Source: a virus
Lineage: Duplodnaviria; Caudoviricetes
DNA: 55,076 bases
IMG/VR virus record: IMGVR_UViG_3300025132_000049
Coordinates: 1 to 55,076 of that record
Strand: one strand, 5' to 3'
Part shown: positions 1 through 55,076 of the stretch, piece after piece
How positions within the stretch are numbered: position 1 is the stretch's first letter
Layout: every line of letters begins with the position of its first letter
The notes under the pieces: model-generated
Seen by the model: the letters and a program-made list of their open reading frames with translations, nothing else
What the model was told of the DNA's origin: nothing
The model's database searches: none
Translations under genes and position numbers: made by a program

Positions 1-2241
1 AACAGTAACTAGATTTTGAGTACCAGAAGCCCCATCCGGTACAGTAATAGTACCTGTAAATGTAGGAGCAGACATTGTAGGACTTGTAAACATAGTTGCT
101 TTACTTTCATTAGTTACATTATTCAACGATAATGTGCTTTTTACTGCTGCTGCATTTGCTGCTGTAATAAGTCCTATCATCGGTGTAGCAATAGCAGAAG
201 CAACCCCTGTATTAGCAGCCGTTCTACCTATTATTGTTCCACTAGCAATATCAGCAATCTTAGCCATTGTAACTGCACTATCTGTAATATCACCTGTATT
301 AACACTAGTTAGATATGTATTAGTATCAACGCTATAACTACCTGCACCTGTTCTTTTAAGTAAACCATTACTGCTGAAATCACCATCCATTAATGCCCCT
401 GCTGCTGCTACATTTGTTGCATCTGTAACATCAGCACCGCTTTCTGGTAATGTAGCAAATACTTTTCCAGAACCCGCTAATTGAGAAGAAGTTATTTTTT
501 CTAACATTTGGTCTACTCTAACCTTTTTGTATGTGTCAGCATCAGCATCATAAACAGTTAAGAAATCTGAACCTATTGTTGTACCCGTACCTAAATCTGT
601 TAAAGCATTAAAGTTTAGAGATATAGTATCGCTTGAATTAACTAACCCTGTTGCGAATGTTAAAGCACTTTGTTTAGCATTCCATGTTGCAGCACTAGCA
701 ATTCTAGCATCTGCAAAAGTACCAGATGTAATTTTAGAGGCTGCTAAACTAGGAATATCAGAAGCAGACAAACCACCATCTAATACATTTAATTCTGTTG
801 TGCTTAGAGTAGCACCTTCAAGAATACCTAATTCTGTTTCCGAAACATTAACAGAACCAATACCTATTTCACCTGTAAAGGTAGGATTTGCTATTGGTGC
901 ATATGTTGAAGCAGCAGTAGTAGTTGCCAATTTAGCATCCATTTGAGTTTGAATTGCTGATGTTACACCATCAGTATAATTTAGTTCTGCAACAGTAGCA
1001 GTTACTCCTAAGTTAGTTAATACATTTGTTTTTTGTGTATTAGTTAAAGATTGATTGTTTACATCTATTCTTAATCTGTTACCTAAAGCAGTAGAAGTTG
1101 TTGTAGCAAAGTTTGCATCATCTCCTAATGCTGCCGCTAATTCATTTAAAGTATTGAGAGCAGAAGGTGAAGAATCAATTAATCCCGAAACTTGACCGTC
1201 AACATATGCTTTTATTGATTGTTGACTCGCTGCTGCTGTTGCACTATCAGTAGCCATATCATCTTCATCTAATAGAGATAGTTGTGTATTTGCTGCTGCA
1301 ATAGTTAGATTTGACCCGCTAGGTGTTACTGTAATATTTGAACCCGCTACAATTTTCAAGTCTTGAGTACCACTAGAAGCACCGCTTTTTGTTAATCTAA
1401 GTAATGCGTCATTTGAATCATCTACCCAAGAAGAAGTAAATACGTTTTGTGTATTATCATTAGCAGTCATATCATTTACTACTAAATCAATAGTATTATC
1501 AGATGACTCATATGTAGCCGCAATTCTTGTTTCGGTGTTACCTGTAAACATAGCACCTACTAAGGCTTTTATTTCTGCATCTGTTCTTAGCGATACTGTT
1601 CCACTTGCATCTGGAACATTTATTGTTCTATCAGCCGAAGCATCAGCAAATGCTAATTTTGTGTAATAAGCGTTTGAAGTGTTATAGGAATATATATCTC
1701 CATCACTACCTTTTATTTCTAATCTCTTTCTGAAATCACCGCTATTATCATCACCTGCTGTCAAGGTTCTTGAAGTCGTTTTAATACCTACATATTGTAT
1801 TTTTCTTTTTACTCCCGTACCTGTACCTTTTGCTATTTGTACTACACAAATTGGAATATCACCATCTGTTAAATCAGCAGTTTTAGCAGCAGTAGAACCT
1901 AGAGCATTTGTTCCTCTTAATGCAATTGCATCACTTGAATTAATTACAATAAATCCATACCAATCATAATTTGCTGCTCCTGTAAAATCTGAACTGCTTT
2001 GATTGGGTTGCGCCACTAATGTTTTATATTCTCCTTTCTTAAAATAACCACCTGCTGTTATATCGAATGTGCCATCTGCTTGAGCATTAACTTGAAATCC
2101 ATGTGCTATAAAAGAACCTGCATCAGCAGTATTCAATGCTTTAATTATACCAGAATGAACTGCATCTACACCATCTTCTAATTGGTCGCTATTAGACGGG
2201 TCTAATTTCAATGTACTAATGAATCCTGAAAAGTCTGACAT
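1..2241 (-). CDS. Tail fibre protein, partial (3' end runs off the window; not in the ORF track)
   Basis: ATG at 2241 overlaps the TAA of the upstream gene (TAATG). Starts MSDFSGFISTLKLDPSNSDQLEDG, and the reading at position 1 (...TITVPDGASGTQNLVTV) is in the same frame. Contains the classic tail-fibre motif AYVDGQVSGLIDSSPSALNTLNELAAALGDDANFATT and ATVAELNYTDGVTSAIQTQMDAK...YAPIANPTFTG segments. Confidence 0.8.
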   Translation of the reverse strand, partial: MSDFSGFISTLKLDPSNSDQLEDGVDAVHSGIIKALNTADAGSFIAHGFQVNAQADGTFDITAGGYFKKGEYKTLVAQPNQSSSDFTGAANYDWYGFIVINSSDAIALRGTNALGSTAAKTADLTDGDIPICVVQIAKGTGTGVKRKIQYVGIKTTSRTLTAGDDNSGDFRKRLEIKGSDGDIYSYNTSNAYYTKLAFADASADRTINVPDASGTVSLRTDAEIKALVGAMFTGNTETRIAATYESSDNTIDLVVNDMTANDNTQNVFTSSWVDDSNDALLRLTKSGASSGTQDLKIVAGSNITVTPSGSNLTIAAANTQLSLLDEDDMATDSATAAASQQSIKAYVDGQVSGLIDSSPSALNTLNELAAALGDDANFATTTSTALGNRLRIDVNNQSLTNTQKTNVLTNLGVTATVAELNYTDGVTSAIQTQMDAKLATTTAASTYAPIANPTFTGEIGIGSVNVSETELGILEGATLSTTELNVLDGGLSASDIPSLAASKITSGTFADARIASAATWNAKQSALTFATGLVNSSDTISLNFNALTDLGTGTTIGSDFLTVYDADADTYKKVRVDQMLEKITSSQLAGSGKVFATLPESGADVTDATNVAAAGALMDGDFSSNGLLKRTGAGSYSVDTNTYLTSVNTGDITDSAVTMAKIADIASGTIIGRTAANTGVASAIATPMIGLITAANAAAVKSTLSLNNVTNESKATMFTSPTMSAPTFTGTITVPDGASGTQNLVTV

Positions 2242-2588
2242 TAAGGAATCACCACTCTAAAAGTAAAACTAACTGTTTCATTAGATGCTAGTGGCCCAAT
2301 GCTATTAAAATTAACTCTAGTTAACATATCTCCATTGCCCGTAGTAGCATGATTAAACACTCCCATTTCTGATATTACATTAGTTGTTATTTCATCACCT
2401 GTAAATGTAACAGTATATACTATTGTGTTACCTATTACTTGTTTTGAATCAGCCTCTTTTCTTGCTATTTCATGGTCTAATGTAGTTTGACTAGTTGCTG
2501 TATCATCTCCGCCATCACCTACTGCAATGTATAGGAAATCACCTACTATTAAATCGGCTGTTTTGTTCTTCCCTGCATCTGTTATCAT
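2241..2588 (-). CDS. Tail-fibre attachment / tail-collar-like protein
   Basis: MITDAGKN...YIAVGDG...TTLDHEIARK...ISEMGVF pattern typical of tail-collar/baseplate fibre-anchoring domains; lies between the hub and fibre genes. Confidence 0.6.
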   Translation of the reverse strand: MITDAGKNKTADLIVGDFLYIAVGDGGDDTATSQTTLDHEIARKEADSKQVIGNTIVYTVTFTGDEITTNVISEMGVFNHATTGNGDMLTRVNFNSIGPLASNETVSFTFRVVIP

Positions 2589-5500
2589 AATTTTATTTCC
2601 TCCGTTGTTGTTGTTTCAGTACCCGGATTATATAAAGTAGACCAACCAATTACAGTAGACCAACCAACATCTGTTCCAACTACGCTACTTATAGAGTAAT
2701 GTAAAGAGGTTTCCTCTATTCCTATTTCACTAAAAGCCATTTGACTAGTAGTAGAAACTGAAACATTCTTATTCAATAAAGTCACAAAACCACCTTCTCT
2801 TTCAATATTCATTTCTGCTAATCTTTCAGCAATTGTTTTGTTAAATGTACCAACTTGTATTTTAGATATATTAGCCATAGCATTTTCTATTTCAAATATA
2901 ATATAATCATCTGGTGGAATACCATGATTAGGGAAGTTTAATGTTATTAAATCGCCCGGCTTCATTAACTTCATATTTCCTTCTCTTTCTATTTCTATTG
3001 TTACTTTAATAGCGGGAGTATTATGTAATGCCAATAGTTGTTCTGCCTTTATTTGTGCTTCTTTAGCATACTTAATATTAGAATCAATATGTTTGATAGT
3101 ATTTGTATTTCTCGTAGTAGGCATTTCAGCAGTCGCCTTAACATTGTCTCCTATTACTATGACTTTATTTGCTGCATCGAATAGACTAGTATTATTTTCT
3201 ACACTCAAAAGATTTTGTCCGTCTTTATATCTTAATGAATATTTTCTTCTTGTAGTATAATCATCTACATCTCTGATAAGTATCTTATCTTTATTGAATA
3301 CATATTCTAATCCTTTCTTGCTTGCTAAGAAATTAACTGCTGTGAATACATCATTTTCAGCAAACCTTGTATTTAGAATAAATGGTTTTCTATTGTATTT
3401 AACAAGTTCTTCACCTGCTTTAGGTTTGTAAAATATATCTGCTGTTGATGTTTCATTATCATAATCTACATCCTTTAATACTAAAGTAGTGGATGTATTT
3501 CCAGATGCAACTTCTCCTATGAGTTTACCTTCGTGATTATATAATACATCACCAACTGCTATTGAAGCAACTGCTGCTGATAAAGAAATAGTAAGACCTG
3601 TTGTATCACTAGCAACTATTGCACCTGTATAGGTTAAGTTTCTTTCTGATGTATCTAAATCAATTCCACTATCTTCTAATATTTCTTCAATTGCTTTTTC
3701 TGCATCTGTGCCTATCGAAAAACTACTTCCAATATACGCTGTATCTTTTATGTCAAGAGCATTTGAGGTAGTTATAGTAAATGTTTCTCCAAAAGAAACC
3801 ACCCCATTTCCTGTAAGTGTTCCTTCATAATCAAATCTTAAAGGAGTAGCAGTAGTTTTAGTTACAGTTAGTGTTTTTCTTTGTGTATTTTTACCATCTG
3901 TAATATAGCAATCTATTGCATCTCCATCACTAAACATTGCATTAGCATTGGCAACAGTTAATTTTTCAGGTAAGTTATTTGAGTTAGTAATTGCTCTATC
4001 TGTTTCTAATAATATATACATTGATTTAATACCTTCTGCATAATTGTCTGTATTAGAAGTATCAATAGCACCTGTTCTAATATTTGTAGGTACAATATCA
4101 TACTGTAATCCTGAATGTATTAATTTATTTATTTCTATAAAATCGGGAGTATCTTCAAATGCTGTTTCAGATATTTTCATTAATCTATATATTGAATTAA
4201 TATCAAAGTTTGCATTTAATGTTAAAGTGTGTACCGAAGGACTACCAGTAGTCGCTACATGGTTTATTATTTTTAATGTAGATGAGCCATCTTGTTTTGT
4301 TAAATAATAACCTGTAAGGTTAGGTACATAATGAATCCAACTATGTTTATTTGTAGCATTCATTGTAATTTCAATAGAAGAAGAAGCAGTCCCCCCTGTA
4401 TTTATTTGAGGTTTAATTAGCATCTGTGTTTGATAGATTTCTCCTGTTGTTACACCTGCATCTCTGTGATTGTATTCCTTTCCATCTGCTGTATACCCTT
4501 CTTCTGAACTAAAAGGTTCAGTAAATGTCTCTACATTATCCTCTCTACTTGTAGTTTTAGTACCTACAAATGCTGCACCAGAAGAACCACTAACAGATAT
4601 TTTACTTATTCTCATATTCCTACTGTGTTGTTGGTCGTGTCCTTGATTTGTGCTACTTAAATCACTTCTTCTATCAGTAAAATTACTAGATGAATCTAAC
4701 GCCAATGGACTAGAAGTTAAAGAAATATTTCTTTCATTACTTCCTTGAGATTCTTGTATTGACCCTTTAAAATGTTTAAAAATTGCTACACAATTACTGT
4801 ATAAATCCGCACCTCTATCAGCATGATATTGAGAAGGGCTATTATTACTACTACTAAATGTAGGCATTTGTAATGCGTTGATTACTCTTGATAAGTGCCA
4901 ATATTTAGTTGCATAGTCATTACTATCAGGCCAACTTCCAGAACCATCAAAATCTATTTGCCAATCTCCTTCTTCGTGGAATGGTGAGTTGGTAAAATTA
5001 TCGTTATTTGCACCACTACCTGCTTGAAATGCTTCTGCTATTATTGGCAAATAGATGTTATGACTGTTAAATAAATCACTATTACCAATTCTAGGAACGT
5101 GTTCTAAATAACTTTTATCAATTTCTTTAATTAAAAGATATGCGTTAATGTGTCTCATTTTACTAGTATGTGCTAAAGTATCTATACCAAAGCCATCATC
5201 AGCAAGCATATCCCAAAGTAATACGTTAGATACAAAACCTGCCTCTCCACTACTAATAGTTTGAAAAATGGTTATATTAGAACTTACAGTTCTAGCACCA
5301 GATAATAAACTATGGTCGGCATCAAATCTAGCAACTAATGTACCATCTTGTTTGTATATCATATCATCCTTTTTAAATGAATATGTGTTATTACCACTAA
5401 ATGTAATTGATGAACTTGTTGTAGTAAATGTAAATGCTAAATTAACAGGAGTTTTAAATCTAGGATATGAAAAATTATCAATTGTAGGTAGATTGGTTAT

Positions 5501-8500
5501 GTCCTTTAATGACTCAGCATCAACAGGATTAAAATGCCAATCAAATGTTGCTTCTACTAATCTCATAATACCCCATCTTTTGACAGCAGTTGGTGCAATA
5601 GAGGCAGTATCTATTTTACTCATATCATAACTATTTTCTTTTCTTAGTAATTCAAAAGAACTCCCCGTATAATTAGTATGAGACACATTATTACCCTTCT
5701 GAGGATTTGCTTCTGTTAATATTCCAAAAGATGAAAAATCTGATTGATTCAATAAATTATTATATCTTAGTTTAGATTCTGGAAATAAATCTCCTACTGA
5801 TAATAATTCATATTTTTTAGTCCTGTAATCTCTTTGATTTAAATTAAATGCTTTAGTTGAACTAGTTGTGCCTGTTCTACTAATAGGAAACTCTTTTGGT
5901 AAACCTAAAGCATCTCCATTACCATCATTAGTAGATGTTAATTTATCTGGGCCTGTATAACTAGCATCGTGATAATTACTACCCCAATAAGGAGAATCAG
6001 TAAGAGTTGCTGTCAATGTATTAGTAGCACCTGTCGCTTTAATACAATAAGCAGGTGCAGCACCCATAATTTTTTGTGTTTTTAATCCTTCATTTAATAC
6101 AGAATCAAAGGTTTGTTTTATCTCTCCTTCTGAAATATGTTGTAAATCTAAATATCTATACATTTGGCTAGAAGTATATATCGCATCATGTTCATGTTTT
6201 AGTCTATGTATAAACCCTGCACTAGGAATATTTCTATTAACTAAATACAAATACGCATTATTTTCACTTGAAAACCTGCTGTCAGAAGTATTTGTTTCAA
6301 CACTACCTAACACAATAGGAAAAGTAGGTGCAAGAGTAATAGTGCTAGATTCTCCTTCCATTTTTATACTATCTACTATATTGAATCCGGTAGTTATGCT
6401 AGGAGAAACAATAGAAGAATAAGTAGTCTTAGAATCTTTTTCTAAACCTAATCTAAATGAAAACTTAGAGTCTTTAGTTCCTATTGAATCTACATCTAAA
6501 ATATCATATCCTAAAGAACCATCTTGACCGTAACCAAAAGTAGCAGAAGTATATGCCAAATCACTATAAGTTACAGCATTAGTATCACTATATACTACCT
6601 TTTTACCATCAACAAATACTACACCTTTATCACCTGTTGAGTCTAAATCAGTAGGTGAAGAGGTTGCTTGAGGATTCTTACTCAATGCTTTAAATGATGA
6701 TTGATAATTAGATGTTCTAGGTTGCCAAAGTTTAACTGTACTGCCCGTACTTATTTCTGTTTCAGTAATATTAGCACAAGATAAAGTAATAGTATAATCT
6801 CTATAAGAACCCAAAACCTGAGAGGCCGCACCAACATTACTTATTTCACCGACTAAATTACCACTACTATCTAATAAAACATCATACGGTTTTGGTATTA
6901 TTCCTAAATCGTGTTGAGCATCAAGTATTCTTAATCTTGTCTCTGTTCCTGTGGCAGTCAAAGTTGTCGTTGCCGTTGTTACATCAATTGTATCAGTAAG
7001 TACAGGAATCAAACTAGAATATATTACATCATCAGTATGATTCAAGTTTTTAGTTGTTGTATCGCCTAACAATTTAGATAATTTATCTCTACCAGATATT
7101 TCAAAACTAATCATACCACCTTTATTTACTGAGTTTATATCCTCTACACTACCAGAAAATATTTCCTCATCAATAGCATAATTACCAGATAAATAATACA
7201 TCATAGATATAGGAGTGCTTTGATAGTATTTTTTAGAAGTAAAGTCTGATGATAATTTAATCTGATTATGTACCGAATCCCCATAGTCTATTGTTATTTC
7301 ATGGTTGACTAATTCTGGTGTAAGTAATACTACTCTATTATCATTTAAACTAGATTTTGTTTTATTTATTGTTTCACCATTAATAGTTAATCGTTTGAAA
7401 GTATTACTAGCATATACTGCTTCTGTATCTATTGGAAAATCTCCTACTAGTCCACCATTCCATGACCTAACATACATATCAGCATTACTAAAAGACTCCA
7501 TAGTAGATATACTGCTAAACTTTAATGCACCATCGGTTTTAGTTAGACTAACAGTAATTTCTTGCGCTCTTGCATTATCTATATCAGTAGGGGCAGCAAT
7601 AGAATCCACTACATAATAATTATTATTTACTTGTATTATATCGTTTGCTTTTATAAAATTATCATTTCTAACATCATAACTTTCTGTTATATTATTTATT
7701 TTAATTTTATGTGTTCCACTAGAAGAAACACTATTGACAGTATACGGTATTTTATATTTACCTAGTGTAGCAGAATGTATAGAGTTTCTAATAACAAACT
7801 TGTCATTTTGTTTTAGTTTCAAATGCTGAATACCTGAGTAGTCTAGCACTTTTACTCTTGCTATCTGACTCATTTTATTTCTAGGATAATTTACTGTTGC
7901 ATCCATTATAGGGTCTACAATATTATTTTTTAAATGTGAAGATTTATAATATAAATGTCTTTTAGCACCTGTCAATTCTCCATAAAACTTTCCATAATTT
8001 GCAGTATAAAAACTAGTATGTGCTGACGTTCTATCAGATGTATTTCTTTTATAATTTCTAATAGCCCTATCCCATCTATCGGGAGTAAATGTATATGTAG
8101 CATCAGTATCATAATCCTTAGTATTACCACTTTCTAAAACAATGTCTTTATTTCTAATATTATCTACCAATAAAGCATCTTGATTCATAGCCCCTAAATC
8201 ATTAATGATATTACCATATTCTTGTTCTGTTAAGAATACCGTATGGTGTAAGTCTCTACCTTGATATGCGTCAAGAGCAGTACCTAATCCACCATTTACT
8301 GTAACTCTATTAGCATCTAAAGTTATTTCATTAGTGCCAGAATCTTCATCTGTTATTATACCAAGAAAGTCTTTATTATTACCTACCCATAAACTTCTTC
8401 CTACATCAGTAGCGGAAAATGTATAAGTATTATATACTTCACAGTTTTCAGTATAAGCATTAATAGCACTATTAGTAGTAGAAATAACTGTATTTACTTG

Positions 8501-9322
8501 CGCCCAATCCTTATACCATCTACAAGTAGTCAATAAGTATTTAGTATTGTAATCTAATTGGTTTTTATTTACTAATCTATCTTCATAGAAATACCAAGTA
8601 GGTCTACTAACTGTACTACTTACATCATATTTATCATTAATAACACCAGATGTACTATCAGTTAATCCTCTGAGACCGTAAGATACTGCTACTACATTTA
8701 TATCTGTTTTTGCTGGCCCTTGATAGATTTCAAAGTTAGTACCTTTAGGTATAGATGAAGGATATTTAGGCTCAAACTCTATCCCATCACCATAGTAATC
8801 AAAAGTAGTTAATTGTTTTATTTTAGCAAAATGTGGTCTAATTGATAATGCACCATCATCCCCTTTAATTTCTGGATTAATTAAAACAAAGTAGTCATTA
8901 GTTTCTAAATCAAGGCTTTCAGCCCCACCAACAGCAGACAATAGTTGACCTGCAACGCTTGCCTTTGGGTCATAAACTCTTAATTTATATGAAGGAGTTT
9001 GTTGTTTATTAGTTGCATAATTTGCTAAAACATTTGAATTACTAGAAGGTATTATTCTATTTACTATTCTATTTTTTCCATGTGCTGAAATATCTGGTTC
9101 AGTAGTTACACCATAACTAGTTGGTGCGTTTCTTATTTCAAAGAAATTGGCCGAGTTTTCTACCGGACTAGTAGGTAAACCCGGATTTTTTAATACAGGA
9201 TTTACAGAAGTATTAGAAAAAGCAACATCTGGAAATGCGTTTTTTCTATTAGCATAGGTATAATTTAATGTTTCAGTATGTGTTTTATTATTATTTAAAA
9301 CATAGACATAATTATCAGGCAT
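2585..9322 (-). CDS. Giant (2245 aa) tail tip / baseplate hub protein
   Basis: S/T/N-rich beta protein in the tail module. C-terminus NKVIVIG...IDSNIKYAKEAQIKAEQLL...KPGDLITLNFP...YIIFEIE resembles the central tail hub (GpJ/Tal-type) C-terminal domain. Confidence 0.65.
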   Translation of the reverse strand: MPDNYVYVLNNNKTHTETLNYTYANRKNAFPDVAFSNTSVNPVLKNPGLPTSPVENSANFFEIRNAPTSYGVTTEPDISAHGKNRIVNRIIPSSNSNVLANYATNKQQTPSYKLRVYDPKASVAGQLLSAVGGAESLDLETNDYFVLINPEIKGDDGALSIRPHFAKIKQLTTFDYYGDGIEFEPKYPSSIPKGTNFEIYQGPAKTDINVVAVSYGLRGLTDSTSGVINDKYDVSSTVSRPTWYFYEDRLVNKNQLDYNTKYLLTTCRWYKDWAQVNTVISTTNSAINAYTENCEVYNTYTFSATDVGRSLWVGNNKDFLGIITDEDSGTNEITLDANRVTVNGGLGTALDAYQGRDLHHTVFLTEQEYGNIINDLGAMNQDALLVDNIRNKDIVLESGNTKDYDTDATYTFTPDRWDRAIRNYKRNTSDRTSAHTSFYTANYGKFYGELTGAKRHLYYKSSHLKNNIVDPIMDATVNYPRNKMSQIARVKVLDYSGIQHLKLKQNDKFVIRNSIHSATLGKYKIPYTVNSVSSSGTHKIKINNITESYDVRNDNFIKANDIIQVNNNYYVVDSIAAPTDIDNARAQEITVSLTKTDGALKFSSISTMESFSNADMYVRSWNGGLVGDFPIDTEAVYASNTFKRLTINGETINKTKSSLNDNRVVLLTPELVNHEITIDYGDSVHNQIKLSSDFTSKKYYQSTPISMMYYLSGNYAIDEEIFSGSVEDINSVNKGGMISFEISGRDKLSKLLGDTTTKNLNHTDDVIYSSLIPVLTDTIDVTTATTTLTATGTETRLRILDAQHDLGIIPKPYDVLLDSSGNLVGEISNVGAASQVLGSYRDYTITLSCANITETEISTGSTVKLWQPRTSNYQSSFKALSKNPQATSSPTDLDSTGDKGVVFVDGKKVVYSDTNAVTYSDLAYTSATFGYGQDGSLGYDILDVDSIGTKDSKFSFRLGLEKDSKTTYSSIVSPSITTGFNIVDSIKMEGESSTITLAPTFPIVLGSVETNTSDSRFSSENNAYLYLVNRNIPSAGFIHRLKHEHDAIYTSSQMYRYLDLQHISEGEIKQTFDSVLNEGLKTQKIMGAAPAYCIKATGATNTLTATLTDSPYWGSNYHDASYTGPDKLTSTNDGNGDALGLPKEFPISRTGTTSSTKAFNLNQRDYRTKKYELLSVGDLFPESKLRYNNLLNQSDFSSFGILTEANPQKGNNVSHTNYTGSSFELLRKENSYDMSKIDTASIAPTAVKRWGIMRLVEATFDWHFNPVDAESLKDITNLPTIDNFSYPRFKTPVNLAFTFTTTSSSITFSGNNTYSFKKDDMIYKQDGTLVARFDADHSLLSGARTVSSNITIFQTISSGEAGFVSNVLLWDMLADDGFGIDTLAHTSKMRHINAYLLIKEIDKSYLEHVPRIGNSDLFNSHNIYLPIIAEAFQAGSGANNDNFTNSPFHEEGDWQIDFDGSGSWPDSNDYATKYWHLSRVINALQMPTFSSSNNSPSQYHADRGADLYSNCVAIFKHFKGSIQESQGSNERNISLTSSPLALDSSSNFTDRRSDLSSTNQGHDQQHSRNMRISKISVSGSSGAAFVGTKTTSREDNVETFTEPFSSEEGYTADGKEYNHRDAGVTTGEIYQTQMLIKPQINTGGTASSSIEITMNATNKHSWIHYVPNLTGYYLTKQDGSSTLKIINHVATTGSPSVHTLTLNANFDINSIYRLMKISETAFEDTPDFIEINKLIHSGLQYDIVPTNIRTGAIDTSNTDNYAEGIKSMYILLETDRAITNSNNLPEKLTVANANAMFSDGDAIDCYITDGKNTQRKTLTVTKTTATPLRFDYEGTLTGNGVVSFGETFTITTSNALDIKDTAYIGSSFSIGTDAEKAIEEILEDSGIDLDTSERNLTYTGAIVASDTTGLTISLSAAVASIAVGDVLYNHEGKLIGEVASGNTSTTLVLKDVDYDNETSTADIFYKPKAGEELVKYNRKPFILNTRFAENDVFTAVNFLASKKGLEYVFNKDKILIRDVDDYTTRRKYSLRYKDGQNLLSVENNTSLFDAANKVIVIGDNVKATAEMPTTRNTNTIKHIDSNIKYAKEAQIKAEQLLALHNTPAIKVTIEIEREGNMKLMKPGDLITLNFPNHGIPPDDYIIFEIENAMANISKIQVGTFNKTIAERLAEMNIEREGGFVTLLNKNVSVSTTSQMAFSEIGIEETSLHYSISSVVGTDVGWSTVIGWSTLYNPGTETTTTEEIKL

Positions 9323-10416
9323 TAGTTATCACCAAACCTATAATAGAATACTATATCACTATATCCAACAGATAACGTGCTGCTTCTTGCACTAGGTTCT
9401 CTTCTACCATGTAAACAAATCTCATACATTTCTCCCATAAATTGAGTAGTTGTGCTTTCTGTATATGTATAAGACCCACCGCTTTCTGTTCTAACTTTAC
9501 CCTTACCAATCCAAGTATCGCTAGGGTCAAAATAAAATCCATCTGTTAAAGTAACATTTTCTGAGGCTATTTCTACGTTATTCAAATACAATTTTAAAGC
9601 GTCTCCTGTAAAGGAACAAGACACTTTGTAAGTTGAATCAATATACAATGCCTCTCTAGGTTGCGAGTAATATATATCTGAGGTATAATTAGCAGCAGTA
9701 AAATTAGTTGCTGATAAAGTAATATCATTAGAGTTTATAGATGCAACAGTACCTATTAGTTTCCCTGTATTTCCATAAATACTTTCACCAACACCAATTA
9801 AATTAGTTTCGTTTGTTGTCATCTGGCTAATTACTCTAGTACTACTATTCAAAGAAGTACTAGAATCTAATTGTCTTAATGATGTAGTTATCCCTTCATA
9901 TAACTGAGTATTAGTACCACTATAATAGCCATGTAATACATTGTTAGGTTTGATTACAGTATCAGAAGTAGAAGTAACTTTAGTAGTATCATCTTGATGT
10001 ATCTTAGCAACTATTCTATATTCCGCAGGTTGATTTATATTAATAGTAGTAGTATTTTCAAGATATAATTCAAAGTTTTTATTGTAATATAACATCATCT
10101 TGTGAGCATATCTATCGCTTGTATATTTATTTGATTGATAATGTGTAGTGTTAGAAGTAACAGAAGTATTCAAACTAGGAATTGTTTTTTCAGAATCAGT
10201 TATCCCCGACCCTGTTGTTTTAGAACCAAATCCATTAATGTCATAGGGAGTTATAATCATCTCTAAGGTAAATCCTTTAGTAATACCCCAATGGCCTTGT
10301 CTGAGAGCCAAAGAAGTGTTAGTAGGGTTAGTATTACCATACGTTTGTTTTATGTAGCCATCACTAAGTATAGGGAATACTAATGACTTTGTTTCTCCTA
10401 CATATACACCGGGCAT
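9322..10416 (-). CDS. LamG/concanavalin-A-like minor tail protein
   Basis: FTLEMIITP...YKVSCSFTGDALKLYLNNVEIAS...WIGKG...FMGEMYEICLH are LamG-type strands; GGTGA RBS upstream. Confidence 0.65.
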   Translation of the reverse strand: MPGVYVGETKSLVFPILSDGYIKQTYGNTNPTNTSLALRQGHWGITKGFTLEMIITPYDINGFGSKTTGSGITDSEKTIPSLNTSVTSNTTHYQSNKYTSDRYAHKMMLYYNKNFELYLENTTTININQPAEYRIVAKIHQDDTTKVTSTSDTVIKPNNVLHGYYSGTNTQLYEGITTSLRQLDSSTSLNSSTRVISQMTTNETNLIGVGESIYGNTGKLIGTVASINSNDITLSATNFTAANYTSDIYYSQPREALYIDSTYKVSCSFTGDALKLYLNNVEIASENVTLTDGFYFDPSDTWIGKGKVRTESGGSYTYTESTTTQFMGEMYEICLHGRREPSARSSTLSVGYSDIVFYYRFGDN

Positions 10417-10424
10417 TTAATCAC

Positions 10425-11195
10425 CTAAAAACTAGAATTAATGAAGTCTGAAACTCCTGTTGAAGCATTGGTGAATGTTAAACTAAATGTTATTGAAGGT
10501 ACTTGGTCTCCCGCCCAATCACAAGAAAAATCATTTATGAATCCTGTAACCCCTGCTATCTCATTATTTGTTGATAATAAAGCATCAGGAAAAGGAGTAG
10601 TACCCCAATCTAATTTAGTACCATCTATTGAAGGTATGTCGAAATCTCTATTACCCCAATGGAAAGGAATTAAAGGTAAATCTGGTAATTCTGTATTCTC
10701 ATGTGTATCACCATTAGCCTTTGTACGATAATCAAAATTAGTATCTGCACGACTAGGATATAATATAATTAATTTAGTTAGATTCTGGTCTTCATGTAAG
10801 AAAGAAGAATCTACATATGAATGAATTAATTGTGCTATTTCATATCCTGTTAATACTACACTTTTTTCTCCAGATTTATTTTTCTTAACTATCTGTTGGT
10901 CTTTAATTACTCCTTGTAATGTAATAGTTTTAGTAGCCAAACCCATATCTAATGCTAATGTTGTTGACTCTCCTGTTACTACACCTGAGAAAGGTACAGG
11001 AAACGCTAAAGATTGTTTATTGGTAGATATTGATATAGAGTTAACTAATAACCCTATTCTATTTTGATGAAGTGGAGATTCTGTTGTTTCTCCAGATATG
11101 TCGGGTTTAGTGTCACCAGAACCTCTTCTTGCTAACTCTAACATAACATATGTTGCTGCACCTAAATCATTTCTATAACTAACCATTTTACGCAC
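10425..11195 (-). CDS. Distal-tail (Dit-like) / tail tip protein
   Basis: Directly downstream of the tape measure gene; KTITLQG and GFINDFS...FSLTF beta pattern. True start is probably MVSY near 11186. Confidence 0.45.
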   Translation of the reverse strand: MRKMVSYRNDLGAATYVMLELARRGSGDTKPDISGETTESPLHQNRIGLLVNSISISTNKQSLAFPVPFSGVVTGESTTLALDMGLATKTITLQGVIKDQQIVKKNKSGEKSVVLTGYEIAQLIHSYVDSSFLHEDQNLTKLIILYPSRADTNFDYRTKANGDTHENTELPDLPLIPFHWGNRDFDIPSIDGTKLDWGTTPFPDALLSTNNEIAGVTGFINDFSCDWAGDQVPSITFSLTFTNASTGVSDFINSSF

Positions 11196-12666
11196 CTATT
11201 CTACTAGAACCAGAACGGTTCATCCTTAAATTAATTTCTCTAGCAACTTTATTTGCTATATCTCTTATCTCAGAATCAGAAGCACCTACTCTACCATTGA
11301 CATGAACGTGTATTGTATTTCCTCCACCCATTCTTCTAGTATCAGTATTAGAATATACTCTTGAACCCGCAGGTAACGATACTAATTCTGGCCCATTTTC
11401 ACCAACCATTGCTAATCCTCCTCTAGTTATACCACCTGTTTGATAACCTTTTATTTTGAGCCTAGTATTATCACCGAATATACCTGTAACTAATCCATTC
11501 CAAAGACCAGATACTATTCCTACTAGTAAAGAACCTAATGTAACTACTAACCCTGCTAAGACATTACCTATTAATAATACCACATTCCCAAATATATCAA
11601 GGACTACTATTTTAATTGCACCTATTACATCTCCTCTAAAAATTGCTCCGAATAATTTGAATACACCGACTAATATTCCTAATATGTTACCCAATGCAGA
11701 TTTGAAAAACTTAAATGCTGTACCTAACATTGATGACATTATAGGCCACCCTTTCTTAATAATAGCAGCCAATATTGTTATACCTAATACTATCATTAAG
11801 AAATACATAGCAAACTTACCAAGACCTGCTACTGCCAATGTGCTAAACTTACCAAGTTTACCAATTAATTTTTTACTTTTTATTTTAGTCATTAATTTCT
11901 TGAGACCGCTAGCATTTTCTTTATTTAGTTTAGACCGCATATCAAGACCACCATCTTTTCTTATCCTTCCAAGTGGCCCTTTATCAACAAAAAAATCTTT
12001 AGTTTTATTAAATACATTCATCATAGGAGAAGATTTTCCAAGCACTTCATCAATTATGAATTGACCTGCCTTTCTTCCTTTACTAGTTTTATGTTCTCCC
12101 GCCCCTATACCATATTTACCTTTAGGTATAAACATATACGCAGACATTGCATCATAACGCTCTCTCATTGATGGCCCTTTAGCCATTTTTTTCTTGAGTC
12201 TTTTACCAGATTTTGCTTGTTGTTTCTCTATTTGTTCCATTGTTCCTTTATAATACTCTAATACTTCTTCTCTTGCCTTGTCTTTATTAACGCCTTGACC
12301 TACTAACATATCAAAAATAGGATTATCAGTATTACCCGATAACATTTGTTTTCTCGCCATTTTTAATTTCTTTAAAGAATCAGCCATTTTTAGATTTGCT
12401 TCTAATCCTTCAATCATTGATTTTTTTTGTTTATCACTATTATCAGTAAAGGCTTGAAACACATTGCTTACTGCTCTAATTCTGTTTTGTAGTTTCCAAA
12501 GACCACTACCAGAAGTAACTCTAGCAAAAATAGTCCACCATTGATTACCTGAATCACCTAATTCACCAAAACTTCTAGCCCAACTCTCTTGAGCAGTAGT
12601 TAAACGATTAATAGCAACGGTTAAGTCATTAGTAAACTCTATTGGATTATCCCCACCCATTACCAT
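11188..12666 (-). CDS. Tail tape measure protein (short, 492 aa)
   Basis: Follows the chaperone genes; helical N-half, long hydrophobic G/I/L-rich segment, and the C-terminal GYQTGG...AMVGENGPELVSLPAGSRVYSN motif typical of TMPs. Confidence 0.75.
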   Translation of the reverse strand: MVMGGDNPIEFTNDLTVAINRLTTAQESWARSFGELGDSGNQWWTIFARVTSGSGLWKLQNRIRAVSNVFQAFTDNSDKQKKSMIEGLEANLKMADSLKKLKMARKQMLSGNTDNPIFDMLVGQGVNKDKAREEVLEYYKGTMEQIEKQQAKSGKRLKKKMAKGPSMRERYDAMSAYMFIPKGKYGIGAGEHKTSKGRKAGQFIIDEVLGKSSPMMNVFNKTKDFFVDKGPLGRIRKDGGLDMRSKLNKENASGLKKLMTKIKSKKLIGKLGKFSTLAVAGLGKFAMYFLMIVLGITILAAIIKKGWPIMSSMLGTAFKFFKSALGNILGILVGVFKLFGAIFRGDVIGAIKIVVLDIFGNVVLLIGNVLAGLVVTLGSLLVGIVSGLWNGLVTGIFGDNTRLKIKGYQTGGITRGGLAMVGENGPELVSLPAGSRVYSNTDTRRMGGGNTIHVHVNGRVGASDSEIRDIANKVAREINLRMNRSGSSRIGA

Positions 12667-12670
12667 ACTA

Positions 12671-12892
12671 TCACCTTAACTTACTTGTTTGTTTTGAAAT
12701 CTCTTCTACTTTTAACTGTTCCACTTCTGAATGTATTTTCATCATATCTAATATTATTTGTGCGGGCGTATTGTATGCTTCCATTGGACTAATACTAAAC
12801 GCCTTTGAATATGTATAAATTAATATTCGTGAGGCTAAAGTTGGTTCTATTTCACCACCTTTAAGACCTCTACGAATATCCTTTAATTTCCC
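12671..12892 (-). CDS. Tail assembly chaperone -1 frameshift extension (GT-like)
   Basis: The -1 frame from the slippery site G GGA AAT is open for 73 codons (KLKDIRRGLKGGEIEPTLASRILIYTYSKAFSISPMEAYNTPAQIILDMMKIHSEVEQLKVEEISKQTSKLR*) and ends at the TMP RBS. Confidence 0.75.
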   Translation of the reverse strand, partial: GKLKDIRRGLKGGEIEPTLASRILIYTYSKAFSISPMEAYNTPAQIILDMMKIHSEVEQLKVEEISKQTSKLR

Positions 12893-13251
12893 GTATCATC
12901 CCCTAAGAAATCATCAAAAGGATTTGGCAGTATATCTTTCAACTGCGCCCCTACATACGGAGACAACCTTAACAACTCTAATGATGTTAATGTTGGTTCT
13001 GTTTTTTCAACGAAGTTTTCGACCATAAACCTATACATCTTATTTAGGTCTAATCCCATACTTCCTTGTTCTGCGTTAAGGCTCATCACCACAGATAACG
13101 CTTGTTCTACTTGAAGCCATGTGGGTTCTTTAATCCACACTTTCAATATATCACCTGAAGTTTCGTCTACTTTCAGATGATGGCATTTTGTTTCTACTGT
13201 TGAAAACAGTCTGTTCTTATCACTTACTACATTTTCCATTTTATTTTCCAC
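12883..13251 (-). CDS. Tail assembly chaperone (G-like)
   Basis: Sits between tail tube and TMP; ends ...DDTGN* with the GGGAAAT heptamer immediately before the stop. Confidence 0.75.
   Translation of the reverse strand: MENKMENVVSDKNRLFSTVETKCHHLKVDETSGDILKVWIKEPTWLQVEQALSVVMSLNAEQGSMGLDLNKMYRFMVENFVEKTEPTLTSLELLRLSPYVGAQLKDILPNPFDDFLGDDTGN
12886..12892 (-). other. Programmed -1 ribosomal frameshift slippery heptamer GGGAAAT
   Basis: X XXY YYZ pattern (G GGA AAT) in the correct phase, analogous to the lambda G/GT site GGGAAAG. Confidence 0.75.
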
Positions 13252-13262
13252 CTACAATTAAT

Positions 13263-13286
13263 ACTAACAAACAAACGATTGTTAGT
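13263..13286. promoter_or_regulatory. Inverted repeat (ACTAACAA-N8-TTGTTAGT) upstream of the chaperone gene
   Basis: Perfect 8-bp arms in a 200-bp intergenic gap, just downstream (minus strand) of a TTAAATATAT TATA-like box. Confidence 0.35.
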
Positions 13287-13452
13287 GGAATATATTTAAT
13301 TAAAGTTAAACTCTTTTAACTCCTCCGAAAACGCCTTTAATGTGGCGTATTGCCTCTAGCAGACCCCTAAGTTTCAGGAATCTTAGCATAAAATTGTCCT
13401 CCTATTCTGATTAAAATGTTCTTAAACCTCATAAAACGATTTTAAGGGGGTA

Positions 13453-15012
13453 TTAGCCTTGAATAATCCATTTGCCGTGATATTTACATTCATGTAGAGT
13501 CCTCGCGGAAAGAGTTAACGCGACATCTAGCATTCCTTTATCGTCTGGGAATGGTATATCTACTGTTTGCACAATATAATCTTTTAATGTTAAAGTTATC
13601 TTATCTGTATCTGCTGTATCATTCTTATCAAAAGTAATTACTATATTACTTGCAGATATTTCACCTTGCTTTCTTAACTCATCCCAAATAGTTCTATCAG
13701 TAACCTGTAAGTTTAATTGTACATCATATAATCTTTGACCTGTTGAATGAGCAGATATAATAGACCTATCATAATTACCTATGAATCTTTGAGGTGTAAT
13801 ATTATTAGTGATAGTTAAACTTCCACTTTTAACTCTAGCCAATGTTTGACCGAATGCTTCAAGATGTCCATCTGAAAACATGAATGGTAAATTATCTGCT
13901 TCTGCATTATAATTAAATAATGAAGATGGTGTCCTTACTTTTCTTTTTGGTGTATAATCCGGTAAACTATCATATGCTCTCCTAGTAACAGCATCAATAG
14001 TAGCCTTTACTTCTTGACCTTCTTCAAAGTTCATTGTAAATGTATTTACTTGACACCCTGTATATATTCTTGAAAACATATTTTCATCATTAGCATCTTG
14101 GTAATAATCAGCATCAAGAACATTACCTTTTTCATTAGTTATTTCTAATGCAAAAGAAGGTAAATTACCCGATTCTGATTCTGTAAAAGTATAATCTATT
14201 TTACTGTCAGCAGTTAACTTTAACATACTTGTATCAGCCGTTCCATATGTTTTAGGTGGGCTTATTGTTCCAGATTCTCTTCTGTGGAATGTTTTATTTG
14301 TATTATCATAATATACACTACCATTACTTGCTGCATTAGAAAGCGTATTACTACTATCTTGTGTAGCAGTAAATGTCATATTACCTAAAGCATAGTATAA
14401 CCATGAGCCATTATTTAAAGATACATCAATAGAAGCAGAACCGTATGATTCCGCACCTTTGTATTGTATTCCAAAGTTTCTTGTTCCACCTAATGCTAGA
14501 TTTACTTGTTTCATCTCAGCATCTACTGTTGGTGGAGTTATTGTATTAACTAAACCTAACCAATTATCTGATAATAAATTATTTTTTCCACTAATAACAG
14601 CAGGTGAAAAGGAAGGTGTTCCAAAACCAAGTATAGTCAATTCAATTATATCTGTATCTGTGCTACTTAACTCTTGATTGAAAGTAATTTGATATGCTGT
14701 ATTAGATTTAATAACTAATGTTGTTGTAGTTTGTAATACATTACTACTATTATAAACTCTTACTTCTGCTGTACATCCTTTATAGATATTAGCAGGTAAT
14801 TTATTTGTAGCATGGGCTGAACCGCCTGTTGCATCAACACCCCATGAAATAGTTGTTCTATCTATTGTACCGCTTGCTGTGTTTTTATATCTAAAACCAA
14901 GTCTATTCGTTCCATTAGAAGCAATACCTAATTGCATTCCTATATTATAATCCATTTCCGGCACTAACGTAGCCGATAACCCTGCCCCTGTATATACTTC
15001 ATTACTTGTCAT
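13453..15012 (-). CDS. Major tail tube protein
   Basis: PSFALEI...YTGCQVNTFTMNFEEGQEVKATID...KSGSLTITNN pattern of siphovirus tail tube proteins; position upstream of chaperone and TMP. Confidence 0.7.
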   Translation of the reverse strand: MTSNEVYTGAGLSATLVPEMDYNIGMQLGIASNGTNRLGFRYKNTASGTIDRTTISWGVDATGGSAHATNKLPANIYKGCTAEVRVYNSSNVLQTTTTLVIKSNTAYQITFNQELSSTDTDIIELTILGFGTPSFSPAVISGKNNLLSDNWLGLVNTITPPTVDAEMKQVNLALGGTRNFGIQYKGAESYGSASIDVSLNNGSWLYYALGNMTFTATQDSSNTLSNAASNGSVYYDNTNKTFHRRESGTISPPKTYGTADTSMLKLTADSKIDYTFTESESGNLPSFALEITNEKGNVLDADYYQDANDENMFSRIYTGCQVNTFTMNFEEGQEVKATIDAVTRRAYDSLPDYTPKRKVRTPSSLFNYNAEADNLPFMFSDGHLEAFGQTLARVKSGSLTITNNITPQRFIGNYDRSIISAHSTGQRLYDVQLNLQVTDRTIWDELRKQGEISASNIVITFDKNDTADTDKITLTLKDYIVQTVDIPFPDDKGMLDVALTLSARTLHECKYHGKWIIQG

Positions 15013-15025
15013 TTAACCACCTTTA

Positions 15026-15571
15026 CTAACTTACAACGGTTCTTCCGAACCTTTTCATGGTAACAGACATCTTATAACCTAATAAACGCTTACCTCTATC
15101 ATTAGCCTCACTTCTGCCTGTTAATTGAATTAGTTCTGCACTACCCTCTAAATTGTCGCTTCCGTCAAAAACTTTGGGTCGCAGCCCCTTCTTCTCTAAG
15201 ATGTAGCGGGTGATTTGGTATAAACTTTGCAGTCTATCCCTTGAATATGTTAGCACCGACCAATCTTTTTGATGCAACACTCTTAAATGTATTGTGAAAG
15301 TATAATCCTCATTTCTAATACTCCAATCTATTGTAGGTAAAGACATTGATGCACTATCTTCATATACAACAATTACGGCATTTTGGTCTGCGTCAAACCT
15401 TCTACCTTTACCTGCTTCTAATGACCTTACATCTACAAAGGTAGGAGTAACTCTATGGTTAGCCAAACCCGGTGTATTATCTCCAAAACCATTTTTACCG
15501 TTACCGTCAGAAGATGCTGCGGTACTCCAATTATCACTTAATAATCGTATTACAAATGTGACTTCATCCAT
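15026..15571 (-). CDS. Putative tail terminator / head-tail joining protein
   Basis: Immediately upstream of the tail tube; size and the FTIHLRV...YKMSVTM alpha/beta pattern fit. Confidence 0.5.
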   Translation of the reverse strand: MDEVTFVIRLLSDNWSTAASSDGNGKNGFGDNTPGLANHRVTPTFVDVRSLEAGKGRRFDADQNAVIVVYEDSASMSLPTIDWSIRNEDYTFTIHLRVLHQKDWSVLTYSRDRLQSLYQITRYILEKKGLRPKVFDGSDNLEGSAELIQLTGRSEANDRGKRLLGYKMSVTMKRFGRTVVS

Positions 15572-15777
15572 GCTTTACCTACTATTTCATTAAACTTTTT
15601 TGCTGATGCTTTTAATTTAACCATTACTAAATATTTGTCTAATGCTTCTCCTTCTAATCCAAAATCAGCCATTTCTTCTTCTCTTAATTTATCTCTTGCT
15701 GCTATTGATTTACCATAATTATCTATTGCTCTTGTCATAGCCTTAACATTTTCAATTTCATCCATGCTATCACTCAA
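15550..15777 (-). CDS. Hypothetical neck-region protein
   Basis: Overlap-coupled ORF between adaptor and terminator genes. Confidence 0.5.
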   Translation of the reverse strand: MSDSMDEIENVKAMTRAIDNYGKSIAARDKLREEEMADFGLEGEALDKYLVMVKLKASAKKFNEIVGKAWMKSHL

Positions 15778-16886
15778 TCAATTAAATGTAACATAACTTG
15801 TTTGCCTTTAATTATCTTATTTGCTTCTTCAACAAGTATATCATGTTTAGTTTTCAAATCTATATTAGAACCTGTTTCAGCAATTAGAATAGTATTATCA
15901 TCATGTACCAATATTTCTGCTGCTACTAGTTTAGTTGCTGCTTCATGTATCTCAGCAGGTACTCTTGACTTACCCCTAACATAAGTAACTCTAATAGAAT
16001 GATTTTCATAATAAGGATAATTTTGTCTAAAGAAGATTTTACCTTCATCTCCTATAACCCAATAATCTTCCTTTCTACCTGCTGATTCATTATCAACAAA
16101 TGATGTAGAAGAAGTTGGACTACCATGTGTTGCTGCAACAGTACATATAGTACCTGCATCAGAAGGTAATAGAGAAGTAATTGTTACTGATTTTCCATCA
16201 CTTGATGGTGAAGCATAAAAGAAATCAGATACATTTCTAGTAGTGCCACCGTTATCGGGTGCATCTGTTGTAGTTTTAATTGCAGTTTCACCTGTAAACT
16301 GTGCTGTTTTGTGAGGAAATACTTCATTAATAGCAGCACATATTTGTAACACAGTAGTTTTTTGACCGAATGTATCATAAAAACCATTTGCATTTCCTTT
16401 AGTTAATACAAATCTATAACCTGTTCCTGTATCTCCTACTCCTAAAGTAATTGTAAATGTTCCATTAGTAGCAGATTCCGGTGGAGTATATTTGATACTT
16501 GCAGATGCTAATTCTACATACTCACTACCTTGATAAACTTCTAATTTAATTATTTTTCTAATAGACTCACTATTTAATTGAATAAACCCTAAATAATCAT
16601 TCCAACTTTGTACGGGATATGCTGCCATATTCATTGTTTCAAAGTTATGAACCTCATCTTTTATTATTTCTGGCCTAAAAGAAAGTTTAACGCTATTATC
16701 TATTTTACCTTCTACTCTTTTTATTATCTTACCAACCATTGCTATACTAGGTACAGAAGAATTACTAAATGCACCTACTTGAAGTAAATCTGATACTTCG
16801 CTATGTGATGTGTAATATCCTCTACCTGATGAATAATCTGGTAGATATGTCATTGTATAGTCGCTTTCTGATGCTAATTTACCCAT
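15774..16886 (-). CDS. Head-tail adaptor (gp6/gp15-like) with a beta-rich insertion
   Basis: N-terminal YTSHSEVSDLL...IIKRVEGKID and C-terminal IRVTYVRG...VPAEIHEAATKLVAAEIL are connector motifs. Confidence 0.65.
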   Translation of the reverse strand: MGKLASESDYTMTYLPDYSSGRGYYTSHSEVSDLLQVGAFSNSSVPSIAMVGKIIKRVEGKIDNSVKLSFRPEIIKDEVHNFETMNMAAYPVQSWNDYLGFIQLNSESIRKIIKLEVYQGSEYVELASASIKYTPPESATNGTFTITLGVGDTGTGYRFVLTKGNANGFYDTFGQKTTVLQICAAINEVFPHKTAQFTGETAIKTTTDAPDNGGTTRNVSDFFYASPSSDGKSVTITSLLPSDAGTICTVAATHGSPTSSTSFVDNESAGRKEDYWVIGDEGKIFFRQNYPYYENHSIRVTYVRGKSRVPAEIHEAATKLVAAEILVHDDNTILIAETGSNIDLKTKHDILVEEANKIIKGKQVMLHLID

Positions 16887-18696
16887 TTATATACCTCTCT
16901 AATTTTCTTAGTTGTCTTTTTATTGAAGAATGAAATGTTCTTCCTGTAATACTAACATCTGATATTGCACCACCTTCTAACTCTCTACTTCTTCCATCTT
17001 TTGTTGGTCTACTATATCCACTAATTTTCGGCTTACTACCCATTTCAGAATTATATGAAGTAGGTTGATGCTCAAAGTATTCAACAAAGAACACCTTTCT
17101 ACCTTTATATTTAGTAGTATTAAGTTTATAAACATTCCATTTTTCATCTAATAGTGTTTTATGATTTCTTTTATGTTCTTCTGAACTGATACCACTAGCC
17201 ATTGTTGGTCTATCAAGAGTGATTTCAAGTGCCTTAACACTAGCCTCTGGTACTTTTCTTACTTTTATTTCCCATCTATGTAACCCTATATTTCTTGGGT
17301 CTAACATGGCTTCATAGTTATCCTTTAATGTTTTATTTTTTTCTGAAATATCTTTAAATCCTGTTTTAGAAACATTTGGTATTTCCCCAATAGGTTCGTC
17401 AAATAATTTAATATCTCCTTTACTACTTGCATCGTCAGCATGAATTACAATATCCATTACGCTTTCACTTTTTGGCTCTACTAATTCAGAATATATTTTT
17501 TGTTCTAATTCATTAGTAAATGGTTTTTTATCATCTCCACGTCTTTTGTCATCAACATATTTTTTAATGAACCTTTCTTCTTTATTAGATAAACGCTTTT
17601 TACCTATGGTGTTTCGTTCTGTAAGATAATCATTTAACTGTTTGCGAGATATAATATTAGCATTAAAACAATTTAAGATAATTTCTTCTTCTCTAGAATC
17701 TAATAAATCATATTGTGTTGTCGCTACATCTTCGTATATGTCATTCCATAACAATTTAAGATTTATTTCAATTAGATATTCTTCTATTTTAGAATCCTTA
17801 TTTGCTTCCTCTTCTAAGTCTGATGGTAGCCAAGGTAATTCTAATTCTTTCTTTAAATCAGATAATTCTGGATAAGTAGGAGTGATATTAATATTATCTG
17901 GGTTATCACTAAAATCTTCTTTTAGACTTTCTAAAGTAACTTCTGCCTTGCTTATCTTATCCTTTTTAGGATTAATACCTGCTGCATCAAATATATCATT
18001 AAACATTTTTTCTGTATCTATTGTTAACTCATAAACTATATCCATAGCAGGTGTATTATTGTAATCTCCTCCACCTACTTCTTTAGATTTAATTACTTTA
18101 ATTTCAGTATATTCATGTAATTTTTCTGTTGCATCATTATATACTGCTCGTCTTTTTCTACTTGCTCCTTGAGCAGACTGAGCAACACTTCTAAGTTTAC
18201 TACCTGCCGAAGAGGTTCTACTAACACCTATAATACTATTAAATGTTCTAGTATTTAGATAACCTGATACTTTAACATCAATGTCTTTGACGTTTCTCAA
18301 TACTCTTTGTAAATCTTCTTGGTCGAAGGAATCTTCATGTCTTTTGAATCTCAATTTTCTCATTATCTGTTCTTGTAGTAGTTCTTCTATATCCATTTGC
18401 ATTAATGTATTGTAAGCATCCTTAACATATCCATCATACTCATCCCTAGACCATTCCATTTCTGTCATTTGTTCTTCTGCATTATTTAAAAAATCATAAT
18501 CAAAATAATGCCGTAAGTTTCTTTCTATGTTTAGGTAGTCTCCTTTAGCAGAAGGACTAACTAAAAACTTAACCATTAATTTAAATAAATCGTTAGACGT
18601 TCCTTTGTCACTTTCATCTAATTTTAATGTATTGCCATCTAAAGAATAATCATTACTATCATCATCTAATATTAACTTAGAAGGAATAGTAATCAT
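16879..18696 (-). CDS. Hypothetical protein, 605 aa
   Basis: Long ORF with an upstream GAGTGA RBS-like site, coupled to the adaptor gene; no motif recognised. Confidence 0.6.
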   Translation of the reverse strand: MITIPSKLILDDDSNDYSLDGNTLKLDESDKGTSNDLFKLMVKFLVSPSAKGDYLNIERNLRHYFDYDFLNNAEEQMTEMEWSRDEYDGYVKDAYNTLMQMDIEELLQEQIMRKLRFKRHEDSFDQEDLQRVLRNVKDIDVKVSGYLNTRTFNSIIGVSRTSSAGSKLRSVAQSAQGASRKRRAVYNDATEKLHEYTEIKVIKSKEVGGGDYNNTPAMDIVYELTIDTEKMFNDIFDAAGINPKKDKISKAEVTLESLKEDFSDNPDNINITPTYPELSDLKKELELPWLPSDLEEEANKDSKIEEYLIEINLKLLWNDIYEDVATTQYDLLDSREEEIILNCFNANIISRKQLNDYLTERNTIGKKRLSNKEERFIKKYVDDKRRGDDKKPFTNELEQKIYSELVEPKSESVMDIVIHADDASSKGDIKLFDEPIGEIPNVSKTGFKDISEKNKTLKDNYEAMLDPRNIGLHRWEIKVRKVPEASVKALEITLDRPTMASGISSEEHKRNHKTLLDEKWNVYKLNTTKYKGRKVFFVEYFEHQPTSYNSEMGSKPKISGYSRPTKDGRSRELEGGAISDVSITGRTFHSSIKRQLRKLERYING

Positions 18697-18705
18697 TTAA
18701 CTCAC

Positions 18706-19422
18706 TCATGCCAACCAAGCCGCCCATGCAGCCCCTTTCTGTATCATCTTACCTAGACCCATTCCAGAACCCGGAGGTGTATACGATGGTTGTCCGGTGG
18801 CAGGGTCTATCCAATATGGATTACCCATTGTATCTGTACCTGCCGGAGGTACAGGATAACCAGAAGGATTGTTAAATGCCTGTTGTTGTTGCATCATCAT
18901 ATTATTTGCTTGAACCATAGGGTTTCCTCCACTAATTTGTGAAGGGTTTAATCCACCTGCATTAGGTACTCCTTGTTGTGGCATACTTTGTGGTATACTT
19001 TGTGGTGTAGATGTTTGTGCAGTAGAAAATCCTTGTGCTTCAAGATACTGTTGTTTAGCCATCTTTCTTTGCATAATAACTTCTGTATTTAATGCAGCAG
19101 CCACTATTGATTGAATATCTAATTCTATGTTCTCAGCAGTAATTCTTTCATATTCTCTTAATGAATTAGGCTCTACTTCTAAATCACCATTAGTATTATT
19201 AATAAACTTTAATTTTGTTAACATTTGACTTACTACTCTTTCAGTAACATCTTCTAGCAGTTTTTCAAATGCTGTTAGAAATTGTACGCCATGATATTGA
19301 AAAAACTCTTCTACATGGTTTTCTTGTAAAGTCAATAAATTATTTACTGCTTTAAAATCGGCAGCCCCTTGCTGCGATATTTGATTCGCTATACTTGTAT
19401 TACTTGTTCCAAAAACACCCAT
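18706..19422 (-). CDS. Helical protein with Q/P/G-rich low-complexity tail and amphipathic C-terminus
   Basis: PQSIPQSMPQQG..., QQQQ, and ending LGKMIQKGAAWAAWLA. Confidence 0.65.
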   Translation of the reverse strand: MGVFGTSNTSIANQISQQGAADFKAVNNLLTLQENHVEEFFQYHGVQFLTAFEKLLEDVTERVVSQMLTKLKFINNTNGDLEVEPNSLREYERITAENIELDIQSIVAAALNTEVIMQRKMAKQQYLEAQGFSTAQTSTPQSIPQSMPQQGVPNAGGLNPSQISGGNPMVQANNMMMQQQQAFNNPSGYPVPPAGTDTMGNPYWIDPATGQPSYTPPGSGMGLGKMIQKGAAWAAWLA

Positions 19423-19423
19423 T

Positions 19424-20095
19424 TTATTCCACCTCTTGTTCTATTGTTTCTTGTTGTATTATTCTAGTTCCTTTTGTCATTAATTCAATTACTCTTTTAT
19501 TAATTGCTTGACTTTCTATTGTTAATCTAAACAGTTCATCCTCTTTTGATACGTCTAACATTTTAGGTGGTCTTATAGTCCAACCTGCTGCTGACAATGC
19601 TTCGATGTCTTGTTGCCTTAATGAAGTTAGCGGCCCAGATTGTAACATCTTAGGCATCTTAGGTTTAGGTATATATTGGTTAAACTCTAAACCATGTTCT
19701 TCTGCAATGATTTGTTGTTCTAACATTTCATATTGTTTGTATAACGCTGAATGTTTATTACAGTAAGTACCTCTCATTGGATAACCTTTCCTTACTTTAT
19801 GTAAAGGTATAGTTGGTCTCATTGGGTCTGATACATCCCATACCTTATGTGTACCACATACTACACATCTATCTTTAGTATTAAACTTAAATCCATGTCG
19901 TATTTTCAATGTCTTTTTCTTTTCTGGTAAAAGTACCTTAATCATTTCTTTCAATTGTTTTTTTGGTTTATCACTTTTATATTCATATTTCATTATAGCC
20001 CCTGCTGCTCTAGCAAACTTCAATGGGGGCATGAACGGGTTTGCTACTGTTGCATTAGTAGCACCTATCAAACTTGGCGGTGTATATCCTATCAT
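19424..20095 (-). CDS. Zinc-binding protein (CxxC...CxxH)
   Basis: RCVVCG ... YCNKH motifs. Confidence 0.6.
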   Translation of the reverse strand: MIGYTPPSLIGATNATVANPFMPPLKFARAAGAIMKYEYKSDKPKKQLKEMIKVLLPEKKKTLKIRHGFKFNTKDRCVVCGTHKVWDVSDPMRPTIPLHKVRKGYPMRGTYCNKHSALYKQYEMLEQQIIAEEHGLEFNQYIPKPKMPKMLQSGPLTSLRQQDIEALSAAGWTIRPPKMLDVSKEDELFRLTIESQAINKRVIELMTKGTRIIQQETIEQEVE

Positions 20096-20159
20096 TTTAT
20101 TTCCTCCTTACATTCTTTACATTGACACATTAGTGCCATTGAACAATTATTTGTTATCA

Positions 20160-20828
20160 TTAGTAATCCTCTATCATTGTTGCTATTCCTCTATATACCA
20201 TTTCTGAATCTGACTTTGCACTTACTATATATTTGTAGCATGGTATTCCTTTATCATTTAATTTTTGCATTCCATCTTTAAAAGCATCAAATATTGGGTG
20301 ATTTTGTATATCATCATATTCATATGTATCTTTCCATAAATCAAACTTATTAGCCCATAAACCTACTGCTACCGGATAATCATGGTTTTTCTTTTTTTGT
20401 CTCCTATTAATATTATCCCAATAACGTGAACATATTGTATCTACTAAAAATGTCCAACATAATTGTTGTTCTATATCATAGTGTTTATCCATGTGTCTAT
20501 CATCAATCATAAAAATAATGTATTTAACTTTACGGTTTTTCATATCCTTTAGCCACTCACCCCAATAAACTGTTTCTCCTCCTATATCTGCATTTTTTAT
20601 TGTATGTTGGTCTCCATCAATTTTAATAGTTTTTCTTGTTGCTCTACCTCTGCCAACGGTTCTTTGTTTAATTTTTGGCACTTCTCCTCTTGTTCTTAAT
20701 TGATGATTTAAAGTTGTTTTTCCTACCCTAGTTGCACCATATATACCAAAAGGTACTGCATGAACCTTTTTCCACATTAAACCAATTTGTTCTGCCATTA
20801 TAATGACAAATCCTGTCATCACCGACAT
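20160..20828 (-). CDS. Small GTPase, Ras superfamily, Arf/Sar-like
   Basis: G1 GATRVGKTT, G2 RTVG, G3 DIGGE, IIFMIDD, G4 ANKFD, G5 SAK; hydrophobic N-terminal helix. Confidence 0.85.
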   Translation of the reverse strand: MSVMTGFVIIMAEQIGLMWKKVHAVPFGIYGATRVGKTTLNHQLRTRGEVPKIKQRTVGRGRATRKTIKIDGDQHTIKNADIGGETVYWGEWLKDMKNRKVKYIIFMIDDRHMDKHYDIEQQLCWTFLVDTICSRYWDNINRRQKKKNHDYPVAVGLWANKFDLWKDTYEYDDIQNHPIFDAFKDGMQKLNDKGIPCYKYIVSAKSDSEMVYRGIATMIEDY

Positions 20829-20837
20829 AACATAACC

Positions 20838-21071
20838 TCAGAATAAATGGTGATAAAAAGCCCAAAAGCCCTCCCACGCTTCTTGAAAGAAATTAATTCC
20901 AATTAAAGGTAAGGCATGACCTATTAAAAATCCACTAATTGTTGATATAACACCCCAAAAATAAAACCTTGCTCTTAGAAACCATATATCAGCAGAATGC
21001 GCTCTTTGCATATCATACGCTAAAGAGGTTTCATCCATACCAAATGCTATGGTTTCTAACATATAAATCAC
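20838..21071 (-). CDS. Small membrane protein
   Basis: Hydrophobic FYFWGVISTISGFLIGHALPLIGI segment followed by an aromatic amphipathic C-terminus. Confidence 0.6.
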   Translation of the reverse strand: MIYMLETIAFGMDETSLAYDMQRAHSADIWFLRARFYFWGVISTISGFLIGHALPLIGINFFQEAWEGFWAFYHHLF

Positions 21072-21472
21072 TCAAGTTTTGCCAAAAATGACGGAGTAAT
21101 ACTTTGTTGTTGTGGTTGCTCAACTTGTTGTTGCATATATTGTTGAGGCATAATATTAGGAGACCTATACGCTTGCATACTTTGACGTATCTTCTCTCTT
21201 TGTTGGTCGTCTCTTTGTCGTTTATTCCAATAGGTTGCTATTTTCCTATCTAATAAAGTCATTTCTATATAATCATTCAGCAATAAATCAAAGATTGCTT
21301 TCATTGCTAGTATACCACCAACAGTCATTAATCCAAAGACTAATGCGTGTGCATAATCATTGAAGGCAATCATATCTCCATACTTCGCATAGAAGTATAC
21401 ATTTGTTCCACTAATAGCACCAACGAATAATATCGTCATTACTAACTTTGTTTCTTTTTCCAACGCGGGCAT
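21068..21472 (-). CDS. Two-TM membrane protein with Q-rich tail (holin-like topology)
   Basis: LVMTILFVGAISGTNVYFY and ALVFGLMTVGGILAMKAIF hydrophobic helices, then a charged/Q-rich C-terminus. Confidence 0.6.
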   Translation of the reverse strand: MPALEKETKLVMTILFVGAISGTNVYFYAKYGDMIAFNDYAHALVFGLMTVGGILAMKAIFDLLLNDYIEMTLLDRKIATYWNKRQRDDQQREKIRQSMQAYRSPNIMPQQYMQQQVEQPQQQSITPSFLAKLE

Positions 21473-21481
21473 TTAATTCAC

Positions 21482-21775
21482 TCAGAAGAACTCCACAGAA
21501 TATTCTAACGCACCGCTTTCCACAACATAAATACCTTCTGCTACTATTGCACCATGAAAGTCAAAATCATAATTGTGTGGAGCAGCACTAGCACCAACAT
21601 ACATTTTAGTAAATACTTTTTTACCAGATGTTGTTGCTGCATTAGAATCGTAAACCGTAATACTTCCGGCAGTATCTCCCGTAGTAAATACCTTTATTGA
21701 CGCTATCCTTGCTTTCCCAACATACACAAGTTTAGTTGCGTTTAATACGCCTGTTGTGTTACAGCCACTTACCAT
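21482..21775 (-). CDS. Small all-beta virion protein (possible decoration)
   Basis: Downstream of the capsid genes; ARIASIKV...GSITVYD...AEGIYV beta pattern. Confidence 0.5.
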   Translation of the reverse strand: MVSGCNTTGVLNATKLVYVGKARIASIKVFTTGDTAGSITVYDSNAATTSGKKVFTKMYVGASAAPHNYDFDFHGAIVAEGIYVVESGALEYSVEFF

Positions 21776-21787
21776 TCCATTTCCCTC

Positions 21788-22162
21788 TCAATTTTCCGAA
21801 GTAATGTTTGCCTTATCAACCTTGCCTGTCTGCTCTATTTCTTTAGGAACAACAGTTTTCTTGATTGTCTTAGTAATTTTTTTTGGTTTAGGTTTAGGAA
21901 ACATAGTGTTAATTAAATCACTATCTGAGCCTTTAACATTAAACTCTTGTTTCAATAATTCCTTTGTATAAGAAGAAGAATTACTAATATCTTCCTTATC
22001 CTCTAATGAGAAACTTACTTTATACCCTGTTGCTCCAATGTAGCCAATAGCGATTAAAGCAGGTACTTTAGTTTTCTCTCCGTATTTAAACACGTATTCA
22101 TCACCGTTAGGCATATACTGCGAAACGGACTTTCCCTTTTTACTTAATTCTAAAAATGCCAT
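21788..22162 (-). CDS. Hypothetical protein
   Basis: Good GGAG RBS; K/P-rich C-terminus. Confidence 0.55.
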   Translation of the reverse strand: MAFLELSKKGKSVSQYMPNGDEYVFKYGEKTKVPALIAIGYIGATGYKVSFSLEDKEDISNSSSYTKELLKQEFNVKGSDSDLINTMFPKPKPKKITKTIKKTVVPKEIEQTGKVDKANITSEN

Positions 22163-22190
22163 TATAAACTCTCCTTAAAATATAGTAGCC

Positions 22191-22214
22191 TTGACACTAC
22201 TTTCATAGTGTCAA
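22191..22214 (-). terminator. Stem-loop with GAAA tetraloop after the capsid/decoration genes
   Basis: Minus strand TTGACACTA-T-GAAA-G-TAGTGTCAA (9-bp perfect stem plus U-G closing pair), followed by TATATTTT. Confidence 0.55.
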
Positions 22215-22230
22215 AGACCACATTTTATCT

Positions 22231-22584
22231 TTAAAGGTTGCCCCAAACTCTAACTCTTACAGAACCACCATTCGCATCATTAGCCAAAGTAGCGTTAGTA
22301 CCATCTAGTGCTGTAAACATAAGAGCAAACGATGTTGAACTCTCATAAGCACCTGCTGCACTAACCTCTACTAGAGGCAATACTGCGTTAGCGTTATCTG
22401 AACCACAAATTGTAACACAATGAACCGATGATAGGCCAAGAGCCGTAGCAGGTATTACTGAACCTGCTGCGACAATTGACGTTACATCTATCAAAGCATC
22501 AACAACGTACTCATCACCAACAGCCTTTGGAAGTGTAACTCCCTTATGGTCTGCAAGCAATGTTACGGTATATGCTAATGCCAT
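22231..22584 (-). CDS. Putative capsid decoration / minor capsid protein
   Basis: Directly after the MCP with a GGTGA RBS; A/V/T-rich, ending VRVRVWGNL. Confidence 0.55.
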   Translation of the reverse strand: MALAYTVTLLADHKGVTLPKAVGDEYVVDALIDVTSIVAAGSVIPATALGLSSVHCVTICGSDNANAVLPLVEVSAAGAYESSTSFALMFTALDGTNATLANDANGGSVRVRVWGNL

Positions 22585-22595
22585 ACTTAATCACC

Positions 22596-23966
22596 TCATG
22601 CACTCTTTAGGTTGGTAATTTTACCTTGACCCTTAAAGAAAGAACAACCTGTTTCTGCAATGGTTCTATACATTGCTTGGTTTCCTAGTGTTCCTACTCC
22701 GAATGGGTTTCCGTTATCAATTCCATCTTCAAAGTATTGTGTTGGCTTCATAACGCTCATCCAAAGATGGTCGGTATCAAGTATCAACATATCGCTTAAT
22801 GTGTTTGTAGCACTACTGTGTGATGTTTTAGGCATATCCTTACATGGGATAATTGGTATGTCAAAGTAAGTAGCGACTCTAAAGCCGACTTCTGAACCCT
22901 TAACTCCTCTTACACCATTGTGTGTAGGAATAATTTCCTTTCTATCCATAAATCTTTCTTGTGCTTGTAGCAAGTCACCAAGATGCTGAATTGTATCATA
23001 TCCTGTTAAGATAACTTTAGGACTACCACCATTTTGACGGATTCTTCTTAACATATCATTTAAGATAGTTAAAGTCATAACCCTACAATTAGCAGCAGCA
23101 TATCCATCACCATAATCTACTTCTGAATCTAAGAAAGACGCAGAAGCAGCACCACTAGACAATTGACGGTCAGTTGCACCGAAAATGGTCGTAATAGTTG
23201 TAGGTAGAGTATTTGCCGCAGCAGATGTTGCTAGAAGTCCAGCGTCATTCAATGCGTTTAACTCAGCACTTGAAGCAACTATCTTCAATAAAGAAGTATA
23301 TTGTCTACCAAGGTTTGTTACAGTATTAGCCTCATCGTATTTCTCAAGAGGCATTAGTAGCATCTTGTTTTGTACTTCTGCGTGGTGTTTACCCATATCT
23401 TCACGGATTAACGCTCTTAGGTCTCCAACACCGTCATCAATTTTAGCCATTTCTAGCGCAATTTCTGAAAACTCAAACAAATGAGCAACGGTTTTTGGGC
23501 TTGTAAACAAGGTTGTGTATTCTGGTGTAATAGCCGGAATATCATTTCCTGTTCCTAAAGAAGCATTTTCTGCAACAGCACCAATTAAATCTGCTCTTGG
23601 TGTTGCAGTACCTCTTGTTGTTCCTACTCCTGAACCACCAAGAGCAAAAGTAGAACCGCTTCCACCTTCTGCTCGGCTTTTCAAGATACGCCATCCACTT
23701 GATGTATATGGTCTCTTAGGTAGTATAGCCAAAGCATTAACTTCTTGGTTAAGCATAGACCATACTTTTTGTCCGTATATTTTGTTGTATAGTGAAGATA
23801 ATCCACTAGCACCACTCATAACTGATGTTGAAGCATCGTGAGCAGTATGTAGCCCACCAACAACACCTGCGCTCTTTAATAGAGCATTTCCTGTACCGCC
23901 CCTAATTCCATAGGAAGCAGCCTCTAAATCTTTCATTGTTTTAATATATCCACTCATTAAACTCAC
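22596..23966 (-). CDS. Major capsid protein (HK97 fold)
   Basis: Follows protease-scaffold; YGQKVWSMLNQEVNALAILPKRP, PKTVAHLFEFSE, GFRVATYFDIPIIP and QGKITNL are typical of archaeal tailed-virus MCPs. Confidence 0.85.
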   Translation of the reverse strand: MSLMSGYIKTMKDLEAASYGIRGGTGNALLKSAGVVGGLHTAHDASTSVMSGASGLSSLYNKIYGQKVWSMLNQEVNALAILPKRPYTSSGWRILKSRAEGGSGSTFALGGSGVGTTRGTATPRADLIGAVAENASLGTGNDIPAITPEYTTLFTSPKTVAHLFEFSEIALEMAKIDDGVGDLRALIREDMGKHHAEVQNKMLLMPLEKYDEANTVTNLGRQYTSLLKIVASSAELNALNDAGLLATSAAANTLPTTITTIFGATDRQLSSGAASASFLDSEVDYGDGYAAANCRVMTLTILNDMLRRIRQNGGSPKVILTGYDTIQHLGDLLQAQERFMDRKEIIPTHNGVRGVKGSEVGFRVATYFDIPIIPCKDMPKTSHSSATNTLSDMLILDTDHLWMSVMKPTQYFEDGIDNGNPFGVGTLGNQAMYRTIAETGCSFFKGQGKITNLKSA

Positions 23967-25174
23967 TCCTCAAATTGTGCTACATAATTATTTATTTCAT
24001 TCCAAGACATTCCACTAACATCAGGTACATCAATTTCCATTGTTTGTGCCTTTGCTATTGTTTCTGTTTGTTCTGAAAGAGACTTTCTCAAGGTAGCAAA
24101 CTCTTCTTTAAGTGCCTCAACTTCATTTTTAGCATCATATTCGCTTCTAGCAACACTAGCCTTACGGACAGTTGTTTCTTCTGCGAATCGTTGTGCGAAT
24201 TGTTTCTTTAGAGAATCATATGCCATTTTCTCTAATTGTTCCGCTTTAAACGCTTCATACGCTTTTTCTACATTACCTGTTGAAAGGTCTAAAGTAGAAA
24301 ACTCATCGTCATTCCACTCTTTATATAGAGAACCTAGTTGACCTGCTTGTTCATGCTTTTTGCCTTGTGTTTCTTCACCTGCACCTGCATTTTCAACAAA
24401 TCCTTCTGGCCCTGTTCTGCCTTTCATTTCAGTATCAGAGTAACTCATTTCAACATCATCTTCTTCTTCATCAAAATCTGCTGCTTCTTTGTCTTTACCC
24501 ATTTCTTCTAATGATTCATCCATCCCATCCATATTTTCAATGTCTAGTTCAGGTTCATCACCCTTTTCTTCTTCTTTCTTAAAATCGTTTAATTGACTCA
24601 TAAAGCCATTTAACTCTTCTAACGCTTTTTCCAATTTTTCACTCATTTTTTCTTTCTCCTCTTTTAAAATATCAAACTTTGCTTCTGGATTTATACCTTT
24701 CTCACAAACTGTTACCTCATGGAGTTCTAACTTGTCAATTTCATTATATTCGCCTAATTCTTCACTAGTCTTTTTTCTTTTACTTAAGGCTTGACCACCT
24801 ATACTAAATGAACGCAATGTTCCTTTTCTTATACCTCTTGAAATCTCTTTTGCTTTTTCTATGTCATCTCTTAATTTAATAACAACATAAAACCCTACAT
24901 CATCTACTTGTGTTCTATGGAGATTACCATGTTTATCTCTATATTTTTCTATTACATCTCCTACTTGAACATTTGAATGATTTGACATTACATTTCTATA
25001 TTTAGGGTCTTTCATGTATTTAACTACTGCTTCTTCTAATGCTTTTAATGTGATTAAATCATTTTGTTTATCTACTATTTCTATTGAAGCATAACCACCA
25101 ATAACTAAATCATCCGATTTAAGTATATTAAACTCAGTATCTTCCCCTGACTTCAACAATATTGCTTCGGACAC
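23963..25174 (-). CDS. Prohead protease fused to an acidic/coiled-coil scaffold
   Basis: IGGYAS..VDKQND, catalytic-type MSNH, SFSIGG and LHEVTV..GINPEA motifs of HK97-type proteases; the C-half is an acidic coiled coil. GTG start. Confidence 0.88.
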   Translation of the reverse strand: MSEAILLKSGEDTEFNILKSDDLVIGGYASIEIVDKQNDLITLKALEEAVVKYMKDPKYRNVMSNHSNVQVGDVIEKYRDKHGNLHRTQVDDVGFYVVIKLRDDIEKAKEISRGIRKGTLRSFSIGGQALSKRKKTSEELGEYNEIDKLELHEVTVCEKGINPEAKFDILKEEKEKMSEKLEKALEELNGFMSQLNDFKKEEEKGDEPELDIENMDGMDESLEEMGKDKEAADFDEEEDDVEMSYSDTEMKGRTGPEGFVENAGAGEETQGKKHEQAGQLGSLYKEWNDDEFSTLDLSTGNVEKAYEAFKAEQLEKMAYDSLKKQFAQRFAEETTVRKASVARSEYDAKNEVEALKEEFATLRKSLSEQTETIAKAQTMEIDVPDVSGMSWNEINNYVAQFEE

Positions 25175-25213
25175 AACGGCACTTCCACACTTTACTATAT
25201 TAACTCAGCGACA

Positions 25214-27724
25214 TTAATCAATTTGCATGGTTAATTTTTTAAACCTATCTTGGGTAATATCCCATAAATCTTCCTTATCAGACCTTTCTAACATTGTTTG
25301 TTTTATTCCTGTCCAAGCAAGCCATGTTTTCTGGTTTTTAACAGGTATTACTCTCATATGTAATCTAGTATCAAACTTATCACCTTCTAATTTATATTCG
25401 TGATAACCATGCTTTTGCACACCAAGTAGTATTTTACCACTATCAATTAAATTATCCTTTTGTACGCTTCTAGATATTTCAGCAGGGTATTTACCAGATT
25501 TACCAAATAAGTTATAAATGTCTTTAGTTGAATCAATGTTTATAGTCCATGCTATTGTTTTATCTTTATATTCAATTATTAAATCTAAATTATCATCTTT
25601 TCTATCATATATTTTAAATGAACCATATCTGTTTTCATTTTCATCTTTATCTTTAATTATCAATTTACTATTAGCAGCAAACTTTTGTCTACCAATAGGA
25701 ATAAAGGCATCCATATCATTCATCCAATTTTTTAATTTTTTAGGTTCATTATCAAATAATGCTTCTGTTAATTCTGAATCATCTTTAACTAAAAACTCAA
25801 ATATTTCTTTAATGTGTAGTCCTTCTTCTTTAGGGTCTTTATCTTGAAGGAATTGTTTTATTTTAACTACTGCTTCTCCAGATTTGGCTTTATTTATTTC
25901 AGATAATTGGTCTTTCCATAAATCCATATCAGCAATAGCATTCTTTTCCATTAGACTATCTCCCACTACTCCATATACATTAAATCCTTCATAATCAGAT
26001 TTTAATAATATTTCAGCAGTACCGTGTATTCCATCAGTAATAGTATATTTCAAAAGTGCTTCTTCAACATTATACTTTAATGACTTTCTACCATCTTTAG
26101 CAAGTAATTCTAAAGTAACTACTTTTTCAGGTGTTTCAACTTCTGGTATCTCAATTACTTTTGCTGAGTATAAACTAAAGCCCTTCCCTGCCCTTCTGAC
26201 TTCATCAACTTTAACTCTAACAATAGAACCAATATTCACATTCTCTTTGGTATTCAATGCTTTACCTACTTTCAAATATGTTTTACCTTCGTATTCTGTA
26301 CCATCATATGTCCTAGTATCTTCTCCGTTTAGTGGCCCAATTCCAACAGTATAGGAGTATAAATTAGATTTTGTTTTTCTTTTTTCTAACACTATAACAT
26401 CTAAGTCAACAAACTTCTTGTATTTAATCCACTTAGGATTTTTCTTAACTCCAATGTAATAGGTAGATTCTATATCTTTGATGACTACTCCTTCTGATGT
26501 AGGAGATTCCATAATATCTTTAGCATACTTACTAATTTCCTTTAATGAGTCTGCCGTTCTAGTATTCTTTTTATTAGGAAACTCTAATTCATCTTCTGAA
26601 TGTTGTGCTAACTGATATTGTAATATGTTAATTCTTTCTCTAAGCGGATTATCCGCATGACTAGAACCATCGTGGCTCATTATATCAAATACTTTAGCCT
26701 TCAATGTAGCATCCTTGTATTTATTTTTAAATAAATGTGCTATTGTATCTGCCCTATGTAATGGTTCATCTCCATCATATAGTATTAATTCAGCATCTAA
26801 TATCATTTCACCAAACTTCTTTTGTTTCATTATCTTAATTATTTTCTCACATTTATCAGAAATATCCTTTTCATTATATGTAAATACTTTAACACTATTA
26901 TTATTCTTATGTATCTGGATTCTAATGCCATCATATTTTTCTTGGACTATCCATTCTCCGCTAAATCCTTTCAAATCTTTAATATCATCTACTTCAAATA
27001 TTCTATACATTGGTTTATTAGGTACAATAAAATCTATTTCTGATTTCTCTTCATCACTTTTCTTTAATTCTATCTGGGCTAATTCTTCCCATTCTTCCTC
27101 TGTTTTGTATTCTAAAAACACTTTTTTCAATAATTCTAATGCTCCTTTAAACTTACTTTCTATTCTTTTAGAATCTTTATTGTCGCCATAGTGTTCTATA
27201 ATATACAAAGGTACATCTTTTATTGATATATCTAATCCTTCTATATTATTAGTTAGTTTATCTGGTTTCAAGTCATGTTTTTCCCATGCTTTAGCGGGAA
27301 TACTTTCAGAATCAGAACGTAATGCGTAATGAATAAATATAGCAAATAAATTACTACTTCTAATTAAATTGGGTATTACTTCATCACCCATCTGTCTAGC
27401 AAAGGGGTCATTCAATTCATCAGAATTAAATCTCAATTCTTTAATAGAATCAAATAATTTCTTAGCATCATAAGATTGTGGATTCATTACCTCTTTACTA
27501 AATACATTATCTTCTTCTAAAAACTTTTTTAATGCGCTAGCAAAATCACCTAGTCCGTCAAAATCCTCTCTTATTTGTTTAACAGAAGTAATCCAATTAT
27601 TTCTATATTGCTTTGGTTCTTCTTTTGCTGAAAGATAATTATATCTAACATCCTCGTAAAAATCTAATATACGCTTCGCCAATGCTTTACTATCCTTACC
27701 GACAAAAGCATCTTTTAAAAGCAT
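25214..27724 (-). CDS. lig: ATP-dependent DNA ligase with N- and C-terminal extensions
   Basis: Motif I QEKYDGIR, III ILDAEL, IIIa VFDI, IV EGVVIK, V WIKYKK, plus an OB domain. The C-terminus resembles a degenerate LigD 3'-phosphoesterase fold. Confidence 0.9.
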   Translation of the reverse strand: MLLKDAFVGKDSKALAKRILDFYEDVRYNYLSAKEEPKQYRNNWITSVKQIREDFDGLGDFASALKKFLEEDNVFSKEVMNPQSYDAKKLFDSIKELRFNSDELNDPFARQMGDEVIPNLIRSSNLFAIFIHYALRSDSESIPAKAWEKHDLKPDKLTNNIEGLDISIKDVPLYIIEHYGDNKDSKRIESKFKGALELLKKVFLEYKTEEEWEELAQIELKKSDEEKSEIDFIVPNKPMYRIFEVDDIKDLKGFSGEWIVQEKYDGIRIQIHKNNNSVKVFTYNEKDISDKCEKIIKIMKQKKFGEMILDAELILYDGDEPLHRADTIAHLFKNKYKDATLKAKVFDIMSHDGSSHADNPLRERINILQYQLAQHSEDELEFPNKKNTRTADSLKEISKYAKDIMESPTSEGVVIKDIESTYYIGVKKNPKWIKYKKFVDLDVIVLEKRKTKSNLYSYTVGIGPLNGEDTRTYDGTEYEGKTYLKVGKALNTKENVNIGSIVRVKVDEVRRAGKGFSLYSAKVIEIPEVETPEKVVTLELLAKDGRKSLKYNVEEALLKYTITDGIHGTAEILLKSDYEGFNVYGVVGDSLMEKNAIADMDLWKDQLSEINKAKSGEAVVKIKQFLQDKDPKEEGLHIKEIFEFLVKDDSELTEALFDNEPKKLKNWMNDMDAFIPIGRQKFAANSKLIIKDKDENENRYGSFKIYDRKDDNLDLIIEYKDKTIAWTINIDSTKDIYNLFGKSGKYPAEISRSVQKDNLIDSGKILLGVQKHGYHEYKLEGDKFDTRLHMRVIPVKNQKTWLAWTGIKQTMLERSDKEDLWDITQDRFKKLTMQID

Positions 27725-27730
27725 CTAATA

Positions 27731-27970
27731 TTATTCCTTTCCAAACTCAGGTCTAATTCCTTCTAATACTTCTAACTTTTCTTCCGCAGGTTTTTTCTTA
27801 GGTTTAGTAAGTTTAACTTCTTCTCCTTCTGTTTCTACGGTTTCTTCTAATGGTAATTCATTATAATTAATAATTTCACCTACTGCTTCTTTTGCTTTAT
27901 TTACAGCATCTACTAGTAACTCTTCCATTTTTTCTTCCTTTGTTATTTTTTTAGGTAATAAATCATCCAT
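27731..27970 (-). CDS. Hypothetical E/K-rich protein
   Basis: Tightly packed with neighbours; GGAGG RBS. Confidence 0.55.
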   Translation of the reverse strand: MDDLLPKKITKEEKMEELLVDAVNKAKEAVGEIINYNELPLEETVETEGEEVKLTKPKKKPAEEKLEVLEGIRPEFGKE

Positions 27971-28213
27971 TCAATAACCTCCTTCTATTTTATTTACCAT
28001 AGCATTGATGTCTTTCCAATCCATCTTTGCTATCTTATCATCTGAAACATCTGTTGTACTAGATATTGCAGGTGCAGGTGTAGTTGCAACTACAAACCCC
28101 GACTTCATCAGTATATTATCATCATTATATACTGTATTTTCTAACTTTTTTACTTTATCTACTAATTCTTTTAGTAGCATTAACATTTCATTTTCTTCAC
28201 TCATTTTTTTCAT
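27971..28213 (-). CDS. Small scaffold-like protein
   Basis: Coiled-coil N-terminus, NILMKSG, and a C-terminal KMDWKDINAMV resembling the scaffold end GMSWNEINNYV. Confidence 0.6.
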   Translation of the reverse strand: MKKMSEENEMLMLLKELVDKVKKLENTVYNDDNILMKSGFVVATTPAPAISSTTDVSDDKIAKMDWKDINAMVNKIEGGY

Positions 28214-28541
28214 CTCCTAATTTTCCTTTACTTTTTGGATATACCGTTCCTCTTAATTGACGGTATAGAATCTCATAATCCTTTCTTAATTCAGAGGCAG
28301 CAGTAGTCAATGCTAAATTAGCCTCATCTATTTTATTTATTTTTTTATTCAGTTTTTTATCTGATTTCATTACACCTAATGTTTTCAGTTCTTTTATTAA
28401 ATCATCTAATTTAGTAAAATCTTGCCCCATATATTCACTAGGTTCAGAAGATTGAAGTAATTTCTTAATCTTCTTTTTTTGTTTGGGCGATACTTTCTGA
28501 AAGATACCATTATCATTTTTAATTAATTCATATTCCCACAT
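28197..28541 (-). CDS. Hypothetical protein with W-tag variant (MWEYELIK)
   Basis: ORF track; coiled-coil character. Confidence 0.55.
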   Translation of the reverse strand: MWEYELIKNDNGIFQKVSPKQKKKIKKLLQSSEPSEYMGQDFTKLDDLIKELKTLGVMKSDKKLNKKINKIDEANLALTTAASELRKDYEILYRQLRGTVYPKSKGKLGDEKNE

Positions 28542-28547
28542 TATTAA

Positions 28548-29066
28548 TCACTCCTGATAGTTTATTCTTCCGGTTCTTCTATTAAACCTCTCTTCGTTGA
28601 ATTGTTGATTGTCATCATAGTCTGATTGCCTCCTAGCGTCATCATATTTAGTATTATCAAAATTATGACTACCTCGTATAGTTTCTCCTACCAGTTTACC
28701 ATTCCTAGTTAATACTTTATAATGAACTTCACATACTCTAAAACCGCACTTTCCACTATCAGAATATTCATCAGTATAACTTACATCACACCAATATTCT
28801 GCTTCATTCTTACATTTGCCGGGGTGGTCTGGATTACTTTTTGCCAACTCTCTATCAGCCATAGAACCATCATTAATATATTCACATTCAACCTTATCCC
28901 CTGTTTTAACTTTAGTCTTCATGCTTTGAGGTTGAGCCATTGAAGCAGGTGATGCTTGCCACGCTATATTTCTTGCTTTATCACTATCATCTTCTTTAGG
29001 CATCATAGTTTCTGGTCTTAGGTTTTTAAGAACCTCTTTCCAATCACCTTCACAAGCATTACACAT
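28548..29066 (-). CDS. Cys-rich protein with W-tag (DWKEVLK)
   Basis: C..., C..., C...C..H pattern suggests a zinc finger. Confidence 0.55.
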   Translation of the reverse strand: MCNACEGDWKEVLKNLRPETMMPKEDDSDKARNIAWQASPASMAQPQSMKTKVKTGDKVECEYINDGSMADRELAKSNPDHPGKCKNEAEYWCDVSYTDEYSDSGKCGFRVCEVHYKVLTRNGKLVGETIRGSHNFDNTKYDDARRQSDYDDNQQFNEERFNRRTGRINYQE

Positions 29067-30844
29067 TATTCTACACCTTCTTGTTCTATTCTTAGTTGGA
29101 GAATATCTCTTTTTTGTTCTATTAAACTTAACCTAGACCCGTCTAAGTCTACTGAGTCCATTGAAGGAGAAGCAGCCTTTCCACTTAATCGTTGCTCTAT
29201 ATTAGGTAATCTCGCTAATAAATCATCAACTAATTTCAATGCTGCATCATAATAGAAGAAGTATTCCTTTTTTTCATCCTTAAGATTTTCTGAGTATTTA
29301 AGTTCAAAAGACTTTTTAGCCTCTTCAAATATACTACTTGCTTTATTAGACAACTTTCTGAAATCGCTCACATTGAATCGTGAAGGGTCTTTCATAACCA
29401 AATGTCTTAGTTTCTTAATACTAGTCTTAGCACTTTGTAGATTTCTCATAGCATTCTTTAAATTAGTTTTACTAGTTATTTTCATTTTAGGATTAATTTC
29501 TTTAAGAGTACTTACTAATTCTTCATACTTAGGGGTAACAGAATCGTTATCCCTTAATTGATTTATTATGTCTGGATGGATGTTATTACGTTCTCCTGTT
29601 ATATTTTCTTGTAAATTATATAGAAACTGATTAGTTAATATACCATGAGTTTTAAGTCTAATCTTAGTTTCTCTAGTGATTTCTTCTTTACCTAACTCTT
29701 CTAATAATTTTAATAAAGCATTTTCTGCATCGTTAGGATAAGTTTTTCTTGAAGTTACTTCTTTTTCTTTAGGTGTAAATAACTGAACGATTTCTTCTTC
29801 ATAAGTAGGTAGTTTTAATTGCTTTATTGATTCAATTATTAATGGTTTTGTTACCTTACCTACCGGAGAGAGTATCATTGGTTTATCTTCACTACCTGTT
29901 TTAATTTTTAATTCTAATTCTGCTTTTCTTCTTTTCCTATTAGCATTACTTGCCTTTGTATTAATAGGTCGTTTGCCTATTTTCTTATACTGTTCTATTC
30001 TTTTCTTATATTCATCAAGGGTTCTAGGTTTCTTAGATACATTAGATTCATCCTTTAGTTTTTCTTCTGGTAATATAGGTTTATATTCAAATGTTCCTTT
30101 AAAAGCATTATTTAGAGTAGTCTTTGCTTTTTGATATTCAAGTATAGGATTCTCCGGTTTTTCTAATTCTTTTATTTTCTTACCATAACCTAATGATTCT
30201 AGTTTATTATTTCTATCTGCACGAAGTTTTTCTATATCTCCTTGTAAATCTTTTCTTTGGTCGTCTGCTTCTTTACCTTTAGCACCTTCTAACTCTTTTA
30301 TTTTACTGTTAATTTCAGATACTCGCTTCTTGTAATCTCTTTCTATTTTCTTAGAATCTTTTTCTTCAAGTGATAATAACTTATCTACTTTCTTATTCCA
30401 ATCAGCATCTATTTTTTCCCCCACTTGTTCTTGTAAAACATCTAATTGTTGTGAGTTCATCTCTTTAAATCTAGCAACACCATCATCATTTACTATTGCT
30501 GTTAATTTCTTAAGTCGCTCATATTGATTTGTTAAGGATTTGATTCTGTCGCTATGTAGAGAATATTCCTTTCCTTTAGCACTACCTTGACTTAATAATT
30601 CTTTTAATTCTTTTTCGGCTTGTTCTCTAACTTTATCAGAGCCTTTTCCGCTAAAATTAGTTATTGCTTTATCAATTTCTTCTATAATTGTAGCAGCAGG
30701 CACAGATAAATTATCATTTTCTTTGTTTAATGTACGTTTAACAGATGATAATATAGGATGAGCAACAGTATGTGCCTTTTGTATATCTTCTCCCTGTATT
30801 TCAACAGGTATTCTTAAGATATTCATAAAAGACATACTTACCAC
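29066..30844 (-). CDS. Large K/E-rich coiled-coil protein
   Basis: 592-aa ORF; the start SFMNILR resembles the tag with F/R substitutions. Confidence 0.6.
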   Translation of the reverse strand: MVSMSFMNILRIPVEIQGEDIQKAHTVAHPILSSVKRTLNKENDNLSVPAATIIEEIDKAITNFSGKGSDKVREQAEKELKELLSQGSAKGKEYSLHSDRIKSLTNQYERLKKLTAIVNDDGVARFKEMNSQQLDVLQEQVGEKIDADWNKKVDKLLSLEEKDSKKIERDYKKRVSEINSKIKELEGAKGKEADDQRKDLQGDIEKLRADRNNKLESLGYGKKIKELEKPENPILEYQKAKTTLNNAFKGTFEYKPILPEEKLKDESNVSKKPRTLDEYKKRIEQYKKIGKRPINTKASNANRKRRKAELELKIKTGSEDKPMILSPVGKVTKPLIIESIKQLKLPTYEEEIVQLFTPKEKEVTSRKTYPNDAENALLKLLEELGKEEITRETKIRLKTHGILTNQFLYNLQENITGERNNIHPDIINQLRDNDSVTPKYEELVSTLKEINPKMKITSKTNLKNAMRNLQSAKTSIKKLRHLVMKDPSRFNVSDFRKLSNKASSIFEEAKKSFELKYSENLKDEKKEYFFYYDAALKLVDDLLARLPNIEQRLSGKAASPSMDSVDLDGSRLSLIEQKRDILQLRIEQEGVE

Positions 30845-31050
30845 TTATTTTCACTTCTTCTCTTTTGTTTCTTTGGTAAACCGATATAATCTGGTATGTC
30901 AGACATACCCGGCTTATCTTTCTTTATGGTCTTTGGGTCTGGCCCAATATAATCAAGATTTCTATTCCTAGTAATCTTATGTTCACTTTTTTCTTTTCTT
31001 CTAGCGTTGGCTAATTCTTTCTCCAACTGTCTTACTGTTTTTTCACTCAT
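30838..31050 (-). CDS. Hypothetical basic protein
   Basis: Overlap-coupled ORF. Confidence 0.5.
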   Translation of the reverse strand: MSEKTVRQLEKELANARRKEKSEHKITRNRNLDYIGPDPKTIKKDKPGMSDIPDYIGLPKKQKRRSENKW

Positions 31051-31053
31051 TGT

Positions 31054-31803
31054 TTAAACCTTCCAAGTTAATTTTCTTAGTTGGTATATATTATACCAAT
31101 CAAGAGTTTTACGATTCTTCATAATTCTTTTTACAACCAATTCACTTTTAGTTAATTCTGCGTCTGGAGTGTTAAGTAATTTCATTGCATATTCATATTC
31201 CTCTTCGCCTAACTCTCTTTTAAGTTTTTTAAAGTAGAACGTATCACGCTTATTTCTTCTTTCATCATTATTTATTTTAGAATAGTGATGAGTATAGGGT
31301 AGACTACTCATATCCGATAACATATTATGACGAAGACTACCAGATGAATATTTACTTCTTTTAGCGGAACGGTCTATATTATTCCAAATCTCAGATACTA
31401 GATGTCGCAACCTAGGCTTATCTCTATCAAAGATTGCGTTTCCTGAATAGAAAAGTTTTTTCATACTAGTATTCAATTCTTCTGTACTTATTTTTTTTAA
31501 TTTATCAAATGTGGCAATTCTATCTATTTCATCCAGAAACATACCCGTTGTGAGATTACTGTAAGTAGCATTAGAAAACTTAAACTCAATAGAACCTTTC
31601 ATGTCAAGAGTTAGTGCCTCATAATGGTTGAAAATATTTCTTAATGCCGTGTGGTTAGCATCTGTCATCTCATCTTCTGTTAAGTATAAAACATTAAATC
31701 TATGACTTCTTTCATCAACAGGTTTGAGGAAACGATGTAAAAAAAGTATTAATTTAGTTGCTTCCGGCCATTCATTAGATGATTTTAATATTCCCATCCA
31801 CAT
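31054..31803 (-). CDS. Hypothetical protein with W-tag (MWMGILKS)
   Basis: Coupled to the portal stop (TAATG). Confidence 0.6.
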   Translation of the reverse strand: MWMGILKSSNEWPEATKLILFLHRFLKPVDERSHRFNVLYLTEDEMTDANHTALRNIFNHYEALTLDMKGSIEFKFSNATYSNLTTGMFLDEIDRIATFDKLKKISTEELNTSMKKLFYSGNAIFDRDKPRLRHLVSEIWNNIDRSAKRSKYSSGSLRHNMLSDMSSLPYTHHYSKINNDERRNKRDTFYFKKLKRELGEEEYEYAMKLLNTPDAELTKSELVVKRIMKNRKTLDWYNIYQLRKLTWKV

Positions 31804-33470
31804 TAACCAACCCTCCTCTCATTTCTTTTGTCTACATTTTGATTACCTGCTTCTTGAGGTAGACCTGTAAACCTTTTATCTGGCCCAACACTCATACTTG
31901 GTTTATTTCTTGTTTTAGGTGGCTCTGTTGCTTTAACAGATGCAGGTTGCCCCGCTTCTTCTTTAGTTGGTCTATTACCTTGTTCCATCATTTGACCTAA
32001 TTGTGATTGGTCTATGTTTGTACCTGCATAAGGGTCTGTTTCAAACTTTTCATCTTTGCCTTTTTCTTTACCCTGCATTTCTTCTGGTTTAGGTTTAGTA
32101 TATACAAATCTGCCTTCATCATCCATATCAACTTCAAACCCTAGATTCTTTATTGAACCTGCTATATTAACTTCCATTTCTCTCTTTCTTAATCTAGCAA
32201 TATCATCTTCTTCTTCTGACGGGGGCAGTTTAAGTTGCCAATCTGTTATTCCAAACTCATTTGTGATAAAGGGCAATACATATTCATTCCAAATAGTCTG
32301 AGCCATTTCTACGGCTCTATTAGTAACAAGTATCTGCATACCTTCGTTATTCAATCCACCACTTGCTGAATTATCAGACATAAATATTTTACTTACTCCA
32401 TAGAAAGCAGATATTCTATCTCTTAAATCATCTTTAACAGCAACATAATCCATTTCTTTAAGGCTATCCATAAACTTAATCCATTCAATAGAACCCTTAC
32501 CGTTTTCTGCTTCTATTCCCATTACAGGAATAAAATGAGGGTCTTGTTCCATCTTTTCTTTAACGCCTCTCCAAAAAGATTTCATCGAGTCAATATTTCT
32601 TGTCTGAACAGCCAATAGACCTCTAGGCATTCTACTCTTAGAATAAGAAGAATTAACATAATTTTCCATAGCAAGCAAAGTAGTAATGTTATTCCATAAA
32701 GTAAGTACAGGAGATAAACCATATAACCTACTAGGATTATATTTGCTAAAATGCAATACTTCTCCTTTAATATAATATTGCTCATGTCCATTTACTCTAT
32801 TAACATAATGAACAGGGTACATTGTGTCTCCACATATTTCACATTCACCTATTGCATCTTCTGTTATTTGGTCGCGGTGTTTAATACAAGTAAATCCAGA
32901 ATTACCTTTATCTCCTTTTTCATCTGAATAAATGTGCATAGTTACAGGGTCGCCACGATAGATTTCTTTTATTTTGTGCATCCTTATATTACCTGCATTA
33001 TCAATAAAGTATTCTTTAACTAAAATAATATAAGCATCATCCATTATATTCAAATCATCTTCTAATTCTTTTAGAACATCAATAAATAACTGCTCAGAAT
33101 TATTTACATATCTATCTAAAAACTTATGTGCATATTTTAATTGTGCTTTATCTGGCTTTTTTAGATTAGTTGAACCGCAATCAGAACATTCAGGCACAGC
33201 ACTCTTGTGTTCATTACCACAATCAGAACATTTACTTACAAACTTTTCATCCCAAGTATACCCTCTTCTGAATATCTCGTTTTTTAATTGGGTTGTGCAA
33301 GTTCTAACAATTACAGATGATTGAGCAACATGATAAAGTATAGGTGAAGTTATCATATAACTTGTATCTTTTTCTTGAATACCCGGATTAAATATTCTTC
33401 TATCTTCTGGTACAGGTGTACCTCTTCTAAATAGATTTGTTAAAGAGAATCTTCTTCTTGGTTCTACCAT
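31803..33470 (-). CDS. Portal protein (HK97 family) with zinc-ribbon insertions
   Basis: EVLHF...YGLSPV, MPRGLL and RISAFYGVS portal motifs; CSDC-x9-CSDC and CxxH...CEIC insertions. Confidence 0.88.
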   Translation of the reverse strand: MVEPRRRFSLTNLFRRGTPVPEDRRIFNPGIQEKDTSYMITSPILYHVAQSSVIVRTCTTQLKNEIFRRGYTWDEKFVSKCSDCGNEHKSAVPECSDCGSTNLKKPDKAQLKYAHKFLDRYVNNSEQLFIDVLKELEDDLNIMDDAYIILVKEYFIDNAGNIRMHKIKEIYRGDPVTMHIYSDEKGDKGNSGFTCIKHRDQITEDAIGECEICGDTMYPVHYVNRVNGHEQYYIKGEVLHFSKYNPSRLYGLSPVLTLWNNITTLLAMENYVNSSYSKSRMPRGLLAVQTRNIDSMKSFWRGVKEKMEQDPHFIPVMGIEAENGKGSIEWIKFMDSLKEMDYVAVKDDLRDRISAFYGVSKIFMSDNSASGGLNNEGMQILVTNRAVEMAQTIWNEYVLPFITNEFGITDWQLKLPPSEEEDDIARLRKREMEVNIAGSIKNLGFEVDMDDEGRFVYTKPKPEEMQGKEKGKDEKFETDPYAGTNIDQSQLGQMMEQGNRPTKEEAGQPASVKATEPPKTRNKPSMSVGPDKRFTGLPQEAGNQNVDKRNERRVG

Positions 33471-33474
33471 TTAC

Positions 33475-34764
33475 TTATACCTCCATTTTACTATTCTCTT
33501 CTAATTTGGTTATATTATCTATATCAATATCCCATTTATCCCAATCAAACTTTGTATTATCGCTATGATTATAGTATTTCATTAATTTAAATAACTCATC
33601 TTTTCTTTCTTTATACCAATCTTCTTTCTTATTTTCTTTCTTTATTTTAATTAATTCTAGTAAAGTATTAGCATTATTTCTTTTTAGTTTAAAGTGAGGT
33701 AAACATTTGGTTAATAGTTTCTTAATGTCTGCCCCTGAATAAAAGTTAAGTCTATTAATTAATCTAGTATCTTGAGGAGATTTTTGGTCTAAATGTAACC
33801 TACCCATACCTAATGATTTGTGCATCTCTAACATAAACGCTTTACCTCTATTACCTGTTGCTACTAATCCTACTCTTGGGTTATGATTTTTATCCATTGT
33901 AATATATCCATCAGAATCAATAAACGCAGCAGTATAAGCCCATATATTCTTTTTAATCTCATCATTTATTTTATAATAAGCCCCATCAATATTAGTTATA
34001 TTTTCTTCCTTTGCTAATTTTGCTATAATTTGTGGAGAACTTCTTTTAAGTAATTTAGATGGTAAAGATTCATATATTTCTCTTGAAGAAATGCCCGGAT
34101 TAACACATACTGAGTTAAGTATAGATTTCCTAATCTCATCTTTTGGTGAGGTACTTATAGTGGTTTCCTTCAATATAGCCTTAAATGCCTTTTTTTGGTT
34201 AGCCATCTCCTTAGTCAATTTAGAATACTCTTTACCATACTGCACATCTTTTCGCTCTAGGCTTGATTCCCAATATTTACATAACGCATCTACTGCCCTC
34301 CTACGTCTATCTTCATCCTTGATTAAGTATAACTTGAATAATTTGTTTTCGTCTAATACCATATCTTTTAGAGGAGTCTTATATTTTTTAATCCAATGAA
34401 TACTATCAACACACTTATTCAAGTGTTCAGTATATCCATCTATCAAATCATCAATAGATTTAGTAAACTCTACCTTACTATCCCCTTTCAAAGTCCTTCG
34501 ATATTTTCTCATCTTTTTAACAATATCTGGAACACTATATCCTTTGATAGTATATTTATTTGGATAACTAAATAATACCTCCTTTGCTTGAGTTAAATTA
34601 ATGTCTCTTTCTGATGCAAACAATTTAATTAATTCATCATCACTACGCAAAGGTTTATCATTTAACCAATCAGATAATTTGATTTCTTCAAGCATTTCTT
34701 CTGCTTCTTCTACATCTTCTACCTTATCCGCATAGTCTCTAACTGCCTCTGCTTTTTCACCCAT
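33475..34764 (-). CDS. LAGLIDADG endonuclease-domain protein with N-terminal helical and wHTH regions
   Basis: AYTAAFIDSDGYI and LPHFKLKR motifs; NPGISSREIYESL wHTH-like segment. Confidence 0.75.
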   Translation of the reverse strand: MGEKAEAVRDYADKVEDVEEAEEMLEEIKLSDWLNDKPLRSDDELIKLFASERDINLTQAKEVLFSYPNKYTIKGYSVPDIVKKMRKYRRTLKGDSKVEFTKSIDDLIDGYTEHLNKCVDSIHWIKKYKTPLKDMVLDENKLFKLYLIKDEDRRRRAVDALCKYWESSLERKDVQYGKEYSKLTKEMANQKKAFKAILKETTISTSPKDEIRKSILNSVCVNPGISSREIYESLPSKLLKRSSPQIIAKLAKEENITNIDGAYYKINDEIKKNIWAYTAAFIDSDGYITMDKNHNPRVGLVATGNRGKAFMLEMHKSLGMGRLHLDQKSPQDTRLINRLNFYSGADIKKLLTKCLPHFKLKRNNANTLLELIKIKKENKKEDWYKERKDELFKLMKYYNHSDNTKFDWDKWDIDIDNITKLEENSKMEV

Positions 34765-34775
34765 TATTTCACCTC

Positions 34776-36215
34776 CTAAAAATTAAGTCCTGATATACCC
34801 GAAGGCATTCCAATTTGAGCCGTAGTTGGCCCATCAAATATCTCCATATCATCTAAGAGTATAAACGATGCGGTTGGAGTCTGAGTAGCAGCATTGGCTA
34901 AAGCAAGAGCCATAACCAAATCGTCATGTGCGCCAACTCCTTCAAACTTACCCGATTCTGTGATAGAAAACATAGATAATTCTTCTATAATATTCATTGT
35001 CATCTTTCTACTGTTATTATCACCATAAGGTAGACTTATTTTGTTGTTTTCAAAGTTCATTTGTAGTCCCAATATGATTTCTTGCTTCTTTCTTCTAGTA
35101 GTATTGAAATCTCTAATGTTTAAATCAGTAACACTTCTCAATTCTTGAGTAAATGCCTTAGCAAACGTATTAGTTTCATAAAGTACGGCTTCTGGCTCAA
35201 ATATTTTACCAATTAACTGTAATTTTTGGATATTTTCTCTAAATTGCACATTTTTTGCTCTATCTATGTGAACAATAGACTTATTTTTGTTTTCATCCAC
35301 CTCTAAAACGCAAATTACATTGTAATCTCCATCTGTTGATATAGCAGGGTCTACTCCAACATAATATTTGTAGCCTTTTTCTTTTCTATGCCCTAATTTT
35401 AAGATTATATGCTCATTTTTAGCATTTTCAAGATGTTCTTGTCCAAATAATGCTGTACCTGTTGAAATTGGTATACAAAGATATTCTCTTGTAAACTTTA
35501 ATGACCCAATTTCTGCTTTTCTTTGCATTAGTGCTTCATAATCCCATCTTTCAGGCCAAAGAGGGTCATTATTAGAATCTAAACAAGGATATTTTCTAAC
35601 TGTATATGCACTATTCTCTTCTAACTGTGTAAATATATCAGTATAAGTAAAAGGAGTACCTATCATTCTAAGGTTAGCAGTATGGTGAAGTGTTGGTATC
35701 ATGTCTCCAAAGAACCAATCTGTAACTCTATTAATACCTGTCAAACTAAACTCTTTCAAAGGGTCGTCAATAATAATTTCTTGAGGGTGAAGTCCTCTAA
35801 TCTGAGAACCAACAGACCTTTCTAATATAGAATTACCATTAGTTAATGTAATGTTACCAATAGCCCATCCTCTTGATGGTCTAAACTTCTTTAATTGTGG
35901 TATGTTGAAATATCTGTCAATTTCTCTCATATGAACTAAAGTCTGCTTTTGATTAGAAGATATATATAGCATTTGAAAAGGTGGTTCTTTAAACACAAGA
36001 TTCCATACTACCCAACTGTGCATAAATACAGATTTTCCGTGGTCTCTTGAGCAAATAATTACTGTTCTATCTGTGTTTTCCATTGTTTCTAACCACTCTT
36101 GCATATATGGTGGAAACATTAGACCAAGGACATTCTGAAAAAAATATGGAAATGAGTTCTTAGATAACTCCATATCCATTTGATGAGTAAAATTATATTC
36201 ATTTAACTCAGACAT
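34776..36215 (-). CDS. terL: Terminase large subunit
   Basis: Walker A SRDHGKS, Walker B IIIDD, motif III GTP, RNase H-like GVDPA and HDDLVMALALA. Confidence 0.93.
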   Translation of the reverse strand: MSELNEYNFTHQMDMELSKNSFPYFFQNVLGLMFPPYMQEWLETMENTDRTVIICSRDHGKSVFMHSWVVWNLVFKEPPFQMLYISSNQKQTLVHMREIDRYFNIPQLKKFRPSRGWAIGNITLTNGNSILERSVGSQIRGLHPQEIIIDDPLKEFSLTGINRVTDWFFGDMIPTLHHTANLRMIGTPFTYTDIFTQLEENSAYTVRKYPCLDSNNDPLWPERWDYEALMQRKAEIGSLKFTREYLCIPISTGTALFGQEHLENAKNEHIILKLGHRKEKGYKYYVGVDPAISTDGDYNVICVLEVDENKNKSIVHIDRAKNVQFRENIQKLQLIGKIFEPEAVLYETNTFAKAFTQELRSVTDLNIRDFNTTRRKKQEIILGLQMNFENNKISLPYGDNNSRKMTMNIIEELSMFSITESGKFEGVGAHDDLVMALALANAATQTPTASFILLDDMEIFDGPTTAQIGMPSGISGLNF

Positions 36216-36216
36216 A

Positions 36217-36540
36217 TTAACTCCATTTTTTAGAATCTAACATAGTTAAATCTTCATTGCAGTCAATATATTTATCGTGTATTGCTTCTATCAATTCGTA
36301 TGCTTGCCCTATCATCTCATCGTGCATTGGAGCATTAGCATATTTTAACATTGCACTTTCACCGATACTAAGAATCCTTTCTATTTCTGGTACTAACTCA
36401 CTACATTCCTTTTGTTCAGAATATCTAGCCAACTCTATTAATGGGCTTTGAGCAAATGTTGTCATAATATCTTGTGCTAATACTCCACAACATTTGTTAT
36501 CTTCGGTCTTGACATTTTTTAACACATCTTTCCAACTCAT
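36217..36540 (-). CDS. W-tag protein (MSWKDVLK)
   Basis: ORF track; tag at the N-terminus. Confidence 0.65.
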   Translation of the reverse strand: MSWKDVLKNVKTEDNKCCGVLAQDIMTTFAQSPLIELARYSEQKECSELVPEIERILSIGESAMLKYANAPMHDEMIGQAYELIEAIHDKYIDCNEDLTMLDSKKWS

Positions 36541-36555
36541 TCTAAATCACAGTCC

Positions 36556-36975
36556 TTATCTTGCTTCTAGTAGGTAATCATATAATTCTTCTAAATCCTC
36601 TCTATAATGTTCTCCCCAACCTTGAGAAGCAATATAATATCCATCCATACCTGTATAAGACCCGATTCTTAATCCATTCTTACCTACATAATCTATTTCA
36701 TAACTAACTGTAATATCATCATCTTCGTCATGTGTATCAGAAGGGCTGATTATTAATTCTCCATTAGGATAATCAATGTATAAACTAAACTCAGAAGCAT
36801 CACGATAACCTTCAAAATCATCATCCCAATCCCCATTGGAAATTACTAATCGTTCATCTAAAAAATCTTTTAGTTTTTTACGAACTTCACGTATTAAATC
36901 AGTAATTGGCATATCCCAATCATTCTCGCTATAATCTATTCCATAACTATTTTTCAATATATCTTGCCAACTCAT
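36556..36975 (-). CDS. Acidic W-tag protein (MSWQDILK)
   Basis: ORF track; D/E/Y-rich. Confidence 0.65.
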   Translation of the reverse strand: MSWQDILKNSYGIDYSENDWDMPITDLIREVRKKLKDFLDERLVISNGDWDDDFEGYRDASEFSLYIDYPNGELIISPSDTHDEDDDITVSYEIDYVGKNGLRIGSYTGMDGYYIASQGWGEHYREDLEELYDYLLEAR

Positions 36976-36989
36976 ATTAATCTTTTCCT

Positions 36990-37166
36990 TTAGCCTTTAC
37001 GCGACATTTCTCTATATATATCTAACTTTTCTTTCATTAGTACAATTAGTTGTTCATGCAATTTGATTTTTTCATCTAGGTATTTAATTTTGACACGAAT
37101 ATCTGCATGAAATGCACCATCATCTCCATATCTTTCTCCTTTTACTATATCTATCCAACTCATCAT
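36990..37166 (-). CDS. W-tag coiled-coil protein (MMSWIDIVK)
   Basis: Start reassigned to the ATG after the GGGAGG RBS. Confidence 0.6.
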   Translation of the reverse strand: MMSWIDIVKGERYGDDGAFHADIRVKIKYLDEKIKLHEQLIVLMKEKLDIYREMSRKG

Positions 37167-37273
37167 TCTTCCTCCCAAAACTGTAAAAATAATCTATCTA
37201 ATCTAACTTTCTTTTTCTCTCTAAATGCTTCTTCAAACCCTTTTAATTGTGCTTCCCAATATTCCGTGTTCAT
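37163..37273 (-). CDS. 36-aa ORF missed by the track (MNTEYWEAQLKG...FWEEE)
   Basis: Overlaps both neighbours by ATGA and fills the gap exactly. Confidence 0.55.
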   Translation of the reverse strand: MNTEYWEAQLKGFEEAFREKKKVRLDRLFLQFWEEE

Positions 37274-37539
37274 TTCTTGCTCTGCTCTTTCATAAAATTA
37301 CGGCTTACTTGGCAACACAATCTTATTTTTTGTGTTGATTCCAAAAACCAAAAAGAATCTTTTTCCCAACCAAACTTGTTCTCTACATGATTACATAATT
37401 CACGTCTAGTCATATTTTGTAAATCATCATCAATACTAACATTAAGAATATCCCCTTTAGGATGCTCTAACATTTTGTCTAACCAAACGTAGACATTACC
37501 CATTAATGATATTAGTTTTCTAATTAACCATTGTTTCAT
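37270..37539 (-). CDS. Hypothetical protein
   Basis: ATGA-coupled ORF. Confidence 0.55.
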   Translation of the reverse strand: MKQWLIRKLISLMGNVYVWLDKMLEHPKGDILNVSIDDDLQNMTRRELCNHVENKFGWEKDSFWFLESTQKIRLCCQVSRNFMKEQSKK

Positions 37540-37739
37540 TTTTTATCTCTCCTAAATCCTTTTGGTATTATGTGGTGTTTTATCCTACCTTCACCCCTAC
37601 GTCTAGTACAAGTAGCGCACATAGTTACACCCTTTGATGAAGCAGATGGGGTTAATCTTTGTTTATGACAATACTCACAAAGTTTTCTGTCTTTACTTTC
37701 TTTCATTCTTGCCTTAACAAAATCGAACCAACTACTCAT
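37536..37739 (-). CDS. W-tag zinc-finger protein (MSSWFDFVK; CxxC...CxxC)
   Basis: CEYC and CATC motifs. Confidence 0.6.
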   Translation of the reverse strand: MSSWFDFVKARMKESKDRKLCEYCHKQRLTPSASSKGVTMCATCTRRRGEGRIKHHIIPKGFRRDKK

Positions 37740-38075
37740 TTATACCAACTCGTCTAATTTTTGTTTTACTAAAGGCCATAACATATCATTTACTTCCGAC
37801 CAACCAAAGTCAGATAAAGTATATCCCGCGTCTTCTAAGTCTCTAATAAAGTCTGGGTCTGTCTCTATTACTTGCCAAAGGTCATCAATGATTTCCTTTA
37901 TGTGTTCATAAATTGCTATTTTAGCATCACTAGGTATGGGATTACCAAGTGACATTTTAGTTAACTCTACTATAAGTTCCAAAGTATCTCCAAGATTTAT
38001 TATCATATTCTTTTGTAGTGAATTAAACACCCATTCGGTTGCTTCATCATTTTTTAATATTTTTTCCCAACTCAT
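37740..38075 (-). CDS. W-tag protein (MSWEKILK)
   Basis: GGTGA RBS. Confidence 0.65.
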   Translation of the reverse strand: MSWEKILKNDEATEWVFNSLQKNMIINLGDTLELIVELTKMSLGNPIPSDAKIAIYEHIKEIIDDLWQVIETDPDFIRDLEDAGYTLSDFGWSEVNDMLWPLVKQKLDELV

Positions 38076-38079
38076 GTTA

Positions 38080-38847
38080 TCACCCTTTTATTCTATTAGC
38101 AGAAGAATTAGATGACTCTCTATATGCTTGCTTATAAGATTCACCAATTTCTTTCATCTTTGGAATCATTTCACCCATTTTAGCATCTACAATCTCTTTA
38201 ACTTTACCTTCTAGTTCTTCTTGATTTAGTTCTTCTAAACCTTCTACCCAACCAGAAATAATAGAGTTTACCGTGTTTTCAAACTTTTTAATAAACTTAG
38301 GAACATATTTGTTAATAATAACTTCTTTTATTTTTGTGTTATCAGAGAACATATACTGCTCGGTTTTACTAGTACTCTGTGCATATACTTCATCTAAAAC
38401 TTGCCATTCTGCAAACTTTTTCACTTGTGTTAAAACGGGTTGGATAGATGAAATGGGTCTATTATATAATATATGGTTTGATACGTCTGATATATAATCA
38501 TTCATCACTATTATTGTCTCCTCGCTAAATTGTTTAGAGCCTTGTATATCTTTTACTGCTCTATGTGCGCTTTCATGTACAGCAGTATCAACAATTTGAT
38601 TTATTATATCTAATTCTATCTCCTCACTTAACTTATTATATTTGTCTAACCACTCTTTAGATTCGCCCCCTGTGATTGTATCTCCTATTCTATTTAAGTC
38701 AGAAAGCATTTCTGCACTAAGACCCAACTGCTCATTAGATAAATTAACCCAATCTTTATTTCTACCTCCTTCACTAAAACCACTAGTTTTCGGTCTTTCG
38801 GGAAAAAAACCAAAATTGGAATCTTTTAGAAGACTAAACCATTTCAT
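38080..38847 (-). CDS. W-tag protein with HExxH metallopeptidase-like motif
   Basis: MKWFSLLK; AVHESAHRAV with a downstream DEVYA glutamate. Confidence 0.6.
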   Translation of the reverse strand: MKWFSLLKDSNFGFFPERPKTSGFSEGGRNKDWVNLSNEQLGLSAEMLSDLNRIGDTITGGESKEWLDKYNKLSEEIELDIINQIVDTAVHESAHRAVKDIQGSKQFSEETIIVMNDYISDVSNHILYNRPISSIQPVLTQVKKFAEWQVLDEVYAQSTSKTEQYMFSDNTKIKEVIINKYVPKFIKKFENTVNSIISGWVEGLEELNQEELEGKVKEIVDAKMGEMIPKMKEIGESYKQAYRESSNSSANRIKG

Positions 38848-38851
38848 AATA

Positions 38852-41317
38852 TCACCTATATAATGCTTTGATATGATATATTACATCTTCATTTGTTCCG
38901 TGTTTTTTAGCCAACGAATCTAAACTATCTACTTCTTCAACAATTTTAGTTATATCATTAGCAGTAATATCTAACTTATATTCACTCTTAACCATATCTA
39001 TTGTATCTGATATATTATTAAAAGAACCTAAATCACATACTCCATAATATATTGGTCTATTCATCATTTTTCTAATACCATCATAAGCAACTAATAATTT
39101 TTCTTGTGTAGCAGATAGTTTAATTTTATCTTCAAATGAACTATGTAGTCTCATAAACCTTTCAATCTCTTCTTTCTTATTAGCATCCTTCTTCATTTCT
39201 GATGCAGTAGAATATATTAATCCTATGAGACTTATATAAGTACCTTTTACATCTTCTTCGGTAGTTAACTCACTAACAATTCTACCATTTAGTTTATATC
39301 TTGATAAGTCTATGTTACTATTCTTTCTAGCCATATTGTTTAACCTATTGGCAAAATACTTCATATTTTTTTCAGTAGAGTTAGGGAATATATCATCTAA
39401 TATATTTATTACTTTTTCTACTTTACTTATTGCGTTAGTAATATTAACATCAGAAGGTACATCAACTAACATTTCTCTATAATCATTAATATCTTCTAAT
39501 TCGGCTCTACTAATGAACGCAGTATAATATTCAATATATATTGATTGAAGTAGTTTTGACATTTCATTTTTACCATGAGTAGTGATAGCAGATAAAGACC
39601 TCTTACCTAAAAACATAGGTAAATCCTTAAAAATCAACATATTATCATTAACAGGGTCAGCATAATATTGTTCTGCTAATTCAACTAACATCAATACTTC
39701 ATCTATAAAATCTCCTAAGTCTCTAAGTTGTCCTGTTTTACCTTGTACAGCAGCCTCTAGTAAATTAGAAGTCTTTTTCTCTTCTTCTATTTGTTTGTCT
39801 GTTTTGGCAGACCCGTAACTAGCACTAGCAAAATCTTCCTTTCTCCAATGATAAGGAAGGACTGTTCTCTCAGATGGTACTTCAATCAATTCACTTATTG
39901 CTTTAATTAACCTAACATGAAATGTTTCTATTTTAGTATAATCTGGCGAAACTAATCCTTGTGATTTATATTGTTGAGTCATTTTGAATACTCTATCAGT
40001 TAAAGGAAGATAATAAACATCTTCTTGACTTACTTCGGTTGCTTGGTCTTGAATCTCTTCCAACTCATCTAATAATTCTTCAAAAACTCCTTCTAATGTT
40101 TCATCATCATCTATCAATCCTTCTATTATTACATTAATATCACTAATGAATCTTTCCTTAGACATTTCATTATGTCTATGTTTAACTATATTTGAATCAG
40201 CAGCCATTGCATATATTGGGTCTGCTTGTGACATAGTAGATAGGCCAGATATTTTTTTAGCCCACTCCCTTTCTAATTCATCAGCCGCAGTTTTTTGTTC
40301 TATGTGCATATCCCCTACTCGACCACCTTCTTCTCCATATTGATTAAAGACCCTTACTTCTTTTTCTTCCTCACTCATATCCGCAGCATCTCTTTCTGCT
40401 TCATCCTCATTTAAGTTACTTACTGAGGATGCACTACTTTCGGCTTTATCACTCATAATTTTTTTAATATAAGTGTAAATAATATTACTAGCAATCAAAG
40501 AAGAACCTTCATCTGAATCAGGGTACATTGGAATAGCAACAGGTTTTAATTTAATGATATAATTTAAATTACTATCCATCATATCATAAAGTTTCTTTAT
40601 TTCTTCCAAATCATCGTTTAAGTCATTTAATACTCCATCACCTAAAATTAATTTACCTGTTGGGTTATCTTCTTCATCTAATTCTTCTTCTACTCTATCC
40701 CATTTCAATAATACTTCTTTCATGGTTTTTTTAATTTCATCAAATAACTTATGTTTTTCTTCATAATAACCATATATTTTTTTTCTGGAGGCAGTTAGTT
40801 TAGGGTCAATATCTCCTAACATATCTTCAACACTAATAGTCATTCTTTGTCCATCTTTGACACTAGAATTAACTTTGTCTGTAAAAACACTTAAACTAGT
40901 AACATTAGGATTAAGTCTTTCAACTGTATTAATAACACTCAACACTTCTCTATCACTATAACCTTTAACTCTAGTTAATCTTGATAATGCAATATTACCT
41001 TTAATATCATCAACTGTTAACTCTTTACCGTTATATTTAAAATAAGGAATCAGCCCAGACAAAGCCGCTTCTGAACCTTCTTGTTCTACATCAGTAATGA
41101 ACTTCATAAACTCATTAGTATATCTTGTACTGAATCCTTTTTCATTTAATATTACTTTATATTCACGGTTATCTTTATCATTTTTTACTTCTTCTGATAC
41201 ATGAGAAACATTAAACTTAAGATTAGATACATTATCTATAAACTGTTCTGAGTCATCATACGCTCGTCTAAACTTACGTCTTGACATTGAAATATAATCT
41301 TGTACCTGTTGACTCAT
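38852..41317 (-). CDS. Large acidic helical protein, 821 aa
   Basis: Long ORF with a GAGGTGA RBS; no family recognised. Confidence 0.65.
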   Translation of the reverse strand: MSQQVQDYISMSRRKFRRAYDDSEQFIDNVSNLKFNVSHVSEEVKNDKDNREYKVILNEKGFSTRYTNEFMKFITDVEQEGSEAALSGLIPYFKYNGKELTVDDIKGNIALSRLTRVKGYSDREVLSVINTVERLNPNVTSLSVFTDKVNSSVKDGQRMTISVEDMLGDIDPKLTASRKKIYGYYEEKHKLFDEIKKTMKEVLLKWDRVEEELDEEDNPTGKLILGDGVLNDLNDDLEEIKKLYDMMDSNLNYIIKLKPVAIPMYPDSDEGSSLIASNIIYTYIKKIMSDKAESSASSVSNLNEDEAERDAADMSEEEKEVRVFNQYGEEGGRVGDMHIEQKTAADELEREWAKKISGLSTMSQADPIYAMAADSNIVKHRHNEMSKERFISDINVIIEGLIDDDETLEGVFEELLDELEEIQDQATEVSQEDVYYLPLTDRVFKMTQQYKSQGLVSPDYTKIETFHVRLIKAISELIEVPSERTVLPYHWRKEDFASASYGSAKTDKQIEEEKKTSNLLEAAVQGKTGQLRDLGDFIDEVLMLVELAEQYYADPVNDNMLIFKDLPMFLGKRSLSAITTHGKNEMSKLLQSIYIEYYTAFISRAELEDINDYREMLVDVPSDVNITNAISKVEKVINILDDIFPNSTEKNMKYFANRLNNMARKNSNIDLSRYKLNGRIVSELTTEEDVKGTYISLIGLIYSTASEMKKDANKKEEIERFMRLHSSFEDKIKLSATQEKLLVAYDGIRKMMNRPIYYGVCDLGSFNNISDTIDMVKSEYKLDITANDITKIVEEVDSLDSLAKKHGTNEDVIYHIKALYR

Positions 41318-43287
41318 CTACTCACCTCTACTACTCCGGCTTCTTCTAAGTCTCTAAACATTAAGGAAGATTTTGTATTAGTTTGTCCTGTTTTACGACC
41401 TTCATCATCTCTTCTAAACTCAGTATATACTAATTCATCTTGATATTTTAATGGACTCTTTATTATATCTTCTACCTTTAATCTAACTGCTTCAATAAAC
41501 CCATCTACAATATCTTTGTAATTTTCTTTAGCAGTTTCTACTACTTCTTCAAATTGAATATCATCTTCTTCATAATCATCTGGATTTTTCCAATCTTGAA
41601 CACTATCATGTAGCCCTGTATCAGCATAATACCAATCTAGTAATACTAATGTATGGAATATATCAATAGAAGATATGCCAGAAGTGGTATCATACTCTTC
41701 ATTATATTCTTCTTCAATAATATCCCAAGCAGAATCAGAAGATGCACTAACTGATTCAGAAGATGACCTTAAGTTTCTAAAATCTCTTATCAATAAGTCT
41801 GCCTTTTTCTTATTTGATTCTGTAATATTTAATTTATAAAAATCTCCTATCTTAGTAAATACATTTTTATCTTGTTCATCTGCATCATCTAGTATATTGA
41901 ATAAGGTATTGGCTGAGGCTCTTGGTAATTCTTCTCCATATAATTCTTTAATTGAAGAAATTAATCCACCAATAGACATATCTTCTATATTTGATTTAAG
42001 TTCGTTAATTTTATCTACTTCTGATTGAGTAAATAGATTTTGCTTATTAGTATAATATCCTTTAATTTTATCTATTGCCTCCTTTTCTCTACCACCTAAT
42101 CTACTTATTTGTCTCAAAAACTTAGGCATTTCCATTTGTCTACTTCTTCTTGTTCCTTGAAACTTTGATTTTAATTCATCCATTACTTCTAATGAAATAC
42201 CTGCATCTTCATAATCAAACTCTTCTTGTCCTGTCAAAACTAATCTAACAAAATTAGGCACTAAAGTTTCTTTAGTTTGTTTGACACCTTCTTCCATAAT
42301 AGAATTAATATCCATATTTTGATTTACCAATATTGCTTTCAATGGTGCTGTCAACACCACTTTACCTTGAGGCATCATAAGTCTTTTTCTTGCAGAATTA
42401 ATGGCTGCTTTGGTTTGTATCTCTGGAGTTGGCATAAACATTGAAGATTTATTCCATCCTCTTTTAGTTAAAAGTTTCATATAATTAATAGCATCTTCAC
42501 CTGTTTCTACACTAACAGTATAGTTTTTTCTTTCTTGTGCAGCAACAGCATCCATTCCTTTTTGACTAGTAAGTAAATTGTATATTTTAACTAATGGTGC
42601 AACTTCTAATTTGCCTTTACTTTTGTACGCGTTCCTTTTAGCCATCTTACCTTTCTTAAACCAAGATAGAAACTTTCTATAATCTTCTAAACTTACTCTA
42701 TCTGGCATTTTTAAAATATACCATGTAGGAAAATCGGGATGAGAACCCTCGGTAACTTCACCTTTTACATATTCTGGCGGTTTATCTATTGTTTCATATA
42801 TTCTATTTCTACTATCTACCCAATAAAACTCATCTTCTTTGCCTTCAATGAAATTAATTACTTCATCCTTTTTATCTGTGAATGCCTTAATTTTTTCTTT
42901 TTCATTCGGACTACTCCTTAATCTACCTTCGCCTAATAATTCTTTGAAGGCATCCATATCTTCTGATTCTAGTATACTATCTAATCTCTCAGCAATAGTA
43001 CCTTTAATTTTAGCAGGTTGAGTATTTGATTTCATCTCTCTCAACATAGTTGAAAGCATTTCGTGTACCTTTTTAGCATTAGATATAATTGTCTTTCTTT
43101 GCTCATCAGTCCATCCTTCATTAATTCCCTTACCATCTGATAATTCTTTAGTGGTATTTATTACGGCTTTAATTCCTTTTTTATTCTTTTCAGCCTCTTG
43201 CTCTATATGTGATACACCATCATCGGATAATAGAAAACTCTCTACGTTATCGGGAGTTGGCAATTTTTTAAGTATTGACGACCACAT
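41314..43287 (-). CDS. Large W-tag protein (MWSSILKK), 657 aa
   Basis: ORF track. Confidence 0.65.
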   Translation of the reverse strand: MWSSILKKLPTPDNVESFLLSDDGVSHIEQEAEKNKKGIKAVINTTKELSDGKGINEGWTDEQRKTIISNAKKVHEMLSTMLREMKSNTQPAKIKGTIAERLDSILESEDMDAFKELLGEGRLRSSPNEKEKIKAFTDKKDEVINFIEGKEDEFYWVDSRNRIYETIDKPPEYVKGEVTEGSHPDFPTWYILKMPDRVSLEDYRKFLSWFKKGKMAKRNAYKSKGKLEVAPLVKIYNLLTSQKGMDAVAAQERKNYTVSVETGEDAINYMKLLTKRGWNKSSMFMPTPEIQTKAAINSARKRLMMPQGKVVLTAPLKAILVNQNMDINSIMEEGVKQTKETLVPNFVRLVLTGQEEFDYEDAGISLEVMDELKSKFQGTRRSRQMEMPKFLRQISRLGGREKEAIDKIKGYYTNKQNLFTQSEVDKINELKSNIEDMSIGGLISSIKELYGEELPRASANTLFNILDDADEQDKNVFTKIGDFYKLNITESNKKKADLLIRDFRNLRSSSESVSASSDSAWDIIEEEYNEEYDTTSGISSIDIFHTLVLLDWYYADTGLHDSVQDWKNPDDYEEDDIQFEEVVETAKENYKDIVDGFIEAVRLKVEDIIKSPLKYQDELVYTEFRRDDEGRKTGQTNTKSSLMFRDLEEAGVVEVSR

Positions 43288-43292
43288 CTAAA

Positions 43293-44207
43293 TCACGCTA
43301 AATCTTTAGATGCTCCACCTTCATATCCTGTATATCTTTCATCAGGCTGCTTTTTTACTTTGGCTTTAAAACCGAAAGGTATCATTTTACCATCTGGGCC
43401 TTCTTCCATTTCTTCACTAAAGAAAATTGCTCTAGGCATATCAACTTGCATAGTTGCTTCTCGATAACCTTCCATTGTAATTGTAGGATAACCTCTGTTA
43501 CTCCTTGAAATATCATCTCTATCTGAACCATATTCAACTAATCCTTTTGAATCTAAACTTCTTAGATATTTACTTGGTGATTCTTTTTCTAATGGCCCAA
43601 TACCAAACTCATCAAATAATCTAATTCTTTCTTGTCTTAGTCTTGGTTTTCTTTGTTCTGCAAATATACCTAATATTGCTAATGCTGCGGCTTCACCATT
43701 ATTTAATTCATACTTACCTTGTAAAACTTTTTCAGTTCTTTTCTGACCGAGTTTATTTAATACACTAGATTCTACCGGAATTGTTACTTCTACAACAGGT
43801 GTTCTACCATATAATTTAACTTCAACTCCTATTTGGTTTTTAGTTAATGTAATAGTATGCTTACCCATACCAAACTGAACAGCAGTCTCACTTTGTTCAT
43901 TTCCAGATTGTAAGTATTCTCTAGTATACATTTCTTCCCAACCATCATCAACTAATGCACAAGTTTCAACATTTATTACAGCCCAAAACCCTGCTGCACC
44001 TTTAGCAGCATTAATTCTAGGAGTAAATGAATTATCTTTTCTTAGAAACATTTTTCTAGAAGCAGTAGGCCAAATTGATTCCCAAGGAACTGTTGTTTTA
44101 TTGAGGTGTTCTTCTAAACAAGGGATGTCATCTGGAGCAAAATGCTTCCAAGTATCTCCCTTGTATGTTATAGGAGGAGGTGCTTTAATTACTGTAAACC
44201 AATCCAT
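43293..44207 (-). CDS. W-tag protein (MDWFTVIK) with possible C-terminal wHTH
   Basis: Start reassigned after the GAGGT RBS; SKYLRSLDSKGLVEY...ITMEG resembles a wHTH. Confidence 0.6.
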   Translation of the reverse strand: MDWFTVIKAPPPITYKGDTWKHFAPDDIPCLEEHLNKTTVPWESIWPTASRKMFLRKDNSFTPRINAAKGAAGFWAVINVETCALVDDGWEEMYTREYLQSGNEQSETAVQFGMGKHTITLTKNQIGVEVKLYGRTPVVEVTIPVESSVLNKLGQKRTEKVLQGKYELNNGEAAALAILGIFAEQRKPRLRQERIRLFDEFGIGPLEKESPSKYLRSLDSKGLVEYGSDRDDISRSNRGYPTITMEGYREATMQVDMPRAIFFSEEMEEGPDGKMIPFGFKAKVKKQPDERYTGYEGGASKDLA

Positions 44208-44212
44208 TTTGA

Positions 44213-44509
44213 TTACCTCTGTAATTGTTTTTGCCATGCCGTAGTTTTTTTATCCTTCTTAGAAAACCAATCAGCCATAACTGTGTTTAAATTATCTAAA
44301 TTATTACCTTGATATTCCATTAACATAGTGTTTGTTTTTTCGTGAGCCTCTTTTAGTGCATCAGTAAGAGGTATTAAAGTAATAATATCACCTCTGCCAT
44401 AATTTTCCATCTTAGGTGGATTATTTTGAAGGTATGAAACCATTTCGGTGTGGCCTTCTCGCTTCAAAAAGGCAAGAATATCCATGTATTCATCGTTATA
44501 TGTACGCAT
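44213..44509 (-). CDS. Hypothetical protein with C-terminal AWQKQLQ
   Basis: Start reassigned to MRTY, after the stop of the 58-aa ORF. Confidence 0.55.
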   Translation of the reverse strand: MRTYNDEYMDILAFLKREGHTEMVSYLQNNPPKMENYGRGDIITLIPLTDALKEAHEKTNTMLMEYQGNNLDNLNTVMADWFSKKDKKTTAWQKQLQR

Positions 44510-44516
44510 TTTCTTC

Positions 44517-44693
44517 TTAATTCTCATATTTAAACCTCTTATTAAGTGTTTCCTTTCTAGCAGCACAATTGCAGTCTTTTCCTGTTTTTTCTGAAAAATA
44601 CTCTACTGCTTTTTTAATACCTGTTCTAGTAGTAACTCTTTCAATAGTGTCACCTAGACCTTTATCTTCTTTTAGTAAATATTTCCAACTCAT
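44517..44693 (-). CDS. 58-aa W-tag protein missed by the track (MSWKYLLKEDKGLGDTIERVT...DCNC..RKETLN)
   Basis: Read by hand; ATGA-coupled; the KGLGDTIE...CxC motif is recalled from small marine phage proteins. Confidence 0.7.
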   Translation of the reverse strand: MSWKYLLKEDKGLGDTIERVTTRTGIKKAVEYFSEKTGKDCNCAARKETLNKRFKYEN

Positions 44694-45091
44694 TCTAAAT
44701 CACCACCACTAAAATTACCTTTTCTATCCATTTGATAGAGCGTTAAATAAGAACCATTTTCTCTGTAAATATCAACATAAACACTTCCGCCTTCAAGAGA
44801 CAATTTTATGTTTAATGATTTTCCTACCCCATCTAAAGCATTACCATCATTAATATCACGTTGCATAGTCTCTAACTTTTCTTCGTTATAATCATCTTCA
44901 TCAAACAAATAACTATTTAGAAAGTCTTCTAGTTTTTTTTCAAATACTGTAAGAAATTGTTTTTCTTTTGATAAATCACGCAAAGGTCTTTCAGAATCTT
45001 TAATTCCCATCTCTCTCAAATAATTAGAGTGTGCTTGGGTTGGGGTGTCTGATGCTCTAGGGTCATTCTTTAGTATATCTTTCCAACTCAT
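44690..45091 (-). CDS. W-tag protein (MSWKDILK)
   Basis: ORF track. Confidence 0.65.
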   Translation of the reverse strand: MSWKDILKNDPRASDTPTQAHSNYLREMGIKDSERPLRDLSKEKQFLTVFEKKLEDFLNSYLFDEDDYNEEKLETMQRDINDGNALDGVGKSLNIKLSLEGGSVYVDIYRENGSYLTLYQMDRKGNFSGGDLE

Positions 45092-45092
45092 A

Positions 45093-45392
45093 TTACCATT
45101 CTCCTATAAACACATTTTTTCTTTCTAATGCACGTTTTACATTTTGTTTCATTAGTGCCTCAATTTTTCTAACTACTGCACCTCTAGCGCCTGTTGATAT
45201 AATAAACTTAACAGGTTTACCATCAGGACTTGCTTCACCCTCATAGGTACAATATATTTTAATGTGTTGGGTCTTATTACTGTGATTAATTTTGTCAATT
45301 GTGACTCCTTCTATACTGTTTATGGCTTTTTTAATTCTTTTAAGCACTTTAGAAGAAATATACTTTCCTTTAATTATATCAAACCAACTCAT
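45093..45392 (-). CDS. W-tag protein (MSWFDIIK), weakly HicA-like
   Basis: Helix, then strand-QHIKI-strand-IISTG, then helix, like dsRBD-fold HicA relatives. Confidence 0.55.
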   Translation of the reverse strand: MSWFDIIKGKYISSKVLKRIKKAINSIEGVTIDKINHSNKTQHIKIYCTYEGEASPDGKPVKFIISTGARGAVVRKIEALMKQNVKRALERKNVFIGEW

Positions 45393-45760
45393 TATTTCCA
45401 CGACTCCTCTTCAGGGTATAATTCCATAGCGTGTTCTATATCATCTCTAAAGTTTTCGGCAACTTCTAACCAATCAACATCGGATATTGAATCTCCAATT
45501 TCATCTCTATCATTAACAGGAGACAATAAATCATCCATAAAACCTTGATGATTACTCATTAGTTCGGGCAATTCCTTTGCTAACACATTCAATACATCTT
45601 CAATTACTTCTTCTTTAGACCAATTCCAATCAAGATACCCCTTTACCTTTTCTTTGATTAATTGTATTATTGGAAAATAAGTTGCTTCATCGTTCATAAC
45701 CCATAAATCCGCAGTTCTAGTTGCAGTACTAGTATCTTTCAAAACAGAAAACCATTTCAT
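45392..45760 (-). CDS. W-tag protein (MKWFSVLK)
   Basis: Contains T...LWVMNDEATY...VDWLEVAE. Confidence 0.6.
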   Translation of the reverse strand: MKWFSVLKDTSTATRTADLWVMNDEATYFPIIQLIKEKVKGYLDWNWSKEEVIEDVLNVLAKELPELMSNHQGFMDDLLSPVNDRDEIGDSISDVDWLEVAENFRDDIEHAMELYPEEESWK

Positions 45761-45773
45761 TGTAACTTCTCCC

Positions 45774-46166
45774 TCACTCGTATTGCCTACCTATATACGA
45801 CATAAACCCTTGCGTCATCTTCCTGTGAGCAAAATACTTAGTTACATCAGGAAACCGATTTTCTGCTTGCCTTAATAATGATTCTATTACCCTAATGCGT
45901 AATCCATTAGTGCGTGTAAACCACCTTGATTCATAGAGCATATCTTCTAAGCGTTGTATTTTTGCCTCCATATCTTTTTCACTACCTATTCTAGATAACT
46001 CAAAAGTCATTTTGTCTAAACCATAATTAAACTTTTCAACAGTATATGGTTTTCCATTTGAACCTATAATATTTCCTTCACTAATAATATCTCTTAAATC
46101 TTGAAAATCCCTAGCACTTTCAATTCGTTGAGTTAATTCGTCTTTAATAATATTAAACCAACTCAT
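45774..46166 (-). CDS. W-tag protein (MSWFNIIK)
   Basis: Start reassigned to the ATG overlapping the upstream stop, after a GGAGG RBS. Confidence 0.6.
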   Translation of the reverse strand: MSWFNIIKDELTQRIESARDFQDLRDIISEGNIIGSNGKPYTVEKFNYGLDKMTFELSRIGSEKDMEAKIQRLEDMLYESRWFTRTNGLRIRVIESLLRQAENRFPDVTKYFAHRKMTQGFMSYIGRQYE

Positions 46167-46819
46167 TGTAATTTCTCCTCCATCTTTGCTTTTACATCTA
46201 ACCAAACTTGAGGATGATTCTGTGCTAATACTTCTTGCACTACTTGCATTTGTGCAACTATAATTGTATCTTGTCTCTTGTGTACGAGTTTACCTTTAAA
46301 CTCCATTAAGTATCTTAAACTCTCTCTAATTTCTTTAGCCATCTTAGTTAAACTATCTACATACTTAGGGTGCATTTCTTCTTGTTCAAATAAAATATCT
46401 ATCTTTTCTTCTAATCTAGTAATGGTTCTAGTCAAAGATTCTATCTCATCTACTTCTTTTTTTGCTATTATGTTTGCCGCAGCCTTTTGCACTAAAGGTT
46501 GTAAATGTTTTCTCATGTGCCTTTTTACTTGTTCTTCTGAACAATCAACCATTTGTGCTACCGCACTAGGAGTAATATTACCTTCTTTTAATTGTTCTTC
46601 TACTAATGAACGTAATTCATGCGTACATAGATTACATCTAGGATTTGACGCATCTACATATTCTCCCATATGATTTCTTTGATGTCTTGCTGATGTTCCA
46701 CTAGGCCAATCCATTTGTTTATCTAAATCATCTGGTGCAATAGATAATGTTTCTAACTGTGCTTCTAAATCATCACGCTGCTCATGGTTACAAAGCCTAC
46801 ATCTTCTTCGCTTTACCAT
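46163..46819 (-). CDS. Putative terminase small subunit with tandem Zn-finger/HTH repeats
   Basis: Two repeats CxxCxH...RHxRxH followed by a coiled coil and KEIRESL...GKL oligomerisation-like helices. Confidence 0.55.
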   Translation of the reverse strand: MVKRRRCRLCNHEQRDDLEAQLETLSIAPDDLDKQMDWPSGTSARHQRNHMGEYVDASNPRCNLCTHELRSLVEEQLKEGNITPSAVAQMVDCSEEQVKRHMRKHLQPLVQKAAANIIAKKEVDEIESLTRTITRLEEKIDILFEQEEMHPKYVDSLTKMAKEIRESLRYLMEFKGKLVHKRQDTIIVAQMQVVQEVLAQNHPQVWLDVKAKMEEKLQ

Positions 46820-48036
46820 ACTAACACCTCAGCCCATGACTTTTTGAGTTTCTTATCTTTTTTAGCCTCAACTTTTTCTTTCTTTTTAGCCTCAACTTTT
46901 TCTTTTTTCTCTTTAGGTGTAACATATCCTTTCAAATAAACTGGGCCTTTTCTACTTCTTCTAGCACAAAGACCTGTTAACAGAAATAGATTCTTAACCA
47001 TCCCTCTCGTTATATCTAATGAATAGCCTTTTACTTCTGCCTCTAACATTTCTTTAACACCATACACATCTTTAATTCTATTTGATTCTGTTTCATCATC
47101 TACTTTAAAAGTCATTCTTGAAATCATTCTTGTTATTTGGTCATCTCTAATATTACCTGTATTAGGATTTACTCCTCTACCAATATTATCTTTATTACCT
47201 ACTAATTGTAAAATTGTTTCTTTAATGTCATCAATAGAATACAACTCCTTTGATAATCCACCTCTAGGTACTCCTCTTAATACTAGTTTAACGTGTTCAT
47301 TAACTACTTTTTTACCTACTCCTTTAGCAGATTGTAATACTGTAAAGAGTCCGGTTGTTACTAACATACCTTCACCTCCCCCTTCTGCATACAATGCTTG
47401 CCACATAGGAGGTTTAGATGTATTTTCACTTGTTGTAGCCCAACTTTTAGGTACTGCCTCTAACGTCTCAGCATACTCTTTATTTTTGAATACTTTAGAT
47501 TTTAGGTTTCTAAAACTATTATAGTCCTTAGTTCTATAATGCCCATAATGTATCTTTACATTCTTCTTTTTAAATTGAGCAGTTTTTTTATTTACTCTTC
47601 TGAATATAGGAATAGTGAATGGTGTATTTCTAGGGTCAGCATCAGAATCTTTCATTTCATTTAAATGTTCAATATACTCATCTACTTTTTTCTGAAATCC
47701 CTTAGTTAGTATTTTTTTATCATCTTTAACTAATTCACTCATTTCTTTAATTAATGAACCTATACCATCTTCTTCTGATACAGGATTTTTTGCCTGTGGT
47801 CTATTTTCTATCCCATGTTTTTTAACTAATTCAAGTAAATTAATCGCCTTAACTCCTTTTATTCTCATTTGTTCTGGTGTCGCGGCTTTACATTCAGTTA
47901 CCCATTTATTGAATTGTGATTTTAGAACACTTGCATCAAATGTCTGAGTAATAATTACTTTATTACCATCTGAATTGGTAACAGTAACAGTCCTTCTGGA
48001 TTTTTTTGTAGTATCAGTCTTTGGCAATTTCGTCAT
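46813..48036 (-). CDS. Basic hypothetical protein, 407 aa, ending KKSWAEVLVW
   Basis: ORF track; GGAGG RBS. Confidence 0.6.
   Translation of the reverse strand: MTKLPKTDTTKKSRRTVTVTNSDGNKVIITQTFDASVLKSQFNKWVTECKAATPEQMRIKGVKAINLLELVKKHGIENRPQAKNPVSEEDGIGSLIKEMSELVKDDKKILTKGFQKKVDEYIEHLNEMKDSDADPRNTPFTIPIFRRVNKKTAQFKKKNVKIHYGHYRTKDYNSFRNLKSKVFKNKEYAETLEAVPKSWATTSENTSKPPMWQALYAEGGGEGMLVTTGLFTVLQSAKGVGKKVVNEHVKLVLRGVPRGGLSKELYSIDDIKETILQLVGNKDNIGRGVNPNTGNIRDDQITRMISRMTFKVDDETESNRIKDVYGVKEMLEAEVKGYSLDITRGMVKNLFLLTGLCARRSRKGPVYLKGYVTPKEKKEKVEAKKKEKVEAKKDKKLKKSWAEVLVW
46859..46905. repeat. 24-bp tandem duplication encoding KEKVEAKK x2
   Basis: TTTTTAGCCTCAACTTTTTCTTT repeated twice in frame. Confidence 0.8.
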
Positions 48037-48175
48037 CCTCCGGGTAAATATAATCCTTATCTATTTCTTTTTCATCGTCAGTTATTGCAGGTGGGTTTGT
48101 TGATAATAAAGGATTAGCACCATGACCGCCAAATGTTTGACCGCCAGATTCCTTTATTACACTCCACCACTTCAT
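48014..48175 (-). CDS. 53-aa W-tag peptide missed by the track (MKWWSVIKESGG...)
   Basis: Read by hand; ATGA-coupled to the upstream gene. Confidence 0.65.
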   Translation of the reverse strand: MKWWSVIKESGGQTFGGHGANPLLSTNPPAITDDEKEIDKDYIYPEDDEIAKD

Positions 48176-48465
48176 TCTAATTCCTCAATCCTCATTAATG
48201 AATTAGAAAGCATTTCTAATTGTTCTTTAATTCTAAGAGGCTCTAATTGTTTAGTTCGATTCGCATACAAATCTGCCTCTTCTATCATTTGATTAACCAT
48301 TCCTCTAACATCATTTGTGTTAACATTAGTTTTAAACATTTGAGGATAACTCCTTTGTAATTCTACTAAAGGTTTAATTAATTGATTTAAATCTGGGATT
48401 GGTTTGCTAAATATTTCACCTATTCTAGTCATATCCATTACTTTAATTATATCTTTCCAACTCAT
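48172..48465 (-). CDS. W-tag protein (MSWKDIIK)
   Basis: ORF track. Confidence 0.65.
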   Translation of the reverse strand: MSWKDIIKVMDMTRIGEIFSKPIPDLNQLIKPLVELQRSYPQMFKTNVNTNDVRGMVNQMIEEADLYANRTKQLEPLRIKEQLEMLSNSLMRIEELE

Positions 48466-49997
48466 TCTTCATCATCATCCTTTAAATTATCCCATTCGCC
48501 CCATCTTTCTACTTCTTTACCTGTTTGTTCTTCTAACCAATCTCTAAATCGTTCACGTTGTTCTTCTACTCTACTAAAAGATTCTGTTGGCTTTCCAATA
48601 CCAAAATCCTTTGATGAATCTTCTTTATAATCCTCAGTCCAACTATTAATTAGTTTTAAGCACTCATTATGTTGTTCCCATAAAGTACTATTTGCTAAAT
48701 TAGGCTTACCCATTTTTTCTGCCAATTCTTGAGATATTACCTTTTTAGGTACAATTAATGACTCTTCTATCTCAAACCTTTTTTGTTGCATCATACGACT
48801 TAATTTATCTGCGTTTATATTTTCTAATGTTCTCCTTATTTCTAATCTAGTTGATTCAGTCCACTCTCCTACATCAGATATAATATATAAATATAATAAA
48901 TCTCTTAACTCATCTGCACAAGGATTTCTAGTGTTAGCCGTCATTCTTCTTTTGTAATATTCACCAACAGGTTGTTTTTGTCCGGGTCTACCTCTTATTG
49001 TTCTAGCCCATCTAGGATGGTTTCTTGCAGCAGTATTATCTGGATTATCTTCATCTTCAACATCATCATCTCTTTCAAATATCTTTAAAATATACTGCCA
49101 TTTAGCCTTTTTAATCACTTTAGGCATTTTAATTAATAGCCCTTCTTTATTAACATCTATTTTATCTAGCAAAGTAATGGCCTCTTGAATTGGTTCTGGG
49201 AAATCTAACATGAACGCTACTTGTTCAGCATCGTCTTGTGGAATCTCTAATTGTTCAAACCCGAACTTACTTTTTAAATACTGCTTGATATTAGGGTTTA
49301 CTATATTAGCAATTTGAAACTTACCTTTAAACTCATCATCATTAATAGTAGACCCAAGAGATAGTTCTACTTTGTCTCCCTTAAAACGTCTAATTAAATT
49401 ATATAATTCTTTTTTATCGCCTGTCATTTCAATAGATTCTAAGAACTTTGATGTATTATATGCAGGGTATCTTTCGTTTAACCATTCTGATAATTCTTCA
49501 GCAGTAGCCTCATAATTAGTATATTCTTTAGGCCAAGGTACATTGGGTTGTTTAGGATTCACTCCCCAATCAATATCTTTATCTCCATAAGATTCCTTAA
49601 CCTTTTCAGCAAATCCTCTAATAGTTATTCTTTTAGAATCTTTATCAGTATTAGAAGTTCTTCCTGAGTTTTTTAATGGTTTACCTTTCAGTCTTTCTTC
49701 AAATGACTGTAAGCCTAAAAATATAATTCCACCACTTATCTTACCATAACATCTTGTGGTTATTGGATAAAACACTCCTTCATGCTCAAAACCATGTGTA
49801 ATAGCATTAATTTTTTCTGGTTTAAAAACTCTAGAAAGCATTGTGCCTTTACTACCTGCTCTAACTCTATCTGTTCCACTCTGACCAGATAAAGGAAATG
49901 CTTGTATTCTACTATAACCGAATGGTTTTAATAAATTATACCACATTGACTGTGCTTCTAATTCAGTAGAACGTCTTTCTATTATATTCATATTCAC
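48462..49997 (-). CDS. Protein with two internal W-tags (MWYNLLK, KWQYILK)
   Basis: ORF track; possible polyprotein. Confidence 0.6.
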   Translation of the reverse strand: MNMNIIERRSTELEAQSMWYNLLKPFGYSRIQAFPLSGQSGTDRVRAGSKGTMLSRVFKPEKINAITHGFEHEGVFYPITTRCYGKISGGIIFLGLQSFEERLKGKPLKNSGRTSNTDKDSKRITIRGFAEKVKESYGDKDIDWGVNPKQPNVPWPKEYTNYEATAEELSEWLNERYPAYNTSKFLESIEMTGDKKELYNLIRRFKGDKVELSLGSTINDDEFKGKFQIANIVNPNIKQYLKSKFGFEQLEIPQDDAEQVAFMLDFPEPIQEAITLLDKIDVNKEGLLIKMPKVIKKAKWQYILKIFERDDDVEDEDNPDNTAARNHPRWARTIRGRPGQKQPVGEYYKRRMTANTRNPCADELRDLLYLYIISDVGEWTESTRLEIRRTLENINADKLSRMMQQKRFEIEESLIVPKKVISQELAEKMGKPNLANSTLWEQHNECLKLINSWTEDYKEDSSKDFGIGKPTESFSRVEEQRERFRDWLEEQTGKEVERWGEWDNLKDDDEE

Positions 49998-50350
49998 ACC
50001 TTGTAATAAGTAGTCTTACCTGTTCTACCAACTGAGGATTGTTGCTTAGTCTTTAAACCATACTCTGAAATCCTATTTTTCAATACTTGTTCTAAATTGT
50101 TTGTATCATATTTCATGGCAGGGTTTAATTCCTTAATTTCCTTAGCAAGGTCTGATAAAGTATACCATTCTTCTTTATCCATTACTTGTTTGACCTGTTT
50201 GCTTAAAGTATCATAAAACTCTATACTTCTCTTGCCATGCTTCTTGCGAATATAATCAAGGTGTTTCATGTCATTAGGTTCTGCATACTTTTCAGCAAGC
50301 AATTCAAACTCCTTCATTTCTGAGGATTTAACTAAATCAAACCAAGTCAT
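49994..50350 (-). CDS. W-tag protein (MTWFDLVK), possible wHTH
   Basis: WYTLSDLAKEI helix pattern; start reassigned. Confidence 0.55.
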   Translation of the reverse strand: MTWFDLVKSSEMKEFELLAEKYAEPNDMKHLDYIRKKHGKRSIEFYDTLSKQVKQVMDKEEWYTLSDLAKEIKELNPAMKYDTNNLEQVLKNRISEYGLKTKQQSSVGRTGKTTYYKV

Positions 50351-50355
50351 TGTTC

Positions 50356-50619
50356 TCACCAATCTCTACAAGCCATACATCTAGCAGAGTAATCGCCTCT
50401 TTTGCAGGTAGAACAATTATGCCTCGCCCTAAATGATTTTCTTCTTTTACCCTTTCTTTTGCCAGAAACAGTAACTCCTTTTTGACCCCAATGAACTCTC
50501 TTATATCCACCACTACCATTAGGAACACATTTCATCCATTTCTTACCTTTACGTGTGGATGATGTTTTTTTAGTTGCTCTTGTGCAACGGCCTTCTTTAA
50601 CAATATCAAACCAACTCAT
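50356..50619 (-). CDS. W-tag basic Cys-rich protein (KGKKW...HWGQKG...RRKSFRARHNC...SAR)
   Basis: Motif recalled from small basic proteins of marine phages and large viruses. Confidence 0.65.
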   Translation of the reverse strand: MSWFDIVKEGRCTRATKKTSSTRKGKKWMKCVPNGSGGYKRVHWGQKGVTVSGKRKGKRRKSFRARHNCSTCKRGDYSARCMACRDW

Positions 50620-50623
50620 TTTA

Positions 50624-50737
50624 TCACTTCTTTATTGGTACGCAATTTGGAACTTGTTTTCCATTTTTGTCTTTCATGCCTATTTGTTCATAACCATCCC
50701 AACAAGGATTTTTCTTAACAACATTAAACCAAGTCAT
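50624..50737 (-). CDS. 37-aa W-tag peptide missed by the track (MTWFNVVKKNPCWDGYEQIGMKDKNGKQVPNCVPIKK)
   Basis: Read by hand; ATGA-coupled; CWxGY...VPNCVP module. Confidence 0.7.
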   Translation of the reverse strand: MTWFNVVKKNPCWDGYEQIGMKDKNGKQVPNCVPIKK

Positions 50738-51156
50738 TTTTTATCCTTCTCCCGTTGTAACTCTCTTAGTTTTTCCATTTGTTCTTTAACATTAGGATTG
50801 TAGCATGGATTATCATAAGTCAAAATATCTTCCAAAATAATCTGATTAGGTTTTACCACTTCATATGTGACATATACTTTAGTGTCAACAGGTGCGCCTA
50901 ATATTCGCAACATCATAAGGCTATGGTCTGATGCAGGGCGATGTGTTTTTGGGTCTGCTTTGTATGGAATAACCATGATTTTTTTTATATCTTGGTTTGT
51001 CATACAAATCCAACTAACAGATAATTCTTTTGATTCAGAAGAATATAACCCATTATAGGTAGGAACAAGCCCTTTAGCCATTATGGAACTCAAGTTAGAA
51101 AACGGAGTAGCATGATAATAAATATCTTCATTCTTTAATAGTTTAGCCCAATACAT
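50734..51156 (-). CDS. W-tag ADP-ribosyltransferase-fold (Tpt1/ART-like) protein
   Basis: YYHAT..NLSSIMAKGLVP...GLYSS...VKPNQI is a typical H-x-T ART-fold signature. Confidence 0.65.
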   Translation of the reverse strand: MYWAKLLKNEDIYYHATPFSNLSSIMAKGLVPTYNGLYSSESKELSVSWICMTNQDIKKIMVIPYKADPKTHRPASDHSLMMLRILGAPVDTKVYVTYEVVKPNQIILEDILTYDNPCYNPNVKEQMEKLRELQREKDKK

Positions 51157-51157
51157 A

Positions 51158-51550
51158 TTACTTATACTCCCCTATTATAAAAACCCATGACTTTCCGCCT
51201 CCACCAGATATAGATGCACCCCTTCTGATTATTAGATTACCTTTTCTTTCTTCCTCCACTAACGCATTTTGAATAGTCTTATCATACTTACCTCTTTCAG
51301 CATCTTTAAGTCTAGAAGCAGCCCTTAAGATTGAACCAATTCCATGACGAGGTATTTCTGGATTTTGTTTAATATAATTTTCTAACTGTTCTCTTAACAT
51401 TGGCTCAATAGCCCGTCTAATATTTACAAAATAATATGATGCAGGTTGTGCTTGATTAACCCAATTAACTACTGCTTCACGTACTAATGGATTAATAATA
51501 GAATTATTCCAATACTTACTACGGATTTTTAATACGCTATACCATTTCAT
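51158..51550 (-). CDS. W-tag protein (MKWYSVLK)
   Basis: Start reassigned after the GGGAGG RBS. Confidence 0.6.
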   Translation of the reverse strand: MKWYSVLKIRSKYWNNSIINPLVREAVVNWVNQAQPASYYFVNIRRAIEPMLREQLENYIKQNPEIPRHGIGSILRAASRLKDAERGKYDKTIQNALVEEERKGNLIIRRGASISGGGGKSWVFIIGEYK

Positions 51551-51768
51551 TATTCTACCTCCCAAAATGGCATATGTTCTACATAGAAAGGATATTTCAT
51601 AGCCAATCTTTTGAACTCTTTTAGGTTAGCCATACTTGCATGATTAAAAACATACTCTTGAAATAATTCATTATCTTCATCGGATATTTTATCCTTATGT
51701 TCAGTAACCCATGCTTTCACATCATCTAAAAACTTTATATCAAACTTTAATATATCTTTCCAATTCAT
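51550..51768 (-). CDS. W-tag protein (MNWKDILK)
   Basis: Start reassigned to the ATG. Confidence 0.6.
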   Translation of the reverse strand: MNWKDILKFDIKFLDDVKAWVTEHKDKISDEDNELFQEYVFNHASMANLKEFKRLAMKYPFYVEHMPFWEVE

Positions 51769-51784
51769 ATTCAATCATCTCCGT

Positions 51785-53644
51785 TTAGATATTATTACCC
51801 CTTTCTAAAAACTCCTTAATATACAAAGGATTATCAAACTTATCTCCCCTGTTTCCAAACTGCTCTATAAGTTTATTTACATCGTTATAAGATGGTGTAT
51901 CGCTTGGATTACGTTCATTAGTTTGAGGATTTATAGTTTCTACTACAATTTTTATTTCATAACTAATTATTAAAGTCTCTCCATTAAGTAAACCAACAGA
52001 AAACTGTTTTGATAAAGCATTGCCATTTCTAGTTTCTGATACCTCTACCTTATACATAAAATCTTTATCTTTATCATCAAGATAATTTTCTAATGCAGGG
52101 TAATATCCCGCTTGCATCTCTTGCCTCTCGGCAGTAGTAGGTCTTTTCACTTCTTCTTCTCTTTCGGTAGTTTCTCTATCAGAACCAACTGTGCCTTGTT
52201 GATTAACATAAAATGTCTTATTTGAAACAGCACCAATATCACCAAATAACTTCATATCTTTAATAGCATTCAAAACCGCAGGCGGAATACAAATTGCACC
52301 TGCTTTTGGTGTTTTATAACGTATCATTTTAGATGTGTTGTTAGGGCTAAAACCATTTACTTTCATACTCATCATCAGATTGCTATGTATAGTCCTATCC
52401 GAAATAAAAATAACAAACCTGTTTGCCTCTTCCAATTGTTCAAAAATGTTATTTTCCTTTTTTGGGTTCTGATAAAAACTCTTATCACTAGTATTTACTC
52501 CAAAAAACATATCCTCTAAATCTGCATCAGAAAAGGGTGAAAGTTGATATTGTTCGTGATGACCACTATCTACTACCATACTATCAACAATAGTATCAGT
52601 AACATATTGATATAAATCAATGTGTTTTCTAGACTCGGCTGCATTAACATTTCTTACGGTTTCTGTTCTGTTGTATTGAGAACGCGGGGTCTTTGTATCA
52701 CCTAGTTTTTGTTTCACGTTTATATTAGGTTTAAAATTAAATATTTTACCTATCCATATATCGCCTCGATTTCCCAACCCACTATCTAAAGTAGCATTTA
52801 ATTCTTTAAATTGTTGCCTTAAAGAATCGTGTTGTTCTGGTAATGCTAAATCTAGTGATTCATTTAAAATATATTTAGTAGCCTCATAATATAATGAATA
52901 ACTAGATAAATACGTGTTGAATGCTATCATATAATTTGATGAAGGGCGAGACCTGTCACTAGAATCATATTCCGTATTCGTTCTCTCAACGCCAATATCA
53001 CTAAATACATCTCTAAATACTGCCAGTACATATCGCATATGTAAGTTTTCAGGCAACATCTTAATTGCAGGTATCAATATTGATGTCGCAGAACGAAAAC
53101 GATAATTCTGCTTTAACTGTTTACCTGCCGATAGGGTAGCAGACGACCATTCTGTTATTGACGTTCCTAGAACTTTATCAAGACCTAACTCAGTTACTAT
53201 TTTTACTAACGTATCTCTAACCATGTTAGTTGCTTTTTTAAGATTATTTTCGTATTTTTTATATTCCTTTTCGGGATTAATTAACGGTAAGGATAGAATA
53301 GTGTGCATATCCCAATATTCCATTGCATCGCTTAGTTTATCATGTCCTAGGTCATCTTCACAATAATCAGTTAACAACCATAATCTAGAAGACATAGAAG
53401 ATGTAGTCATTATGTTCAAGAACATATCAAATACTTCTGTGCCTCCAATATTCCCTTCAATCATATCAATTATGTGAGATACACCTTCCTCTAAAGCATT
53501 AGGAGGTATTTCTTTCCGAGCCTGTTTTATTGTAATACCTTTAAGTAAATCTTGCTTCATATCGCTAACATTTATTCCCCTAGCATAAAATGAATCAAAA
53601 AGCCGTTCTTTAGGCCTATTCTTAACAACATTCATCCATGACAT
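51785..53644 (-). CDS. Large W-tag protein (MSWMNVVK), 619 aa
   Basis: ORF track. Confidence 0.65.
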   Translation of the reverse strand: MSWMNVVKNRPKERLFDSFYARGINVSDMKQDLLKGITIKQARKEIPPNALEEGVSHIIDMIEGNIGGTEVFDMFLNIMTTSSMSSRLWLLTDYCEDDLGHDKLSDAMEYWDMHTILSLPLINPEKEYKKYENNLKKATNMVRDTLVKIVTELGLDKVLGTSITEWSSATLSAGKQLKQNYRFRSATSILIPAIKMLPENLHMRYVLAVFRDVFSDIGVERTNTEYDSSDRSRPSSNYMIAFNTYLSSYSLYYEATKYILNESLDLALPEQHDSLRQQFKELNATLDSGLGNRGDIWIGKIFNFKPNINVKQKLGDTKTPRSQYNRTETVRNVNAAESRKHIDLYQYVTDTIVDSMVVDSGHHEQYQLSPFSDADLEDMFFGVNTSDKSFYQNPKKENNIFEQLEEANRFVIFISDRTIHSNLMMSMKVNGFSPNNTSKMIRYKTPKAGAICIPPAVLNAIKDMKLFGDIGAVSNKTFYVNQQGTVGSDRETTEREEEVKRPTTAERQEMQAGYYPALENYLDDKDKDFMYKVEVSETRNGNALSKQFSVGLLNGETLIISYEIKIVVETINPQTNERNPSDTPSYNDVNKLIEQFGNRGDKFDNPLYIKEFLERGNNI

Positions 53645-53654
53645 TATAATACAC

Positions 53655-53870
53655 CTATGTAAACATCATACATCTGCCTTGTTTATCTATATTTACAGTT
53701 GGCAACGTACATTTATTGTTTTTATTGTGTTTACACAATGTAGCATTACATACATCTATCTTACAATCGCCACCGCTAGGAAACATGGGTCGGTTTTTAC
53801 CTGCCTTCAAATCATCCTTTAATTGTCGCTGCCAACTATTCTTAACTAACTCCATCGTTTTTGGTGGCAT
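53655..53870 (-). CDS. Cys-rich DUF1540-like protein with W-tag variant (SWQRQLK)
   Basis: CNATLCKHNKNNKC...C matches the C-x4-C-x-HN-x4-C pattern. Confidence 0.6.
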   Translation of the reverse strand: MPPKTMELVKNSWQRQLKDDLKAGKNRPMFPSGGDCKIDVCNATLCKHNKNNKCTLPTVNIDKQGRCMMFT

Positions 53871-54203
53871 AATATATCAGACCTTTAAAATTGAAAAATT
53901 GGGGTGTCATTTATTTGCTACTTGCGCGTTTTTTTTATTTGTTATTGGCCTATTTCCAGAATAAGCATTGTATAATATTAAATATAGTTTAATGTAGTTA
54001 ATCAAATCATTTAATTCTTTATTGTATTGTTTAATCTATTAATTGTTTTATGTATTCCTTGATGCCGCGAAATTAAATATACCCCTCGTACATAAGGCGT
54101 GTATAGCACCCCCTATATAATTTTAATGTTATACGCACTAAAAAATTATACCACTACAACAATTAAATAAACAATAGGCCAATAAAAAAAATTTCTGCTA
54201 ACG

Positions 54204-54690
54204 CCATATGGTTGTAGTAACTTGTTGCGTTAAGCAATCGCAAAAAAATAAAATCTGGTTGTCATCTGACAAGTACTAAGAGTACCGCAACCATATGGTT
54301 CAGAGTCTCTCTTAGTAGACAGCGTAGCGAACCACATTTCAAAAATGGGGTATTATAAACATCCTCTATTATACAGTTCCCGGACTGAATAATAGATTCC
54401 TCAAATCGTTATTAATACCATATGGTTGCCTACTCATAGTAAGCATGAAATGCCTAAACCTGATATTTAGGGTATCTAAAAAGCGTATACAAGTAGACCC
54501 TTATTATGAACCATATGGTCATGCGTCAGCATATATGACCGCAGATAAGGATAATTTTACGACAGATGAAGCAAGAAAAGAGTTTATGATAGGCTTCCTA
54601 GAAGGAAGCATATTTTGGATAGTATTTATATATTTAATAAACTACTTTTATTGAATCATCTGTCTAAACTACGTTCCAATTACCATATGG
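54204..54690. repeat. Five dispersed copies of palindrome CCATATGG(T)
   Basis: Copies at 54204, 54291, 54418, 54511 and 54683. Confidence 0.85.
54445..54654 (+). CDS. Possible small membrane protein (uncertain)
   Basis: Only + strand ORF not antisense to another gene; hydrophobic C-terminus; overlaps one palindrome copy. Confidence 0.25.
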   Translation: MKCLNLIFRVSKKRIQVDPYYEPYGHASAYMTADKDNFTTDEARKEFMIGFLEGSIFWIVFIYLINYFY

Positions 54691-55076
54691 TTGGTTAACT
54701 TTGATAATAAACAACCACACATGAAAAGAGAGTAAGGGAGAGGCTGCGTACTATCCTCATCTTATTATACACGACTTCGCTGTCAATACCTTACTCTCCA
54801 GAGAGTGTTGTTGTTGTTGGCTTATCCGACTTCTTAATTACTATCAGAACAGTTGGGCGTTGCAATCTAATCTCTCCCCGACCCTTCAACTAATGTTTCT
54901 TTATACTGTCTGTGTAATGCTGGTTACGGTTTTGGACTACCACCTATTTATGTAGCCTCGCCAACTTTTTTCTTATGTTAAAAACTTTTGAATATAATGC
55001 GTGATAGATAAATAAATTAAAGTGAAGTAAACGCTATGCCTACATTAACTGTAACACTCCTTAAGGTAATGCCAGA

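What the first reader, a model, noticed from the sequence alone, without database searches (positions are those of the whole stretch)
18706..21472. Virus-encoded Arf-like small GTPase in a five-gene membrane module, a candidate archaeal lysis or membrane-remodelling system
Seen: tightly linked genes for a 2-TM Q-tailed protein, a small TM protein, a GTPase with all G1-G5 motifs, a CxxC/CxxH zinc protein, and a Q/P-rich protein ending in an amphipathic helix (LGKMIQKGAAWAAWLA). The GTPase has Arf-like details: RTVG vs PTIG, DIGGE..W vs DVGGQ..W, ANKFDL vs ANKQDL, and an N-terminal hydrophobic helix. The module sits between capsid and neck genes, so it should be expressed late. No endolysin is visible in the window. 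Small GTPases are unusual in tailed viruses. Inference: a GTP-timed egress or membrane-recruitment machine.
Basis: partly seen in the sequence, partly recalled or inferred. Interest (0 to 1): 0.85.

Follow-up and report, generated by a model that had tools for sequence, protein, structure and literature searches.

The report
Arf-like GTPase cassette in marine archaeal viruses
A widespread group of ocean viruses that probably infect archaea carries a conserved set of five genes, built around a small GTP-driven switch protein and two small membrane proteins, that may reshape or open the host membrane; the function has not been tested.

Summary
Window 18706-21472 (- strand) holds five tightly packed genes: a 134-aa protein with two hydrophobic helices and a Q-rich tail, a 74/77-aa one-helix membrane protein, a 222-aa small GTPase, a 223-aa CxxC...CxxH protein, and a 238-aa Q/P-rich protein. 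All are under purifying selection (dN/dS 0.07-0.29).

The GTPase has complete G1-G5 motifs and a small-GTPase fold whose best structural neighbours are Arf/Arl and G-alpha. It has an N-terminal hydrophobic helix. It matches no Pfam family above cut-off, so it is "Arf-like" and not a proven Arf-family member.

The main new result is that the five genes move together. The same gene order occurs in three viral lineages (GTPase 27-32% identical) in three genome contexts: after the capsid gene here; after a 2,200-aa ORF, 20-23 kb from the capsid gene; and beside a thermosome gene. The family is viral: over 500 IMG/VR contigs carry it, and it is nearly absent from 185,579 species genomes.

Function is inferred, not shown. 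I favour a membrane-acting GTPase switch, possibly for egress (about 0.4). No paper found mentions it. OapB and OapC (ArvB/ArvC) models found no match.

The parts
21068..21472 (-). up2: 134-aa membrane protein. Two hydrophobic helices (aa 10-28 = nt 21389-21445; aa 43-65 = nt 21278-21346), then a basic/charged helix and a Q/P-rich tail.
   Evidence: Found at this position in 74 of 74 lineage-A loci with enough flank. A same-architecture protein sits at this position in lineages B and C. Homology across lineages is weak (hhalign 10%, E 3.2e-3). dN/dS 0.08-0.13.
20838..21071 (-). up1: 77-aa (GTG 21071, overlapping the up2 stop) or 74-aa (ATG 21062) protein with one hydrophobic helix (aa 36-62 = nt 20886-20966) and an aromatic-rich C-terminus.
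   Evidence: Present in 76 of 76 lineage-A loci and matched by tblastn in 80 of 80. Orthologues are 72-78 aa. hhalign to the lineage-B counterpart: 58%, E 9.9e-5. dN/dS 0.16-0.29.
20160..20828 (-). 222-aa divergent Arf-like small GTPase.
20763..20822 (-). GTPase N-terminal hydrophobic helix, aa 3-22 (VMTGFVIIMAEQIGLMWKKV).
   Evidence: Predicted helix H3-22. Kyte-Doolittle mean up to 1.59, hydrophobic moment 0.12-0.27. A 27-29 residue hydrophobic N-terminal extension is present in both lineage sets.
20715..20738 (-). G1 / P-loop, GATRVGKT.
   Evidence: G31, G36, K37 and T39 are invariant in 36 sequences.
20658..20663 (-). Switch I R56-T57 (G2 threonine preceded by an invariant arginine).
20574..20588 (-). 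G3, DIGGE. Glu stands at the position of the catalytic Gln of Arf.
   Evidence: GGE in 55 and GGQ in 4 of 59 lineage-A sequences. Of 60 lineage-B/C sequences: GGQ 35, GGE 8, GGD 6, GGH 2, and 9 not matched by the pattern.
20388..20405 (-). Polybasic RRQKKK in an insertion between helix 3 and strand 5.
   Evidence: K146 is invariant in alignment A1.
20340..20351 (-). G4, NKFD (guanine specificity).
   Evidence: N160, K161 and D163 are invariant.
20214..20222 (-). G5, SAK.
   Evidence: The first match of a loose G5 pattern was SAK in 52 of 59 lineage-A sequences; lineages B and C have MAT, SAQ or AAQ.
19424..20095 (-). dn1: 223-aa protein with a basic helix, a Zn-knuckle-like C77-x2-C80 (nt 19856-19867) ... 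C112-x2-H115 (nt 19751-19762), and a helical C-terminal part. An SD-like GGAGG lies 8 nt upstream.
   Evidence: C77, G81, G104, T110 and C112 are invariant and H115 nearly so in 36 sequences; the second Cys is replaced in part of lineages B and C. hhalign A vs B/C: 97.5%, E 5.9e-12. tblastn match in all 75 lineage-A loci that extend past the GTPase. No Pfam, NCBIfam or fold match.
18706..19422 (-). dn2: 238-aa protein with an N-terminal MGxFGTSN motif, a helical core, a Q/N/M/P/G-rich low-complexity stretch, and the C-terminal LGKMIQKGAAWAAWLA (nt 18709-18756).
   Evidence: hhalign A vs B/C: 97.0%, E 1.2e-10. Present by position in 58 of 60 (A) and 83 of 84 (B/C) loci. The WAxWLA tail is conserved only in lineage A.

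Best explanation
This is a self-contained five-gene cassette of magrovirus-like marine archaeal tailed viruses. It is built around a very divergent Arf-like small GTPase.

Shown here: the genes are real and conserved, and they move through viral genomes as one unit. The GTPase has an intact guanine-nucleotide site and a hydrophobic N-terminal helix. Two partners are small integral membrane proteins, one partner carries a Zn-knuckle-like motif, and one is rich in low-complexity Q/N/P sequence.

Inferred: the GTPase acts as a GTP/GDP switch at the host cytoplasmic membrane. It would be held there by its N-terminal helix and polybasic loop, and by the two viral membrane proteins acting as receptor or exchange factor. 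In the GTP state it would recruit the two soluble partners. The result would be local membrane remodelling during infection. The most likely purpose is to weaken or open the cell envelope for virion release, with nucleotide hydrolysis setting the timing. The membrane-switch part is moderately likely. The egress purpose is a guess resting on analogy and gene position.
For: Reality and selection: dN/dS 0.07-0.29 for all five genes.

GTPase identity: G1-G4 residues are invariant over 36 sequences at 27-93% identity, and the predicted fold is a small GTPase.

Arf-likeness:
- The best solved sequence relative of the cassette-only profile is full-length Asgard GerdArfR1, 8OUN, at E 3.4e-6.
- Homologue P0158 (hhalign 99.2%, E 2e-19) scores 57 bits on Pfam Arf against 35 bits on Ras.
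- The nearest named ESM Atlas clusters are Arf-type.

Membrane link: a hydrophobic N-terminal helix is conserved in all lineages. up2 and up1 carry hydrophobic helices in every lineage, and lineage B adds an 80-aa two-helix protein.

Functional unit: the same gene order occurs in 80 lineage-A, 80 lineage-B and 4 lineage-C viral loci, with counts of 58/60 to 84/84 per position. Counterparts are homologous for the GTPase (E 3.6e-40), dn1 (5.9e-12) and dn2 (1.2e-10). Of the 25 off-position comparisons, 24 have E above 0.05 and one, a short N-terminal motif, reaches 6e-4. The flanks differ: directly after the capsid block here; 20-23 kb from the MCP, behind a 2,200-2,360-aa ORF and ahead of TerL, in lineage B; and beside a thermosome gene in lineage C.

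Precedent: the archaeal GTPase ArvA has an N-terminal helix, drives vesicle formation, and is encoded with a Zn-ribbon protein (PMC10927574, passages read). The egress machinery of archaeal tailed viruses is described as completely uncharacterised (PMC10791045, passages read).

Position: from general phage knowledge (recalled, not tested here), the lineage-B site between the tail genes and the terminase is where phage lysis cassettes usually sit.
Against: - No experiment or expression data bears on function.
- The window GTPase passes no Pfam or NCBIfam cut-off and gives no Arf match at E<=1.
- The Arf model at its cut-off fires in 13 of 14 control prokaryote genomes, so the 27-bit Arf hits of P0154 and P0168 mean little.
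- Foldseek's own order puts Rab, Rho and Ras first, and the wider profile A2 hits KRas as well as it hits 8OUN.
- The N-terminal helix has a low hydrophobic moment (0.12-0.27) and may be a plain anchor rather than a switchable amphipathic helix.
- The catalytic Gln is replaced by Glu in 55 of 59 lineage-A sequences.
- Homology of the two membrane proteins across lineages is weak (58% and 10%).
- OapB and OapC models find nothing in the window or in four related genomes.
- dn1 has no recognisable GAP, GEF or any other fold.
- No lytic enzyme accompanies the cassette.
- Placement inside a structural gene block fits virion or assembly roles equally well.
Confidence: 0.4

Rival explanations
1. Virion morphogenesis or genome delivery. 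The small hydrophobic proteins and the Q/P-rich protein would be internal or ejection proteins, or assembly factors. The GTPase would be an assembly chaperone or a packaged protein that acts on entry.
For: In the window the cassette sits inside the morphogenetic block, between the MCP and the tail tube, in the same orientation with minimal gaps. In lineage B it directly follows a 2,200-2,360-aa ORF of the kind often associated with tails. From general phage knowledge (recalled), ejection proteins with hydrophobic segments are encoded in such blocks.
Against: The cassette changes position relative to every structural gene and lies next to a thermosome gene in lineage C. No PHROG structural family matches any of the five proteins. 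No GenBank phage or archaeal virus record out of 50,697 holds a relative of the GTPase. From recall, a nucleotide switch with an Arf-type membrane helix has no known virion role.
Confidence: 0.2
2. Host membrane takeover unrelated to release. Examples are superinfection exclusion, altered transport or secretion, or redirecting host vesicle production (ArvA-like) for decoys or spread.
For: The same membrane-linked features as in the main reading apply. There is the ArvA precedent for GTPase-driven vesiculation in Euryarchaeota. The cassette is mobile among genome contexts, as accessory 'moron' genes are.
Against: The cassette is held in a single copy in 4 of 4 large related genomes and in more than 500 contigs. 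The GTPase is strongly conserved within lineage A (median 76% identity). That fits a core function better than an accessory one. OapB and OapC are absent.
Confidence: 0.2
3. Protein targeting or folding aid. An SR-beta-like, membrane-anchored GTPase, working with chaperonins, would insert or assemble the virus's own membrane or structural proteins.
For: There are weak SRPRB hits: 15.9 bits for the window protein, 22.5 bits for P0154 and 19.1 bits for P0158. The N-terminal segment is hydrophobic enough for an anchor. A thermosome gene lies two small ORFs upstream of the cassette in lineage C.
Against: All SRPRB scores are below the 25-bit cut-off. No SRP or SR-alpha partner was seen. Thermosome adjacency occurs in only 4 loci, and lineages A and B lack it next to the cassette.
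Confidence: 0.1
4. There is no joint function. Five unrelated genes are kept in order only by shared descent.
For: Within lineage A the whole region from the MCP to the tail tube is collinear, so synteny there is not specific to the five genes.
Against: The five genes stay together while all flanking genes change across three lineages. Sequence similarity is down to 27-32% for the GTPase and undetectable by BLAST for most other genes.
Confidence: 0.05

Closest known systems
Arf/Arl/Sar-family small GTPases, including Asgard ArfR (PDB 8OUN/8OUM) and human Arl6, Arf6, Arf1, Arl8
   Different: The window protein has no Pfam Arf match. Glu replaces the catalytic Gln in most lineage-A members. An invariant Arg sits directly before the switch I Thr. 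There is a roughly 20-residue polybasic insertion, and G5 is SAK. The N-terminal helix is hydrophobic rather than clearly amphipathic, with no Gly2. The protein is about 40 residues longer than Arf and occurs only in viruses.
ArvA-ArvB-ArvC (OapA/B/C) vesiculation operon of Haloferax volcanii and other Euryarchaeota (PMC10927574)
   Same: A small Arf-like GTPase with an N-terminal helix from the archaeal world, encoded with a Zn-binding protein and acting on the membrane (passages read).
   Different: The OapB (PF09846) and OapC (PF09845) models match nothing in the window at E<=1, and OapC matches nothing in four related genomes. The viral cassette has two or three small membrane proteins and a Q/P-rich protein that the Arv operon is not described as having. 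Orthology to ArvA itself was not tested because no ArvA sequence was available to me.
Holin-based lysis cassettes of tailed phages
   Same: Small proteins with one or two hydrophobic helices, encoded in or beside the late block. In lineage B they lie between the tail-side genes and the terminase. The usual lysis-cassette position is recalled knowledge.
   Different: No endolysin or other lytic enzyme is present. There is no homology to any PHROG or Pfam holin. A GTPase and two large soluble proteins are integral parts of the cassette.
COPII initiation set: Sar1, Sec12, Sec23/24, Sec31 (recalled textbook knowledge, not tested here)
   Same: By analogy only: a GTPase with a membrane-inserting N-terminal helix, a membrane-anchored activator, a Zn-containing GAP or coat subunit, and a Pro-rich stimulatory partner.
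   Different: No sequence or fold similarity was found for any partner. The viral proteins are much smaller.
SRP receptor beta subunit
   Same: An Arf-related GTPase anchored by an N-terminal hydrophobic segment. There are weak SRPRB hits.
   Different: Scores of 15.9-22.5 bits are below the 25-bit cut-off, and there is no SR-alpha-like partner.

Membership tests
Ras-superfamily (TRAFAC) small GTPase | G1 P-loop GxxxxGK[ST] | tested here: met
   GATRVGKT. G31, G36, K37 and T39 are invariant in 36 sequences.
Ras-superfamily (TRAFAC) small GTPase | G2 switch I threonine | tested here: met
   T57 is invariant and is preceded by an invariant R56.
Ras-superfamily (TRAFAC) small GTPase | G3 DxxG | tested here: met
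   DIGGE. D81 and G84 are invariant.
Ras-superfamily (TRAFAC) small GTPase | G4 NKxD | tested here: met
   NKFD. N160, K161 and D163 are invariant.
Ras-superfamily (TRAFAC) small GTPase | G5 SA[K/L] | tested here: met
   The first match of a loose G5 pattern was SAK in 52 of 59 lineage-A sequences. It varies (MAT, SAQ, AAQ) in lineages B and C.
Ras-superfamily (TRAFAC) small GTPase | Fold with a central beta-sheet flanked by helices | tested here: met
Ras-superfamily (TRAFAC) small GTPase | Binds and hydrolyses GTP | not testable with these tools
   Needs biochemistry.
Ras-superfamily (TRAFAC) small GTPase | Curated family model above cut-off | tested here: not met
   Best hits are MMR_HSR1 at 21.0 bits (cut-off 21.9) and TIGR00231 at 18.9 bits (cut-off 42.5). 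Profile A2 reaches HRas/KRas at E 7.5e-9.
Arf family (Arf/Arl/Sar) | N-terminal amphipathic helix | tested here: inconclusive
   A helix at residues 3-22 is predicted and conserved. It is hydrophobic with a low moment of 0.12-0.27.
Arf family (Arf/Arl/Sar) | Interswitch toggle coupling the nucleotide state to helix release | not testable with these tools
   Named as the defining mechanism in 10.1101/2024.02.28.582541 (passages read). Testing it needs GDP- and GTP-bound structures.
Arf family (Arf/Arl/Sar) | Match to the Pfam Arf model (PF00025) | tested here: not met
   The window gives no match at E<=1. Homologue P0158 scores 57.2 bits, P0154 27.2 and P0168 26.8. The model exceeds its cut-off in 13 of 14 control prokaryote genomes, so low passes are not specific.
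Arf family (Arf/Arl/Sar) | Switch I PT[IV]G and G3 WDxGGQ signatures (recalled consensus) | tested here: inconclusive
   The window has RTVG and ADIGGE. Gln occurs in 4 of 59 lineage-A and 35 of 60 lineage-B/C sequences. Distant members have SPTVG, SPTYG or PNTVG.
Arf family (Arf/Arl/Sar) | Nearest structural and sequence neighbours are Arf-family proteins | tested here: met
ArvABC (OapABC) vesiculation operon | ArvB/OapB (PF09846) encoded nearby | tested here: not met
   No match in the window at E<=1. The control search finds it in Haloferax volcanii.
ArvABC (OapABC) vesiculation operon | ArvC/OapC Zn-ribbon (PF09845) encoded nearby | tested here: not met
   No match in the window or in G001-G004 at E<=1. 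dn1 members match no Pfam family consistently.
ArvABC (OapABC) vesiculation operon | GTPase orthologous to ArvA | not tested
Holin-endolysin lysis cassette | Small membrane protein(s) with 1-3 transmembrane helices | tested here: met
   up2 has 2 helices, up1 has 1, and lineage-B dn3 has 2.
Holin-endolysin lysis cassette | Adjacent cell-wall hydrolase | tested here: not met
   No hydrolase domain was found in the five proteins or in the 42 window ORFs scanned. The window holds only about 57% of the genome.
Magrovirus (Poseidoniales virus) genome | Halovirus-like MCP, portal, protease and TerL block, a genome of about 100 kb, an ATP-dependent DNA ligase, and a marine source (as described in PMC5434244) | tested here: inconclusive
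   The MCP is 25-27% identical to HVTV-1/HCTV-1. Protease, portal, TerL and ligase are present. CheckV gives 57% of a genome for 55 kb. Relatives come from Tara and other marine sets, on contigs up to 104 kb. No named magrovirus sequence was available for direct comparison.

The most novel reading that the evidence does not exclude
The cassette is the missing egress machine of abundant marine archaeal tailed viruses. A virus-encoded Arf-like GTPase, docked on two viral membrane proteins, would use GTP binding and hydrolysis to time the recruitment of a Zn protein and a low-complexity protein that deform and rupture the host membrane. That would be a lysis principle with no holin-endolysin pair. 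It would also be a prokaryotic-virus example of Arf/Sar-type, coat-like membrane remodelling.
Probability: 0.25. Interest if true: 0.9.

Novelty: new variant of a known kind. Interest (0 to 1): 0.72.

Why it matters
Magroviruses are reported to be among the most abundant viruses of the surface ocean (PMC5434244, Results and Discussion read). How archaeal tailed viruses leave their cells is described as completely uncharacterised (PMC10791045, passages read).

This cassette gives that question a concrete, testable candidate. It is conserved in a single copy, it is linked to the membrane, and it centres on a nucleotide switch.

It would also add a purely viral, deeply divergent branch to the Arf-like GTPases. 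That comes at a time when archaeal Arf relatives (Asgard ArfR, ArvA) are being discussed as precursors of eukaryotic membrane trafficking.

Even if the function turns out differently, it is a five-protein module of unknown folds carried by hundreds of ocean viral genomes, and no paper found in the searched library describes it.

Tried and rejected
- **GTPase-dn1 complex.** No verdict: score 0.00 and the partner's own fold was uncertain. This says nothing either way about binding.
- **ESM Atlas for dn1.** Best score 0.79, with no named family.
- **Pfam and NCBIfam for dn1 and dn2 members.** Nothing consistent.
- **PHROGs for the ten proteins around the cassette.** Only g370 matched, to an unknown-function family.
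- **Single-sequence search of the PDB with the GTPase.** Only spurious complement C8 hits.
- **RecA hits of profile A6.** These are P-loop repeats in concatenated chains, with no stretch passing on its own; I disregarded them.
- **RNA evidence.** No RNA holder was listed.
- **Context of the Arf-scoring homologue P0158.** Not found in viral contigs. The metagenome scan returned only loci 24-35% identical to it. Whether P0158 is viral is unknown.
- **Phylogeny.** A tree against Arf, Sar, Rab, MglA and ArvA was not built because no reference sequences could be obtained from the tools.
- **Literature searches, as the basis for 'not in print'.** magrovirus + GTPase: 0 papers. Caudoviricetes + Arf-like + GTPase: 0 papers. 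Poseidoniales + GTPase + viral: 2 papers, neither with any of the three terms in its title or abstract; neither paper was opened. archaeal viruses + small GTPase: 14 papers, of which only the egress review (PMC10791045) was opened; it speaks of host OapA only. The supplementary gene tables of PMC5434244 and PMC11706807 were not seen and may annotate this gene. JGI's automatic label 'GTPase SAR1 family protein' exists for two clusters.
- **Bias to note.** The 80 lineage-A loci are the best 80 of 507 GTPase matches. The finding that GTPase identity equals or exceeds MCP identity in 67 of 76 loci therefore favours the GTPase. At greater distance the MCP (local matches 38-46% identical) is more conserved than the GTPase (27-32%).
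- **Rows dropped.** In one search, lineage-B rows with a GTPase ORF outside 225-262 aa were left out of the profiles (L133, L151-153, and the truncated L156, L159, L160). The four 'exceptions' for up1 and up2 (L133, L151-153) are a register artefact of my ORF filter: the GTPase ORF was called long, but an 81-aa ORF is present in L153.

Full report
**What the window is.** The record is an IMG/VR viral contig of 55,076 bases, estimated at 57% of a genome. Its G+C content is about 32%, and every ORF of 135 aa or more except two embedded + strand ORFs lies on the - strand. Pfam identifies the following:
- a large terminase subunit (34776-36215)
- a portal (31803-33470)
- an ATP-dependent DNA ligase (25214-27724)
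- a prohead protease (23963-25174)
- an SU10/HK97-type major capsid protein (22596-23966)
- a tail tube protein (13453-15012)

The capsid protein matches only archaeal tailed viruses among 50,697 GenBank phage records. All 11 matching records are Haloarcula viruses HVTV-1, HCTV-1 and HCTV-5 and their kin (25-27% identity) or methanogen-associated Caudoviricetes. Together with marine metagenome relatives on contigs up to 104 kb, this fits the published description of magroviruses, the viruses of Marine Group II archaea (PMC5434244, Results read). I could not compare with a named magrovirus sequence, so that label is an inference.

**The observation.** They are separated by -4, 9, 64 and 1 nt. 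All quoted motifs were read back from the DNA.
- The 134-aa protein has two hydrophobic helices followed by a charged helix and a Q/P-rich tail.
- The next protein (77 aa from a GTG overlapping the preceding stop, or 74 aa from ATG 21062, which fits orthologues of 72-78 aa) has one hydrophobic helix.
- The 223-aa protein carries C77-x2-C80 and C112-x2-H115.
- The 238-aa protein has a helical core, a Q/N/M/P-rich stretch, and the tail LGKMIQKGAAWAAWLA.

Nei-Gojobori dN/dS against four relatives is 0.07-0.29 for all five genes (dS is near saturation, so the values are rough). These are real genes.

**The GTPase.** On its own the 222-aa protein is hard to place.
- Pfam gives only sub-threshold hits: MMR_HSR1 21.0 bits against a cut-off of 21.9, plus SRPRB and Roc.
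- NCBIfam gives only TIGR00231, below its cut-off.
- A single-sequence search of the PDB finds nothing real.

It nevertheless has many relatives:
- 358 clusters at E<=1e-3 in the 5.8-billion-protein set.
- At least 507 IMG/VR contigs.
- Only 58 representatives at E<=1e-3 among 1.84 billion 50%-identity clusters, none of which looks like an ordinary cellular GTPase family.
- In 185,579 species genomes the close family appears on just two contigs of one MAG titled Maricaulis sp. These are presumably mis-binned viral DNA.

In an alignment of 36 cassette GTPases spanning 27-93% identity, the P-loop (G31, G36, K37, T39), R56-T57, D81/G84 and N160-K161-x-D163 are invariant.

The AlphaFold model (pLDDT 74.4, pTM 0.75) is a small-GTPase fold. 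It has an N-terminal helix at residues 3-22 and an insertion around a polybasic RRQKKK. Foldseek matches hundreds of small GTPases at probability 1.0.

**Is it Arf-like?** The evidence points that way but stops short of membership.

In favour:
- A profile of cassette GTPases alone has as its best genuine solved relative 8oun_A (E 3.4e-6). This is full-length GDP-bound GerdArfR1, an Arf-family protein of Asgard archaea. Rab33B and Arl8 follow at about 5e-4 to 1e-3.
- A distant homologue, P0158 (hhalign 99.2%, E 2e-19 to the cassette profile), scores 57 bits on Pfam Arf against 35 bits on Ras.
- The nearest named ESM Atlas clusters are Arf-type.

Against:
- The window protein does not match the Arf model at all.
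- The Arf model exceeds its cut-off in 13 of 14 ordinary prokaryote control genomes, so marginal passes (P0154, P0168) mean little.
- Foldseek's own order favours Rab, Rho and Ras.
- The wider profile A2 hits KRas/HRas (7.5e-9) as well as it hits 8OUN (2.5e-8).
- The N-terminal helix is hydrophobic with a low hydrophobic moment. Glu replaces the catalytic Gln in 55 of 59 lineage-A sequences.

I therefore call it an Arf-like member of the Ras superfamily and leave Arf-family membership open.

**The cassette is a unit.** This is the main new result.

*Lineage A.* Among the 80 best IMG/VR matches (GTPase 69-93% identical), every locus with enough flank has all four neighbours.
- By tblastn, the 134-aa gene is found in 78 of 78 loci, the 77-aa gene in 80 of 80, the Zn protein in 75 of 75 and the Q/P protein in 68 of 68.
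- By position and length the counts are 74/74, 76/76, 59/67 and 58/60. The misses are seven loci with an extra 69-71-aa ORF after the GTPase, one locus with a fragmented Zn-protein gene, and one with an insertion.
- This alone is not specific, because the whole region from the MCP to the tail tube is collinear there.

*Lineages B and C.* Distant GTPases led to 80 further viral loci (lineage B) and 4 more (lineage C). Their GTPases are only 27-32% identical to the window's. Around them the same architecture recurs:
- a 143-272-aa protein with hydrophobic helices and a Q/P-rich tail
- a 72-99-aa protein
- the GTPase
- a 256-357-aa protein
- a 190-272-aa Q/P-rich protein
- in lineage B, usually a further 77-90-aa protein with two hydrophobic helices

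The positional counts are 76/80, 76/80, 84/84 and 83/84.

*Homology of counterparts.* Profile-profile comparison of lineage A against lineages B and C gives a match at the corresponding position for every gene:

| Gene | Probability | E-value |
|---|---|---|
| GTPase | 100% | 3.6e-40 |
| Zn protein (dn1) | 97.5% | 5.9e-12 |
| Q/P protein (dn2) | 97.0% | 1.2e-10 |
| Small membrane protein (up1) | 58% | 9.9e-5 |
| Two-helix protein (up2) | 10% | 3.2e-3 |

Of the 25 off-position comparisons, 24 have E above 0.05. The exception is a 17-column N-terminal motif shared by the two soluble proteins (E 6e-4).

*The flanks differ.*
- In lineage B the gene upstream of the cassette is a 2,200-2,360-aa ORF, or a 350-480-aa or a short ORF. 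Downstream come a homologue of the window's 218-aa ORF (46163-46819) and, about 8 kb on, TerL.
- In three near-complete lineage-B genomes the single-copy GTPase lies 20-23 kb from the MCP gene: G001 15.8 kb vs 39.1 kb; G003 91 kb vs 70 kb; G004 24 kb vs 0.6 kb.
- In lineage C the cassette follows a thermosome (Cpn60/TCP-1) gene (E 1e-133 to 1e-140), and the window's MCP finds no match in that 110-kb record.

Five genes that stay together while everything around them changes are very likely to work together.

**The partners.** None of the four has a recognisable family or fold.
- Pfam, NCBIfam and PHROGs are blank or inconsistent.
- The Zn protein's model (pLDDT 67.9) has no PDB match by Foldseek or by an exhaustive VIA search.
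- In the Zn protein, C77, G81, G104, T110 and C112 are invariant and H115 nearly so. The second cysteine of the CxxC is replaced in part of lineages B and C. A metal site is therefore plausible but not uniform.
- The Q/P-rich protein keeps its helical core, but its low-complexity region changes position. The WAxWLA tail is specific to lineage A.

**How it may work.** The shown parts are:
- a guanine-specific nucleotide switch with a hydrophobic N-terminal helix and a polybasic loop
- two (in lineage B, three) small integral membrane proteins
- two soluble partners
- inheritance as a unit

From these I infer a membrane-bound GTPase cycle. The viral membrane proteins would receive or activate the GTPase at the cytoplasmic membrane. 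The GTP form would recruit the soluble pair. The outcome would be membrane remodelling.

The closest functional precedent is ArvA of Haloferax. It is an Arf-like GTPase whose deletion abolishes and whose over-expression boosts vesicle formation, and it is encoded with a Zn-ribbon protein proposed as its GAP (PMC10927574, passages read). That is a resemblance in how it works, not membership: the OapB and OapC models find nothing in the window, and OapC nothing in four related genomes.

Egress is my preferred purpose for four reasons:
- Archaeal tailed viruses lyse cells by an unknown mechanism (PMC10791045).
- No lytic enzyme is visible here.
- The cassette is co-oriented with late genes.
- In lineage B it occupies the junction between the tail genes and the terminase, where phage lysis cassettes commonly sit (recalled knowledge).

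None of this is direct evidence. I give the whole reading 0.4. The virion or ejection, host-takeover, and targeting or chaperone alternatives remain open.

The invariant Arg before the switch I Thr, together with the variable residue at the catalytic Gln position, suggests an intrinsic arginine finger. This is a speculation, but it is testable.

**Novelty.** No paper in the searchable library links magroviruses or Caudoviricetes to such a GTPase. The main texts of the magrovirus papers I searched by term do not mention a GTPase. Their supplements were not visible. Two database clusters carry an automatic JGI label, 'GTPase SAR1 family protein'. No GenBank phage or archaeal virus record holds a relative.

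I rate this a new variant of a known kind. It is a deeply divergent, virus-only branch of Arf-like GTPases embedded in an undescribed five-gene membrane cassette. The egress reading is its boldest open possibility.

Noticed in passing
window 25214-27724 (-): An 836-aa ATP-dependent DNA ligase (Pfam DNA_ligase_A_M, E 8e-30) sits inside the morphogenetic block, between the portal-side genes and the prohead protease.
   Followed up: no
window 2585-9322 (-); L113-L158 upstream of the cassette: A 2,245-aa ORF has no Pfam match. Lineage-B relatives have a 2,200-2,360-aa ORF, also without a Pfam match, directly upstream of the GTPase cassette. BLAST found no similarity between the two.
   Followed up: partly
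L166 and L167 (GTDB MAG titled Maricaulis sp.): Two contigs of one bacterial MAG carry the viral GTPase, at 92% and 63% identity. They are probably archaeal-virus contigs mis-binned into an alphaproteobacterial bin.
   Followed up: no
window 19424-20095 and 18706-19422, N-termini: The Zn protein and the Q/P-rich protein share a short N-terminal motif (hhalign, 17 columns, E 6e-4). The Q/P protein family starts with MGxFG.
   Followed up: no
L034, L053, L056, L059, L065-L067; L054: Seven lineage-A loci have an extra 69-71-aa ORF between the GTPase and the Zn-protein gene. In L054 the Zn-protein gene is in pieces.
   Followed up: no
L081-L160, about 2.3 kb downstream of the GTPase: Most lineage-B cassettes (69 of 84 lineage-B/C loci by position) end with an additional 77-90-aa protein that has two hydrophobic helices. 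It has no counterpart in the window.
   Followed up: partly
window 46163-46819 (-): A 218-aa ORF is one of the few proteins recognisable by BLAST across lineages (27-38% identity). Its lineage-B counterparts carry two CxxC motifs; the window ORF was not checked for them. In lineage B the ORF lies about 2 kb downstream of the cassette. Its function is unknown.
   Followed up: no
L161 5250-6785; L164 4820-6481: A thermosome/Cpn60-TCP1 gene (E 1e-133 to 1e-140) lies two small ORFs upstream of the cassette in lineage C. Virus-encoded chaperonins are a reported magrovirus trait (PMC5434244).
   Followed up: partly
G001:C1:39376-40275: The MCP match in the 118-kb complete record carries one in-frame TGA. 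This could be a sequencing error, a split gene or recoding; I did not examine it.
   Followed up: no
Pfam PF00025 control: The Arf model exceeds its curated cut-off in 13 of 14 well-known bacterial and archaeal genomes. A bare pass of that model is weak evidence for Arf-family membership in prokaryotic or viral proteins.
   Followed up: yes
window 16879-18696 (-): The 605-aa gene just downstream of the cassette is by far the least conserved gene of the region. It is 21-40% identical or unmatched in close relatives, and its length ranges from 493 to 927 aa. It may be a fast-evolving host-interaction protein.
   Followed up: no

Follow-up and report, generated by a model that had tools for sequence, protein, structure and literature searches.

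About 25 genes of an archaeal virus begin with the same short peptide and encode proteins that are otherwise unrelated. This shared start is real and far beyond chance. The peptide is probably a docking label for the prohead that mimics the tail of the virus's own prohead protease, and the sequences suggest that it most likely marks a fast-changing set of proteins for loading into the capsid.

The window, that is, the whole stretch of 55,076 bp analysed here, belongs to a group-B-like magrovirus. Its CheckV completeness is 57%, no tRNA was detected in it, and the replication module lies outside it. Magroviruses, the viruses of Marine Group II archaea (Poseidoniales), belong to the most abundant archaeal viruses in the surface waters of the ocean. 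Their head module is akin to that of haloarchaeal tailed viruses, and their structural module harbours an ATP-dependent DNA ligase and a nuclease (PMC5434244). The window has the same organization: profile searches place a ligase (25214-27724; ATP-dependent in the magrovirus description) and an HNH-like gene (33475-34764) within the structural module, along with a haloarchaeal-virus-like portal protein (31803..33470, minus strand) recognized by profile matches and by its cultured relatives. The portal is 28-29% identical to those of HCTV-5 and HVTV-1, and its nearest cultured relatives come from haloarchaeal tailed viruses and a Methanomassiliicoccales virus, which, together with the magrovirus-like architecture, backs the attribution to an archaeal virus in the preliminary description. 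The other head genes, also on the minus strand, encode an HK97-like major capsid protein (MCP; 22596..23957; matched by the SU10_MCP profile), a prohead protease of the S78 family (23963..25174) and the large terminase subunit (34776..36215; phrog_38, E 8e-48). The protease matches Peptidase_S78 (PF04586; E 5.8e-10, 40.0 bits, the curated cut-off being 21) and phrog_23555, a head maturation protease, and carries a long, helical, scaffold-like C-terminal region in a low-confidence model that we read for architecture only. Magroviruses also have a nearly complete replication module of archaeal type. A complete relative, G003, has a terminase 81% identical to that of the window; its plus-strand replication arm encodes a split PolB, a clamp-loader-like AAA ATPase, a second ligase and nucleases, and MCM, primase and PCNA were not detected in a Pfam scan of 22 proteins.

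The pattern M-x-W-x-x-[ILV]-[ILV]-K is found at or adjacent to the start of 25 minus-strand genes of the window, and one further gene has a variant with F in place of W. A six-frame scan of all 55,076 bp for W-x-x-[ILVMF]-[ILVMF]-K yields 34 matches, 25 of them at or adjacent to these gene starts and 9 scattered; 24 of the 25 lie no more than two residues from the initiator Met. Below 28 kb, the starts of all 23 genes (tail, MCP, protease, ligase) are free of the tag, and the portal and terminase are untagged as well. The 25 tagged proteins measure 37 to 657 aa and sum to 4,507 aa. All 13 N-termini quoted in the preliminary description indeed stand at minus-strand gene starts, and its claim that the sequences are unrelated after the Lys, over that same range of lengths, is true at the BLAST level, because the 22 strict-pattern proteins, stripped of the tag, fall into 22 different BLAST families. 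Between 36217 and 53870, where it reported the tag on nearly every ORF, the tag is present on 23 of the 30 predicted ORFs and missing from the seven that start at 53870, 48036, 46819, 44566, 41317, 37539 and 37273.

These 23 genes, all on the minus strand, follow one another towards the terminase. The farthest encodes a 619-aa protein (51785..53644, MSWMNVVK) with no Pfam, PHROG or NCBIfam match, followed by proteins of 72 aa (51550..51768, MNWKDILK; BLAST family 4, 14 members), 130 aa (51158..51550, MKWYSVLK), 140 aa (50734..51156, MYWAKLLK), 37 aa (50624..50737, MTWFNVVK; its body matches internal parts of several PHROGs), 87 aa (50356..50619, MSWFDIVK; strongly basic and DUF5754-like), 118 aa (49994..50350, MTWFDLVK), 494 aa (48462..49946, MWYNLLK; start set at the tag Met), 97 aa (48172..48465, MSWKDIIK) and 53 aa (48014..48175, MKWWSVIK). 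Next come proteins of 130 aa (45774..46166, MSWFNIIK), 122 aa (45392..45760, MKWFSVLK), 99 aa (45093..45392, MSWFDIIK; all five homologues of its body are tagged), 133 aa (44690..45091, MSWKDILK), 58 aa (44517..44693, MSWKYLLK), 304 aa (43293..44207, MDWFTVIK) and 657 aa (41314..43287, MWSSILK; BLAST family 3, 14 members). The last six measure 255 aa (38080..38847, MKWFSLLK), 111 aa (37740..38075, MSWEKILK), 67 aa (37536..37739, MSSWFDFVK), 57 aa (36990..37163, MSWIDIVK), 139 aa (36556..36975, MSWQDILK) and 107 aa (36217..36540, MSWKDVLK), the last being encoded directly upstream of the terminase.

Near the portal, where three more tagged ORFs had been reported, the tag is carried by a 249-aa protein (31054..31803, minus strand, MWMGILK) whose gene immediately follows that of the portal, and by a 172-aa protein (28548..29066, minus strand) in which the tag is internal (DWKEVLK, residues 8-14), behind a short Cys motif, a placement kept in the four orthologues found. 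A further protein, of 114 aa (28197..28541, minus strand), begins with MWEYELIK, a weak variant with one extra spacer residue, and its orthologues show comparable spacer variants. The F variant, MSFMNILR, heads a 589-aa post-portal protein (29066..30835, minus strand) and is matched 19 times on the coding strand and never on the opposite one; across a 12-sequence alignment of this family, at 13-33% identity, only M1, F3 and L7 are invariant, a pattern that requires selection.

Contrary to what had been supposed, not all of the tagged genes belong to the head module: most sit upstream of the terminase, where a block of small, variable ORFs starts from a non-coding switch region. Most are promoter-proximal on their arm, small and highly variable, and in this they resemble early host-takeover genes, an observation that counts against capsid loading.

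The relatives display the same signal. There, 429 tagged proteins form 156 BLAST families, including 85 singletons, and 415 tag matches on the coding strand of 80 loci compare with none on the other. Five complete genomes carry 9-15 tags each, with 3 stray matches and none for a reversed-pattern control. The tags flank the terminase and portal genes at -10.5 to 0 and +2.5 to +7.5 kb. Among 97 uncut matches to orthologues found by body similarity alone, the tag is strict in 52, genuine but loose in 18, represented by a near-variant opening with M-x-W in 24 and absent in 3. The tag is lineage-wide, strand-exclusive, virus-specific and limited to one gene block on the structural arm. No tag was found among the 58 CDS examined of HVTV-1, the nearest cultured relative, so the published virion data for that virus are not transferable, and no mention of the tag was found in print.

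The bodies behind the tag are diverse, with a Pfam match in only 7 of 117 representatives. They are predicted to be soluble: a hydropathy of 1.6 is reached by 1 of 429 tagged proteins, compared to 9 of 102 untagged proteins of G003. One of them is the 140-aa carrier (50734-51156), for which the structural model predicts an ADP-ribosyltransferase (ART) fold of the Tpt1/KptA type. The model has a pLDDT of 92, and the tag is its sole low-confidence, unstructured part, an N-terminal extension (residues 1-10, mean 62). The top 12 Foldseek matches are archaeal Tpt1/KptA proteins (E 9e-5 to 8e-4, probability 1.0), followed by other ART enzymes; the TM score is modest (~0.45) and no Pfam or NCBIfam family matches, and H15, T17, Y38 and D77 are invariant in 18 sequences. 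Of its 17 homologues, 13 begin directly at the domain and have no tag. The tag, then, is an add-on to domains that are found untagged elsewhere.

The link to the prohead comes from the protease. In the 17,545 aa of the window proteome, the only internal M[ST]W belongs to the motif MSWNEINNY in the C-terminal tail of the prohead protease (residues 389-397; 23984..24010, minus strand), and the sole internal M[ST]W among the 30,967 aa of the G003 proteome lies in the protease tail as well. The tail motif, ~12-16 residues from the C-terminus, is present in 120 of 120 protease homologues against a chance expectation of 3e-5 per 40-aa tail; it agrees with the tag over no more than its first six positions (M-S-W-x-[DE]-[IV]) and continues as [HN]-N-[FY], not h-K. 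In a second lineage, of higher GC, the tag is a different one, M-T-A-F-D-x-A-W-x-h-h-K-A-P (type 2), with 61 matches on the coding strand versus 0 on the other and 31 versus 0 genome-wide. Three of the four type-2 proteases examined carry G-L-D-A-W-R-A-L-E in their tail, matching the tag as D-A-W-x-A-L (chance expectation 4e-4 per tail), and the fourth has E-G-W. At the sequence level, tag and protease tail co-vary between the two lineages, a comparison that rests on two lineages and on patterns defined after the data had been seen. The h-h-K end of the tag also resembles a candidate maturation site near the MCP N-terminus, L-L-K|S (residues 26-29; 23871..23882, minus strand), which is conserved in 118 of 120 homologues and replaced by L-L-K|A at the matching place in type 2. 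In the type 1 tag, the residue following the Lys varies (K, E, A, N, R and others), which makes it weak evidence for a fixed cleavage site.

We envisage M-[S/T/N/K]-W-x-x-[IV]-[LIV]-K as a portable docking tag through which soluble viral proteins that are otherwise unrelated would enter the prohead during its assembly. Through its likeness to the short, Trp-centred motif that the protease/scaffold protein carries in its C-terminal tail, the tag would be directed to the same docking site inside the prohead, be it the interior of the capsid protein, the scaffold or the portal. Docking would mean encapsidation; by analogy with known systems, we infer that the tagged proteins would be present in virions, that the protease would cut after the tag Lys, the h-h-K being like the L-L-K|S/A of the MCP, and that the freed proteins would accompany the DNA on its injection into the next host, forming a quickly changing set of effectors. 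With one copy of each, this cargo would amount to ~0.5 MDa, including the putative ART enzyme. The capsid-loading interpretation first advanced for the window is partly supported: it came through every refuting check made on the sequences, the motif being absent from replication genes and conserved at the peptide level, and it gains independent support from the co-varying protease tail.

It is unlikely that the tag is instead a signal by which the prohead protease recognizes or processes carriers that never reach the next host. Such carriers would do their work inside the prohead or the infected cell, be it as throw-away core or scaffold proteins, as assembly factors or as proteins that clipping activates or destroys, and would be degraded or stay behind. 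Such a signal would account equally for the protease-tail link and for the h-h-K ending common to tag and candidate MCP site, and most core components of T4 are degraded after assembly, according to the available part of PMC9958956. Assembly factors, however, are usually conserved, whereas 156 unrelated families with fast turnover and an ART-fold enzyme look like conflict or effector genes.

There is likewise a small chance that the tag binds some partner that has nothing to do with the capsid, for instance a host chaperone, a proteasome activator, a membrane site or a viral hub, giving host-takeover proteins a shared localization, stability or timing, with the protease tail making separate use of that partner. 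The start of the tagged block at the switch region and its small, variable ORFs, as in early regions, would fit this, and so would the main tag block of type-2 genomes, which lies 20-30 kb upstream of the terminase gene rather than adjoining it and is next to a thermosome gene. The virus-encoded thermosome itself is ruled out as the common partner because it is present in all four type-2 records and in none of the five complete type-1 genomes. Cellular genomes offer no parallel: 596 Gb of them contain no tag clusters and 36 scattered single matches, none in Poseidoniales, compared with more than 134 among the matches listed for viral contigs. Furthermore, outside the tagged set the motif is found in just one viral protein, an enzyme internal to the prohead, and the tag is absent from replication genes, none of the 56 plus-arm ORFs of G003 bearing it.

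Selection acts on the peptide rather than on the DNA, as had been proposed. All six Leu codons are used at the second hydrophobic position (TTG 48, TTA 42, CTA 38, CTG 26, CTT 24, CTC 14, plus Ile, Val and Met codons), the 21-nt stretch encoding the tag exists in 306 distinct versions, the information resides in codon position 2 of the hydrophobic residues, in TGG and in AAR, with positions 1 and 3 free to vary, and conservation ends sharply past the Lys. It is thus very improbable that the conserved start works only in translation or in the DNA, as an enhancer of initiation or early elongation or as a boundary for cassette recombination, with no role in the finished protein. Codon 2 is biased towards A-N-T (AGT 163, AAT 38, ACT 22; Ser is almost never TCN), the tagged genes are tightly packed with Shine-Dalgarno-like sequences, and the cassette-like turnover of bodies fits recombination at a common 5' end; but the tag also occurs internally, after the Cys motif of the 172-aa family and, for its first six positions, near the protease C-terminus, two lineages have different tags that each match their own protease tail, and replication and tail genes of the same genomes manage without it. 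The idea that the start is a relic of one duplicated ancestral gene whose bodies diverged, to which the nearly invariable AGT Ser codon would lend itself, is hardly credible given bodies of distinct folds and families with untagged homologues (ART, DUF5754, PAP2, zinc ribbons), a 589-aa family invariant only within the tag, and a tag altered in concert across carriers between lineages.

The closest parallel to the proposed docking tag is the capsid-targeting sequence (CTS) of T4, likewise a short N-terminal peptide common to otherwise unrelated proteins of one virus, as is found here on 25 carriers. For the T4 internal proteins IPI-III and Alt, packaging, cleavage and sufficiency have been shown experimentally, according to the available parts of PMC7411985 and PMC9958956. 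As far as those parts go, both peptides head unrelated, non-essential, soluble proteins, both have a link to the prohead protease, the carriers presumably act in the conflict with the host, and one carrier is an ADP-ribosyltransferase (Alt in T4, the predicted ART-fold protein here). The systems differ in the host, archaeal here, in the head, of the HK97/S78 type rather than the T4 type, in scale, a genome having ~25 carriers and the lineage more than 150 families where T4 has a handful, and in that the magrovirus tag seems to mimic the protease's own tail and co-varies with it. Given the S78 protease and the different head type, homology to the T4 CTS sequence is not expected. About 25 cargo species per genome, some above 600 aa, would exceed any described case.

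Encapsulin cargo-loading peptides are short conserved peptides that dock varied cargo on the inner surface of a shell with the HK97 fold; unlike the magrovirus tag, for which binding to the MCP is one possibility, they are usually C-terminal and belong to cellular nanocompartments with no protease and few cargo types. The C-terminal region of HK97 gp4, reportedly described by Duda, Oh and Hendrix in 2013, is said to be dispensable for catalysis and proposed or shown to carry a signal that places the protease in the prohead. In the SPN3US protease gp245, the C-terminal propeptide, also dispensable for catalysis, is proposed as a prohead-targeting signal in the available parts of PMC7411985 and PMC9958956. 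The tail signals of these two proteases are not known to be copied onto other proteins, whereas here the motif heads dozens. SPN3US also packages many head-internal ejection proteins with its DNA and cleaves them with the prohead protease at a shared motif (PMC7411985, PMC10052503); in the portions available, those propeptides are long (up to 111 residues) and have no common short tag, and the cleavage motif is T4-like. In phage P1, the N-terminal 30 residues of DarB suffice for capsid targeting, and the large Dar cargo, encoded beside the portal and protease genes, counters host defence; as far as the available part of PMC9024508 indicates, the Dar N-termini have no consensus and the signal exceeds 9 residues, unlike the strict 8-residue consensus in all carriers here.

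A bolder extension, to which we give somewhat less than an even chance, is that loading is programmable, such that any soluble protein bearing an 8-12-residue copy of the tail motif would be docked, clipped at the Lys and injected. Each genome would then deliver 15-27 proteins from a pool of at least 156 families, and tag and receptor would co-evolve within each lineage (type 1, M-S-W-x-D-I-L-K, and type 2), keeping the cargo sets lineage-private. No larger repertoire of virion-delivered effectors would then be known for a virus this size.

If the docking explanation is correct, up to a quarter of the genes in very abundant archaeal viruses of the ocean, all of them 'hypothetical', encode head cargo; archaeal viruses would have their first described capsid-targeting system, and the finding would indicate that such a system can arise by copying the targeting tail of the protease and would provide a simple sequence rule for finding virion-delivered effectors of uncultured viruses in metagenomes. 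The two tag types with their matching protease tails amount to a natural reciprocal experiment. As a very short peptide of defined sequence, the tag might also be tried out for packing foreign proteins into HK97-type shells. Even if the packaging idea is wrong, such strict conservation of 8 residues across more than 150 unrelated families calls for one common partner that is worth finding.

The tag shared by many proteins of this magrovirus, M-[S/T/N/K]-W-x-x-[IV]-[LIV]-K at the N-terminus, is confirmed as an observation in the window. All 13 N-termini quoted in the preliminary description sit at gene starts, and scanning all six frames for W-x-x-[ILVMF]-[ILVMF]-K returned 34 matches, 25 of them at or adjoining minus-strand gene starts and 9 scattered, in agreement with the estimate of about 25 tagged proteins. 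The tag is present on 23 of the 30 ORFs in 36217-53870 and absent from 7, and a further two tagged genes are located between portal and ligase, accompanied by the variants MSFMNILR and MWEYELIK. No gene below 28 kb starts with the tag. With the tag removed, the 22 strict-pattern proteins of the window fall into 22 BLAST families, so the bodies past the Lys are indeed unrelated at BLAST level. The tag block also holds three conserved untagged proteins, of 821 aa (38852-41317), 407 aa (46813-48036) and 218 aa (46163-46819). The first two have no family match in Pfam, PHROGs or NCBIfam; the third, which begins like a zinc ribbon and has weak HTH/transposase-like matches, is possibly a small terminase. 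The first gene of the arm (53655-53870) encodes a 71-aa DUF1540 protein in which a tag-like N-S-W-Q-R-Q-L-K lies at residues 11-18, not at the start.

The window (55,076 bp) is an entire contig with all long ORFs on the minus strand, including the terminase large subunit (TerL, 34776-36215, identified by Pfam/PHROG-type profile search), an HNH-like gene (33475-34764), the portal (31803-33470), an ATP-dependent DNA ligase with long extensions (25214-27724), an S78 prohead protease (23963-25174) and an HK97-like major capsid protein (MCP, 22596-23957), below which lie the tail genes. The closest cultured relatives of the portal are those of haloarchaeal tailed viruses (28-29% identity) and of a Methanomassiliicoccales virus. 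A halovirus-like head module enclosing a ligase and a nuclease is a magrovirus hallmark, according to the published account (PMC5434244). The 836-aa ligase product has its ligase domain only at about residues 249-436, which leaves some 235 residues on the N-terminal side and 330 on the C-terminal side without a domain match. No Rfam family and no tRNA was found within the window.

The complete, DTR-bounded relative G003 (99,250 bp) consists of two divergent arms. Its "+" arm encodes, among other proteins, a split family-B polymerase (PolB), a clamp-loader-like AAA ATPase, a second ligase, and PD-(D/E)XK and ERCC4 nucleases. The PolB (80443-83029, positions 443-3029 of locus L085) is encoded by one ORF of 439 aa and another of 308 aa, with a 114-aa ORF between them; a split PolB is reported for magrovirus group B1 in the same source (PMC5434244). 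None of the 56 ORFs of this arm is tagged, so the concern that the tag might be equally common in replication genes falls away. On the structural arm of G003, tags are confined to the stretch that runs from the switch region to the ligase. In the window, the switch region, which is non-coding and lies upstream of the tag block, contains four exact copies of the 10-bp palindrome ACCATATGGT (54290-54691; spacing 93-172 bp; 0.06 copies expected, and four reached by 0 of 100 shuffles), all within this region, with a near copy at 54204-54213; the array may serve as an operator or an origin.

Among 254 TerL relatives in IMG/VR, tags were counted in the 80 loci retained: 415 ORF starts match, all 415 on the coding strand. 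Measured from TerL, they span -10.5 to 0 kb and +2.5 to +7.5 kb, with none past +8.5 kb. Each of five complete genomes has 9-15 matches, within about 20 kb, with 3 stray matches and none for the reversed-pattern control. The logo of 365 non-identical N-termini reads M-S(56%)/N/T/K-W-[FEKQ]-[DENS]-[IV]-[LIV]-K, and conservation ends right after the Lys. The 429 tagged proteins form 156 BLAST families, 85 of which are singletons. When the window tags are aligned on the Trp codon, the information resides in TGG, in the central T of both hydrophobic codons and in AAR, and codon positions 1 and 3 are free to vary; the relatives have 306 distinct 21-nt versions, with all six Leu codons (48, 42, 38, 26, 24 and 14) as well as Ile, Val and Met codons at the second hydrophobic position. 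Selection thus acts on the amino acids, not the nucleotides, as had been claimed. Codon 2 is mostly A-N-T, Ser being nearly always AGT (163 vs 3 TCA), which fits either a single ancestral DNA sequence behind all tags or a bias towards A following the ATG. A lineage-blind DNA pattern of the tag core occurs in at least 134 stretches of viral contigs; 596 Gb of cellular genomes gave 36 scattered single matches in unrelated taxa, against about 26 expected by a rough hand estimate, and none in Poseidoniales. This distribution points to a viral invention, and a host-derived signal is not supported.

To keep the assessment of retention non-circular, homologues of the window's tagged proteins were found via body similarity alone and their starts inspected afterwards. 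Four of the 101 matches were cut by the locus end. Among the 97 uncut matches, the strict tag is present in 52 and a looser pattern in 20, of which 18 are, by eye, real tags (with a GTG/TTG start, a slightly longer leader or an internal tag); 24 of the 25 with neither pattern still start M-x-W, differing by one substitution or a single added spacer residue, and a Trp-centred start is missing in only 3 of the 97. The family of the 172-aa protein (28548-29066) keeps the tag internally, behind a short Cys motif. The family of the 589-aa post-portal protein (29066-30835) evolves fast (13-33% identity to the window copy), with M1, F3 and L7 as its only invariant alignment columns; homology of the 589-aa protein to halovirus head proteins found no support, tblastn giving no match in 50,697 phage records.

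The tag is, judging from homologues and a structural model, an add-on to the protein bodies. The 140-aa tagged protein (50734-51156) has 25 relatives in a full-library search, 17 of which were aligned: 13 start 1-6 residues ahead of a conserved Y-H-A-T, one shares the tag, and three have another leader, A-F-D-[RL]-[AG]-W-x-[LV]-V-K-x-P. In its AlphaFold model (pLDDT 92), residues 1-10 are the sole weak block (mean 62), and there is no secondary structure before the first strand. The body resembles archaeal Tpt1/KptA and other ADP-ribosyltransferases in structure (E about 1e-4, prob 1.0, TM about 0.45); a PDB sequence search gave a chance-level match only.

The one internal M-[ST]-W in the proteomes of the window (17,545 residues) and of G003 (30,967 residues) is at the C-terminal tail of the prohead protease. 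Across 40 aligned protease homologues, M389 and W391 are invariant within M-S-W-x-[DE]-[IV]-[HN]-N-[FY], and all 120 homologues listed have M-x-W-x-[DE]-[IVL] within the last 40 residues; computed analytically from composition, as for the other tail motif discussed below, the expectation is 0.016 internal matches per proteome and 3e-5 per 40-residue tail. A low-confidence model (mean pLDDT 49), informative for gross architecture only, suggests the order protease domain, helix, disordered stretch, long helix and short terminal helix starting at the Trp. The C-terminal part of the HK97 protease was reportedly shown by Duda et al. in 2013 to be a signal that directs the enzyme into the prohead interior, and the same role was proposed for that of the SPN3US prohead protease (PMC7411985). 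An F-N-I-L-K-S-D near the protease N-terminus was dropped as a tag copy because proteases of the second lineage described below share D-F-I-L-K-S whatever the tag type; it is probably part of the protease fold.

The genomic context of relatives with the A-F-D-R-A-W leader led to a second magrovirus-like lineage (type 2; GC 0.44-0.57, thermosome-encoding, contigs up to about 100 kb). Nearly all genes of a 10-kb block in this lineage start M-[TS]-A-F-[DE]-x-A-W-x-[LIV]-[VLM]-K-[AM]-P, with 61 such starts on the coding strand vs 0 on the other (genome-wide, 31 vs 0 by strand; control 0). Type-2 protease tails were predicted to have the type-2 motif in place of M-S-W; three of four read A-L-G-N-G-L-D-A-W-R-A-L-E-[DE]-L (chance expectation 4e-4 per tail) and the fourth I-E-G-W-R-A-L-E-E-L. 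Within type-2 loci, the internal pattern recurs in those three tails and once elsewhere, in locus L262, where an open-ended frame of 297 residues from 19579 (called gene from 19604) has a complete tag, A-F-E-D-A-W-S-M-L-K-N-D-P, at residue 154, either an internal tag or a two-gene fusion. The type-2 block adjoins the thermosome gene; a viral thermosome as common receptor was rejected (Cpn60_TCP1 in 0 of 5 complete type-1 genomes, those with the M-S-W tag, vs 4 of 4 type-2 records).

In both lineages, tail and tag share the residues just ahead of the Trp (M-S-W; D-A-W or D-x-A-W), and both have a hydrophobic residue at Trp+3. Because tail and tag change together, they would seem to address the same partner; this covariation, drawn from two lineages only with patterns set after viewing the data, is the strongest evidence. 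A complex prediction for MCP, protease residues 1-380 and a 58-aa tagged protein (44517-44693) gave no answer (score 0.00) and weighs neither way on binding.

The capsid-targeting interpretation is partly supported: the prohead link is backed by the covariation, and packaging, clipping and injection are putative. It would also fit that the partner is not a prohead component and the tagged genes are early host-takeover genes, most of them being promoter-proximal, small and variable, and the type-2 block lying 20-30 kb away from TerL. If the partner is in the prohead, the cargo may serve only there, with no delivery to the next host. Simple common descent does not explain the shared start, leaving the different folds, the untagged homologues and the concerted change unaccounted for. 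The codon data, the internal tag copies and the covariation sit poorly with a role at the translation or DNA level.

Under prohead targeting, the protease might clip the tag after its Lys, since the tag ends h-h-K (h, hydrophobic), like a candidate maturation site in the MCP, the conserved L-L-K-S at residues 26-29, between Lys and Ser. In HK97, MCP cleavage occurs on the C-terminal side of a Lys. An h-h-K-[SAGQ] is present within the first 60 residues of 118 of the 120 MCP homologues listed, and the type-2 MCP has L-L-K-A-D-S-P, with Ala after the site, at the matching place; type-2 tags end K-[AM]-P. A hypothetical cut after Lys8 of the 140-aa protein would leave a start three residues ahead of Y-Y-H-A-T, as in the untagged homologues. 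Counting against clipping, the residue after the tag Lys is not conserved in type 1.

The closest known system is the capsid-targeting sequence of the T4 internal proteins and Alt (PMC7411985, PMC9958956), followed by the signal of P1 DarB (PMC9024508) and by giant-phage ejection proteins that carry propeptides. HVTV-1, the nearest cultured relative, has no analogous tag among the 58 CDS examined, and its protease tail has just K-S-W-E-Q-E; its portal-to-protease interval holds three very large proteins, of which one is annotated as "zeta toxin". Speculatively, the magrovirus arrangement may be the HVTV-1 idea split into many small tagged genes. No mention of the tag was found in the main text of the magrovirus papers searched (PMC5434244, PMC11706807, PMC10160649), and a full-text search combining capsid targeting sequence with archaeal virus found no match.

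As to the cargo, Pfam, PHROGs and NCBIfam are nearly blank (Pfam match in only 7 of 117 family representatives and in 0 of 49 type-2 tagged proteins), and the ESM Atlas held nothing usable for the 657-aa tagged and 821-aa untagged proteins. By hydropathy, the tagged proteins are predicted to be soluble: a 19-residue value of at least 1.6 is reached by 1 of 429, vs 9 of 102 untagged proteins of G003. The membrane proteins of an Arf-like GTPase membrane module (window 18706-21472) are some of the TM-positive proteins in that contrast set. Several type-2 bodies open with [LMY]-[FY]-H-G-T, which suggests repeated ART-like cargo, and an extremely Lys/Arg-rich, DUF5754-like 87-aa tagged protein (50356-50619) could be a DNA-binding internal protein.
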